Of a DNA stretch of 64,000 nucleotides, positions 1 to 64,000 are shown piece after piece. The stretch is from Moniliella sp. 'wahieum'. Its lineage: Eukaryota. The translations under genes and the position numbers were made by a program. The notes under the pieces were generated by a model, which was not told the origin of the DNA, searched no databases, and saw only the letters and a program-made list of their open reading frames with translations. The stretch lies in NCBI GenBank assembly GCA_003971905.1, contig RSEE01000038.1:62001-126000 (forward strand), read 5' to 3'. How positions within the stretch are numbered: the stretch's first letter is position 1; every line of letters starts with the position of its first letter.

Positions 1-727
1 CGTTCATTGGCGATGCCTTTGTCTGAATGGCGAGCTGCTCGCCAAAGCGATTGCCATTTCTCAAACGGCGAGCGTTTCCTCGGTCAGGCCTCAGGGTCCG
101 TTCTGGGATTGTTTTGTCGCGTGCGGCGGCTGACTTCTGTCCGAATGTCCACTCGGCTCGTCTGCATCGAGACCGAGCCCATTGTATAGCAACGCATTTG
201 GGCAGCAGTAGCAGGCAGAGTCCATCAAAGCCAGCCTCATCCACTTGACGAGCGCGGTATGCATGCTGCGCCCAGAGGTAAGCCCACTGTCTGGCCATGG
301 TCGGCTTGGGTACTGACGCAGGCGGATGAAGCTCATCACAGTGCCACTCATCTGTCGTGGTCAATGCGCTTCCCATTTCCCACTTGATCAGATTCTGACA
401 TGGAACGGATTGAATGCGCACACAACATGCATCCGTCGAGAGTGGCCACCGCGTGCGGCGCTGATATACCCGCCGATACCAAGCCTAGCTGGGGAGACAG
501 AGCATCACAGATGGCTGCAGCGATGGTTTGGGATATAATCGAATGGAAAGAGGACGACAGTTTACAAGAAGGGAGGGGCCAAGGAATCACCGCACTACCA
601 CTCCCCTGGCACCTCGTTTCCAAATAGACTCGAGTCCGAACCCATGGAGAAGATGCTTTCGCGGTCAATGTCGAGCGCATTGGCACGGCGAGCCAACCTT
701 CGGGCATGAGGGAGGGAGGCTCGATAC

Positions 728-3474
728 CTACAAAAACGTCATGCGCGCGTGGGACCAACGGGTGAGCCGCGTTGCGCTCGGCGGTGGCAAGGGAACCGCG
801 GCCGAAGGATGGGTTGGGAGCTGAAGAGAGGTTTGAGGGGGAAAGGATGGCTTCACACTATCCCGTGCAGGATAGGCGGCCTCCAACCTGCGTGCCGTAG
901 CAAGCAGGTCAACATGAGGATCGGAAGCAACCGCAGCCAAAGGATTTTTACCCTCTGGCGCCCAGAGCCGCACTGTCCCATCGTCTCCCGCTGAAGCCAG
1001 CAAAGACGGACACGTAGGGTGCCGTGCTACAGAGTTCACCGTGCCAGATCGATGGCCAACCAGTGCGCCAAGATGCCGTCCGAGTCGAGCGATCATAAAT
1101 GTGAGCCCGAGAATCTGAATAAAATGAGGGTTAGTCAAGTCGGGCAAAAGAGAATAGAGTAGATGTACCTTCGCTTCCCACAACAACAAACTGTTCTTCT
1201 GCGCCGCCAAAGCAGTTGTGTACATGATGATTGAGACACGCATGTTGCTCATACCGAACGACGAGCGACATGGGCACATTTTGTCCGGCAGGTCCCAAAT
1301 CCCACAACCGTGCCGCATTGTCCAAATGCGACGTGAGTACATGACGCGAATCGGAGGCAAAGCGAACGCTGCTCACCTCGTCTTTCAGAAAGAGTCGATC
1401 TTGCTCCATGTTGCGTGACAAATCAAACACGGCGAGTTTGAATCGCTGGATGGTCTGATGGCTACTGGACCCGGGTACATTAGGGGGGGAAGTTGATAGG
1501 TACCCATCCTGCTCAAAGGAAAGAGGCGGCGCGCCCTCCAGCAGGTTCCCGCCCGTGATCCACCCCATCATATTCATCTGGAAAGATCATCACCGTATCA
1601 GAGGTCGGCTCCTCGGATGATGAGGTACGGCCGGCCGCGGCAACCGCAAAAAGTGGAGTATCACTGGATAGCATAGGACAAGGGAAGATGGCGGGGTTGC
1701 TGGGCGATTCCCTCATTTCGTTCCTTGTGTCAGAGAGGGATGATGGAGCCGTATTTTCGTAGCTGGATACGACCAAACGGGACTCGTCTTTGGAAATATC
1801 AAGCCCCAATACACGAAAGGGAGTGATGAACCAGTTGGCCAAGTGACGACCATCACTGCTCCAAAACATAAGCTTTTCGTCCTTAGCGCCTGTGATAAAG
1901 CCTTTACCCGAAGGGAGCCATACGATGGCGCTCACCGTACGCCCATGTGCCGGTCTCAGAGCTTTGCCCGTCAAACCAAGGTCTGGACCAAAATGATACA
2001 GGTGTATCCCCGGATCACTGCCCACCACCAAATGCAAGCTGTCGGGCGACCATGCAAGGGCGCTTACGGGTGAAGGATACGTTCCAAGAAAGCCAACAAG
2101 GTCGTAGCGCCCATCGCCCAAGAGGTAGAGCGACACCTTTCGATCGCGTCCTCCACTGACGAGCCATTTTCCATCAGGGGAAAATGTAACGACCCATGTC
2201 TCATGAGCATTGCCTGCCGAAGAGGGAGGGCAGAGCACTTGCAGGCATCGATCAGGCAGTTCCGGCTTTTCCACACCCGTCGTCGATACACAGGGACAAG
2301 GCCGAATCGGCATTATTAGCAGAAGGCTCATCGCCCCACCCACTGCGCTGATACGCAAGTGCTCGCTCCAGTAACGTATTCATACGATGCGAAGAGCATG
2401 ATAGATGGAAGGAGTATGTCTGGAATATCAAATGTCAGCAGAATAAACTAGTACCAGTAGATTGGACCACTCACCCGCAATCTGATCCAATACCCTCTCG
2501 GCTTGATCGGCATACCCCCTCCCAACCACTTGCTTTGGCCCGGAGTTCCTCCGACGTAGTGCACAACATCAACCTGTGAAAAATAGAGGTCAGGGGGGGT
2601 GGAGGAATAGAGTGCTGGAAGCAAAGATACAAAGTACGTACCCAGACCACCATCGTACCTGCTCATAATCAGAGATCAGGGGGATAATGTGGATGCGCAA
2701 CAGATGCAATGAACGTCCGATCCCCAGACTCCAATAGCTCAAGGTAGAGTTGTTGGTAGATGAGAAGTTTGATGTGCTGGCGAAGACGTCAGTCGAATGG
2801 ATTAAATACAAGGGGGAGACCGTCCACATACAGTCCATCCTCTCGAGGGGTTGCGCATTGCCATTGAGAACTTGCCCGGAACAGAAGGCGGGGATGCTGA
2901 AGTTCTCTTTTCGATATAATTAGCAGGCAAGGGTATCTGAGACGTTGATGGGCCGGCGCATCCGGACTTGCGGTCCTCATTGTAGGATCCTGCCACAGGC
3001 TGATCTTGGTTCTGGCGTTCCACCCAGTCGATCAACGCTTTCTTTAATGCCCATAGAGCACGTCGCCACTGTCCTGCCAGTGCGAACGCACGGAAGTGAA
3101 TGATTAGCAGGCTCTCTTCCTGTACACCCGATTCGGCCTCAAGCGGAGACCGCCTTGGAAAGGCCCAGTCCTCTCAAAGTCTGCAATGTTAATCGAAGAT
3201 ATTCTTGTGCGCCTAAAGCACTTCCCGGGCGAAAATCACGAGAAGATTGTGGATACGGAGGAGTAGGAGCATCGGGCTGATCCCCGCCAGGATCGTCTCC
3301 CGAGAGACGAGAAGGACGAAGGGGAAGAGGGCGGTGGGCAAACTGCAGGGCGGCTCGGTTCAGAAGGCCTTTCCCCGTCTTCCATTGCGCTCTGTTCTTC
3401 AGAAAATTGCGTTTTCCGGGTGGTAAGACGGAGGTGGAGGGCCCAGGCTGAGAGAAGGTTGAGGAACCCTCCAT
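728..3474 (-). CDS. WDR26/Gid7-like LisH-CTLH-WD40 protein (GID/CTLH E3 ligase subunit-like); spliced, with frameshifts
   Basis: N-terminal LisH-like EYLRLTLQTLRGLGLSKAVSA, then WD40 repeats (AHETWVVTFSPDGKWLVSGGRDRKV; HGRTVSAIVWLPSGKGFITGAKDEKLMFW; CFGGAEEQFVVVGSE; LVGHRSGTVNSVARHP..LLASAGDDGTVRLW). Introns at 2420-2474 and 1115-1168 with GT/CTRAC/AG. The 3' end is uncertain and may extend toward ~350. Confidence 0.8.
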
Positions 3475-3870
3475 GGGCACCAGCGGTGGAATTGATGAGG
3501 AATCAGGGCAGCCGCTCGCAGGGGTTCCGAGTGCAACTGCGGCGCAAAGCGGCGCGCTTGTTGTGGTGCGAATTGGGTGGGGACGGCATAATGGTGGGAG
3601 GGGGACGAAAGGGCAAGTATTGCTAGTTCTGGCACCGAATGCCTCAGGCCGATATGGAGCGCAGGGGAGCTGGCCGCTCTGAGCGAATGGGGCAGGGGGT
3701 CGAGACGCGGGCCAGAAGGAAACTGGGCGGACGTGACGAGCGCAGCGAGTGGAATGACCAAGCGACACCGGTTGCAAAAGTAGGCCGGCAGATATGCCCA
3801 GAGCAGCAGAGATTGTGTTGATGGTGGGGCGGTCAAGGAGGGGGACCGAGCGGCCAGCCAGCCAGGCTAC

Positions 3871-3936
3871 GGTGATTGGTGACCGGTGACCAGTGATCGC
3901 CACCGTGGCTACCGGTTACCGGCCTTAGGCCTTACC
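3871..3936. repeat. Heptamer quasi-palindrome island (GGTGACC x2, GGTTACC, CCTTAGG)
   Basis: Read directly from the sequence. Confidence 0.8.
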
Positions 3937-4550
3937 ACCAGTGTCTCGACTAGGGATTGGCCATTTCAAATTTCAGGGTCCGTCGCCGGCCGGCAGCCGG
4001 CAGGCCAGCGTCCCCGCTGGCCGCTCCCCCGCGGAAGCGGGTGGGTGTGGCCACCAGCCATTTCCTCGCCCTTCGAGCTAGTCCGGTGCCTGCTACCGTT
4101 CTAGACTGGATGGCCGAGATCTTGCACCTACCCCTCTACCCAAAAGGCATCCTAAGGCAGCCGTTGTTTCGTGTTCTTCACCCCGCCGTCCTCAGGATAA
4201 GACACTCGTATCCTTTGCCACCGAGGGCATTCCGGCAATGATCAGAGCAGCCCCAAGGCGCGACTGGCGTTCAACATTGCTACCCTAAGGCGTGCACGCT
4301 AACTTGAAGGCCTCTTTCTCATCAACAAGCCCATCAATAACAGGTATTCTCTTCACACTCACTTGGATCGTTCACATCTAGGCAATGTATTTCATGGGGT
4401 AGGCCATACAAGTCAAGCGCGCCCAATAGGACTCGGAGAGTGGGTCACAACATGACAGTTTGCAGGGCAGACTTTGTACATTCGCATAGTCAACGTTCAA
4501 CAGCGTCAGAAATGTGTTTGCTTAGACCAGGGGACAAAGAAGACTGCGCC

Positions 4551-6081
4551 CTAGAGGTAGGTAACCTGGGTCCCCATCCTCAGTGTGTCCCACACGGCCG
4601 CCACGGCGTTGGCGAAAATGGAGCGCGAAGGAGGTAAGGTTGGTCCGGAAGGAGGCGGGCGCCGACGGAGTCGCCAGATGATCGCCAACACAATGCCAAC
4701 AAGGGGCACAGAGCGGGCACAAATGGCCCCCACCGGGCAAGAACCTTGGCTAGTGCCGTCTGCGACACTTTATTATCCACCTTGGCGGGCGAGGAGCTGG
4801 CTTTTGATGTAGTAGGGGTGGCTTCGCTCCGGTCGCGTTCCCTGTCCCGGGCATGGTGCCGCTCCAACGTTTTAGAGATGGTGTCCCTGCTCTGGGCAAA
4901 ACTGCCAGGGGGCGAACGTGGGACGCTATCGCTTTTTGGCCGAGGGCTGGGTTGGAGCAGGAAGATGTTGTTGACCGGCTGAGCGCAGAGATGGGGTGCT
5001 TGCAATGGCAGCCTTGGCAGCAACCGAAGCCGAAAGGGCAAGCTCCTCAGATCTTCTTGCCTGTTCGTCTGCCACCGCCGCTTGAACCCGCGCCGCAGCC
5101 AATTTGACTCTTTTCTCCCGATCCAAGGATGAACCATGTTCTTTGGCGGAGGCAAGGAGAGACTGAAGCCTGCTTTTTGTCATGACTTGTGCTCCATCCT
5201 GTGCCTCCTGTCCTTGCTCTTCCTCGCCCTCAGGGAGACGGGAAAAACGGACAACTTCCCATGCATACTCCCACTCGGCCATTCGTTTCCCCGCACCTCC
5301 ACCGCGTACAACTCAACAATCCGCGCATACCACCGGCCTTGTCTTCTTCTGCGTCGCTCATGGCTCCCAGATAGGCCTCTGACATGTGCCGTGCAGCGCG
5401 GTAGGAGCCCATGGGCCCATCTGTGGAAGCAGTAAGCGATTGCGGCTTGGAGGGCGATGGTGCCGCATCACCCAAACTCAGAGCAGCGAGTACACAGGCC
5501 ACCACACTTGGGGGATGTGCGACGGCGCCCGCTGCGTAGCTGGGTAGGAATGATCGCATCATGGTCGATGATATGGGTGGGCGCAAAAAGGAGCAGGTGT
5601 CGTTCCATAGATGGGCAAGGATTGCATACTGGGCCTTGTCCAGTAACTTGGCAGCTGATTCCCTAGCGGCACGCACCTGGTCATCCGACACGTTCGAAGG
5701 GACATTCAGTGTAGTGGAGTGGAACTGCGCAAGGTCTGGACCAGTGAAGCACGAGTGGGATAGGTCGTCGCATAGCACGTGAGACGCAGAAGCGCGAGCG
5801 CGCCGCCAGCTCCGGGGTTATACTTGCGGCAGCAGGGTCGAGGGATCAGACGTGGCCTGGAGGAAGGCAAGTTCGGCGCCAACCAGAGCTTGGCCCATTT
5901 GCTGGTGCACCACAAACGCTCGCGATGCGCGCGAGATGAGCCGTTGCACTGTTGCGGCGATGGCGGGTGCGGGTGGCGTACAGGGTGCAGCGATGGAAGG
6001 TGTGGAGAGGGAGGCGGTGCTGCTTTCAAGGCTGCCTAGGCTTGCACCGAGCCCGTTGACCATCAGCGCTGAGCCAGCCAT
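4551..6081 (-). CDS. PEX26: Peroxin Pex26-like tail-anchored peroxisomal protein; frameshifted
   Basis: RASRAFV near the N-terminus, EWEYAWEVV internal motif, C-terminal hydrophobic segment VPLVGIVLAIIW followed by basic residues, and terminal VWDTLRMGTQVTYL*, which resembles the fungal Pex26 C-terminus. Pieced together from ORFs 5818-6153, 5230-5778, 4926-5282, 4580-5155 and 4551-4733. Confidence 0.7.
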
Positions 6082-7117
6082 GGTCGTGGTCGCAAGCAAG
6101 ACGGAAGGAGATGGAGTGACTCGTGAAAGGATGTGGGGACCACCGGCTGTCAATCAGGCCGAGGCGGCTGGCGTTGAACGTTCAGATGAACGACGAATCA
6201 GATCTCGGAGCGCGTGAACGGAACAGTCAATATTCAATGTTCAAGTTAAACGCCGTTAATGCGTGAACGCGTGAACGCAGGCAATACTGATGCGTGCATG
6301 ATGTCGATGATCCAATTGGCATTGCCGATACACAGCTCTGCGGCTCCGCGCTCATCATCACCAGGGCCATACTCGGCCGTACTCCGTCTCGGGGTCGGGT
6401 CTTGTGCGCTGTTTTTCTCGCTTCTGAAGCACAGCAAGCGCCTTCTTGGATACCACCACAGCAGGATTCATGCGCGATCTTGCCGCGAGCTATCATCGTC
6501 ACTATCTGACTTCCCAACCCTCAGCACGCATTTTCCCCTGTGACGTTTATCCCATGATCGCGAAAAGCCGCAACCCCTTCGTCTGGCTCGGATCTCTGTC
6601 TATAGTTTCTCCTACAAGGTGAGTATACAAAAGATGGCTTTTGTGCTCATTCCATATTAAAGCTCGCTGTACTATTGGGCCTATAGATCCCCCTGTTGCC
6701 CATGTAAGTCCCCTTCAAAGCCACACCGTTTCCTTCCACTACTCCAGCGACAAAAATAGTCTGGACAATCCGCTCATCGTCTTTCCAATAGTGGTAGATG
6801 TAATTTCACTGCGTGAAACTGACGTTAGCCACCCTACTACTCGAACAATCTCTACTACGCCGCCCACCATGAGGACATCAAGATAAGCCGCATGCGAACT
6901 GTTCGCCCTAACTGTTTGGTGGCGGGAATGGGTGGTGCTCGAGTCCATTGCTTCATTGCTGTAATACTCAGACGAATGTCAGGTCCAGTAAAAGGACAAC
7001 CACCCCCCATGATCCACAATATAATGGGCTAACAATCAAGCTCAGGATTAACACAATTTCGATTTCCATGAGAGTGGCTACCTATATCTTCCATCTCGGA
7101 CCCATCGACGCACGCGT

Positions 7118-8073
7118 TCAAGCGTCGAGCCACTTCTCCAGAGTCTGGGCCCAGGATTGGGCATCGGTACGTCGAACCAGGCATGGCCGAAGGCGTGACC
7201 AATGACTGGGTGGGCTAGATGCACTGCCTGTGCAAAGCTTGAAGCAATAACTCACCTCCCCGAGACTGACAGCTTCATCAAGCTTGCCATGGATCACAGC
7301 CACTCCCACTGAGCCGGGGCGCAGGCAGCCAAGCGTGACGATACTCTACGCCCTCTTGCCTTAGAGTCTCGATCTGTTTCCCGACCACGTGTTCAGGTCG
7401 ATGGCCAGTAAGGGCGTCATGTGTCCGCTGGACAGAAACTCTTCGTTCCTCTTGTCCTGCACAAACGCCGCAAATACTGTTTCTCCACCATCTTCCTGGC
7501 CCAGTGCAGCTTCCCCCCGCCTCGTCAGAAGGAGGCGGGGGTGGGGGTGGGGGTGGGTTACTGCTCTCCGGTCGTAAGGAACGGGGAAAGGTAGCAGCTA
7601 GGACAACCTTGCGAACTTGAGTGTGGCCCTGCAAATGAGTTTCCCCCATCGACGCTGGACACAGGATGGGTAAGATCTGGACCACGAGCCCACCCAAACT
7701 CCAACCCATATGTCACCTCCTTGATCTTCAGTGAAGCAAGACGTCCAATATGTCCAACGCCATCTTGTCCAAGTCACTGCTGTTCAACTCCGAGGCGGTA
7801 AGGTCGACCCCCCCATCCCCCTATTGTCAAAAAGTAGGACTACGAGTGGAGGAGAGAGCTTGATCTAACGGGGCCCAATCATCCATCACCCCCCCAGCCG
7901 CCGCCACCTGTACTTAATTAGCCCAGCCGCAGGGCCAAAACTGGCTCATTACTAGACAACGTACCAATACGATGGCACTGCGGTGTTTTCAGGCCCCCAC
8001 CGAGCAAACGAAACCGGATTTGAGCACCATCCCGGGCCAGAGCCACTCCTTCGCAACGGTCCGAATCTGGCAT
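7118..8073 (-). CDS. Alpha/beta hydrolase fold protein; frameshifted
   Basis: FDNRGMGGST motif (~7805-7835), nucleophile elbow MGWSLGG (7709), VIHGKLDEAV acid motif, and FGHAWF His motif in an adjacent frame near 7180. Confidence 0.75.
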
Positions 8074-8515
8074 GTTGATAGGGCAGAGGGAACGGTGGAA
8101 AGAGGAGTTGCCGATAGCTGGCGTTTTGCAAAAAACTGGTCCATTTTGATATGCACGCACGGTTCGTCTCATTGGTATCTAATTGGTGGTGGTGCCACGT
8201 GGCCATGCACGCGTCCTTTGAAATTGCACAAATGATAGAAGTCCATGATTAAGATAGCGCTGAGCTCCTGAGTTCCTCCTATAAGCTCCTGAACATCCAC
8301 GCCCATCTTACACAAGTCAACCGTAAACGTCAAACTCAATGCATCAACCCCCCCTTTGTTAGTAGTCATTGCCACCAAAACTATCTCGTCGTCGACTCTC
8401 CCACCCGCGAGTAAACCTTCGTTTTGGCGGTTCCCTCTCGTTGGCCGCACGCCTACATTCTCTCTACGACCCTCCCTCGCCTCTCGTTTCTTCTGCATAT
8501 GACGCATCATCCCTC

Positions 8516-10523
8516 ATGGGCGCTCGAAAAGATGCCAAGCGACCCTCGTTTTCTCTGACTTCAGGCCATACAACACCCATCTCCAGTCGCACCGCTTCAC
8601 CTCTCCTTACACCTACCTCTGTTCGAGTCGGACCCATGGAGAAGAGCTCCACGGATCTGACGAACTGGGATAGATCGTCTCACGACTTGCCCGGACAATC
8701 TTCTCCTTTTGGATACTATCATGACGGGTGGGCATCGACTTCAACTCTCTTACCGCCTTCGCCGCTTGTCCCAAAGAAGGAGGCTATCAATGGCCAAACG
8801 AGCTCAATTTCCGAGCTAACTGAAGGGGGCGAAAAACCGGAATGTCCACACAGTGGTGTTGGACTCAAGTTGTCGGCCGGCGATAATTCAACGGCATACA
8901 CTATCCTGAGCACAAGCCACACCCGTATTATCTTGGCACTTGTGACCCTCACAGGCTTCTTAGGGCCAATGACCTCCAATATTTACATGGGTGCGCTGCC
9001 TTCAATCTGCAAGGTTTGTATATACCTCTTGGTCCCCATCCCCGCTCTGGTGTGTCTCAGAAACACAGACTGACCCGTCCCACGACAGGACCTCATGGCA
9101 TCGGCTGAGGAGATTCAATTAAGTGTAACAATATACATGGTGGGCCAAGCCATTGCACCCCTCATTATTGGAGCCAATACGGATTTGACGGGACGACGCC
9201 CGAGTTTTCTCTTTTCCCTCGTGCTCTACCTCGGGGCCTGCCTGGGCCTATATCTCTTGCCCAATGCCACAGCAACAAACAAGACGCACGTTTATGTGGG
9301 TCTTCTTTTACTGCGTTTACTTCAATCATGTGGTAGTGCTGTGTTCAGCATTGCTTCCGGCGTGGTGGCAGATATCTTCCCGCTAGTCACCGTGCAGGAG
9401 CCATTGGTATTCTCAATGCTGGCTCATCCGTCGGCCCCGCATGCTCACCTACCCTTGGTGCTCTGTTCACCGCGGCCGATGGATGGCGTACGATCTTCCT
9501 GTTTTGCCTGGGTATCGCTGCGCTTTGCCTCCTCCTCATTTTGCTTTTTTTGCCAGAGACTCTACGCTCTTTGGTGGGAAATGGATCCCGCCCTGCCCCA
9601 ACCTGGTTCCATGAGCCCCTTTTTGCTCTCCTCATGCACCGCACAGTTGCTCAGGTCACAGGAATGCAGCGTCCAGGACTGCCCCCTGCCTGTGATCCGC
9701 AAGAGCTTGAGCAACTCCCTCCTTCCAAACGATCCGCCCATCTTCTTCTCATAAAAACTCGGCGCACTTTTTCGTTCGCCCGCTCCGCTTACTATTGAGA
9801 CGCGAGGCCCTCTGCTGCTTTCTGGGATATGGTCTCCCTTTCGCATCCCAGTTTATGGTTTTTCTTTCAACCGTTGCCGACAACTTCCAAGAGCATTACC
9901 ACTATTCTGTTATCCAAGCCGGGCTCGTCTTTCTCGCCACCGGGGTGGGGCTTGCACTTCGGCATTTGTCACCGGGCGCCTCATGGACCGGCAATTTTCC
10001 CGTGTCGAGAGGCGTGTGGCGATCCTACTCACTGAAGAGCAGGTTGAAGCGGGCAGAAGCACCCCAACACTCCCATCTTCCCTTTCTAGGGGTGCTACGT
10101 GTCTCCCCAAAGTCGATCCTCGTAACCCATTATTTCCATTGGAACGTACACGCTTATTCCTCTGGCCCTACGCAATTGCAATCCACATCGCTGCGATTGC
10201 AGGGTACGGATGGAGTCTGGGTCGTTCCCCGGCTGTGGTGCCCATTGTGCTGTTAGCATTCAACGGAATGAGCGTCGGCATGCTCAATTCCCTTTTCTCT
10301 ACTACGCAGATGGATTATCTCCCTCTCAAGGAGCAGGAGTGGCGGCAGCGGCAAATTTCGTCCGATGCGCTTTTGGGTGGGCACAGCTGTCATTCAACCC
10401 CTATTGCATGCTACCGGTCCAGGGTGGGCCTTCGTCGTCGTCGCAGCTTTCTCGGGAATGACTGTGCCATCCACACTCCTTCTTTTGACACATGGTGAGC
10501 GGTGGCGTCGTACGAATCCTTAG
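8516..10523 (+). CDS. MFS drug:H+ antiporter (DHA1, Qdr-like); intron 9014-9088, frameshifts
   Basis: TGFLGPMTSNIYMGALPSI; IQLSVTIYMVGQAIAPLIIG..DLTGRRP (motif A); LRLLQSCGSA..IASGVVADIF; LFLPETLRSLVGNGS; FPLERTRL; AANFVRC. Confidence 0.9.
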
Positions 10524-10828
10524 CTGTCGGGTGTCCTCTGATCATTTTGTATAATGGCAACTGTTCCATCCTTTTTTTCTTCTTCGATGACAATATCCTC
10601 TCCTGGACTTACGTTTCCTCTTTGCTTGCACACTTTACTCGAACAATACCCTTGACGACTTTGGACGAATGACCGCGCTGACGAAGATATCGATTTACTT
10701 ATTCATCCTATACTTAGAGGTCTGCACGCTTCGCTTCTTTGCTTTTTGTGCAGCAATGTGTTTTACTTGTTTTACTTGTTTTGTTTGTTACACACGTCCA
10801 TTCCAGAGGAAATTTCTTCAGTAGCAGC

Positions 10829-10900
10829 TGTTGATAGGTTTAGGCGTAGCGTTTCCCAGTCCCAGCCAGCTTAAGCTCTGTCAATGATATGGATGTTTAT
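10829..10900 (+). repeat. Dispersed ~65-bp repeat, copy 1 (possible LTR or TE end remnant)
   Basis: AGGTTTAGGCGTAGCGTTTCCCAGTCCCAGCCAGCTTAAGCTCTGTCAATGATATGGATGT aligns with 38001-38060. Confidence 0.75.
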
Positions 10901-11022
10901 ATAGACCTGTAGTACACATAATACAGGACACTGAGAGAGAGCCATTTTAAAACATGGCATTGAACATCTTCGTACAGAATTGCATGGTGTATACCATTTT
11001 GGTGCGTATCAGGATAAGGCCA

Positions 11023-13272
11023 CTAATAAGGGTGGGATAAGAATGCCCGTGGCGCACGGAGAGGGGGAAGCGTCAGGCTTTGTCGTCGTGGTAGTGTTGT
11101 CAACAATAGGTTTGAACCAGAGGGACGCACAGACACCCTGTTTTTTGACCCCCTCTCTCGTGGTAGAAGGGGAGGTGGTCCATAAAGAGCTCCATCACGT
11201 TCAGGCAGGCGCTCTAGCACTGCCAGCGCCATTTGTGTTGCTCCATCCAACGCTTGCTCAGGTCGGTGGAGCGCAACCTGGCCCAAGAGCAAGAACACCT
11301 TCACTGCCCGGCTCCAGGTTGGGTTCACCTCAATTGCGGCTTCGAGTGTGGCCACCCTGCCTCGGCCAATGGCCGAGGTAGAAACATGAGGCGAGCAGAG
11401 CTGTACACGAGCTGCAAGGAGGTGCATGCTGACCCAGGCCAACGTTTCAGGAGAGGGGATGGAACCCCGCGCACCGGCCTCAGCCAAGGCTCCTACCTGC
11501 TCTCCCGTATATGCTAGGGAGGCGGGGAGAGTGGCAGACCAAGTCTCGATGCCAGCACGGGTGTTGAGCCGCGTGGCTTGAGCAAGGAAAAAAAGTGCTT
11601 GGGCCACCGGATCGGAGCTCTCCGTCATCGTCAGGGGTACCCCCGACTGGACCCCAGCATAGAGCGATGCCAGCCCTTCCACTACGGCTATCGCCATGCG
11701 TAAGCGGACAGATGAGGACGGATCTAACATGCGCCAAGCCAGGGTGGCATCCAGCATAGCTTGGCGTGCTTGTCCCAGCTGGAGAGAGCACAAAGCCAAT
11801 AATGCGTACGCCATGGGTGCTCCGCCCATTACTCCCTTTTCGTCTTCTTTCTCAGAAGCATGCAGTGCCAACAAAACGCGGGCAGCTCGAATGTGAGCCT
11901 CCACATCGTTCGCTTCAGGTGCCACCAAAGCATAGAGTGCGTGAAGGAGCGCAGGCGAGGCAACGTAGGCGTACCCCACATCTCCCTTGGCCTGCTCCAG
12001 AGTGGGAAGGCACACATTCAGAGGGAATCCCACTTGGCGGAAAAGAGCGAGGTAATTGGCTTGCACGCTGTGAGACGGGAGGAGGAGAGAACCGTGGTCT
12101 CGATGGGAGACCAAGGTGCGCCCTGCCTCCCCTCAGGGATTGTGCATGGGGGTGGTCGGGCTCGTGCTGGCGGTGCAATAAGTACAGTGGGAAACGGGGC
12201 GGGTGGTGTTGAGTCAAGAGGCAAGGGTGGGGCAAGGGGTAGGTCGGGGCTTGTCGCCCAACGTGCCCTGCGCGGTCCCCCCACATCACGTCGAGGGCCA
12301 AGCTCCCATCCAGATGAAAGGGGGGGGATTGCAGCTTTCGGAGAGGGTGGGAGGGTGCTGCTCCACTGGTTGTGGGATGCACAGCCCAACGTGGTGGTAG
12401 ATGAAACCGACCCAGACGGATCCGAGTGGGTCGGCGAATGATGAGTAGGGATGATCCGGGGGCGGGAGGTAGCACGGAAGCAGCGCCTGTTGTGTGGGGA
12501 GCCAAGACCGAAGGGGGGCTGCCCGGGTCAGAGAGAGCTTGCTGTGAGAATGGAAGGGATGGGTGGCTCGGTGGGCCTGATGCTGCCTTAGCAAGGACTG
12601 CCAGGGCTTGGACCTCCATTCCGGGGCGGGTAAGGAATCCCACATCGCTCATGGACATGCGCCGTGCTGGTGGCAAAGGATGGTCGTAAACTTCAGTATC
12701 TGGCTCGGGCATAGAGGCGGGTGCAGGCAGAACCCCGACTTCATCCCTGCAAACCAAACAATAGTCAGCAATCTGAGATTGTGAGCCTAGAAGGGCTCCG
12801 GGGACGCACAAGTATTGGCACACTTTTCCGTTGGAGAGACAGTTGCCGCATGGCAGTCGTCGGTCACATCTCCGCTTGGCTTTGTGGCAAGCGGTGCATG
12901 AGCGTTGTGAGCGTCTGCGCTTCCCCCGCTGGGGGACATAACTCATGTCCCACTCACCCGGTGGGGCTTGAGGTGGTCCAGGCGGTGGAGGTGCATGGAG
13001 CACCGAAGGGGAGAGAGGGGGGTCTCACGCCAGCTCCGTTCTTGACCTTGGCCCAAAGAACGCAGAGGCGGCAGAATATGGGAGCCACCTGGCCAAGGAG
13101 GTGGCTGTGGATATGATGGTCGCGGTGGCCGTGACAGTGTTGGCGGGAGCGAAGGTGCGTGAGTATGCCCTCCGACGAGCTGGTCAATAGGCGGCAGTGG
13201 GGTGTCGCCAGGGGTCCAGGCCGCGCGGGCGTCGTGGATTGGCGGCAGCGTTGGCGGACGGCTGTCGGGCAT
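11023..13272 (-). CDS. Zn(II)2Cys6 fungal transcription factor with C-terminal regulatory region; intron ~12747-12809, frameshifts
   Basis: RSCTACHKAKRRCDRRLPCGNCLSNGKVCQY is a canonical binuclear cluster. Downstream YLALFRQVGFPLNVCLP..LLHALYAL resembles the fungal TF middle homology region. Confidence 0.88.
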
Positions 13273-15989
13273 AGTGATATGGACGGCGGCTGTTGGCGGC
13301 GGAGGAGCGAAGCCGGGAAGGGAATGGTGGATGGGATCTGAGAGAAAAGTGGTTCGCAGGGTAACCAGGAAGAAAGCCTCCGGGCAGCACACTGCTCTGT
13401 GTTGTGTGGTTGCCGCTGGTACGCGGCAGACATTGGCTCAGCAGCGGTGCATGGCACCAGCGGGCATCGGCGTGCACATGCGCCCACCCCTTCCCGGCTG
13501 TGGGTACTGCATGGTGACCGGTGACCGGTGACTTGCGGCCCCGTGCCTGTGCCTAGTATTGCATTTGCAGCCTGTCCTAGGCCCCATGCCCAGATCGAGC
13601 CCGCCATGAGTGTGTCACACTGGGGTAGAGAAGGGTACGAGCCAGGTGTAGCACCAAGACATCGCCCATGTGGGGACGGAACAGGCGCGTCCGCCGTTCA
13701 CGCGCACTGCCCCCGCGCTCAACCCCTTGGAACTAGTGCCGGCGCCGCAGAGGCGGCTGTTTTTGGGCCAATACGCAGGCCGAATGCCCGGAGCGGCCGA
13801 AGTGAGCACACATCCTGCGGGGGGTGAGACATGTGGAGCTCCGCACCCGGATAAAGGGCACTGGCACAGTGGGGGCAGGCACTTTCAAATTTCAGTGGAG
13901 GGGCCGGTGCAATGGCAAGATTGTGATACATGTAATTGCAGGCGGGGTGGCCGGTCGGTGGAAGTCGAGTCTCACATTTGATCTCAGATCTCACCACTCC
14001 CTGGTAGCTTAGCAAGCGCTTAGGCCTTACCCGTTACCCGTTACGCGTTACTCAGAGCTCGGTATCCGTACTCAGTACCGGGCCACACCACCGCGCGAAG
14101 CATGATGGCCACGGTCACACATCGGGGATCACGCATCACTAGATCATCGAACACTCAAAGTGCATCACGCGCATCACTCCCTCCGCCCACACGGGCCAAT
14201 GCCTGGGCAGCACACGCCCTGATGCGCCGCTGCAATGATTAATGAGGGTACCCAACCGGAGGCAAAATGCAGCCCAATGATCACGCAGAGGGTGCATAGA
14301 AGACATAGGCTGGCATCAGACTGCCCGCTGCAGTGCAGCTCTTTTTTCCAGGCGCGGCGAACTGCAAAACTGTTTCTGATGCAATGCGGCGCGTTCATTT
14401 GCACCATTGCATGATTTGTACGATCTAAGAGTCGATGATTGATGATCGAGTGATCGAGTGACAAAACGATGAACATATGCGTTGAAAGTTGAACATTCCG
14501 TACGCCCAGTATTGTATACTCGCGTGCTATTACAGTCCGTGATGCTGTAGCGGAAATGCTGAGAGGAAGGAGCTAAGCGCTACAAGCGCCAATAAGAGAA
14601 AGACTATATAGAAATCAAGCTGGTGAGGCAATAATGGACGATGCGGCATCTGGCAATGCAAACTGGTATTAGGAAACTACCCACAAACAACTATATAAAA
14701 GCCAGCAGTATAATCTGCATGCTATATGGGAGGGCAGGAAGCAGGACCACACCTTTTGTTTTCTTTCCATATCCTCACACGCACGACACTACGTTGACCG
14801 AGAAGAACTTGAACGTATTACACCAGTTTACGCCTGTATGTCCTCGCCCCCGCCCCCCATTCTGTTGCTTATATTGCCCCCCCCCTCACCTATAAGCAAC
14901 AGCTGTACCTGTCATGGATGGGCCCCGCCTGGGGGTTAAAAAGGGTACAATCCCTTAGTGGTCCTAAGGTCGATTCGCGGTAGTTGCGTGCTTGAGCTGT
15001 GGTTGATGCGTCCGACGCGGAGCAAGGGACAATGAGCGGCCTCTCAGCGTATATATAGCAGAAGCGGCTGCAGAAGGTTGTGTGGCAAAAGACCTCGTGT
15101 GCATCGGCCTGGGCAGTAGTAACGTGTCTGAAGCCTTCGGGGCGCAGGGACGGAGGGGAGTGGCAGCGGTGGACAAACACCTCCCGCATTAGACTGGGAC
15201 TTGAGACGGCGTGGCTGGAAGAGGATCCACACCGCTGGACTGGGGCTTGCCTTCGACGTGGCTTCAGGAGGTTCACACATTTGATACTGCTATAGCGACA
15301 TGGGAGCGGAGAGACGGGAGCGGCAAGCCGAGGGGGGCCAGCGAGAGGAGGCGGCCAAGGGGGGACGATGTGGCTTGCATTAGTACCTGATCAATTGGCG
15401 AGGACGGGAGATGAAGACGCCAATAGACCATCATGGGGGGAAACCCACGAAGCATTACTTACAGACAGGGACTAAGAGGGCAATAATGAAACAGAGAAAT
15501 ACCGGGTAACAGAAGGGGAGAACAGGGGGGACTCTTGCCGCTTGGGCAACCTAGAAAGTAAGGTGCAACCTAGAAAGGTATGGTAAGCGTGCGTGGGAAG
15601 ACTACGGTCATAAAAGGTGCTGACAATTCGGTTGCACGATTATAATAGCCACCAACTTCTACTTGTTGGGCATGGGATGACGACTGTTGCCGCGCGGATA
15701 CACAGGACTGGTTGCCGTTTGGGCCTCCGCCTGGTAGAGGTTGATGGGAAAGGGTTCTGCTGGACTTGGGGCAGAGAGCAGGCGAGCCTCAGTTCGGGTC
15801 GGATCAGATCAGCTCCGATCCTCTCGCTTTATTGGGTAAGTTTTTCTCCTCTTCCACACTCCAATAAGGAAAAACAGGAGACTGACACGGCATGTCACTA
15901 AACTCTCTCATTGATGAGAAGCCATCGAGGCCGGTCAAATGAGACGAAGCCTGCTGAACCGGGCGGAAGTCCATCACAAAATCATATAG

Positions 15990-16099
15990 CATCACTCGGC
16001 CCCCACTTGCGCATGAACCGCCGGACAGGGAAGTGTCGCGGCTTCGCTCTCATTAAAAACTCTATCGCCGATTATATGAAAAAAGCTTCAATAATATGA
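15990..16099 (+). pseudogene. Possible degenerate RRM-domain gene fragment
   Basis: HLRMNRRTGKCRGFALIKNSIADYMKKA resembles the RRM beta2-RNP1-helix2 pattern (DxxTGKSRGFAFIEY..DMKKA). No upstream RNP2 or intact gene is visible. Confidence 0.3.
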
Positions 16100-17497
16100 T
16101 GGAGAGGCTGCCCCCACTTGCATTTCTCTCCATTTAATATTCATCTCCCTGTGCCTCTTCTCACCTCCACACAGCCTGTTGTGGGGACACTACTAGTAGT
16201 GCAGTGTGCCAAGAGCAAGCCAGACTCTCGCACTCCTACTAAGCCACTTTCACCCCACAGGCGCTATAGTACCTGATTCCGTCTGGACTGAAGCTGAGAC
16301 GCTCCTCTCCTTTTTATGCTAGTTACTTTATATTAAGTAGTATAGGCCACTCATAGCTTCGCCTTCCCTCTCTTCTCAGATCTCACTCCCGTCCACTCCC
16401 TCCTCCGAGTCCCACTCCGCTTGTCTCTACTTTCGCTCGCTCACCGGCCTCACCGGCCTCACCGGCATCAGCAAACAATATAGGGTTTGTTCTTGATTGC
16501 CGTTTCGCTTCGCATCGGCATCCGGCTACATATCAGGCGGGTTTAGGCGTCACGCAGCGCGCGTCACGCGCTCAAGCTCGCAACGTCCAGCGTACATTCA
16601 AATTCGGCAGCGCTCTGCACGCTCCGGTACGGACCGGAACCGATCGCTCTCCGAAGACTGAGAGACAAAAAGGATGATCTCCCTGGTGGTGGCGCGTCCA
16701 TGCAGTTGCACCCCATTCTCTAATCCCCCGTCGGGTAAAGTCTTCCCATGCAACTGCCCCAGGCTGCCATCCTCTCTCCTCTCCCCCTATTATACGCGAG
16801 ATTTGTAATGTAGACAAAAAGTTCACGCGCCTATACTACTCGCAACACGCAACCTGTAACCGTTGTAACCAATGTGTAACCCATATGACATCCTGACACT
16901 TTCGCATCCCATCTCGGTCCGACTTCAAATATACACTGTCGTCGGACAGCCGCGCGACTTCCTACCACACCCGCAGGAGTCTATATTAGGACGCCTGACC
17001 CACTCTTTTGGGTCGCCATGATCTCTACTGTGCTTTTTGCGTTACGGCTTGGAGGTCTTAATGCGAGTCGAACATTCCCCCATTCAAACTTCATCAGCAC
17101 CCTCACCCCCCCCAACACTCACTCTCTGCCCCCAAACTTGCTTAAGTCCGTGGACCAAAGGCTGAGCCGCGATGCAGTCTTGGCACACGTTGTTCTGTGG
17201 TCTACACGCGCCACTCGCATCACCATGTATAGACACATTGCGCCACCAGACAGACGAAAGGGCCTCCCCGGTGGCTCCGTTTGCCACAGTATGACGATGC
17301 TCTCATATCATACAGGTGTTCTCGCTCAGTGCTTCGCCCGGCCTCGCCGGCCACTGTGAGGCTAATATAGTAATGGCCGGGCCCTTTTTTCACACTAATG
17401 CAAAGACTGCGCCATTGCCTCTCCCACACGTCTTATAAAGCACCTTCGCGCTCGCCAACCCTTAGTTGCCCTACAACAAGTCTCCTCCCTTCATATT

Positions 17498-19531
17498 TTG
17501 CCACCACCCCTGCCGTCACTACCCCGCTGTGTCTTCGCATATGGATCGCCTTTGCTTTTCGACTTATGCCCTCCCCGGGCGCTACCGAATGTGAAGAACA
17601 CAGAGGATGTGGGAATCCGGGGCATGGTTGGTGCTTCGGGGGGCATCATCGATTTTGCGTCTCCCTACTATTCTCACAACAGCAGCGTGGCCGGCCTCAC
17701 GCTCGATTCCTTGCCCGCCCAGGCAACTCCAAACCCCATCCTGTCCACAGAACTGGGATATACTATATCGGTCGATTCCTTCTGGGACTCCCTTTCCAGT
17801 TTTCCCTCTTCGCCATTCCCGTCAAGCTTTCCTCTTGTCGTCCAGAGTCAACTGCAGGACAAACAGTTGGGCATTACGTGCCCCTCTTCCAATGTTGAGG
17901 AGGAGACTCTGCGTTCTTCTCCTCATCATTCCTTCAGATTAACCTCGCCAAACTCTCATCGTCCCGACTTATTCCACCCTCCGACTCAAACGTATTCGCT
18001 GGCGCCGGATGGTCTAATCCCTCACCGTTCCAGCAAATTAGAGACTTCTCCTGCATACCATCCTTCTCAGCAGAAGTTTGGGCGGCGCTGCCAGACTATT
18101 TCGCCTTGCCCTGGGGTGAATGAACCGTCGGAAACGGGATCTTTGCTATGCAACAATGGAACATCGCATGGCCAAGATGCCAGTTCAATCATAAGGCCTC
18201 CGCCTGTGCCTGCCATTGGGCTGGAACCCGCTGAGTTCTCATCTCTCGTGAACCAGATATCAGTTCCTTCGGCGACCAAACGGACAAAATTGGCCCCTCC
18301 GGTATCGGTGTCTGCTCATTCGTCTATTACATCCGAAGCAGCAACGCTCCCGCCCGCCCCTAGCCTTCCTTCCGTCCTCCTCACTGGCCAAATAAAATCA
18401 GCGCCAATAACAGAAACAAATACAGACCAGGCGCCAGCACTCAAAACAATGGTTCGGTGCGTTCTTTTCGAATGCGGGACAACCGTATAATGACGGCAGC
18501 GTACACTAACCCAGATGTACCCGGTCCAAAAGGCGCTCATCAGCAGCACTATTCCCCTTTTAAAGAACGGTATCCATTACGATCTCAGGATGACACAATC
18601 GTGCGATACACTTATCAAAGTTGTGTCACAGACAACGGGTTAACCTGCACGTTCAAGGACCAAGGATCGAGGATCAACCAGGTGGAAAGATATACCATGC
18701 GCCGGTGCCTTCGCGACGGACGAGAAATGGTCAACAGCTGCTCGACAGGATCATGAGGCTTTGCGCTCCTATGTCGGGGGAAAAGCGTCGGTTTGTTCTG
18801 GAAGATGTGTCGGATTGGGAGGCACTGAAAGAAGAGTTAACCGTCTCTGGCCCCTTCAAGACAGATCGGATCTGGGAAAAAGTGACGGTGGCGAAGAGAC
18901 GATGGGATGAGCACGCTGAGTACTCGTCGTGCCTGACCTGCTGCCGCTCGCGCGACTCAGCGCCATTGGTAGCGCAGTCTCTGTCTTACTGTCAACCCCC
19001 TCGGCCTTTCCTCAAGCGGTGGGCATCGAACATGCCCACTCCACCTTCACTTCCCTCTCGCCTGAAAACATGGCAATAAGCCCACCCATGTGCAGCCCAG
19101 CCCTGTCATGCTCATCTTACTCACTTAAGGGGGCAGGGGGCTATGGAGATGGCCTACAATCATCTCAATCTCCATCAGCCACACGGGAGGTTGCCAAGCG
19201 GTGTATTTGCCGTACCCGGATCACGGCGAAGGTTCGTACAGACCGTCGCGGGGTCTTGGTCACCGTCACAGATCGTCGTGCGATGTGCACCGCACCTACT
19301 GATCGCAAGCAACGGACGATGGTAAGCAAATTTGTGCATGAGTTGGCTGCGGATCAGCTAGGCCACTTTCAGGTTCAAACAATCATCAAAGTCATCCTCT
19401 CCTCCCCACTCCTAACCAGTACTGATCGCCATTACTATTCTGAGTGGCTTTCTTCCTCCCGCTACGCCCAAGTCCTACGTGCAGCTCAAGTACGCAACAA
19501 AGAGCGTATACCGACCAAGATTAGTCGGTGA
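17498..19531 (+). CDS. Hypothetical protein: Ser/Pro-rich N-terminus, possible WRKY/GCM1-like C-terminal region; likely intron ending at 18514
   Basis: Chain of long same-strand ORFs (17498-18490, 18621-19079, 18929-19531), branch point and acceptor ACTAACCCAG at 18505-18514, and motifs RRWDEHAEYSSC and KRCICRTRITAKV. Confidence 0.45.
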
Positions 19532-20717
19532 TATTCCTCTCTTATTGATTTGAGAAGCTTGACACATACCTCGCATTCTCCGTGAGGCCGTGAGGGCCTT
19601 CTCCACATTTTTGCTAATTGTGACGATATTTTCTGATGTGCCTCTTCTCATCTTTCTCTCTTCGTGGCATATGCTTCATTCTTTTTTGTTGTCAATGCGT
19701 CAACAGAGCTTGTCGGTTTTGCCCTTTGTTCTTGTTGCGCAGCCTTCTGTCTTGTCAACATGACTCTCGCACACACAAGACACTCTCTACTGGACCCTAG
19801 CATATGCGCACGTACAAAGACCCTACACTCTGTGGCTCTTCCTATACATAGCCCCTGCAGGAGGCTTTTTTTTGCAGTCTGCTATGCATGTTCTTATGCA
19901 TATATGCCGCGTTAATTAAAAGGCCCTGACGCCACGGAGGTTCCGGACCACCCCCACCCCCTCCAAAGTCTCCGCTTCGGCACCACCTGGCTCTCGCTCC
20001 CCACTCGCTCTCCCCCCCTGCCACCGAAGTGACTGCAAAGACCGACGGCCCTCCATCCCCCTCCCGTCAGCGTATGTCGGGTCTCTCGAATCTTGCGTTC
20101 TGGCGGCCCTTTACCTAATGTACAATCATATCGCCCCTGGAACATGTGGATTGTGGCAAAACAACTCCCGACTACAAGAGGCACGCCCAATCAATTAAGT
20201 CCGAACCTCACCCCGTTACGGACATAATATGGCTGCAAACGGGGATGTATTACGCCGCCACGGTCGCGAATAAACGATGCTGGAACATTTTGGAAGCTGT
20301 ACCGCTTGCCCAGCGTTTAGTACACAGAGGTACTGTTGCACTGTGACTCACAGCTGACCCCCCGTGGTGGGCACACTCGATGATCGATAATCGTAAAGTA
20401 CTCAGACTGAGTGCCAGTGTGCACCGAGTATACTCAAGTGCCGAGTGCGGGGTTGGTACATGAGCATGACTGCCTCTGTGCGCACCAGCGGGGTTAGCGG
20501 CCTCAGGGGCATGGCACTGCAGGGCACAGCGCGCAGTTTAGCGCCCCAGCCCCCCAAACAGGCACTGGCCCTGTGACTCCCTGCCGCAGCCAAGAAGGCG
20601 GGGGGGCAGTACATGGCCTATCTCCGCCGCCCACCCACAAACCGCATTCCTGCTCTCCGGAGGCCGGAGTGGCCATTTCTTGCCCGCCCTCGCCACCATC
20701 TCCTCCTCCCCTCCACC

Positions 20718-21514
20718 ATGTCCTCTCCGACCAACATTCCTGGCGCCCAACGCCACCACACCCACCGCCACAGCCTTGCTGTGCCCAGCTCCGCACTCAT
20801 TGACCCCCACACCCTTGCCAGCTCCACCGCCCCTTCATCGTCCGTTTCCCCCTTGCACCACTACCGCCGCGCCCAGTCCATCTCTCTCCTGACCACTGGC
20901 GCTTATGCTGCTGCGACTGGCACCTCTTTCTCACCCACGGACGCTAGTCCGCTGCAACGCGCCCCGTCCCTTTCCTCGGCCAAGTCCTCTAGCACGCTAC
21001 GTTCCACCTCTTCGGCCGTGACGGCAGCAGACGACCTCGACGCCTTCACGCCTCCTCCTTCATTGAGCCCGCGCCTATCTGCGCCCTGGATTTCCTCCTC
21101 CTTTACCCCAGCTCCGCTTGGACGGCGGGACTCACTCAACCTCGGTCGTCGATTCAGCGCGCCTCTTCTTGGCTTGGGCTTGGGGGTGGATACATGCCGC
21201 AGGAGAACAAGCTGGCTCCCGAGCCATCCAAATCCTTTGAGCCGCATTCTCTACCCAGCGCCAAGGACGAATACAATGGCCAATCGTTCTCCTTTTGGAA
21301 CCGGAACATCGACCCGTTTGCCCCGGTACCCGAGGTACCGGTGTCCCAAGTTACCCCCGATTCTTGCCCTGCTCCAACTGCCTTAGAAACGAAAGGCCCG
21401 TCGGGTTCCTCGGATTCACGTGGACGTGCACGTGCCCAGTCCAGTGGTCTTCGCATCCGTCGCCCCAGTCCACGGGGGGAACGCTTTCTGATGGGTCAGC
21501 TGGACATGCATTAG
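20718..21514 (+). CDS. Hypothetical Ser-rich fungal protein; one frameshift
   Basis: ATG in CCACCATG context. Long ORF 20613-21386 continues into 21194-21514 and ends RRPSPRGERFLMGQLDMH*, similar to a PSPxGERxLxG motif I recall from small fungal proteins (not verified). Confidence 0.55.
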
Positions 21515-23266
21515 TTAATCCCTGGCCCTCCTTTTTTCTCCATCCACGACTCTTTACTCCACGATCCAGCTTCCCAATCTCTGTGCCTTTTTCCAAGCTC
21601 GGTTTCTCTCTGTCTCATTTATAAGGCCGTATTGACCTTAACCATGTGCCCGCCCCCGACCCGCTGAACCCTGCTTATGCCACCAAAGGACTCGGCCTGT
21701 TGATGCCATTTATCCCCCCTACGCTGCTGGTGATCTACGCACCCACCCTTCGCCAACAAATACGGCTCTGTGCGCTCTCTTTCCATTAAAAAGATAGCTG
21801 TTGAAAAATGTTAGTATTGCATGTGGAATGTCAATGCACAGATATAGGACCAAAATAGGATTCTTGGACTTGTCCCCTTCCAAAGATCAGTGCCCGCTCA
21901 CTGCTGTGGGCTCATAGCGGCTATTATGCATGTTACCCTTCAACTGAGAGAGCTCTTCCCGGTTAACCCCACACCATCATAAGAAAAAGGAATAATACAA
22001 AAAACGAGGCGGAGAGGGTACGCACCACCTTGGTCATCTGCCCTCGATTCCAAGAGGTATATAGCAGCGGAAACACATTCGCATTCCCCGTACTTGTCGT
22101 CGACGGGCTCACGGTCCCGCGGCTGCCACAGCTTGCGTTTGTATGCAGGACCATAGTGTGTACCCGATAACTCTTCTACAGCAAATGTGGTACTATTACC
22201 GCTTTGCTCGTAATGTCATACGCCCACACAACACAGGCCCGTTAAGACGTGTGGTGCCCTCGTTGAGTGGAAGCTGAATCCGGGTATTCTGCAGCGCGGG
22301 AAAATCCAAGTTGGTAGCCACACACCAGGAGTGCCCCGGGTGCCAAAACACCGAGAAGGGTAGCTGCCGGTGGGACCATGGGGGCGGGAGGAAGGAGCTG
22401 GGGAGCGAACTGAAGAAAAAGGAGGCCGGTCGAACCGGTTGAGGAGGACGGTTGCATATGGAATGGTGCCTCATTCCAGAGGAAGAAGAAGCAAACACAC
22501 GGTAAACAATAACATGTATGGTGAGATACACACACAATAAAGGGGACAAGGAAGAGCTATAACAGGGTCATACCATCACAGCAGGTGGGTATATGTGTGT
22601 GGCCCGTCTCAGAAACACTGCTCAAATTCCAATACCACACATCCGCTCTATCTTTCCTGCATCCAACACCCCCCCCCTTCCCCATAATCCCCCTTTGTCC
22701 CTCGCCCCACGGCCTCAGACATCCGCGGATAATGACCATGTGCCCGACGCGGATTGGAACACTGTGCTCTTCTCGCCTGCCTTGGCATCGTTGACTCCAC
22801 CGCTAAGCTTGACTAATTGAGCCACGCTGAGCATTCTTCTTGGCACTCTACCCTCGTGGGTGTAATACCTATATACTATGATCTGAGCCTCTCTACGATA
22901 TACGGACGTGTGTGTGTTTTGCGACAACCGATACCAAGTGAGTAGGTATAGGAGAATGAAGAAGTTGGGGGTTGAGGCAGAGAGCAGCTCTAGGCCCGTT
23001 GGAGGATGAATGATCAATGATTAATGAGCAATGATCGACATGCCGTAGTGGTCATTAGTATTGTAACCCAAGCGATGCCCAACTACTTGATCGACGCAGC
23101 CGGAAATGAAAGCCAACCTGCAAGCCACATTGCGCTCGAAATACAAGCGCACGACATCACGTAAGCAGCCAGGCGACGTCTTTTTATCTCCTCGCTCGTC
23201 CGCCGGCCGTGGCCGCAGGCTGATCTCAATAAATCTGCTCATACTTCGTCACTTGGACCCATCACC

Positions 23267-23932
23267 ATGTCTTCTTTTGCCGCCCCCGAGACGAAGTTGC
23301 GGCGCAAGCTCGTCATTGTCGGCTCGCGTGGCGTCGGAAAGTCGTCGCTTCTCAAGCGCTACACCGAGGGTAAGTTTGACGACAAGTACTACCCCACCAT
23401 CGAGACTGTGCTGCAAAAGGACATCCAGTACCGCGGCCGCACGTTCCAGTGCGAAATTTACGACACGGCAGGGCAGGACGAGTTCAGCATCCTCAATACG
23501 CGTCACTCGCTTGGAATCCACGCCTATCTTCTCGTGTTTGCGCTGTCGAGCCGGGCGTCCTTTGACCTGATCACCACCATCCACGCTAAGATCACCGACT
23601 ACACTGGTACCGAGGCCATCCCCGCTGTCCTTATTGGTCAAAAGTCCGACCTGGACCAAATTCGTCAGGTGCCTGCGGAAGACGCCCAAGGATTGGCTAA
23701 GGACCTTGGCATTCCCTATGTTGAGGTATCGGCGTTGGACAATACCAACGTGGGTATGTAATACAGTGCTTTCTTGTACAAAGGTGTCCCGACCACTGAC
23801 TCTTGACTCCACGACGCGTGCGCAGATGAGGCATTCCAGCTGGCCCTCCAAGAAAGCGAAAAGGGAATGCAACCTGAGCCATCCAGGCCTGCATCCCCGC
23901 CACCCAAGCAGGAAGGGTGCCTGCTCATGTGA
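23267..23932 (+). CDS. RHB1: Rheb small GTPase; intron 23754-23825
   Basis: G1 IVGSRGVGKSS with the Rheb-typical Arg, effector YYPTIE, G3 DTAGQDEFS. The spliced C-terminus reads VDEAFQLALQESEKGMQPEPSRPASPPPKQEGCLLM* (CAAX). Confidence 0.95.
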
Positions 23933-24505
23933 TCTTAAGATCCCCAGATCGCTAAGCTCTCAGTGCTGGCCCCTATGCGCACCCTCATTCCCAGCGTATG
24001 CTCCTCTTGTCTCCCCTCTGCTCGTGCAGGCGCGGGGGGGGGGCACTCATCTTTGTAGCTGCTCCTAGCTTACCCCTCTGGCATTCCTGATTGAGCTCCC
24101 CTCCAATGTACATTTCTACTCGCTTCAGTAGCCTTGCATTGGTAGCCGGGTACTCGCTCAGCCAACGTCAATGCAGTTTTTTTTATGGCTGACCAAATGG
24201 GCTATTGCCATCGTTATGTGACCTATGCAATTGGCTAACAAGCTGCAGGGAAGCGGCTCTTGCGAGGAGGTGCAACCCTCTCCACAGAGAGGTAGGCAAG
24301 GATGGTGGTGGTGGTGAGATTTACCCGATGTGTCGGTGAACAGGGCTATGTGGGTCATTATACTACCGTCAGAGAGGGGTATCAAGTGGGAGTAGCGGGT
24401 GCATCAAAATTTACGAATCCATTTCTTACGAGATGGCATGAAGACCAAAGGAGGGGAGGTGGCGCACGTGTCGCATATGCGCTCAACGGTCTCACCTCAA
24501 GCACT

Positions 24506-27500
24506 TCAAGCTCCTCCCTGCCACTTGGAAATGAGATTGTTCACGCCCTTGAACTCGGATTCTTCCGGGGTGGGGACAACCCCCGCCCCAGCTTCGGCTG
24601 CTTCGCGCTCCCAAGGAGTCACAGGGTGGGGCGTAGCAGGCGCAACATGCACGGCAGGGCGCAGGTTCGCAGGCTTAGCTGATATACGTGGCTTGGGGCG
24701 TACCAGCGGCGGCGCCGACGTCTCTGAGAGGGAGGGACGCGCTGAGGTTGCAACTGAGTCGGAGGGGGGCAACGTCGCTGCCCGAGCAGGAATAGATTGA
24801 TGCTTCGCGGCAGCCTCAGCTTTGGAGAGTTCCAGGTCTCGCATCCGCTCTGCCACTGACCGGGTGGGCGGCGTAGCCTCACCCGTCGGAACAGGGAAGA
24901 ACGTGTTGTGATGCTGACCTCTTTTTGCGGCGGAAGGGATTATTCCTGTGCTCCGGCTGCGGTTGATGGGCCCCATGCGTGCCCCCCCACCCCCAGCGAA
25001 GGGACGGAGCGGCGTGTCTCGCGCTCGTTGGCAGCATTAATCAGCTGGCTCAGTCGATTCTTCCCCATTCCCACTACAGGTTCCTCAGAGGGGGGGCTGG
25101 GAGAGCGGGGAGAATGCGCTCCAGTTGTCGTGGGTTGCGGAGAAAGTACCACCTTCGGCATCGTGGGTGGCGATGGAGACAGCAGGTTTGTTGAAGGCAA
25201 GCGCGGGGACCGTCCCGGGCTCGGAGAGGGGCCAAAGGGGGGGCAAGCCGCCGCATTTCGGCAGAATCGTCGGGCGCGTCCCATGAGGGCGCCTTAACGG
25301 GACGAGGAATATCCAGAGCGGTCCTTGCGCTACTTTCTCCTCCTTGCCTCGGTTTTGGGTCTTGGTTTCTTCCAAAACCTGGGAGGGGTCACCACCCTCG
25401 ATCAGAGCAAGATCCATAGCGTCCTCAGGCTGCATTTCCAGCGCGAAACTATCGTCCCGCATAGCAATCGACGAGGACGAGGTGCAGTGGGTGTAGGTTC
25501 GGGTGCAGCACTTTGCTGCTCCTTCACCCACGCAGGGGGGTTGAGCTTGCCCGGCATCCCTGCGTTCGGCTGTGATCCGTCAGGTTTGTTTCCGTCCGAG
25601 ATAGCCCCAGGAGTAAGTCGTTTCGGAGGAGGCAACTTTTTAGATGGGACCGCATCCGCCCCTGCCACCACAGTAGTGGAGGCCGTAGGAATATCAGGCC
25701 AAACTCGGGAAAGGCGACCAGGACGGGGCTTGGGCACCGATGGTTTGGGTGGGCGTGCTTTACTCTCAGCCGGCAGAGGGGAGGGCGCTGTGTCAACGAG
25801 AACATCCTCCGAGCCCGTGAGCCAGTCTTGGGGCGGGCCCGGTGGTGCAGGTGAAGCATCAGAAGGGGTGGCTGCGTGCTTGGGGGCAGGCATCATACTA
25901 GGAGACCGAGGGGGGAGGGCGGGCGCCGGTTCGGCTGGGTTTGCAGCAAGGTTTGACCGAGCCTGACGAATGGCTTCCTCCGTCTTGGACTCGTTCGCAG
26001 GCGGCCAGCGATCCAAGACAGCACTCTTCTTCGGAACATGGGCCCGGGATAGCGTCGGTTTTTGCCGAGGCTGGTACGCTAACGGCTGCCCTCCATAAGT
26101 GGGAGATGGCTGTGACTGCTCAAAATGCTTAGCCTTGGCGGCAGTACTTCCCGATGCAAGATGAGCCGCATCAAGGTCCTCCAAGCTTGGGAAACGAGAG
26201 GATGCTTCGTCAATGAATGAGGGTGAAACCAGAGCGGAAGAAGGAGCAGCGCTCAAAGGTGAGGGGGAACGTATGCCAGGTGGCGACGGAACAGACAGCT
26301 TGGATGAGGTAACGGGCAATTTGGACGAAGTAGATGGATTGAATGAATCCTCAAACTCATCTTTCGGAGAAGATAGGGACTGAGCGCCGATCGTAGAGTA
26401 GGGTCGAACCTTGCGCGCCCCTGGCCAAGCCGCCTCGGGTGCCGGGGAGGGGCTGTTGTGTAGCCCTGCTGCCCCGGTTGGCGAGGAGTCCTTGGGAGGC
26501 CGTCCACGCCGCATGGGCTGCACAGACTGTTTCAGCGCAGCCAGGTCCTCATCCCGCATCGGGGCGTCCGCGCCGACCTGCACCAGGCGGGTAACACGGG
26601 TGCGCGCGTCGCCAGCGGTGCGATCTGGCTTGGGAGCATGGGGTGGGTGCAGGTTCACCACACTATCGTCCAGAGACGAGGGCTGAGCCGACGCACGTCG
26701 GACCATCCTACTCTCTCTTCCCACAACCGAAGGGAGTGGAGTAAGCTGTTTTCCCTCCAGAGTGAGCTTGGCGTAGTGAGAAGCCGTAGATGGTGGAACA
26801 AGGCCGCGCAGTTCGTAAACTCGCACAATTAGCTGGTCAATGGTTGGCCGGTTCTCCGAATGCTCTTGCAGCATGGATGCAATCAGGTTCTTGACATTTG
26901 GGAGTAAACAGGCGAGGGGGGGAAGCGGTATCGTGCATTCAGAATTGCCAAGGAGCCGCCCCCATTTTCCTCGAAGGGTGTGTGTGTAGTAGCACAGCTT
27001 GTAGAGAAACACACCCATCGCCCAAATGTCCGCTTTCTCATCAATCACCCGTCGCTGGTAAACATCAACCATTTCGGGAGCACGGTACTGCATTGTCGTG
27101 GCACGATTGAGATCGGCTTCAACCCGCTTGATTTCCTCCATAGACTTGGGTGCACGCCGGCTAAGGACGGGCGAAGCAGAGCCAAAGTCCGCCAATTTGT
27201 AGATGGGACCCAATGCAGGGTCGTCGGCAGGAGGGGGGCTGATCAGCACATTTTCAATCTTGAGGTCTCGGTGCATAAGTGGCGGATCCAGATGGTGCAT
27301 GACGGCCAGGCCCTCGCACACATCTCCAAATATCTTGAGCACCTCATTCTCCCGGAGCCGGTCGCGCAAGCGCTGGTTCATCAGATCAATTATGCCCCCG
27401 CCGCTGCAGTACTCCATGAGAATAAACACCTCGTACCCTCCCGCTGGCAGGGCAGTGGCAGATGCCTCAATAAAGTGGACAATGTGGGTGTGTCCATGGA

Positions 27501-27907
27501 GTAAGCGCTGCAAAAGAACCCAGGGTCAGAACAAGTCGTCGGAAAATGGTTGCGGAATGGACGTACATGAGCCTCGACCTCGCCACGAACAAGGCAAGGG
27601 TCTGCTTGTCAGGAACAGCCATCCTTTTGAGCACATGGGTCTTCTCGGGACGCATGATCTTATTTCCACGCGAGTTGATCGAGGGAATAGGGATAGGGTC
27701 GCGAGAAGTAACGAGGTAGACATGGGCAAAACCTCCCTCGGCGAGATAGCGCTGGACGACAACCATGTGCTTACCAACGACAACCTTGGTGCCGGGGGGG
27801 AGGGTGCCGCGGTAAGGCTTGGGCACAGCGGGAGGCATGGGGGCTGGCATGGACATCGCCATTTGCGGCGGTGCGACGGGCGCCGCGTAGTTGAAGGCGG
27901 GGAGCAT
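24506..27907 (-). CDS. NAK family (Ark1/Prk1-like) Ser/Thr kinase with long Pro/Ser-rich tail; intron ~27509-27565, frameshifts
   Basis: GTLPPGTKVVVGKH..YLAEGGFAHVYLV; VLKRM; YEVFILMEYCSGGGIIDLMNQRLRDRL; MHRDLKIENVL; YKLADFGSA; TTMQYRAPEMVDVY; IDEKADIWAMGVFLYKLCYY. C-terminal FKGVNNLISKWQG. Confidence 0.92.
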
Positions 27908-28423
27908 CTGGCTTAGATGGTGGTGGAGCGGATGGAGTGTCGATCGGGGGCGTGGAGCCGGCCTCGGCGGGTGGGAACGGAGGTGCGCTGGGGCTGCCCA
28001 CCCGGCTTGCAATATTTCACCGTCGCCGATTGCCACGTCTACGTTCTCCGGAGAGGGGTCACTATTAGGTAAGCCCCCCCCCGCTGTTCTTCATATCGTC
28101 AACGGCCTCCCCATCATTCGACCGTGGCAGGTTGGAGATCTGGACAAACCAGCAGGTCAACACTTGCCCATCAGCCTGACTGCTCACCTGACCGCTGAAT
28201 CATTCAAGCCCCATGGGGTGTGGCTCCCAAAACATATACGCTTCCGCTTCTGTTCGTTGGTACAGAACAAAAACTGCGTCCAATGCATGACAACCGCAGA
28301 CAACATATCGTCTTGACCTTCTGCCGTGGCCTGCGGCCCATATGTATATCCAATGGCCTTAGAGGCCTTGGGCCTTGGGCCTTACCACCAGTATAATGTT
28401 CTGGAATAGCCTGCAGTTCCTTG

Positions 28424-28500
28424 GTCCACCGTTCCATAGTTTAGTCCACCGTTCCATATAATGGTTTCATAGTCCCCACTGTTCCATATGTAGTCCATGA
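28424..28500. repeat. ~20-bp tandem repeat (GTCCACCGTTCCATA) x2 plus degenerate copy
   Basis: GTCCACCGTTCCATAGTTTA GTCCACCGTTCCATATA ... GTCCCCACTGTTCCATATG. Confidence 0.75.
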
Positions 28501-29859
28501 CCCGTTAGCTCTCGGGGGCGCAACGTCATGGACACACACACATTCGCAACGATCCAACTGTGGAGAAAGAAGACGAGGCACAGTGCAGGAGGAAGGCTAA
28601 GTGTATACAGACTACCGAGTGATGGAACCTGGAGCATTCGGATAATCACAGGAATGGAGGTGGACCACACATTGAGGGGCTCGGTTTCCAGAGGGAGGCG
28701 GTAGTTGCATACCGGAAGGTGGTATACTTGAGGGAACCGCGCGCCTGTGGAACGACAGGAAAAGAAGTTGATTCCATTGTTGGAGCAAGCGGAATGCGAC
28801 GAAAGAACCCCAAGTACCACATAAAAGAACGTACTCAAGAGCCACACTCTTTCCCCTCTGTTGGTCATGGGACAAACGCGCGGATACAAAATACTACGAA
28901 GACGTCGCGGTAGGCATGACGTTCGAGCATTGCGGAAGGAACTAAATGACGGTTTGCATTGGAGGTATGTTGCGCTTGTCTTCTACCAACACGCGCTCAT
29001 TCTAGTGTATCCACGCGCGCTATATACTTCTGCTAACGCGTGGCAGGAGAGCCCACAATAGCGGAGGGTCCAGACCCTCCACCGATTTCCCAAACGGGCT
29101 GGCACGAACAGGCACCACATATTCTGGATGAGCTCGACGTACGATCCCGGATAGGCGCACCAGCGTTTCGTTGTCCCAGGCTACAAGCTCTGTAGTAAAA
29201 TATGAATGCAACCTGCATTAGGCTACGGGTAGGCCTTAATTACTGTAGCCTTCGGCTTTTAAGATGATTCGAGATTCGAGATGGACGTTGAAGCTGAAGC
29301 TATATATATTTGAACTGAAGCTCTTGCAGCTTGAAGCTTGAAGTTTGAAGCTACTCGGAACAACGTATATATCGCTGATGTGGTTGTGTGTGAGGCGTAT
29401 GTGAGTGAGCGCTCAGGGTGGTATTATAGGTGGTGCTGTGGCAGCGCTTTCACAACAGGATGCTGTGAGAGGAACGACTTCCTCTTTAATCAAACGGTCC
29501 CGTCTGCAACTCTTCACCATGCATCCTCCAACATCAAATGGCGCACGTAGTGATGCTCATGCACTCATGCATCATGATCGACTTGACGCGTGGTCGATGA
29601 TCCCCACTCGGACCCCACCAAACCCATCTCGTCTGTACGGAATACGGCTTACACTATACTACGTTGTCCTGCATGATGCGTGGTCTTTTGCCGTCTTAAA
29701 CATCGTCAAACGACGTTCAACGTTCATCGAGTTCAGCGTTACGCGTTCACGTTCGCGTTATCTGGGATCTAGTGACGGTTATCCGGGTATAGGAGCGGCT
29801 GGTCGTAACAAAACAATAATTGATCTATGAGGAGTGGCTAGAGCTAGTGGCTATCCAGG

Positions 29860-30120
29860 CTTCAAGCTTCAAGCTTCAAGCTTCAAGCTCCAAGCTCCAA
29901 ATGTGACATGTGACATGTGTGACTAGTGACTAGCCTAACGCGTAACGGGACTGTTGAACGTTGATTGCCGGCTATAGAGAGCGACTATAGTCACTAGTCA
30001 CTAGTCACTAGTCACTAGTCACTAGCTAGTCACTAGTCACTGGCCACATAGTATAACAACACTCGTAACTATTAGGTCTTAGGCTTTAGGCCTTAGGCCC
30101 CTTAGGCCTTAGGCCTTAGG
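29860..30120. repeat. Heptamer quasi-palindrome island: CTTCAAG x4, TGTGACA x2, AGTCACT x5+2, CCTTAGG x1+3
   Basis: Read directly from the sequence. Confidence 0.95.
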
Positions 30121-30588
30121 CAGGCACGTGTATATGTAGCGTGTTACGGTGGCTACGTAGAAGAGCTGCTGTACACGGAGTATTTCCGCAGTATTATGTG
30201 CCTTTTTGACCTTATCGATTGTCCACTCTCTTGCGTACATGTGGTAGTATATACTGAAGAGGGCCGTCGAAGCACTGACGTGCCGACGCGCTGAAGACGT
30301 ACACAATAAGCAAGTACATATCAGTACCACGTATGTATTACGTTCAATATATCCACACGGTCTACTCTATTTGAGAGCAGCGCGCACAGCACAGCATAGA
30401 ATGGACGCCATATAGCATCATCGCCAAAACATTGGCCCGACACTCTCACCGTGTTGTGTAGAGCACAGACCATCATGTCACCGGTCACCGGTCACCGGAG
30501 GTCACTCCTCTTCTGGCACCCCACCTGCACCATTTCCTGTGTTCCCCAAAGCGAATAACATTGTTATCTATCCGAACCCGCGTGTGAA

Positions 30589-30597
30589 TATATAAAC
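30589..30597 (+). promoter_or_regulatory. Putative TATA box of the nitroreductase gene
   Basis: TATATAAA about 95 nt upstream of ATG 30687, followed by a pyrimidine-rich tract. Confidence 0.5.
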
Positions 30598-30686
30598 CCC
30601 TCCCCTTTCTCCAATGGTCACCTGTCCCACCCCCTCCCTTCTCAGATCCCCACCTTCGCCGCCAGCTTTTACTTTGACACTCCAAA

Positions 30687-31296
30687 ATGTCCATTGCCAA
30701 GGGCGAACAGTTCCTCGACTTCGTCAAGTCCCGTCGCACATACTACTTCCTCTCGGACAAGGAGGTCATCCCCAAGGAGAAAATCGTCGAAGTAGTGACC
30801 GAGTCCCTGAACAGCTCCCCTTCGGCCTTCAACAGCCAGACTTCCCGCGCGATCATCCTGTTCGGCAAGGCCCACCAGTCCTACTGGAAGGACACTATTG
30901 CCAACGCTCTTCCTGATGACCGCAAGGAGGCGTTTGCCCCGCGCATTGCTGGGTTTGCAGGGGCAGCAGGCACTGTATGTTCTTTGAGGATACCTCTTCT
31001 CTCAAGAAGGTCCAGGCTGGTGCTCCGGCGCCATACCAGCACCTTTTCCCCCAATGGGGTGACCATTCCTCCGGCATTGCCCAGATCACTGTCTGGACTG
31101 CACTTGAGGCGTTTGGCTTGGGTGCCAACTTGCAGCACTTCAGTGTCCAGCACCTGAAGAACAATGACGTGACCAAGACGGTGGGCGCACCTGACAACTG
31201 GGTTCCCATTGCCGAGTTGGTCTTTGGCCACCCTGAGCAGCCCCCAAACCCAAAGAAACTATCCCCGCCGAGACGCGCGTTAAGGTGCTCGACTAG
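30687..31296 (+). CDS. Nitroreductase family protein (Frm2/Hbn1-like); frameshifts
   Basis: SRRTYYFL..SPSAFNSQTSRAIILFGKAHQSYW..AGTV(M)FFED..FPQWGDHSSGIAQITVWTALEAFGLGANLQH..AELVFG. Confidence 0.9.
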
Positions 31297-31664
31297 TGCG
31301 TTCATCTCTCTCCCCATACCCAGGCTTGGGTTGACCTCACTACGCTGTACATAATAGCCATGTCACAGCCGCGCTTTGAAGCATGCCCCCCGCAGACCTC
31401 GTCCATACATGTATGGTTCGTACGTCATGATGCATGATGGCTCATAACAGCTAGGATTGAGGACTCGAAAAGGCGAGAGACAGATGCCGACAAGTAGATA
31501 ACCGGGAGCTATATCACGCGGGAAGAGACGCAGTTTTGCGGATGACATGTGACACCTTTCCGACCTAGACTGAAGGGAGGCGCCTCGGATACATTCATGG
31601 CGGGAGGTTTATTGACAAGGAAGCAGGAGCGAGAGATCCAAGAGTAAAGATTCACCGGATCTTC

Positions 31665-32754
31665 TCAGAGGGCGTGCTCTGCCATATACACCGCAACCTC
31701 TTGTAGAATTGTGGTGACTTTTTCAGTCGTGACATGGTTCATGAATTGCCCGAACGTCGTGGGGTGGGGTGGGCAGTGCACGAAAAGTACAGGCCGCGGG
31801 GGTTGTTTTGTGCATCCTGCCCTAGCAGATTCCGCTTGGGAGTCGTAGAACACATATTCGCACAGATACAGCCCGGCGTCTTCGCTCAGCTCAACGGGAG
31901 CATCCCCGAGAACGGTTTGGAGATGCTGCAAAAGCTTGGATGGGTACAGTCCCGCTTGTTGCGGGGTGAGGACAGGTGCAAAATCCGAGAAGGCGGCCGC
32001 GGGAAACCCGCGCGGAGGAGGGGATGCAAGATGTATCGCGTAAGACCACATCCACTGTGCGATCCCCAGGGCACCCTGCATCAAGCCCCAGAGCCAGCCC
32101 CAGAGCCAGCCCCTGTCATTGCGAAGAGAGGAGGGGTGTTTCTCCTCACACTTGGGATCATGTACAAACCCAATATTTGTTCCAAATCCGGCTCCTCCTT
32201 TGCCACACCCACCCGTGGAGCCAGCATCCCGGTGCAATCACGTTTCGCATACCCTGAGCAACGGGCACGGGTCTCCAGCCGCACGTTCCCTGGCGATCCA
32301 ACACCACAATGTACCACCGCATCCCAACCACCCTCTGGCGGGGAGGAGTGAACCCCAAAGGGTATGAGCGCCCATCGCCGCCCCAATCCTTCTCGATCCA
32401 ATCCGAGTCAAAATATGCCTGGGCCACCCCCCGCAATGCAGTGTGGCGCGAGAAAATCAGGATCGTTGACGCGAGATGCATGCACCCGTGCCAGCGTATC
32501 CAGCACTGCAGTGTACTTGACAGGCAGCTGGAGGACGTGGAGCTTGACCACGCCATCGGCGGGTGTCGATGATGCGGCCATGCAATGGCTTGACCGCTTC
32601 CCACGAGGGGTTAAGCTTGTACGGACCAAACGGCTTAGGAGACGATGTGAGTAGCGGCTCACACAATAGGGGGCGGCGGTGAACGTACCCCAAAGCCGGT
32701 GATGAGCACGTTGCGCGTCTTCTTGCGCGGCAGAGGCGAGGGAGGGGCCGTCAT
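31665..32754 (-). CDS. Pyroglutamyl-peptidase I (peptidase C15); intron 32634-32688, frameshifts
   Basis: VLITGFG|PFGPYKLNPSWEAV; LPVKY; VHCGV..VRLETRA (catalytic Glu); SEDAGLYLCEYVFY (Cys); VLFVHCP (His). Confidence 0.9.
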
Positions 32755-33466
32755 GGTTCTGGTTCGGATGGCTGCTTGTGGTCGCGATGACCGATAAGAA
32801 ATCCAGGTTCGTGTACGTCCAGTCGTGGATGAGCTAGGGTTACCGGTTAGGCAATGGGCAGTAGGGTTACGTGTCCCCTACCATATCAATAGGCCGTGTT
32901 CAACAGATTCTCCCCCACCTAGTGTTCGTGTCCTGCCCACACATGCATATCAACTGTCAATCCATTGGACCATGGTAGGAAGCAGTCTCTCAGATCTCAG
33001 ATCTCATGGCGCTAGGCGAACACTTATGTGTGCCTCGCGGACAATACGGTACGCCACATCGAAGCGAGAACACAGGACATATAGTTCGTCCCGTCGATGA
33101 TCCCGCCGAGATGAAACTTCGGCGAGAGTACAAGGCCTCGATGACCACGGCCGCGGGCCTTGGAACTTGCGTGTTATGCGTGCAGTCGCAGTCACAGTGA
33201 CTTGACCAGGCACCAACCAAGTGGGCGCAGATTCCAGCGGAACAGAGCGGAACGCTCGGTTGAAACTGAACGTTGAACATTGTGCTCAAACTTGTGGGCA
33301 TGCACACTGACGCCCAGCCTTTGATTCTGGCACCACTTGGTGGCGTCTGCTCACCCGCTGCTTTTTCTCCGCCTTTCTTCGTCGAGTCGTAGTCGCGGTT
33401 ATAACTGCGTGCTTTCCCGGCTTTCCCACCTCCATCTTCACGACTATCATCACCACCACCGCGATT

Positions 33467-34609
33467 ATGCCCGCCAACAAGGTTCCAGTGGGTGTGCTTG
33501 GCGCCACAGGTACGCATTTTCTTTCCCGCCTCGACCGACACCCGCTGACACACTTGCGACCCAGGCACCGTTGGACAGCGCTTCATCCTCCAGCTTGCTA
33601 ATCACCCTCAGTTTGACCTCGTCGCACTTGGCGCTTCTTCGGCCAGTGTGGGGAAGACGTACGCTCAGGCGGTGGCCGGGCGATGGAAGCAGACGTCTCC
33701 TATCCCCGCCAACGTGGCAGGCATGCTCGTCGAGGCTTGCACGCCTCAAGCGTTTGGCCATTGCACTGTGGTCTTTTCCGGTCTCGACTCGGGGCCAGCA
33801 GGGGAGATTGAGCCGGCATTGCGAGCGGCCAATGTGCGTGTTTTTCGAACGCAAAGAACTACCGCATGGACCCGGTTTGCCCGCTTGTTGTCCCTGGTCA
33901 ACCCGTCTCACTTTAGTGTCGTCTCCCATCAACGCACCACCCTTTCTCCGCCCCTCAAGGAAGGATACATCATCACCAATGCCAACTGCTCTACTACGGG
34001 TATTGTGGTACCGCTCAAGGCATTGCAGGACGCGTTCGGTCCCTTAGACAAGGTCCTGATCAACACCATGCAGGCTCTCTCGGGCGCCGGTTACCCTGGC
34101 GTCTCGGCGTTTGACCTGCACGACAATGTTGTCCCTTTCATTTCTGGGGAGGAGGAGAAGATCGAGAGCGAAACACGCAAGATCCTTGGCGAGGTCAATG
34201 CTGACGGAACGGGCTACACCGATGCCAAGACCGTGGTCTCTGCCCACTGCAACCGTGTGCCTGTGTTGGACGGACATACCGAGACGGTCAGTGTCAGCTT
34301 TGTGCGCCGTCCGGCTCCTTCCCCGGAGGAAGTGGCAAAGGTTCTGCGAGAATATGCCTGCGAGGCGCAGACGCTTGGGTGCCATTCGGCCCCCAAGCAG
34401 GTCATCACGGTCCACGATGAGCCCGACAGGCCCCAACCGCGCCTGGACCGGGACCACCAGAATGGGCGGGCGTCAACGTAGGTCGCATTCGTAAATGCCC
34501 AGTGTTGGATATCAAGTTTGTTGTCCTTTCCAACAACGTTATGATTGGAGCCGCCACCTCCAGCGTGATGAATGCTGAGATTGCGTTGGCCAAGGGCTAC
34601 CTCTCCTAA
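33467..34609 (+). CDS. HOM2: Aspartate-semialdehyde dehydrogenase; intron 33510-33564, frameshifts
   Basis: VGVLGATG|TVGQRFI; FSGLDS; ITNANCSTTG (catalytic Cys); TMQALSGAGYPGV; NVVPFISGEEEK; CNRVPVLDGHT; DRPQPRLDRD; NNVMIGAATSSVMNAE. Confidence 0.96.
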
Positions 34610-34734
34610 CTATACCAATGTGATCCTCGTTCGTATGGTCGATCCAGCCGCCTTAAACAGTGATTGAATCAGGGGGGGGGGGGAGTTAAAGGGGGTGTGG
34701 TGCAAACGTGCGAAGGAGGCATCTGTATCTCTTT

Positions 34735-36647
34735 CTACGATGGTGGGCTGAGCGGGTCCAAAGCAACAGGGGTAGCGGGAAGAGACTTATCCTCCTCATG
34801 CCCAGGGAATGGAGGCACAGGAGAGGCGCTCATGTCCCGCCCAAACCGAGGCGCATATGCTACCACCCGTGGGGTACTGCCGGCGTCGGACGGCGATTCA
34901 AGGCCCGAAGAAGAAGTTAGGGGGATGTTCAGGGCCAAGCCATGACCCTGGCGTGGCGTGTACGTCGGGAGACGATAAGGGTCGCGTAGCCTCACGTCCG
35001 GTCCAAGGTCCAATTCATGTTGCTGACTTCGGCCCCTGGCAAGTTCCGCAAGCGCGGCTGCCTCGGCTGCTTTGACGTCCGCCAGTGTAGGAAGATCAAG
35101 AAACGCTGTGGGTGCAGGCGGAGGGGGACGGCGCTGGCCCGAGACCGAGCCGGGGGAATTGACTGAAGGAGGAGAGCCAAACGCATTGGCACCTTCTACA
35201 CTTAGGAGGGGTGAAGCCAGCATCGCTTCCACATGCCCATTCTCGTCGGGCATGGGCCCCGGGATACTCTCACCAGGAGCTTCTTCATCCTCCTCAGGTC
35301 TTTGAACCAAAAGTGCAGGAGGGAGGTAGGGGTATTGGGACAGTCGCTTGGTAGACTTCTCGTCCGCCTCTTCCTCCTCAGGACGGTAATCTGGCATTTG
35401 ATTCGCCGGCACGCCCGGCGCGTACCCAGCAGCTTCCCAGATCCGTGCTGAACGATCGGCCATTGCCTCCAGCGTAGGCCAGCCAGCATAGTCCCCCTTT
35501 AAGGCAAAGCCTGCGAGGCCATCCCCAGCCGCTTCTCCCCCTCCCCTTCCGGACGCGCCGGCACCATGGGCAGAGCCAGAAAAGTACCCTTCGTAGCCGA
35601 TTAGGTCCTCATCGGCATCCGAGTCCTGCATCTCACTAGCATCCAGCGTGTAAAATTCTCCTGCTCCAGTTCGTCGGCAAACCAGCGAAGAAAATGGGCC
35701 CACCCATCGGGCCCATCACCAGGACATAAAACAACCTTGGTATCAAAGTCGCGGCCAAACGCGATCACCTGTCCTACTGCCGCGCGATTGCTGGGTGGAT
35801 CAGAGGAAGTAGAAGGACGTGGGGAAGCCTGATCGTAACGCGCTTCCGTATCGGCTTGACCGGGAGGGTTAAGGTCCACCCCAATGTAGTTCCCCACCCG
35901 GTCCGTGATTAGGGGAGCCAACCAGGGTCGGAGTACGCTGCACGTACCCAACCCCCTGGACAGGAGGACATATTTGCGTTAACAGCGGGGGAGGCGCCTG
36001 TGTCCGGGTCCTTATCCACATGGCGCCAGAAAGACCATTCCCTCAATGCTTGCTCGGTAGACAGCATGGGCAGACCAAAGAAAAGCCCATCGGTGCAGGA
36101 GCCGCCGGGAACGGAGGTTGCGTACGCCTCCACATCTTGTCCGTTCACGCACAGCAGACTCGCTCGCACTGCCGCCGGCAGAGGCCTGCCAAGGGCGCGC
36201 TCCAGCTCCTCCACGTCTTCCTCCAAGGCGGGGGAATTGAAGGTGTCATTGAGCTCGGGATACTGTTCCTCGGCCCAGGCGCGGATGCGGCTCCAGGATA
36301 GGGCGGGCGGAGCAGCAGGTCGGTGGCTGGCGGTCAGGGGATCTTCACTCTCTATCTCCACCTCGGTCTCCACGGGCGGGGCGAGCACGGCGAGCGAGTT
36401 GGCGCGTGACGCCAATCCAGGACGGGGAAGGGTGTATCCGGCGGGCACACCACGCCGGGGGGCGGCAGAAGTGGCAAACATGTCGGTGCTCATCGTCGCT
36501 GCCGGGCCGCCGCCATAGTGAGAGTAAGGCGAGGCGAAAGAAGAGAGTGCGGGCGAGGCCGAGGGGCGCGCCCGCCGCGTACCGGCCACCACTGCCGCCG
36601 CCAGCACCGTTCCCGCCGCCCAGCCAGGCAGCGAGCGAGGAGAACAT
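34735..36647 (-). CDS. SMI1: Smi1/Knr4 cell-wall assembly regulator; frameshifts
   Basis: SWSRIRAWAEEQYPELNDTFNSPA..LERALGRPLPAAVRASLLCVNGQD; GLFFGLPMLS..EWSFWR; YSDPGW-PLITDRVGNYIGVDLNP; GQVIAFGRDFDTKVVL; GWAHFLRWFADELE. Confidence 0.9.
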
Positions 36648-37990
36648 CCTTCTTCTCGACGAAGTTGGGAGCGACGAGGGCGGGTTGGATGGATGGTGAG
36701 CTGGCTGGCTGGGTTGGTGGCTGCTGCTGCTTCCACGCCCGTGGAGGCTTTGCCGGCTGAGCCTGGCAGGCTGCGACGCCCGTCGCCGCCGCGCCGCACC
36801 TGGCAAGACGCAGGGCGGCGGCCGACACACCGGCGCCGTGCCTGCCCCCACACGCGCCCCCCAGTGTGGTGTGGTGCCGGGCGGAGAGCGCGAGTGTGGT
36901 TGTGCTCGCGGGGGGGCACTGCCGCCGATGCACTAGGGTTGTGCGGGTTGTCGCGCCACGTCGTCGCTGCCCCGGTGCGAGTCGGAGCAGCGCCCGGGGG
37001 GCGCGCGCGCGCGGATACAAGCGGGCATCACGTCCGCATCACACTCGTCACGGGACCTGTCGTAGGGTCGCGCTGGGCGCGTCCGGTCATGTGACCCTCT
37101 GCCACTAGTGGCCCTGCCGTCTGCCCTGCTGGGCCTCCCACCGCAACGGTCACCAATAGGCCGTCTGCGCCCTCGCACGACTTGAAAGACAAAGACAGGG
37201 CGGCTCCGGCGGAGCATGTGTTGCGTGGAAGTCAGTATCGCCGGCGGCGTGCTTGGTGTTCTTGGCGCTCGGCGATGTGGGTGCCAGGTACAAGGCTCAC
37301 GGCGGCGGATATCAATTTGGCCCGATGGAATGGGCCGGAACACCGAAGCGCACAGCACCGCGACCAGTGTACTGACCCCGACCGTAAGCATACTAGGCCT
37401 GCATATAGGCTCAGCCGCTGCAGTAGACCCAGCAACCGTCAGCAGAGCAATGTGAGCGCGGCCACGGCTGTATGGCTTGGCACCCTCTGCACGTCGTGAA
37501 AATGTTGGCGGGGTCCCAGTCGAAAACATAATGCCGCTCCTTTTCCCCACCTGCTTAATGCCCCCTCCATCACCTACCTCCACCCACGCTTGCTGGGCAG
37601 CTCGCCGCTGTCATTCTCCGATTCGTACGAGAGGGATGCTGGACGTGAGTCGCCATACTGGGTCGAAGGCGACGCCCGGGGCGAAAAGGGCCACTTGCTG
37701 CCGTCTCATCTCACCGACAATGATTGGTGCGGCTGGCAGGCCCACACAGGCGCCAGCAAGCAACTAGCTGTTGCTAGTGGACCTCGCTCGGCTCAATACT
37801 GTCCACTGTACAAGCAACGCTTCGATGACTTGGTATATTGACCACATTTTTGTCAACACAGACGGTGGGGGGCAGGTTTGTTATGGGGGGAGGGTAGCTG
37901 GCCGAAATGCTGATGTTAGGCGGAGCGAGCCATCCAGGATGATCACGATGCCTTTTCCCTCAACATGCTCGTGGTCCACATCGGGGCTCG

Positions 37991-38062
37991 GTTAACGGTT
38001 AGGTTTAGACGTAGCGTTCCCCCTGTCCCAGCCTTAAGCTCTGTCAGTGAAATGGACGTGAT
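37991..38062 (+). repeat. Dispersed ~65-bp repeat, copy 2
   Basis: AGGTTTAGACGTAGCGTTCCCCCTGTCCCAGCCTTAAGCTCTGTCAGTGAAATGGACGT aligns with 10837-10898. Confidence 0.75.
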
Positions 38063-38294
38063 CTACTGAGATAACCCTCCCGATGATATATATTAGTGTC
38101 CCACGCGGGAAGAGATACCAAAGAGGCGAATTATATTACGCCACAAAAGAACTCGGTTGTGAAATAGAGGGGTCAAGGCCCGACTGCCATCAAAAATGAC
38201 CTTGAGGCCCGACCGAAATGAAAGGCCTTGAAGAGCCCAGAAATGGAAGAAGAAGGGAGACGAGTGAAAAGACACACAGAAAAACATGAGACTC

Positions 38295-39402
38295 TCAGTT
38301 CCAACCGCCAACAGTAAAGAGGTCAGTGCCGTTGTCGGGCGGGAGACCATCCAAGCGGTCCAGATCAAATCCACCGAAGAAGGGAGTAGGTAGTCTTGGC
38401 GGTGCGATGGACGGAGTGATATGTAAAGGGCTGATAGAATCGCGCATGACCCAAGCGCGGGTCCGGTCGCGGACCCGGGCCCAGGAGGTTTGAGCAGGGG
38501 GTTCGTTCGGGGGTGGGTCCCAGTCGATCGATCGAAAAATGGGAAACAACCCTTGTTCTATTGGAACAGGTGTTTCTTCTCCATCGTGTGCATATGTTGG
38601 GTGTGGTCCAAATGGCGCCAGAGACGACGTCTCACGCCCCCAATCTCTCATTCCAGATTGGACATAGATGTCCCATGCGATGATCATCTGATCCACCTCA
38701 TTTATAAGGCAGTGGACATCGGGCCGGGGTTGATGCCGCAGCATAGACGACCATGTTCTCGGTTCAAGCGTCTCGGCCACAGACGTTTCGGAATCGGAGT
38801 GGGGATCGTTTCTCATACTAGGAGCGGCCGATCTCATATGATCCATCATGAAAGGTGTAGGGGCAGGGGGTTGTTGCTATCGCCCTGGGGAGGGATGAAG
38901 GGAGTATTGCTCGCCGGCAGGTGGTGGGGGAAATCGCCTACCTCCGACTCGCGCTCATCCACCATGACGGAGCGATGGGTGTAGTGACCCGATGTTAGGT
39001 CGCCCATTTCCGGAACAGCAGGCCTAGGATTAATCCATGAGATATGCGGCCGGACCGGAATGTGGTCGAATGTGTGCCGAGGCGAGTCCTCCGTATCTTC
39101 ATCTCGGAGGGTACTACGGAGGGCGCTAAGATTGAAGGTTCCTTCCCACCTTCGGCGCTCTGGCTGGCCGCGGATCCAGCGTTCATGGTGGTAGCCTTCG
39201 GTAGTGAGCGCGCCTTCGGTGGTGACGTGGGTTTCGTTGGCGGGGTTCACAGCGCCATACGCATTGCCGCCCATGAAGGCGGTGCCAACGGGGGACGGGA
39301 GCGCTCGTCTTCTTCTTCCATTTCGGAGACGTCAGCCCAGTGCCCGGAGTCGGGGGTGAGCAAGTAGATTGCAGACCCAGCCCGTCGCGCATCGTCGCTC
39401 AT
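38295..39402 (-). CDS. Hypothetical protein; frameshifted
   Basis: Contiguous minus-strand ORFs (MSDDARRAGS.. at 39402; 38846-39274; 38295-38849) with protein-like composition. No recognisable domain. Confidence 0.45.
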
Positions 39403-41085
39403 GATGGTGGTCAATGGGGGAGGGGGGGGGGGGAGGGAAAGGTGCGGCCAGGAAGCGCACGCTTACAACTCAGTATGTTATAGGTGCGACAACAGGGACC
39501 GGCCGAACAACAGTCTCGAGTATGCAGCAGTTCGCAAGTGTGGATGTAATGCACCCACTGCGGCAGTGTTGCTCGCCGGCAATAGTATAAGCGCATTTCC
39601 CTGCAACAGCCACCAGCCGATTTCGATCCCATATGGTGACTGGCCCACCGCGTGTATAGTTAGGCGGCACTGCTTGTATCCATTCGCACTAGTAAGTATT
39701 CATCGGGGTAAAATTTGATGGAATGTATACAGAGTCCCTCTATCTCCCAACAGAGGGGTTAGCCACTTCCGTATTAAGACTCCCCAAAACGGAGAGGCTC
39801 CGTAGGTCAACCAGGGCTAAAAGAGAGGAACAGGTTAGAATCAGCCTGATTAAGCTGGTGGTCAAGGTTGTATGCAACTGTCACATGGCGGGGCCCAGCC
39901 TGTGAGGGCCCACCCGGGAGTGCTAATAAATGATACGATCTTCCTTATAGGAAGACGGTAATAGGGTCGACTTCCTGTATGTTCATACTTGGGCGTTTGT
40001 TGGAGAAGAAACAGCGCGGCAAGGGACAAAAAGGAGATACCTTTCGGAGTATAGCAGAGAAGGCTGCTTGCAAGGCAAAAGGCTACGTATAGGCACCATC
40101 AGCATGGAAAGTATAGTATAATGTCTCTGAAGCCGTTCGTACTTGGGGACGGGAAAAGAGGCGACCAGCGACAACGCTGCCCAAATTTGGATTGAAGCGA
40201 GAAAAACACGGATTGGAGCTGTGAGACTGAAAGTTGCGACTGGAAAAGACTCCACGCATTAATAGGGTAAAGCCGAACACTGAGAGACTGATAGTCGCAG
40301 AGCGCGCTCCGTCCTTACAATGGTGAAGAACCATGGATCAAACGAAGAGGACATGAACAGGGAAGAGGCGACTGTCGTCGCCAATTAAGGATACGTTGTA
40401 GCGTGGGTGACCGCGCCCGGAGACCACAGTATACATGTGATTGTACGACCCCTCCGCGGCCATGGCTTACTAGTTGTGTGGGTAGGAAACGAACCCTGTT
40501 AACTGACTGGACTGACAAAGCATCGATCTTTAGATTGGAATGGATCCGCAGACAAAGTCAAAGCCTCCTGGTGCCAGGAGCAGGAATATGGAAAGGGATT
40601 TGGAAAAAGCTCTGTTGGCCCACCGAGCCATTATGCTCGCCTCTTTTGGGACTTACAAGAGTGTATACACGGGTTTTTCGATGTCCCACCACCGGCCAAC
40701 GTTCGTCTTCATCGCGTCGTCAACGTTCGCCCGCACTGCTGCTGCGCATGTGCGGGAATGAAAGTGGATCAGAGCTCAGACTGAGCGCTCAGCCTGAGTG
40801 GGCTCCGCTATGGCTCCGCTGGCTCGCCAACCACAGGGGTCGCTTTTCGAATCATATCACGATGTTGAGAGGGATGGATCGCGGGGGTGTAGTGTGGCAA
40901 GCACTGATGGCGCGGTTCCGCGAGACTGGCTGGACTTTGTATCCGCTGCCAGCTACCTGTGGGTACGCAACTTGCCTGCGGCCCGCCTTGCCTGTTCGTC
41001 GGAGTTCGGTGGTGCCGGCGGTGCCGGCGATGCAGCGACGGATCATATAGGCCAGATTATCGATGATGCAATGATGATAGTGATG

Positions 41086-41213
41086 CATGATGCACGGTGC
41101 ACGGTGCACGGTGCATGGTGCCTGACGCGTGACGCGTGACGCCACACGGGCATTGCAGTATGGTGCCTGAAGCATGTGCATGATGCATGATGCATGATGC
41201 ATGATGCATGATG
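41086..41213. repeat. Heptamer island: CATGATG, CACGGTG x3, CATGGTG, CCTGACG, CGTGACG x2, then CATGATG x5
   Basis: Read directly from the sequence. Period-7 phase is unbroken over 41086-41141. Confidence 0.95.
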
Positions 41214-42191
41214 CAGGGCGGGAGGGTGCGGCCGCCTTTAATGAGGCTGGCTGGGGCCCAGCACCCCCAGCGTCGGCCCGGAACTGAAAAGGAGGCCAGG
41301 GGGTGGTAAGAATTAGTAACGGACGCATGCCCATGTGAGTACCTGGGAGCTTCCCACCACTGCCTGCCTGACGTTCAACGTTCAACGTGGACGCACCTCG
41401 CGTCTCATCGTCCCATCCTGCCTTGTTTCGTCCTTGGGCCTCATCAGCCCCAGCCTTGGTTGATCCCCTGCCCAGCCCCCTCCCGCTCATCCCTCCCACC
41501 CCTTTCCCCACTCGCCCGCCATGGACACCCTCTCTAGCGGGAGGCGCAAGCTTCTGGCTGATACCCATGTCCTCCCTCCCTCCACCCCTGACGCCGGCCA
41601 CCCATCCTCCGCCCAGCAGTCAGCGCTCCTCCTGTCCTCAGCAGGCTCACCAGACAACCCAGAAGCACTGCAGCGCCCATGTTTACCTTCAACGCGAGTC
41701 GGAAGCCTCTCTTCCACCCTCTCGCTCGTCAGGCGAGGGTGTGCCTGGAGTAGCAGCCGAACCGAACCCCGACGACCCGCCTCCGCGCCCAAGTCTCGCC
41801 CCCTGGCCCAGGGCAACCGCTAATGGGATCAGGTGTCGCATACCTTGACCCCAACCCAATTGGTATCTTCAGCGACTACTCCCATCACCCACACAGCGTT
41901 ATTTGCGAGATCCGCAGAGCGGGGCTGGTGAAGTCGCGCATTACCGTACATGAAGTGAACAAGGTAGGTGTTCTCCAAGTCCTTGCTGTGCATGGCAATG
42001 AGCTGACAGGCGGCATGTGCATGAATAGGCGAGGAGAACAGACCGGCCCTTGTGGAGCTGCAAGCCACTCACCCCCTTCGGGATCGGAAGGACAATGTCC
42101 GTTTCCTATGCAGGCGAGGTTGTGGCAGTACTGTCGAGGGGAAAGGGTGGCAAGTGGGAGTGCCATAAAGCTGAAGCAGTGGAGAAAAGTG

Positions 42192-42233
42192 GCGAGAAGA
42201 AAAGCGAGAAGAAAAGCGAGAAGAAAGTCGAGA
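42192..42233. repeat. 12-bp tandem repeat GCGAGAAGAAAA x~3.5
   Basis: Read directly from the sequence. Confidence 0.8.
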
Positions 42234-44001
42234 CGGGATTGTTACTCTTCTCGGTTTGCCTGCGACCTATGAACCAAGAACCGCATGTTCACTTGCCGGT
42301 CAACTATGCTTCGTGTCAAGTTGGTGCCCCCTCAGTCAAAGTTCTCCCGATTCTGAACGAACGGCTTGGCTCAGGTTTCCACATGACTACCCCCTGGGGC
42401 CGAGTCTTGGCCATGGTGCATCGTTCCATGGGGTTCCGCACGCAGGCGAGTGTCCATGGTGCGTCCACCTTTGTCCTCGTGGTTATGAAGCTAACGAACA
42501 GCAGTGGCCCCATTTGTCGATCTGTTCCTTTCCTCCATGCTTGCCATTGTGGGGCTGGAGGAGGACGCTCTCTCAGACTCCGGAACCAACTATTGACTTC
42601 ATCGTTGTTGCAATCCTATCGTTTCTAATGATACTGTTCCCAACCACAGGGAAAGAACGGACAAGAGACGTTTCGGCCCCCATACCCAAGCCTATGCACT
42701 GCCCAATGGCTCAGAAACACTTCGCACAGCTGGAAGGTGGGTCGTGTCACGGCATGTGCCACATTGCAGCATGCATCACTTCCATACACATTGTGGAATC
42801 CAGCAGCCAGCCAGGACGATGGCAAACACATTCGCAAACTTTCTCGGGACTTTCATTGATTCCTGATGCACTGCCAAACATATATATAGCAGAGACGACT
42901 GTCAGCGCCAATTGCGGACCTTGTGGTTTACTCTATATGCGCCTGCAGAGACTGAGCTTCTCAAACGTCAAGACTTTCAAGCCTCGAGATGGAAGGAGCT
43001 ATCGCACCACAAGCAGCGCATAATGATATTGAATGATGGACAAGCACTTCATCCGGAACGGTTCTATTGTTGCACGCATGGGCCAAAAGCTGCAGATAGA
43101 GTTCCAGCGGTACAGCTCATGAGAAAGGCGACACACCAAGAATTAGGCCACTAAAACGTACCACAAGAGATGGCCAATGAAAAAAAGGGGAGCACGACAT
43201 GCGAGTACGCCTTCGACGGCTTTTCATTTTTATAATCTCCTGTGGATTGTGGTCGCTGCCTCGCATGTGCTTGTGGTGCACTTGAAAAGGGGATCCATGA
43301 CTGATGGCACTCTTCTGGGGCTCAGCCTCACAGACACTGTCTAATAAGATCAAGGTACAGGCGGCTCCCTGCCGCCAGGAATACGAACCAATATATTTTT
43401 GCAGGGATTTGTGCCAGGGTCCTCGCTGGCATACGGTTAGCTGGACGTGTGGTGGAGTGCAGATGTCCGCGCAAACGCGTTTGGCATGTGATGGAGGGGG
43501 GGAGGTGAATAATTGCACTGGTACGCGTTGGCGGCTACCAACGTCGTCTCAGAACGCTAACCTCGTCATTGTTTGGCAGCCGAGAATAAGATGGTGGCTC
43601 TCGCTGCCATTGAAGAAGGGAGCTCTCAAAGGCCAACAAGGTACCCGCGTCAAGAAGGTGAGCCGCAATGATCTTGTGTCGCTTCTTTACTGACGAACAG
43701 CTAACTACCCCTGGCTCCTCTGAACTCCTCACAGAGCGCGTAATCGTGTTTGGAGGTGGACTCTGCAACACAGCTCGACGGCCTTAGCCAGCCTAGGCAC
43801 AAATCCGTATTCTTGCTTCGGCCAACTCCTCACCTCGACCTTGCACCATCTGCTATGCATTGCCGTGTAGACGCTGCCAATGCGCCCAAGCAAAGCCAAT
43901 TTGACGACCTAATGTACCTGTTGCTGAAGTACCTTTAGTTGCTTGCAGATATATAGATTGCCAATCCTACTGGTATAAGTTGCCAAGGTTTTACCTCGCG
44001 C

Positions 44002-45140
44002 TCACTCGTTCGTTGTACGCGGACGCTTCGCCGTCCGACCATCATCCCATGAGCCGTGGGTGCGTCCCCGGTGATGGAAAGAAACGTCGGAGCGGTAATT
44101 GTCCCTGGCATGCTCTTGTCGGTCGATCTGTGGGGCGGGAGCAAAATTGGGACGAGCAGGGAGGCGGGCCATGCGTGGCAGGCGGGGGAGAGAGGGTTCA
44201 TCACGGGCGCAGGAACCATGGGCATAACGGGTATGCCCATTGGCGCCATTTGCATCATTGGCGCCATTGGCACGTTCATTCCCATTGGCAGTGCCGGACC
44301 TCCTTGGTTCCGATTCCCACGGGACTGGAAGTCCCTTCCCCCCGCCCGCGGCCGCGGCCACGTCCGTCTCCATGCCGCGCAGAATCTTTGGGCAACACCG
44401 CATACGGATTCCCCCGGGCCGAAGAGGACAACTCTGCTTCCATTTCTGACCCTTGGTACGGATTCTCGGTCCACCACTGTGCCAACGTCGAGGCATCCTG
44501 CGCTGAGCTAGTAACAATGTAGACTGAACCCTTGGACTTGCCATTGACCTTATGCTCAGAGAATGAGGTGATTCCGGAGGGATAGGGTCACCCCTGCCTC
44601 AGCCGCAGCTTGGCGGATGTCCTCATCCGTAGTCCACTGCGAAGCGAAGGGTTAGTTCCACTTTCTCGTGAAGACGGGTGGAAGGGGACATACCCAGTTA
44701 AACTCGCTTACTGTCAGGGCATCTTTCACATTCGGGTCGGGGTAGTAATGTGGCTGCCAAGCGCGGTTGTCATTAGGGCAGCCTGCGTTGTTCTCGCCTG
44801 TACGATGATGAACCAAGGGATCTGGGTGCATCGAACCACCCCCAGGCGGTTGTTCTGCCGGACTTTGGGCGCGGCGGGGGACTCGCTCTCCCGCGGCCGC
44901 TTGCGCAGTGTTGCAGCAGGCGGGGCTGGCTCCTGCGGCGGATCTTCTGCGACAGCGGCAGCGACGGGGGCAGGGGTGATGTAGAAGTCATCTTCCTATG
45001 GGGGCAAGGGGGTGCAGCATGTCAGTCAAGGGTCTTACCTGTTGTCTGCCTGGGTGTTTAGGAGAAAGGAGGATGGAGGAGAAGAGCGCGTTGCAGGAGA
45101 GGGAGGCACTCACGCCATACAGGTCAAAGTCGTCTTCCAT
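44002..45140 (-). CDS. CPSF6/CFIm68-like RRM protein (cleavage factor Im large subunit-like); two introns, frameshifts
   Basis: MEDDFDLYG start. Spliced RRM: ..SE(F)NW|WTTDEDIRQAAAEAGV..SEHKVNGKSKGSVYI..GNPYAVLPKD, followed by RGG and Met/Pro-rich segments. Confidence 0.75.
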
Positions 45141-47691
45141 TGTGGGATGGACAGAGAAACAGGCACAGTGCAACGGACGGAGGAGTCAGCGAGCAATGCA
45201 CTAAACACAGTCAAGCTGGCGGCAAAAGGGAACACCAGGAGGACGTGGATGTGATGCGCTGGGATGGGTGAGGAGGGCGAGCGATATGGTGGGAGTAACC
45301 CTCTCTCCCTCCCCACTCGTCGGTGGCGCGTGCGCGGGGTTTACCAGCGCCCCCACGCCAGACCCTGAGCGGAACAGTCACCCACACGCGGAATTGACAC
45401 GCGTGAATTGGGTGTCATATGCAGCTTGACCTCCCTCAACAGGAACCTAACCCATATAACAACCAGTAGCATGTAACATGGTAGTAACAGGGAACTAGCC
45501 CTGTAACCTCTGCCCCACCTCACGCCTCAGATGTCGATGAGGCTTCAGGGCCTCAGATCCTTCAGAACTCTTAGGTGTGAGGTACCTAATGGCAACAACC
45601 AGCAAGTACACAAAAGCTAACTATAACCCCGCGACATGACACGCAAAGCTTTTCTCTCGTCAATAGGAAGTGCGACTAGTGTGACCACACACATATGTAT
45701 CGTTTTCCATGTGGGGGCTGTTTTCTGCTGTACTTGCGTATACAGCCTCGTTAAAACGAGAGCAGGACGAAGCCCTCTATTATACTCTGCATACATTGCG
45801 CCCACATATGTTGACGGTTTAAGCTTTAAGCTTGATGTCACCGGGGAAGGCGAGGTGAAACCGCTGAGAGCCCGGTTGAGAGCCCACCATCACAAGCTCT
45901 GGATCCCCCCTTAATTAGTTGCCTCAATGATGGTCTCGGTTTCCCCGCCTCGAAAGATTTTTTCTTCCTGTTGGGGATACGTGCGCTACGCCCTTGTCGG
46001 TGCCATCATACATATAGCTGTGACGAGGAAGTGCCATCCGATGATATTCATTGATAGTACGGCAGGGGGCTTATAGTTAGCTGGCTTCGCCTGCTTCGTC
46101 TGCTTCGTCTGCTTCGCTTGATTTTAACGTCAACGTTCATCATCAAATGGGATGGGGTGGAGATAGGAAAAAGGGAAACTAAAGCAAAGGAGTTCCTCAA
46201 AGCCCTTGTTAAGCAGCCTGGGGGGGGGGGGGCGCTTGAGAATGTGAGAAATGGGTCGTACTTCGCGTTAAGACGAGCCCACTATCCCTGGCACCACCGA
46301 TCCTCCTTGTGCATTGGCTGATACACATCAGCTCTGGGGCTGTTGTATCCGACTCTGCCCTATGTTGTGCTCCCATGACAGGCTCATCTCTCTCTCTTTG
46401 GTTGGAAAATCGATCCATCATTGATCTCTCCTCTTTCTGGCCTTTTGGCCTTATCATATACCCAGCGGCGCCCCGTAGGGTACATGTAATAAGGTCCTAC
46501 ACTCCTTATAGTCTGCGCGGCACACCTGTCCTCAGGTCTCATAGGCCCAATGCTTCTCACAACTCAATCGATCTAGAATCACACACTATAATCCTCCAAT
46601 CTCTCTTCAAGCTTCAAGCTTCAAGCTTCAGGCCACTCCAAGGTCTTCGAGGCGGCATTGTCCTACCAAGATGCTAAAGTATGTAATCCAGCAATCCAGC
46701 ATGTGGTCCATATGATGATGCTGATGAATTTGTTTTGTTCTATTAGCGTAGTGGACCGTCTCGATCGGGGGCATTATGCGTAACACCTTTTGTGCTTATA
46801 GTTTTCAGTAGGTAGTTCTCCTGCCTGCTTGAAAGGTTGAAGCTTGAGCGTTCAGGATGTGCGCTTGTTGGGCGCTTGACGTTTGTGCCCCTGATGAGAT
46901 CACTGCAGCTCAGGCTGAGGCCTTGCCAGCTCACCCGGAGGCCTCACAGATTTCAGACCTAGGGGCGCTGTGACGGTCACCACCCATTTGTGGACAGCCA
47001 CACGAGAGTAGTTGTGTCTTACTATCACCGCACTGCAAGTTTCACATTTGAAGCCGAGCAATGCTGCTTTCAAACTCGGCTCTGGCCATGTCACATGTCA
47101 CCTACGCACGTTGTCAGTGTGTGCCCCATCGTTCATCGTTTGACAGTGCGAACGATCGCCACCGCTGTATAGACCATCCCACTTTTGGCGGGGTCGGCGT
47201 CAGGCGCGAGCTCCGATTTACGATGCACATCATGCGAGATGGGATCTGTTGCTGAGCAACTCCTCAGCATCGCCAGGGTTCTCTCGCACGCTCGCACGCT
47301 CGCACGCCCCGCGTTCTCTATATCCACATCCCGCTCCATCAGGTCACACCTCTGTTGTGCCCACCAGGCCACACTACAGTTGGTGCACGGGCCGCTCGGG
47401 CGCACAACCATTAGTTTGTTGCTGGGCCCAAGGTTCATAACCGCCCTAAGGCCCAACTGACCCCACTACACCACCACTGCCCCTCCCTTGCAATTCACAT
47501 TGCCTGGTGCGCTAAGAATTCGTCTCGCATCCGTTTGGATCTCCCTTCCGAGTTTGGTCGTGTGCCATAGCATGTATGCAACGCATTTGTCTGACGTATC
47601 CTATGGTGTGGGGGTATATAACCTCCTTCCTCACAGGCCTCCCAGGCTCCTTCCTCACCACAAGTCTTCAGTCACTTCTAGCAACACCAAC

Positions 47692-48834
47692 ATGTCCGAC
47701 CCCCGTGAACAGCAGCTCGAGTTGCCAACGCAGGCCACCAAGGCCGTCTTCGACAAGGTGGGCGGCCCCGTCAAATTCGTCACTTACGACCCCAGCAAGG
47801 TTGAGCTCAAACCCGGTGAGGTCCTGGTTCGTGTAACCTACACCGGTGTCTGCCACACGTATGTTTCCGTCTTCTCAGCACTTCTTTCCGATGCTGACTC
47901 AATGATTAAAGCGAGCATGCGATGCTCGGTGACTGGCCTTTGCCCACAAAGCTCCAGGCCACGGGCCAACCCTTGTTGGCGGCCACGAAGGCGCCGGTGT
48001 CGTCGTCAAGCTCGGCACTGGTTCCGACGAATGGACCCAGAAGGGTGCCCGTGTGGGTATCAAATGGGTCGCGTCTGCTTGCCTGAACTGCGAATACTGC
48101 CGTGTGGGCTTTGAGCCCAACTGCATTCACCTCGAGAACTCCGGGTACACTGTTGATGGCACCTTCCAACAGTATGTTGTCGCCCCCGCCAAGTACGTGA
48201 CCCGATCCCCGACGCCCTGCCTCTCATCGACGCTGCCCCATCCTCTGCGCTGGTGTGACAATCTACCGTGCCCTCCTCGAGGCTGGCCTGAACGTCGGCG
48301 ACTGGGTTGTGCTTCCTGGTGCTGGTGGAGGACTGGGCCATCTGGGCGTCCAATACGCCGCAGCGATGGGCTTCCGGGTCATTGGTATCGACACCGGTGC
48401 CGAGAAGAAGGCGCTAGTTAAGCAACTTGGTGCCGACGCCTGGATCGATTTCCGCGAGTCGAAAGACATTGTCGCCGAGGTTAAGGCCATCACTGGTGGT
48501 CTGGGTGCCCACGCAGCCGTCGTCGCCGCCGCATCTGAGGCCGCGTACACCCAAGGTCTCCTACCTCCGCCCGCGCGGGACCCTTGTCGCTGTCGGCATG
48601 CCTCCCGGTACATTCATCAAGGCGGACGTCTTCGACACCACGGTCACTGCCAAGCGCATTGTTGGCTCCATCGTGGGCAACCGTGAGGATGCCATCGAGG
48701 CTCTCCGTCTGGCTGAGCGCGGCAAAGTCCGTGTCATCTACCACACCCGTGGTCTGTCTCAGCTCAACGAGGTCTACGCTGAGATGCACGAGGGCAAGCT
48801 TGCCGGCCGTATTGTCCTGGATGTTGACAAGTAA
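47692..48834 (+). CDS. Zinc-dependent alcohol dehydrogenase (ADH1-like MDR); intron 47859-47911, frameshifts
   Basis: YTGVCHT; LVGGHEGAG; GIKWVASACLNCEYCRVGFEPNC; SGYTVDGTFQQY; GAGGGLGHLGVQYA; GSIVGNRED; GKLAGRIVLD. TATATAA at ~47615. Confidence 0.95.
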
Positions 48835-49279
48835 ACACCCCCTTCATGCTTTTTAACGACCTGTAAACACCACTCCATACACTATTACATGGATTTTGCC
48901 ATCCTATCTTCCAGTTATGTAGCTGTAAAAAAGGCAAGTATTATACTTTAGTCGATATATACCAACGGCTAAACGCTTTTGGCTTTAACCAGTGTGAGGG
49001 CGAGAGCCATTCTGGCCGGGCAATGCTGTACGTTGTGAAGAAGAATATACTAATGCCGCACCGATTTGTCCCTCTCCCACTGGAAAAGGCCTGAAGAGCC
49101 TCGTTGAGAGAGGGATCAAGTTGATCCTACTTCATCGATTTCATCATGCACATGTCGACCAAGTTTCCGTATCTACCCTCGCGCTACATGCAGTTTTTAG
49201 AGTCACTGTTCACGTTGAGGACGTTGAGGCGAGCCCCGTTTCCCCCCTTGTTGATTTAACGGCTTCAAGCTCAATCGGT

Positions 49280-49333
49280 GATAATCGATCATCGATCATC
49301 GATCATCGAACACCTACCTGGTCACCGGTCAAT
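49280..49333. repeat. Heptamer island GATAATC GATCATC x3, GGTCACC
   Basis: Read directly from the sequence. Confidence 0.9.
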
Positions 49334-49504
49334 CCAGACCAGGTCAGATCTCGGAGACCTAACACCAATTCCGCCTTGTTCCGCCGCGCCGCTCTGCCCA
49401 TGTGGCATGTGGCGTGTACAAGGCGCAACGAGCCAGACACAATGCGCCCTCTACTGTTGACTCCTTGAGCCACCTGCCCACACAACTAGCCTGTTGCCAC
49501 CAGC

Positions 49505-50131
49505 ATGCGCTTCCCTATCCTCGCTGTGGCCGCCACGCTAGCCAGTGCCCTTCTAGTTTCCTCGGCCCCTGCCCCAGCACCAGCCCCTGCCCCTGTTGCG
49601 AGTGATGAGGCAGGTCTGCGCTCCTTGACGGGTGCTGATTTTGCCAGCAAAACAGCGCACGGGATGTGGTTTGTCGAGTTCTACAGTCCCTTTGTCCTCG
49701 TACGTTGTCCTTTTTAGCGAGCGCGACCTCCTTCTAACACTCTATTTGTGTCCAGACTGCAAACGCTTCATGCCGACATGGAAAGACTTGAGCGAGATCA
49801 GTGCCCACCTGGAAGACTCGAGCGCCTTCTACATGGCTCGCGTTGACTGTACAGCCCAAGGCGATGTATGCGACCAAGAAAAAGTGCCTGGATACCCACG
49901 ATGCACCTTTATGAGGATGGGAAACTTGTCACCGAGTATTCGGGAAGCCGCAAGTTCTCCATCCTAAAGGCATGGATCTTTGGGTACGCCGAAGATTATC
50001 GCCGCCGTAAAGCATCGGCGACAATGCGAATTCGGTCTAATGCGCCACGTCAACATGGAGGAGGTCAGAGATCCCACAGGCTACCACCACTACCCGTCTC
50101 TTCCAAGCTTCTTTCTGGTCCCCGTCCCTAG
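49505..50131 (+). CDS. Signal-peptide-bearing single-domain thioredoxin/PDI-like protein; intron 49700-49755
   Basis: Signal peptide MRFPILAVAATLASALLVSSA; WFVEFYSPF-CPHC-KRFMPTW after splicing and restoring one T; ARVDCTAQGDVC..VPGYPT. Stop is at 50040 or 50131 depending on a possible frameshift. Confidence 0.8.
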
Positions 50132-50696
50132 TCTTGTTCCCCTTCAGTGACTTGATACTGCTGTGCTGTATCATTTGTATTCCCGTTATTCCGGCGCACA
50201 TGTACTCGCGCCCCACGTCTCTTTACCAATGCCCTGATGAATCTCAGATCTCATACTAGACTGTTTGTGTTGCAAACCTTCCAAAGATGAAGCGTCTGAA
50301 AGTACTCTTCAGGAGGTGATCCCTACCATAATCATCTGAAGAACCCTCCTTCAGCTTAAGCCGGAAGTGTCACAGGTCTTGCGAGCAGTACTGGCGGTAG
50401 GCGATGGAAATGGTATTCCGATCCAAGGAGAGCTATAGACCTGTGTGGAGTCGTGAGAGGCTCGGAAGCCAGAACCATTGTTAGCACCGGAAGCCGGATC
50501 ATTTTCCCGCGATACGCCACCCGTGCTGGGCCTCGTGTCACATGTCACTGAAGGTCGATGGGCTTTGGACTTCTTAGATCTTAGGGTAGACAACAGGACG
50601 GTTATGCAGACAAGGAATCAAGAAGATGCAGTCATCACAATCTCGTCTGCTACAGAGATTAAGCTGCAGGGGTTCTATATTAAGGGGGCAAAAAAC

Positions 50697-50792
50697 TGGT
50701 CAATATGAGGCTTGAACTCATGACCTTGGCATCACCAACACTCCGAACAGGATGTATTAGTACCACGCTCTGACCAACTGAGCTAATCGACC
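50697..50792 (-). tRNA. tRNA-Ile(AAU) with 22-nt intron (50733-50754)
   Basis: Minus strand reads GGTCGAT TA GCTCAGTTGGTCAGAGC G TGGTA CT AAT A [intron] A TGCCA AGGTC ATGAG TTCAAGC CTCAT ATTGACC A, followed by a GTTTTTT Pol III terminator. All stems pair. Confidence 0.95.
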
Positions 50793-51457
50793 CTGATGAA
50801 CGCAAAAATGCAAGCTCAGATCAGTTGTACATATTCGGCTCAAACGTGTGACGCTTGCTTTGCTTGTGGTGGGATCAATGATGTCGCCAAAAGGTCAGCC
50901 CGGTCAGGCATCAGAGCCTCATAACTGGTAACCGGAACCCCTTACCTCAGGCCCCTCATGCCGGCCGAGGTCGGGCTCCAGTGCGAGTTAACATCCTGAC
51001 AGCCAAAATCGAAATATGCGCGCATACACTAACCCTCTGCTGGAGTTGCTCAGCGAGCGCCCACATGGCGCCCACGCGCCCACATTCCATACCGCGCTTA
51101 TTGCGCGCTTATCTAATGGCGATCGCACCATCGGTTCATCCCGGTCACCGGTCAGCGGCCAGCGGTCACCGGTCAGCGGCCAGCGACCGCTCATGCCATG
51201 AAGCCTGAGGAAGCCTCAGCCTGTGGCCTGTAACCGGTAACCTGTAATGCATGTTCGCCACCCCTGTGTGTGGTAGCCAGTCGCAGCGTGGCTGGCGCTG
51301 ACAATGACGTGACTGGTTAACCCCACCTGTCCCGCCTCTACCCCAGTTACCGTAAGCGCGCTATCCATGGCGGTGGCGGGGAGACCAATATCTCCCTCTC
51401 CTGTCTTGTCTCCCCTCCCACTACAGCCTCCTTGTCTCCCCATTGCCTCCTCTCACC

Positions 51458-51876
51458 ATGGCCAGCTCCTTTGGCGCGCGTAAGCTCCTTCTCCCGCTTA
51501 CTGGCGTTGGCGCGGCGGTGGCATGGTACCGTACCGACCCGACCCCTGCACACAATCTCGCCTCGGACCCTTCTGCTGGGATGCGCCTTGGCCCGCCCCT
51601 CTACGGGACACAACCCCCGCCACTCCTTCCCCACACGCACTGCTGCCAATGCGCAGGTGTGCTTGTGCCGGGCGTGAAACGACCCAAGAATCCACAGTCT
51701 CTCCTCGTGGTCACTTGATCGGCAATCTGGCCGCTCTCCACGGTACCCAAGTCCACCGGCTGGATGCTGATAAGGCATTGTCCCATTTCAAGAGAGCTTC
51801 CTTCGACTGCCCTGGCGAACTGTACATCTCGTGCTTTCACTCCCAAGGCGGGTCTCTTCAATTCGCACGACAATAA
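51458..51876 (+). CDS. Possible small hypothetical protein
   Basis: CACCATGG start and MASSFGARKLLLPLTGVGAAVAWY (targeting peptide/TM-like). Downstream frame is uncertain. Confidence 0.3.
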
Positions 51877-53151
51877 TGACTGTGGGCTCCGCATCCCCTC
51901 TATACCCCTTTCTCTGTGCTGCTTCTACCCGTGTGTCTCTGTTGCCTTCTTGTGCGACTCATTACTATTGTATGCATTTTAAGAGGGACAGTGTAGAGGC
52001 AGAGACGACAAAGCTATTGCTTTGCTCACACTATAGCTCCACACATATAGCTGTGTCATGCGTAAAAAGGGATTGCTTTCTCTCTCTCTCTCCCTTAAGA
52101 AGCTCGTATGGGAGATTCACCCAACAGCATATGAGATGCATTCCTAATATGATTTTCTTGTGCTACTCTCATCCTGGGGTGTGACCTGTGGCCGACGAGA
52201 TCAACAGCCAAGAGAATTTCATGTTGCCGCTTTCTAATAGGGGTTTATACTTAGGAGGGGTTGGAGTTGATGGTTTGGAAGAATCATTAGGAAGACGCAG
52301 CTCCTCTCCATGGTGATTTCCCTTGTATACTCGGGCGAAGCTATTCATTACCTTCTAGAGGGCTACGGATGCAAGGACGGAAGAATGGGTCCATCAGCGC
52401 CTGTTAAGTCCCATCCGTCGGGTGTTTTTTCTCAGAAGTGTAATACCCGAAAACTATACCCTACGTGGCCCGCCATGGCCGCAAGGGCTCATCAGTACGA
52501 TGCCTTGTGCCCATCGCGCCCAGTCTTTTTGGCAGAACCCTTTCTTTTTGCTTCTGCGCCCGAATACGCAGTGTCAGCACCTTTGAGAGTACGGGCTGTG
52601 CGTATAGTTTTTACCTCTCTGGAAAGTTCCTCACATTCTGTCTATACCCTTCATGAAGAACTTCAGGTCTGGTTCCTTCTGTATATATGTAGCCCTGCCT
52701 CAGGCTTGGTAGCTATGTGGTCCTTATCGAGCACCCTGACCCTGTTCCAACCATTATATTCCTCCCTTGCCCTTCCACCTTCTACCACCCTCAATACGAA
52801 TTAGCGACGCACGTCGGTTACATTGCAAGCCGCGACTACTCTCAGTAGCGCTGCGCTTGCTCTTCGTTAGGACTGCGTTTGATTCTGCTTATTATTACAG
52901 CGCATCGAGTGTGGTAACGCACCACAGGTAAACCACGTTGTCCCGGGGCCTGTTCCTAGACCTCTTCAACGGGTCTGACGACCTACGTATGCTGCTCCTA
53001 CCTCGGAGGGTCTCTGATCTGTGGTATTTGCAGGCAGCCACTCAAACTAGAAGGTCTCTGCCTTTGCCTCTACACCCATTCGGGTCGACCACAGGGTCTG
53101 AGGCTGAACATACCGTACGTGGCTCCGATTGGCCGCCCAAGATTTGTACCC

Positions 53152-53205
53152 TTAAACTACAGGTGTGGCTTAAACTACAGGGGTGGCTTAAACCACAGAG
53201 GTGGG
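53152..53205. repeat. 18-bp tandem repeat TTAAACTACAGG(T/G)GTGGC x3
   Basis: TTAAACTACAGGTGTGGC TTAAACTACAGGGGTGGC TTAAACCACAGAGGTGGG. Confidence 0.85.
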
Positions 53206-54479
53206 TCCCACCTCGCCCCCCCCCATAACACAGACTTTTACTCTATCCGACTCCATATCCTCTCTCTTGACTCTTCTCTCAGATCACTCTCTGGTTCCCT
53301 TTGCATTTACTCTAGGTGCCTCTCCTTGCTACACCACTCGGGCGTAGTCCGTCACGGCACCACTGTGTGCTCCTCAGGCCCACACGAATCAACCTTAAAC
53401 CCCCTTCTACGGTAGAGATCATGTTGCCTTTTCAGGGGGACGCCTTTATTATTATATAGCTTCTGTATATTGCAAAGAGAGTATTCATGAGAGAGGCGCC
53501 TCTCTGCTGGAATGTTCTCTTCCTTAAAAGGGTGGGTTGTCAGGGGAATGTCAACCATTTCGATCGCATCCAAAACATGTCGTGTCCCGCCAATAATGAA
53601 GAGGGAATACAATACGCCGCTAACAGAACAGGGAAAAGTGGTGATGCCATTCGAAAAAAACGAACAACATACTAACAAAAGAGCTCGTTGCTCTCCTCGT
53701 CGAACAAAAGAGTTGGTGTTTATCTTATGGCTCTTCACATATCCGCCATAATCATCCGTACCCTCTCTCTCTCGCTGCTGTCCGGTGTAGGGGCACCACT
53801 GAACAGAAAACCGATATAAAGTTTGGATGTTGTGCTGACAACCCATTGTTGGCGTCTAAATATTGGGGGAGTGAGCTAGTGAGGGCGGTGAGATGCATCC
53901 CAGCCGAACGTCGGTTTTGAGGGCGCGAGATGTAAGACCGGAGGAACCAAGGGTGGGTGATGAACCTCTGGAAATGTAGAGGAATGCAATCTCGGTGGTG
54001 GTGGTTGGGTCTAAGCCTTATGCCCAAGTAGAGGAGACAGGGGTTCAAACAAGCCTGAGTATACAGGTGGAGGAGGCTGGAGGTCAAATAAGGGGAAAAG
54101 GGTGATAAGGTGCCTTTTGGTCTATGTACGGGACCGCGGGTCCCCACGAGGCGTTGGACGAGGGCGAAGCGCTCTCCTGTCGCAGACATGATGTCATGCA
54201 GAACGAAAGATGTTTATTGATGACATGGATGTCAGTAGTTCGATGTCTGTACGTCCCCCCCCCCTACTACAGCGTCAACAGGCCAGCTTCTGGCCTCAGC
54301 CTAGGCTCTCAAAAAGGTACTGACGTCGAATACTTCGGCTGCCGCACACGATAGTTCCGGTATTAGGTTTCAGTACTATACCGTTACTTGCCCGTATGCC
54401 ATGCAGAGGCGCTCGGGCGCGCGCACGCACCCACGCACCCTCTGTTTGAACGCTGGGGCTGCACACTGACTCAGTGCAA

Positions 54480-55703
54480 TAAGATCTAAGATTTAAGATC
54501 TTTAGTGACTATTATGGTGAGAGCTACGACAGGTTATAGTAGTCAGTATAGTGATTCCAAACTAATAGATGACTTCAAGCTTGAAGCTTGAAGCTTCGTG
54601 CATCATGAACGGTGATCGGTGACCGGCTGAGGGGCTCCTCAGGTCCTCAGACCCTCCTCAGAAGTCCCAGGGCCTCGCTAGTCACTGTGGGGTTGGCGTT
54701 GCGTTGGCTGGGGAATTGGCGGAGCCGCTGAGACGCTACGCGGACCCTGAACGACCCTGAGTACTGAGTACTGAGTCTCAGGCTGCCTCAATGCCTCAGC
54801 CCTAAGCCATAGGCCTGTCCGAGGTCTCAAGATCTGAGAAGCGCCCCCAAAAGGGCCTGACAAAAATTGGGGTATAGCTTGGTCCCACAATCGTTCACCT
54901 GACCTATACGTTAAACGCTTTTGAAGACGGTTCTTCACCACGTTCACCGGTCACCTGAACGGCATCGTACTCACATGTCACATGTCACAGCCACAGCTCA
55001 CACGCCTATATACCCCACATGCTTACGCGCTCATTCGGACACGACTCACGGTACAAAAGAGATTTATTAGTTACCTCCGGTTACCGGTCACCGGTCACCT
55101 AGTATTAGCTACCTGTAACAACATCCATGACATGTGACATGCATGATCTGCCTGCCACTTGTCCACTGGAGGGAAAGAACTGTGGGACCAAAAAGGCCCA
55201 AAATATAAGCCGGCGCAGCTGCAAGTCACACGATCGTCGACCTGGGCCATGTTCCATGTTCAGAATGTAGTGTGGGGGACGATAGAGTGCCTACCCCTCG
55301 CTGAGCACGCCCCTTTGCCTCCTTTCAATCCCCGGCCGCTCCAGTGCCTCCTCAAGCCTCCTCCACACATGTTCTTTCTTCTGCAACCGCGCAACCCCTT
55401 GTCCCCAGCACCAGCCATCTCACCCTTTTCACGCGGCCTGCGTCGCCAGATGTCATTAATTTAATGGGTGATGGATGAGTTAGTCGGTGACTAATGACTA
55501 GGGAATCGATGATGCGGAGACTCAGTGATCGATGATATGTGATGTCGGCGACAGGGTTACATTAGCTAAACGGTAACATTGGACGTTACTAAGTACTAAG
55601 CGTGAGCGTGAGCGCCGACCGCTGAAGTGCTGAGGCGCTGAGGCTTGGAGCTAGCATATCGCAACCACCTCAAGCTCTTCAAGCTTCAAGCTTTAAGCTT
55701 CAA
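54480..55703. repeat. Large heptamer-rich intergenic island (CTTSAAG, ACTGAGT, TGTCACA, GGTYACC, CCTCAGG-type units)
   Basis: Examples at 54573-54593, 54756-54776, 54976-54989, 55079-55099 and 55677-55703. Confidence 0.9.
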
Positions 55704-56272
55704 ACCCTTCCGAAGGAGTGGGTGGACCCCATCCGACCACTACAAAGACCCTGCAGCAGGATAGGTCCGGATCGGGCCCGCGCCGCTGTTTCAACCGAAG
55801 ATGTCCAGAAAGTCGCAAAACTGCACAAATTGGCATTTCGCCTTTGACAGCCCACGAGCTTCCACACTTGCGGCGCAGCGGGGGTTCGGAAAAATGCAGG
55901 CCTGTTCGATATTGGCAGCTTAGTACCTCCTGTGTGTATAATGCGCTGTTACATGTTACCAACGTGCCGCAGTAGTGGTCACATGTCAAATGTCAAAAGC
56001 ATGTTGCGAAGTACGTCGAAAGTCATGCAAAAACTCTAGGCCACACCCCTCCTAGCCAAGCCCCCCACAAGCTTTTCATTCTTCCGACTCCTGTCGCCAC
56101 CACTCCGCCCGCAACCTTCCTCAAACCGTCCATCCACCACTCCGACACCACCGAAAACCCCGTTACACTACCGCCTACCACCGAAATAGCCCAGCTCCGC
56201 CACCACTGAAAACCCCGTTGCACTATACCATCGAAAAAGACCAGCTCCCGCCCACCGAAAAGACCAGCTCCA

Positions 56273-57138
56273 ATGGCTCGTGGACGCCGACCTCGAAGTG
56301 ATGTTGCCCCTACTCGCGCCTTGGAGGTGCGCGTGCGTTCCGGGAGCGCCGAGGAAGTACATTGCTGATCTCGAAAGTTAAGCATAATCCCCACACAGGT
56401 GCGCAGCGTTACGCTAACAGCCCCTCTCCCTCCAAGACACAGTGAGAGAACTGCGACAAGAGAACACCAATTTGCGGGCGACGCTGCAGGCCAGCCATCA
56501 GCGCCTTCAGCGCGCCACCGCAGCAGATTACAATGGATCGAGTGTACGAGCAGCGCCAAACCACTCTCGCGGACAATCCACTGGCACCATCTTCTGGGCC
56601 AACCCCAACAGTTGATCGGGGTCCCGATATCAATGACTGACGTTCGAACTGATGAGCTGAACGGTCGAATGGGACATCGGACCAAGAGGCAGAGCTTTGT
56701 TTTGAGCTTCATGCTCCGTTGCCAGGAGCCGGTCCCGGTGGCGAACAACGCATATTTCGCAACGGCATCGGAACGTTCCTCTTCAATGAACCAAGCACCA
56801 ACATCCCACCAGGATGGTACATCACTCAGCCCCCAGATATGCGCCCAACAGGGAGGATATTTCCATCCTCTTGTCTCTCTCTGCATTCGGGCTACGAGCC
56901 CACTGGGCATCAACGACTGATGATGGGCATGTGACGAATGGGCTATGTCACGAGTATAATACGGAGTTGTCTCGAGTATCTACGTCGTATATCAACACTA
57001 CTGGCTGCCTGGGTGTTTGTTCCAGAAGAAAATGCTGGATGCCAACTGCCGTTCGGATTACCTCAAGCGTCTGAGGAATCAGAGGCCAAATTATTTAACA
57101 CCGATCTTCCGTATCGCAACAGATCGGATCATCTTTGA
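56273..57138 (+). CDS. Possible spliced hypothetical gene or degenerate element ORF
   Basis: ATG 56273 (MARGRRPRSD). Intron-like GTGCGC..GCTAAC..CCAAG at ~56399-56436, then coiled-coil-like TVRELRQENTNLRATLQASHQRLQRA. Continuation is fragmented. Confidence 0.35.
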
Positions 57139-57838
57139 ACAATCGCTGGCCCCACAGCCATGACTCGCCCCCATTCACAACCGGCGCGCACTTGACCAGC
57201 TCACCCCCGGCCTCGTAACACAGAGACATCCTTCCTGCCTCAACCTTCACCTTTAACACCGGCACCGGCGTTCCCGGCAACTGCCAGGGCGGCGGACACA
57301 CCCTGGGCCTGATAGTCATCCAGTTTCGCAGCCTCCTCTATCTCCTCATCCTCATCAGTCGTTCGGCCTTCATTCCAACAGCAAATAATGTTGAATTGTG
57401 TCCCACTAACAACCAACCAAACAGCAACAATCAGCAACCGTGATGTGCTGTCTCGTACGTGGGCACAACTGTGTGTGCTTTTACAAATGATCCACTGCAT
57501 TTGTTGAGGCTAATACGAGATTTCGCGTCACTTTTTCCGAGCCCCCCATGTCACATATGCATGCCAACGTTGTCTGTTGTGACGTGCACTTCATTTTCAC
57601 CCTCCATAGTTGGACAGATGTCATGAGCGAGAGCCTAGCATTTGGCAGTGTGCCTCGTACGTCCTTTGCTCGTCACGTTTTTTTGGCAAAGGCTATATGA
57701 TGGCAGTAGTTGCTGCACACTACATCCAGTTTGGAAACGAATGAGGGGGGGGGCAGATGGGCCTAGTTGGCGGGTGGGCCGTGTTGACCTCCTGATTTTG
57801 GGATGGGACCTCGAGCTGGGAGCGTGCGCGCAGGTGGC

Positions 57839-58870
57839 GCTGAGCGCGCTGAGCGCTGAGCGAACCTCATAGACGCAGCGTTTTTTGTCTGTGTCCTGCC
57901 CCTGCGTTAAGTTTTTGTTCAAGCTTCAAGTCGGCAACACAGTTCTCCGAGGTGTATGGAACTGGAACTAGTAACTACAACTGGTAACTAGTAACTAGCA
58001 ACTACTAGTAACTAGTAACACAATCAGTAGCTATGAACTAGTACCTAGTTGTGCCACCTAAGGCCTAAGGCGATATATAACGCTCAAGGCTTAACATCAT
58101 GTTAATGCATGTAACATGCACGTAACATGTAACACACAGCGCACTTTGTATGTATGACGCACATGATGAAACCGTTCCAGTTACTGCACCACGGAACACG
58201 TATGGGGGAGATTGTGCTGTGAAGCCACGGAGCCCGCGGCACGCGTAGGGCCTAGATGGGTCTGTTCGAGTCTGACACATCGGATGTATGTCCACGGCCT
58301 GTGCGGCCTTGGCGCCAGAGCTTCCCGAGCGCATCTACAGCCTCAGGGCCTGTCGTGCTCACATCACATATCACATGTCACAATGTAACTCATGCATATC
58401 ACCTGTCGCTGACATGGCCCCTAAATTCTAAACCTGGGAACTGAGACTCTGTTCTGAGATGGAGAAATGAGAGATAGGCCGCAGAGGCCTGAGGAGCCTG
58501 ATGCCTGTCGCCCTGACCGTGACAGGAGAAACACTGATGTTTGTTATCGTAGCTTCAAATGCTTCACATGTCACAATGTCACAGGCTACCTGTCGTCACA
58601 GTCACGGTTCGTCACGAGGCCCTGTGGAGTACCGAGTACGTGGAGTAACAGGAGTAGTACGTTATGCGTAGTACGTAGTTTTCATGGCATGCTGAACGCG
58701 CGTTGACGTTGAACGTTAACGTACGTTGAACGTACGCTGATCGTTGACATTGACAGGTAGTACGTAAGGAACGCAGAACGCGTTAGTACTTTTACAGTTT
58801 CTCGCGTGTTGACATGTTGACATTGCCAGGGTTTCTGAACGCTCAAGTTGAGCACGTTGGACGTTGGGAC
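57839..58870. repeat. Large heptamer-rich intergenic island (GCTGAGC, AGTAACT, CCTAAGG, TGTCACA, GTTGAAC units)
   Basis: Examples at 57839-57861, 57968-58020, 58057-58070 and 58700-58735. Confidence 0.88.
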
Positions 58871-59170
58871 ATCGTTTTTGCGTAAGTAAAGGAGAAGGCC
58901 AGTGTCGGCAAAAGGCGGAACGGGGGGTACCTGGTACCGGATGAATTGCTCGCACACCTCAACTCTCTGAAGTTTGAACAGTGTCAATGCGGTAGCTGGT
59001 CTCAGATCTCATCAATCATCTGGTAGTGAAGCTGTGTCGTCCGAGTCCTCTCTCTTTAACGATAACACATTTTCTTTTCTACAGCTCGCCTTCACATATC
59101 TTTGAACCATTCGTATGCGGTGAAACGGTTCGTTGGAGAGGCATGCCATTACAGATGCGTGCCAACGTTA

Positions 59171-62100
59171 TCAAAGGGCTGGAGGATGGGGGGGAAGGGG
59201 CAGAGTGGCCCGTGCAACGCAGGCCAGGAGGCGATTGGGGGTTGGAATTCGAAAGGGGATGAGGTGGAGAGTAGAAAGTGCAGTGACGAGCAGAGAATGG
59301 CGATCCAGGATGCGCAACGAAACTTTGTGATATTGGTGAACAAAAGGTATACATAAGGAGAAATTAAGGATGCATGCGCTGCGGGCGGAAGCTTTCCTCG
59401 CCGGAAAGTTGTGGAGAGGGAGGGAGAAGGGTGTCATACAACGGACCTTCCTCCCGCACCGATCCCGCAGGGGGCAGGGAGAGGGGTGGGATCGCACTGG
59501 TTTGAGGTAGGCTGGAATGAGCTTGGTCCGGACCCGCCGTATGGGATGGATCTGCCGAATGATCCGGGGGGACCGAAAGGGGGCTGGTGGAGGTGGGCCG
59601 ATCAGGTAGGGGAGGGTACCGACATCATGCCCCTGCACCGACTCGGGTCGCATACTGTAATCATGGTGCCGCACCCCGCCTGGGTCCCCAGTGTCCTCAT
59701 CCGCGTTGGTCAAGTTTTCACGTTCGTCCTCCCACTCGTCCGACTCGGGCCCAAGCGAAGGCGTCAGCACCTCAGCATCGGCCGGCTCAAGATCGTCAGG
59801 AAGCATGATGGCACGGTCAATAGCCACGGGGAGACCACGGTGCTCCCCCACGCAGCATGACGGCAATCACGATCAATTTCCCCAAGACGTTGAACCGGCC
59901 CGAAGCGAGAAGTTGTCTATTGGTGTGCCCATTGAGAGCCCAACAGTGCCATAGGCTGAGGTGAGCTCAAATAAACAAGAAAAGACGGTGAACCACGACT
60001 GGTTGTCTTCCCGCTCCAGCTGATGCTTCTCCACGATGCACAGCAACCAAAGGGAGAAGGCAAGCCACCATAGGTCAAAAGATAACTGTTTCCGGGCATG
60101 GTGAAGAAGATACGACGACCATCCGCGCCTCTGGCCGTCAGCACGGCTCGACCACGGAAGCGGTGCGTCCCCAGGATCATCGTCGTCCGAATCCTCATGA
60201 AATACGCCCAACGACCGCTCCTCATACACATTCGTTGACCGCACCGACATGGCGATTGGAAACGCAGCAAGGTACATCATGACCGTATACAGCACCTGGA
60301 CCGCCGGCGCCAGGCGCAACACCGACACAACTTGGAAGCCTGCAGCACGGACGGCAATTGCCTGAAACAGCCCGTCAAATACACGCTGACCCTTGGAAAT
60401 GGTCATGATGACTGGGTTGCCCAAGTCAAGTACGAGGAAGCACACCCAATCCGTGAAGCTGGTGAGTCATCTTGGTCAGTAACATGATCAATAACACACG
60501 GGAGGGGGGAAGGACGTACTTGAGACTTAGAAGAGTCAAGATGAGGAACCAAGTTTGTGGTGCCGGAAACAGATATACAAAGCATCGGCGTGGGTGGTCG
60601 AGGAGAAACATCAGGGACTCATGGACCCTGCTGCGTCGGGGAACCAACCTAGAACACATCCATATAAAGATGCGCAAAAATATAGGGAACGCCGTGTTGC
60701 CTGCGAGGATAAGGAAGGCGACGCAGGCCATGGGCAGGTACGCATCTTGCATGTTTTGAAACGTGTCAACGAGCGACATGCCCGAGTTGGAGTAGGCAGA
60801 AATTGTGTTAAAAAACCCACCAAACCCGGTTGGGGGTATATGGGCTCTGACTCTCAAAGACCGGGATGTACTTGTGGAATGCACTCCGACTTGCCGCATA
60901 GGGTGCAACCAGGATAATGCACAGGAAATTGACACCGAGAATATACATCGGGACCAATTTGCTCAGTAAATCAAGGGCACGGTACTCCACGCCCCCGAGC
61001 TCTTCTCGTTGAGCTTCGGTGAGGTGGTGGAAGCGGCTGTTGCGCGATACAAGTACATCAAGGAAAAGTAGTCCCTAGCCGGTCCAGAGGGAGGAGCGCC
61101 GTCTCCTTCATCCGGTCCTTTGGAATACGTGGAGGTAATGGTGTTAAAGCGAGGCATGTTGTCCCGTAGAATGGAGGGCTTCAAGCGGCGGTAGAGGTAC
61201 ATGCCAAAATCGGTCAAGGTTGGCCAACCACCCGGCCAGTTTGCATCGTATCCAGCATGGTGTTGGTCCGGTCCATTCCATACCCGTCCCGATTCGTCCT
61301 AGCACGGCCTGTAAGTGTGCGTTCCCTCATTCCCGACCGATTCGTCTGCGTGCGGGAATAGCTGCCAGTTGCTGTCCGCCCTCTGAGTCCCACGGGGCGA
61401 GGAAGACTGGTGGTGTAGCCTTCGGGGATGAATTGTGTGTTGTCCGCAAAGCCGATTGTTTGGGTACGAGGAAAGTCTTCCCGCTGCGTCTGGGTCCTGG
61501 GAAAGTCATCACGCGTCCCGGTACGGGTACGGTACCAAGTGTGTCTCGGCTACGCTGGGTCTGCGTACGAGGCATATCAGGACCCAGAGTCCTTGTCCGC
61601 CGATCGGCCATAGTGGAACGAGTCATAGAGCGGGGGAAGCCGATGTACTGGGGCGAGGTAGAGACCGAACCCGTTCTACTATCAACGTCAGCTGAAGACA
61701 TTGCCCGCGCCCTAGGCCGTGGGGAGGTCCACTCCACCGCTCTGGGCAGAGGGAGATCCGCATCGTGCCATCTCGAAGAGGATCGGGACTGCGACGGATT
61801 CCAAAAGTAGCGACTCGACCCGCGTCTTCCCACCGCATGCATCCCGTATGCGCCAGGATCCCTCTCGTCATTTTCCTTAAGCCTATAGGGGCAGAAGCTG
61901 GGCTTGAACGAATTGACGTATGTTCTGGAAACAGACGAGGTGAGGAAGCAGGCCCTTGAGGCTGTCCATCGCTTCCCATGTTTGGGGGTGCAGCTAACAA
62001 ATCAGATGAAGCAGGTCCATGTTCTGTACCAGGGATGTAGGAGAAGGGGGGAAGGTTGTGCTCCTTCAGCAGCTGCGGGAGCCGATTTTTCCGAGGGATC

Positions 62101-63528
62101 GGCACGCATCGACGCCCCAGAGAGTTCAGGTGGCAAGTCCATGTGGGACGCCTGGGACGGATATACGACTTCGGGCGTGGCAATACGACTTCCCTCGAAG
62201 GAGTGCGAGCAGGCGTAGAGGTAGCGGTAGAGTTATCGCCACCACGTTTGCGCCTCTCCCTTTCCTTTTCTCGCTTCATTTCCTGCCGGGCATGGCGAGC
62301 GGCACCCTCACGGAGGCAGTCAGGAATGACTCCTGCTCTTTCCTCTCCCTTGAGGCGGACGGGGAACGCCGCATACGCCGTTCCTCTGGCGTACTCGCCC
62401 TTGATTCGCGGTTGAGAATGCCCCGGCGAGAATGGGAATGGGGCTGGGAACTCGTTGCAGGGGTCGCCCGCGGCCACGACCCCGATCAGGCTCGTCCTCA
62501 TCTGCCCTGAGGGCAGCTAACTGCAAGTCCCGCGCACGGATTTCCGCGGGGATGTTGGCTAGTTCGCTCTCGGGCGGGGGCGCAAACCGTGGGCGTGTAG
62601 GGTCCCGATTGAGACGCTCAGCATGGGACCCACGAGTGTGCTGGCCCTCTTTGGTTTGATCTACAGAGGAGCCATGGTGGGAGATGATGCGCGCAGAAAG
62701 CCATCGTTCTCCGGGATCACATGACTGTCCAGTTTGACAGCCGGTTGTTCAACGCGTTTGACCATCTGTCGTGAGAGCAGGTTTGCGGCCCCACTTTTTT
62801 TGGTTGCCGGCGGAGGACGCGGGGTGTTTACCGTCAGGTGGGCCGCTGTGCCACTTGATTCTGGGACGGAGAATGCGGATAGCCGTCTGGTCTGAAGGAG
62901 AAGGGTGCGTCTCGTTACCCAGGTGCGGAAGGGCTGGAAGAACTCTTTCTAAGTATGTCGCCCGGCGCAGGATGTGATGAGTCGAGATTAGACGATGACT
63001 GGTCACTGGGTTCATGCTCGTTTTCGCCCTTGCGTGCTGGGTTGGCGCGATTGTGATGCTTGTGCCGCCGAGGAAGCGCTGGACTCGAGCTACCTGAGCC
63101 TGCTGCTGCTTGTACACCTCGCTGGATGCGGCGAGCGCGACGGCGAATCTTGGGGTCGTGGCGTACAAGGTGCTCAAAACGCTTGCGGAAAAAATAGCGG
63201 CGGACAAAGATCATGATACAGCCTACAGTGGAGATGTTACCACACCACATGAGAACATAAAGAATGCTCTGCTGGAAGCCACTAGCCTGGGACACGTTGA
63301 TGGTGGTCAGGCCGGTCACTGTCATGGCCGATACGCATTGGAAGAGGCAGTCGATGTAGGGAATGAAGACCTGGCCGTTGGCAGCATAGAAATGCCGCTG
63401 GCGACGAGGGGCGCAAAGACAACACAATTACGTGGATGCGAAAGAAATTCAGATAGCGAATAGCGCCGTACAGCATGCGCAGCTTCAAACGACGCAACAA
63501 GCTGAGGCGGTGCTGGGTTGTCCGTCAT
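59171..63528 (-). CDS. TRK1: Trk family K+ transporter; intron ~60459-60519, many frameshifts, 3' end uncertain
   Basis: LNFFRIH; YIDCLFQCVSAMTVTGL; VRRYFFRKRF; EYRALDLL; SAYSNSGMSLVD; LILAGNTAFPIFLR; FLLDHPRRCF; AVRAAGF; VMMYLAAFPIAMSVRSTNVYEERSLG; FELTSAYGTVGLS; HRGLPVAIDRAIMLP. Gly is present in all four pore loops. Confidence 0.95.
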
Positions 63529-64000
63529 GGTCGGGGGCTAGGGGGGCTCGTCCTCGGTCTTGTGCTGGTATTCGGGCGGCTCGGGGGGAGAGCCGGGGAG
63601 GCGGCAGGCCCGCCATCAAGAAAGGGAGGGGAGACATGAGCCTGGGGGGGCAGAAGCGGCGGGGGGGGGGGGGGGATGAGGGCGGGGCGCTGCGCTGCGA
63701 GGGCTCGGCTGGGCGTGGATGGGCACTGGGGAGCAGAGTCGCTAGTCACTGCACGCCCATCGTGGGCGCGGCGCAGACGGAGGGGAGGAGTGGAGGGAGG
63801 TGGAGTGGCGGTTCGTGACGGGTGACAGTGACACGAAGAGCGACGGCAGCAGCTGCGTTGCTCACTAGCTATCACTACTCGTTTTGATTGCTAATTCAAC
63901 ATTGCAGTGCGAGTGGCTCGCTGCCATGCCGGGGTGCGCCGGCGCCTCCAGCTCCATGGCGCTCGGCAAGGCTGAGCGCCTGAGCGCTGATCCTCTGAGA

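Follow-up and report, generated by a model that had tools for sequence, protein, structure and literature searches.

The window (the whole 64,000-nucleotide stretch analysed here, from contig RSEE01000038.1 of Moniliella sp. 'wahieum') is nuclear DNA of a smut-related, exobasidiomycete-like fungus. Its non-coding parts carry short tandem arrays in which units of unrelated sequence share a period of seven bases. These loci are given below by window position, with no strand assigned.

3878..3891, GGTGACC, two tandem units
13513..13532, GGTGACC array, 2.9 copies
20379..20392, GATGATC GATAATC, two units with unlike centre N
29323..29352, CTTGAAG array, end units decayed
29859..29963, abutting arrays: CTTCAAG x4 with CTCCAAG x2, TGTGACA, AGTGACT, CGTAACG, GTTGAAC
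29988..30041, AGTCACT x5, +4 junction AGCT (period-11 form, 30015-30036), AGTCACT x2
30072..30121, CCTTAGG array with +9 step CCTTAGG CC CCTTAGG (30091-30108)
30477..30498, GGTCACC array, 3.1 copies
31426..31439, CATGATG, clean two-unit array, flanks unrelated
32988..33006, TCTCAGA array, 2.7 copies
41063..41142, in-register period-7 super-array: CATGATG to CACGGTG (C-N-G exception) to CGTGACG
41177..41215, CATGATG x5, six TGCA cores
41371..41388, GTTCAAC x2, three ACGT cores
45818..45833, CTTTAAG, extended single-event product
46605..46630, CTTCAAG x3.7
47087..47101, TGTCACA, extended single-event product
49280..49309, GATAATC, then GATCATC x3
51141..51185, GGTCACCGGTCA, single-event product duplicated inside a 21-bp repeat
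54573..54596, CTTCAAG CTTGAAG CTTGAAG, centre C to G
54757..54776, ACTGAGT array, 2.9 copies
54971..54989, TGTCACA array, 2.7 copies
55079..55099, GGTTACC GGTCACC GGTCACC
55677..55703, CTTCAAG CTTCAAG CTTTAAG
57837..57862, GCTGAGC array with +9 step GCTGAGC GC GCTGAGC
57966..58019, AGTAACT arrays, indels present
58057..58071, CCTAAGG, clean two-unit array

Period-7 arrays and their setting

At all 21 of the array positions named in the initial annotation, the units given for them are present. Perfect period-7 arrays of at least two copies number 51 in the 64-kb window, compared with 3.6 +/- 2.0 (maximum 10) in 100 shuffles preserving dinucleotides; the pattern is genuine and far above chance expectation. 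For comparison, perfect arrays of at least two copies number 78 at period 5, 36 at period 6 (shuffle mean 12.6), 12 at period 8 (0.9) and 7 at period 9 (0.2). An odd-palindromic rotation exists in 38 of the 51 period-7 units (shuffle mean 0.36, maximum 3). When the array list was inspected by eye, the centre was T-N-A in 36 of these 38 and C-N-G in two (GGCAGCC at 3989 and CACGGTG at 41091), with A-N-T or G-N-C in none, which bears out the T-N-A odd-palindrome grammar first proposed. The same 6-bp palindrome recurs at a spacing of 7 on 30 occasions (27 beginning with A), at a spacing of 6 on three and at a spacing of 8 on none. All 12 of the 4-bp palindromic cores containing C or G are represented among the arrays, as had also been claimed. 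The accompanying statement that no core is purely AT stands for arrays, AT-only arms being found at 0 of 24 loci with at least two complete tandem units, but not for the single events described below, 4 of 37 of which have such arms.

None of the 38 palindromic arrays lies, by inspection, within the Pfam-supported coding ORFs (10,092 bp), in keeping with the earlier claim that confident coding sequences are avoided, and the same holds for all 37 single events. Scar density is about 37 single events and 24 arrays in roughly 15-20 kb of non-coding DNA. With perfect arrays masked, array-rich intergenic DNA retains a lag-7 signal of 0.285 vs ~0.258, suggesting that further intergenic sequence is made of decayed scars. 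The intergenic position of the arrays, for example in the divergent kinase (-)/nitroreductase (+) region at 28.3-30.6 kb, would suit selected cis-elements, such as binding sites for dimeric factors or nucleosome-excluding promoter DNA. There is only a slender chance that this is the explanation, as the arms take twelve sequences with T.A as the sole common recognition sequence, many arrays are decaying, other non-ORF regions are array-free and selection does not explain the anatomy of the 12-mer described below. Least credible of all is a sequencing or assembly artefact: the pattern keeps out of coding ORFs, follows base-pairing rules over 12 different arm types, shows mutational decay and recurs, in weaker form, in independent metagenome contigs, and we know of no basecalling error able to produce it.

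The elementary +7 event

The elementary event, presented here as a new result, is the conversion of xyTNArs to xyTNA-y'x'-xyTNArs, with a gain of 7 bp. Counted over both strands, the 12-mer xyTNAy'x'xyTNA appears 117 times, compared with 0.23 +/- 0.58 (maximum 3) in 100 shuffles, whereas the equivalent with other centres occurs twice (A-N-T), six times (C-N-G) or not at all (G-N-C). Isolated 12-mers with unrelated flanks make up 37 of the 117 occurrences. The commonest minimal products are these 12-mers and clean two-unit arrays, such as those at 31426 and 58057. Single +7 events are located as follows.

84..95, - strand, 12-mer CCTGAGGCCTGA
3923..3934, + strand, CCTTAGGCCTTA
3964..3975, + strand, TTTCAAATTTCA, AT-only arms
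4490..4501, - strand, GTTGAACGTTGA
6227..6238, - strand, ATTGAATATTGA, AT-only arms
13883..13894, + strand, TTTCAAATTTCA, AT-only arms
13982..13993, + strand, TCTCAGATCTCA
14234..14245, + strand, AATGATTAATGA, AT-only arms
16374..16385, + strand, TCTCAGATCTCA
29565..29576, - strand, CATGATGCATGA
29715..29726, + strand, GTTCAACGTTCA
31543..31554, - strand, TGTCACATGTCA
32838..32849, + strand, GGTTACCGGTTA
33267..33278, - strand, GTTCAACGTTCA
49320..49331, + strand, GGTCACCGGTCA
50242..50253, + strand, TCTCAGATCTCA
50536..50547, + strand, TGTCACATGTCA
50572..50583, + strand, TCTTAGATCTTA
51231..51242, - strand, GGTTACCGGTTA
54944..54955, - strand, GGTGACCGGTGA
55128..55139, - strand, TGTCACATGTCA
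55588..55599, + strand, ACTAAGTACTAA
55947..55958, + strand, TGTTACATGTTA
57919..57930, - strand, CTTGAAGCTTGA
58123..58134, - strand, TGTTACATGTTA
58564..58583, - strand, TGTGACATGTGA, overlapping the +8 form TGTCACA A TGTCACA
59000..59011, + strand, TCTCAGATCTCA

The right-hand bases r and s do not follow from x and y; the palindrome is therefore a product of the event, and the site need not have had one before. Perfect period-7 runs of exactly 12 bases number 82, with a TNA-palindromic unit in 23 (about 2 expected); 18 of these 23 fall in the mirror phases (1,5) and (3,7), where 2/7 would be expected. Between the copies N is unchanged in 117 cases, complemented in 5 and another base in 13, placing N within the duplicated segment. 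Repeats of 5-mers ending in TNA peak at a gap of two bases (140, with 6 to 36 at other gaps), and at x'|x the junction forms a 4-bp palindrome of even type. Base y is G in 17 of the 37 single events (background 705/2879) and base r is C in 15 of the 37 (background 741/2879). The data fit a 7-bp target duplication with TNA at its centre and GTNAC mildly preferred, and match the 7-bp logo nnTnAnn that the initial annotation had offered as an alternative; such a symmetric logo suits a dimeric enzyme on a 7-bp site.

Slippage-type copy-number change is probably also acting on these arrays. As the only process, structure-driven slippage, whereby hairpin-forming self-complementary heptamers expand faster with no special enzyme, is improbable. 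The array units are self-complementary except for the centre base, identical unit variants adjoin (CTCCAAG x2 at 29887-29900) and super-arrays are in register (41063-41142), all as slippage would have it, but the birth of 37 isolated 12-mers at non-palindromic sites, the bias of 117 to 2 for T-N-A over A-N-T, the preference for period 7 and the complementary extra bases of the +8, +9 and +11 forms are left unaccounted for.

The initial annotation had tentatively ascribed the arrays to footprints of hAT-type elements, an idea supported in part. A single +7-bp process that recurs under a fixed grammar is borne out; the specific scheme, with an 8-bp N-A-xxxx-T-N target, hairpins that have a one-base apex and the loss of a junction base, is not, and is very unlikely to be correct. 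The customary hAT target logo, nTnnnnAn, has the opposite polarity to nAnnnnTn. The scheme does yield +7 steps and hexamer-N-hexamer arrays, but it requires two A-xxxx-T hexamers where the minimal products, i.e. the 12-mer class, have one, and of the 13 length-13 runs a single one shows the hexamer-N-hexamer phase (5,3) that it predicts. Period-7 arrays of the A....T type with non-palindromic units are as frequent as chance would give (4 of 13, by reading), and the odd palindrome at N and the complemented N that the scheme and its one-base apex predict are at variance with the even junction palindrome and the copied N (117 to 5). The hairpin chemistry of hAT elements is itself established, according to the accessible part of PMC5499845.

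Junction variants and a possible mechanism

Longer junction forms are represented by the following period-8 and period-9 arrays, again with no strand assigned.

6261..6278, period 8, CGTGAAC + G (G complements the adjacent base)
14443..14461, period 8, AGTGATC + G (by reading)
19580..19595, period 8, CGTGAGG + C
29556..29571, period 8, ACTCATG + C (by reading)
55629..55644, period 8, GCTGAGG + C
58807..58823, period 8, GTTGACA + T
63972..63987, period 8, CCTGAGC + G (by reading)
16440..16466, period 9, CCTCACC + GG (complement of the last two bases)
49212..49229, period 9, GTTGAGG + AC (complement of the first two bases)

The +8, +9 and +11 forms are rarer than +7; both full 7-mers are retained and the intervening bases complement the neighbouring ones. 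Classified by reading, the extra base complements its neighbour in 5 of 5 cases of 7-mers with non-palindromic arms and one added base, two extra bases complement two neighbouring bases in 4 of 6 duplicated 7-mers, and one of three +4-base duplications is an exact fit (AGTCACT-AGCT-AGTCACT). The complement rule is obeyed by 8 of the 12 period-8 and 4 of the 7 period-9 arrays (also classified by reading), and these forms explain the excess at both periods over shuffles (12 vs 0.9 and 7 vs 0.2). Palindromic junction bases, the mark of the hairpin-type end processing suggested initially, are seen, and, by analogy with V(D)J coding joints and with the footprints of hairpin-type transposons, the junction looks like the product of hairpins opened on the flanks.

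The arrays may be scars left on excision by a cut-and-paste DNA element, or by a small family of such elements, no copy of which lies in the window; we give this reading about an even chance. To insert, the element would make a staggered 7-bp cut with T-N-A at its centre in a target nnTNAnn, with mild preference for GTNAC, and would come to lie between two copies of xyTNArs. On excision each flank would be sealed as a blunt-tipped hairpin, which host enzymes would open two bases from the tip to give a 4-base 3' overhang of two flank bases and their two complements. At an ordinary target the overhangs would be mismatched; one would be clipped and the other filled in, giving either xyTNA-y'x'-xyTNArs or the mirror-image form, both +7 bp, each product containing one fresh perfect palindrome xyTNAy'x'. 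Loss of one whole overhang in most events is a step that the model requires and that is assumed here. Avoidance of coding DNA, the T-N-A rule, the 7-bp duplication, the variant junctions and their complementary bases are seen in the sequence; the hairpins, clipping of an overhang and most of all the element are inferred. After a later insertion into the palindrome both overhangs would be y'x'xy, and these cohesive ends would join cleanly with a gain of exactly one unit, so that arrays would grow in +7 steps and present ever more targets. Alternative overhang processing would give the rarer +6, +8, +9 and +11 forms, and replication slippage may later add or remove units. The shortage of AT-only arms in arrays relative to single events lends slight support to the cohesive-end step; the difference (0/24 vs 4/37) is not significant alone, and the GTNAC target preference could explain it equally well. 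In the accessible part of PMC5499845, MULE, hAT, Transib and RAG are described as forming hairpins on flanking DNA (43+43 nt for Muta1), which enzymes of the host, e.g. Artemis, may open, with footprints arising from end joining.

Several observations count against an element. The +3 outcome TNATNA, in which both overhangs are lost, is unenriched (62, rank 15 of 16 centre classes), certain non-ORF regions lack both arrays and lag-7 signal, and to our knowledge the scar density far exceeds that of known hairpin-type elements. In the window, a search for identical nnTNAnn 7-mer pairs around a stretch bearing 12-nt terminal inverted repeats, with up to 2 mismatches allowed, gave none; there are no dispersed repeat families besides the arrays; and a scan of 59 of the 65 ORFs of 150 aa or more turned up no transposase family. 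Staggered 7-base breaks at GTNAC-like sites could instead be the work of a nuclease, endogenous or domesticated, or of a repair pathway, with hairpin formation or copying back at the broken ends preceding their joining. The lack of any element, terminal inverted repeat or transposase across 64 kb, the very high scar density and the clustering of events in certain intergenic regions, as expected of a hotspot-bound nuclease, favour this element-free route, which nevertheless appears doubtful. Two full 7-mers with hairpin-type bases between them are the trace of an inserted segment, and a plain staggered break with fill-in would, by reasoning, give a simple 7-bp duplication, whereas the dominant 12-mer has two bases replaced in one of its copies. 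TNA-centred duplications that are simple and non-palindromic are scarce (4, by reading), and we know of no enzyme acting in this manner.

Comparison with known systems

The closest systems to the excision scars proposed here are the hairpin-on-flank transposases (hAT Ac/Ds, Tam3, Ascot-1 and Hermes; MULE Muta1; Transib) and RAG V(D)J joints. Shared with their footprints and joints are the retention of both target-duplication copies, palindromic (P) junction bases complementary to the flank ends and few alternative junction lengths, the likeness to the window's junctions drawing on footprint details reportedly seen with Ascot-1 and Ac/Ds. The duplication here, in contrast, is 7 bp with T-N-A (hAT 8 bp, nTnnnnAn; MULE 8-10 bp; Transib 5 bp), and the junction is an even palindrome in which N is not complemented, unlike the hAT one-base apex. 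A single outcome (+7) is dominant, and the scars are stacked in tandem arrays at a density unreported for those elements. The hotspot nGCTNAGCn of Tn10/IS10 and HIV-1 integrase's weakly palindromic target GTWAC are similar in having a symmetric T-N-A-core target and a multimeric DDE enzyme, but their duplications are 9 bp and 5 bp, neither is known to excise by way of hairpins and they are non-fungal.

Hairpin opening followed by end-joining repair, which we infer for the window, is the mechanism set out for the hairpin-on-flank systems in the accessible part of PMC5499845. Elements with a target duplication of 7 bp, as here, are described in Basidiomycota in the accessible part of PMC12730594, namely hAT7 (Pucciniales) and Kyakuja (Laccaria bicolor). 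They are known in rusts and agarics and not in Ustilaginomycotina, and the window holds no such element.

A literature search did not find the pattern described. Slippage micro- and minisatellites are likewise short head-to-tail repeats in non-coding DNA, but the arrays here differ from them in sharing a single period, a single symmetry and a constant T.A pair across unrelated units, as well as a recognisable one-step birth product. The 7-base intergenic insertions made under one rule look like scars of repeated jumping-gene entry and exit at one type of site, and may represent a new route by which short tandem repeats arise.

Source DNA, period-7 arrays and their placement

The DNA of the window is nuclear and eukaryotic, contains introns and has a G+C content of about 55%. 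Pfam matches in its ORFs include a fungal Zn2Cys6 factor, SMI1/KNR4, an Ark/Prk-type kinase, a Ras GTPase, TrkH and MFS transporters and an aspartate-semialdehyde dehydrogenase. The dehydrogenase shares 69% identity with Tilletiaria anomala, 67% with Tilletia, 66% with Jaminaea and 83% with one other sequence, and the nearest named match of the kinase is from Exobasidium rhododendri (48%). On these sequence similarities, we take the host for an exobasidiomycete-like fungus within the Ustilaginomycotina, without a close named relative in the collections compared. The evidence considered here comprises the 64-kb window, at least 121 metagenome loci and the literature. Other features of the window are:

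50697-50792, minus strand: tRNA-like gene of 96 nt called by ARAGORN, type undetermined, with a four-base anticodon (aata); possibly spurious, or else a tRNA that is degenerate or carries an intron
34672-34703, 39406-39453, 46212-46240 and 63645-63693: G runs of 12-15 nt, with G-rich flanks that are loosely alike
53151-53204: 18-bp repeat, 3 copies, outside the heptamer grammar
42192-42226: 12-bp repeat, 2.9 copies, GCGAGAAGAAAA, likewise outside the heptamer grammar

Tandem Repeats Finder reports many rows of period 7 in the window. Perfect tandem arrays of at least two copies were counted against 100 dinucleotide-preserving shuffles, and the excess at period 7 is 14-fold.

Table. Perfect tandem arrays in the window and in shuffled controls
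Period (bp); observed; shuffle mean
5; 78; 51.8
6; 36; 12.6
7; 51; 3.6 ± 2.0 (max 10)
8; 12; 0.9
9; 7; 0.2

An odd-palindromic rotation exists for 38 of the 51 period-7 units (shuffle mean 0.36, max 3), and by inspection their centres are T-N-A in 36 and C-N-G in two, with no A-N-T or G-N-C. In addition, an identical 6-bp palindrome recurs at a spacing of seven 30 times, 27 of them starting with A, compared with three times at spacing 6 and never at spacing 8. Slippage microsatellites have no unit grammar and a smooth fall-off with period, and slippage alone is therefore an unlikely origin for arrays of this kind. A sequencing or assembly artefact is likewise unlikely. Two or more complete tandem units are found at 24 loci (15 with two, five with three, two with four and two with five); arms composed only of A and T occur at none of these 24, and the arrays of the window use all 12 cores that contain C or G. 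The two palindromic exceptions to the T-N-A (TNA) centre are:

41091-41115: CACGGTG, 3.6 copies, in register and flanked by CATGATG and CGTGACG arrays
3989-4003: GGCAGCC, 2.1 copies

The CACGGTG unit resembles the heptamer at the ends of Transib elements and of RAG signal sequences, a likeness that is probably coincidental.

The distribution of the arrays is uneven. Within 15,145 bp free of ORFs of 100 codons lie 31 of the 51 period-7 arrays, and by inspection none of the 38 palindromic arrays is inside a Pfam-supported ORF. Selection is an unlikely explanation of the pattern. After masking of the perfect arrays, the lag-7 signal is 0.285 in array-rich intergenic DNA versus about 0.258, and other non-ORF regions carry no such signal (0.259), so that decayed arrays are present and the process is regional. 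The stretches concerned are:

28983-30595, 54214-56025 and 56980-58684: array-rich non-ORF DNA
6215-7280, 15391-16356, 19529-20497 and 49965-50881: non-ORF DNA of about 1 kb each, with no arrays and no lag-7 signal

The initial annotation, made from sequence alone, had placed every named array at its correct coordinates. Its reports of many period-7 TNA-palindromic arrays, an excess as judged here against shuffles and periods 5, 6, 8 and 9, of the use of all 12 C/G-containing cores, and of the absence of arrays from confident coding sequences are all borne out. Its remark that no clear array with a pure-AT core was seen holds for the arrays, but does not extend to the single events described below.

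The elementary event, its junctions and its target

The excess of perfect period-7 runs begins at lengths below two full copies. A start and an end phase were assigned to each TNA-palindromic run. Runs of exactly 12 bases number 82; a TNA-palindromic unit is present in 23, compared with about two expected, and in 18 of these the phases are (1,5) or (3,7), which mirror each other. Their anatomy is xyTNAy'x'xyTNA (N, centre base; primes, complements), set in unrelated flanks. On both strands of the window this 12-mer occurs 117 times, as compared with 0.23 ± 0.58 (max 3) in 100 shuffles, and the same pattern with other centres is rare (A-N-T 2, C-N-G 6, G-N-C 0). Thirty-seven are isolated, meaning that they have no neighbouring unit and that the two bases which follow differ from y'x'. 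As isolated 12-mers lie in unrelated flanks, the site before the event must have been xyTNArs, where r s bears no relation to x y. The gain of seven bases in the event created the palindrome xyTNAy'x'. The arms are complementary because they were copied from each other, not because they were recognised, and this accounts for complementarity between arms of arbitrary sequence. The arms consist only of A and T in four of the 37 isolated events. Between the two copies the centre base is the same in 117 cases, the complement in five and another base in 13. In one place the pattern is nested in a larger repeat:

51142-51185: 21-bp unit, 2.1 copies, with the whole single-event 12-mer GGTCACCGGTCA within each copy, so that the larger duplication postdates the +7 event

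Full nnTNAnn 7-mers are also found duplicated with gaps of 0, 1, 2 and 4 bases, and the 12-mers form the class in which one copy of the 7-mer has its two junction bases replaced. Duplicated 7-mers with extra bases include some with non-palindromic arms.

Table. Extra bases between duplicated 7-mers (fit judged by inspection)
Extra bases; cases; cases that fit; rule
1; 5; 5; complement of one adjoining base
2; 6; 4; complement of two adjoining bases, e.g. CCTCACC-GG-CCTCACC and GTTGAGG-AC-GTTGAGG
4; 3; 1; exactly both complements, AGTCACT-AGCT-AGTCACT

The complement rule is obeyed, by inspection, by eight of the 12 period-8 and four of the seven period-9 arrays, and their excess over shuffles is thus put down to this process as well. 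In a few period-6 arrays the units look as if one base had been lost. A +3 product, TNATNA, is not enriched in the window (62 occurrences, 15th of 16 centre classes). The junction itself is an even palindrome, y'x'xy, and interruptions within arrays fall at the x'|x joint, a count that is biased since an interruption inside a unit would go unscored. The window itself shows the duplication together with the T.A rule, junction bases that are complementary, and variants of the junction.

The 37 reconstructed targets show a mild symmetric preference, n-G-T-N-A-C-n. G occupies y in 17 of 37 events, versus 705 of all 2879 nnTNAnn sites, and C occupies r in 15 of 37, versus 741 of 2879. This agrees with the 7-bp nnTnAnn duplication logo that the initial annotation had offered as a fallback. 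A 7-bp segment that is both duplicated and symmetric in its logo points to a multimeric enzyme, which would cut the two strands seven bases apart around N.

A proposed mechanism and its limits

The likeliest source of the products is a mobile element that inserts with a 7-bp stagger, which would leave xyTNArs on either side. Excision would then turn each flank into a blunt-tipped hairpin, and opening of the hairpins two bases from the tip would give a 3' overhang r s s' r' on the left end and y' x' x y on the right. At an ordinary target the overhangs would be unable to pair; one would be lost whole and the other filled in, giving xyTNA-y'x'-xyTNArs or its mirror xyTNArs-s'r'-TNArs, each 7 bp longer than the original. 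These two predicted products, the 12-mer and its mirror, are exactly the two classes observed. Retention of more overhang would give the +8, +9 and +11 forms. At a palindromic unit both overhangs would be y'x'xy, and could anneal and be ligated to yield one more perfect unit, so that identical cohesive overhangs would make arrays grow in clean steps of seven. An event across the edge of an array would create a new unit with different arms, and such events would explain the abutting arrays of unlike sequence:

29859-29963: abutting arrays of unlike sequence
41063-41142: abutting arrays of unlike sequence

The hairpins, the clipping of an overhang and the element are the three parts of this scheme that we infer from the products. 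Dominance of the +7 outcome requires that one whole overhang is regularly lost, which is assumed. The contrast between no AT-only arms in 24 arrays and four in 37 single events fits the cohesive-end step, is statistically weak, and could alternatively reflect the GTNAC preference.

No segment of the window with terminal inverted repeats was found between two identical nnTNAnn 7-mers, and no dispersed repeats other than the arrays were found. As in the initial annotation, no transposase was recognised in the window, here by a domain scan of 59 of the 65 ORFs with 150 aa or more. The density of excision footprints (scars) is also very high, which counts against the element model. These observations, together with the assumed overhang loss, leave some probability, though a low one, for an element-free nuclease or repair route. 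A bolder reading, advanced tentatively, is that a mobile element, as yet undescribed and highly active, that forms hairpins, or a nuclease descended from such an element, acts on a 7-bp GTNAC-centred target. Its scars would be perfect, cohesive-ended new targets, so that it could manufacture palindromic heptamer repeats and might account for a visible part of the intergenic DNA in this exobasidiomycete lineage.

Wider occurrence, significance and known footprint systems

A scan of public metagenomes with one array type, AAGCTTSAAGCTTSAAGCTT, matched at least 121 loci, and arrays of the form AAGCTT-S-AAGCTT-S-AAGCTT are accordingly common there. No homology between the window and these loci was detected by blastn among the matches listed, nor was there any tblastx match. 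Many of the loci give an impression of low GC and have no other TNA-type array among the matches listed, suggesting that the AAGCTT-S unit also arises by other routes. The 651,156 bases in the matches listed, from loci selected for carrying an array, hold 27 TNA-type 12-mers with arms other than CTT (about five expected by chance), together with nine A-N-T, 17 C-N-G and 11 G-N-C 12-mers. These 27 cluster in a few contigs of eukaryotic appearance among the matches listed, with six in L079, four in L047 and three in L087. These three and a few others also carry other TNA-type arrays, at a density far below that of the window among the matches listed. L079 and L047 look eukaryotic, with a protein kinase as the sole match from six ORFs scanned. 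There is hence a hint that the TNA rule may exist, more weakly, in other organisms, the loci having been chosen for carrying an array.

Literature searches, whose coverage excludes most subscription journals and which are therefore not proof, returned no account, for fungi or any other organisms, of the 12-mer scar or of heptamer arrays with a TNA-centred palindrome, and six array strings searched verbatim appeared in no paper. Standard microsatellite surveys usually end at 6-bp units, so a heptamer pattern would be missed. To our knowledge, the birth of short tandem repeats is poorly understood. Here, one well-defined event turns unique DNA into a repeat seed, and the seed attracts further events. 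Should a transposon be the agent, it would be new that dozens of scars per 64 kb occur without a nearby copy, that scars alone disclose target logo, stagger and hairpin chemistry, and that footprints feed back on target choice. If a GTNAC-targeting element is indeed responsible, the arrays would represent a new rule-governed route to tandem-repeat birth and a readable record of past transposition. The 12-mer xyTNAy'x'xyTNA is a simple signature, and its count in any given genome would help to map where the process is found.

Several known or conceivable systems do not account for the scars. A PIF/Harbinger footprint, with its 3-bp TNA duplication, is at odds with the rank of TNATNA and with a duplicated segment of 7 bp. 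A Tc1/mariner footprint combines a TA duplication with two or three fixed element-end bases, and the arms here are of 12 types with no TA-bounded constant scar. A 3-bp TNA duplication with a triloop hairpin predicts two unlike palindromes abutting at spacing 7, of which there are none among the arrays examined, and P tracts of seven bases predict that N alternates with its complement, against the 117 unchanged and five complemented centre bases counted. One-sided P bases on a 5-bp duplication do not explain why full 7-mers are duplicated in the +8 and +9 forms, and this model gave way to the symmetric 7-bp one. A 4-bp palindromic target with three element-derived bases, a plain staggered break with fill-in, and template-switch and flap models were rejected on paper.

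The idea of transposon footprints in the initial annotation stands in so far as one recurrent +7 process and hairpin-type scars are concerned, but its hAT scheme, with an 8-bp N-AxxxxT-N target, is contradicted. A hAT-type footprint has an 8-bp target duplication and should contain two copies of the inner hexamer; the 12-mers and clean two-unit arrays hold a single A-xxxx-T, and phase (5,3) is seen in one of 13 runs of length 13. A one-base hairpin apex should complement N and give an odd palindrome, whereas N is mostly unchanged and the joint is even. Were the nAnnnnTn logo sufficient, non-palindromic A....T arrays should be found, and by inspection they make up four of 13 non-palindromic period-7 arrays, about the chance level.

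According to PMC5499845, MULE, hAT, Transib and RAG systems form hairpins on flanking DNA, which host enzymes open and end joining converts into footprints; the Muta1 hairpin is given there as 43+43 nt. Basidiomycota elements with 7-bp duplications described in PMC12730594 include hAT7 in rusts and Kyakuja in Laccaria. No hAT7 or Kyakuja transposase was found among the ORFs scanned, and no Kyakuja termini (5'-CA..TG-3') in the window; the 7-bp target duplication of these elements, as set out in that paper, is shared by its scars. As in footprints of the hairpin-on-flank type (hAT, MULE, Transib and RAG), both copies of the target duplication are kept at the empty site, and P nucleotides complementary to the flank ends are present, as y'x' after xyTNA and as P-type spacers. 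The finding is classed as hairpin-type transposon scarring, a known phenomenon, in which the target and the stagger are new, array building is self-reinforcing and the density is unusual.
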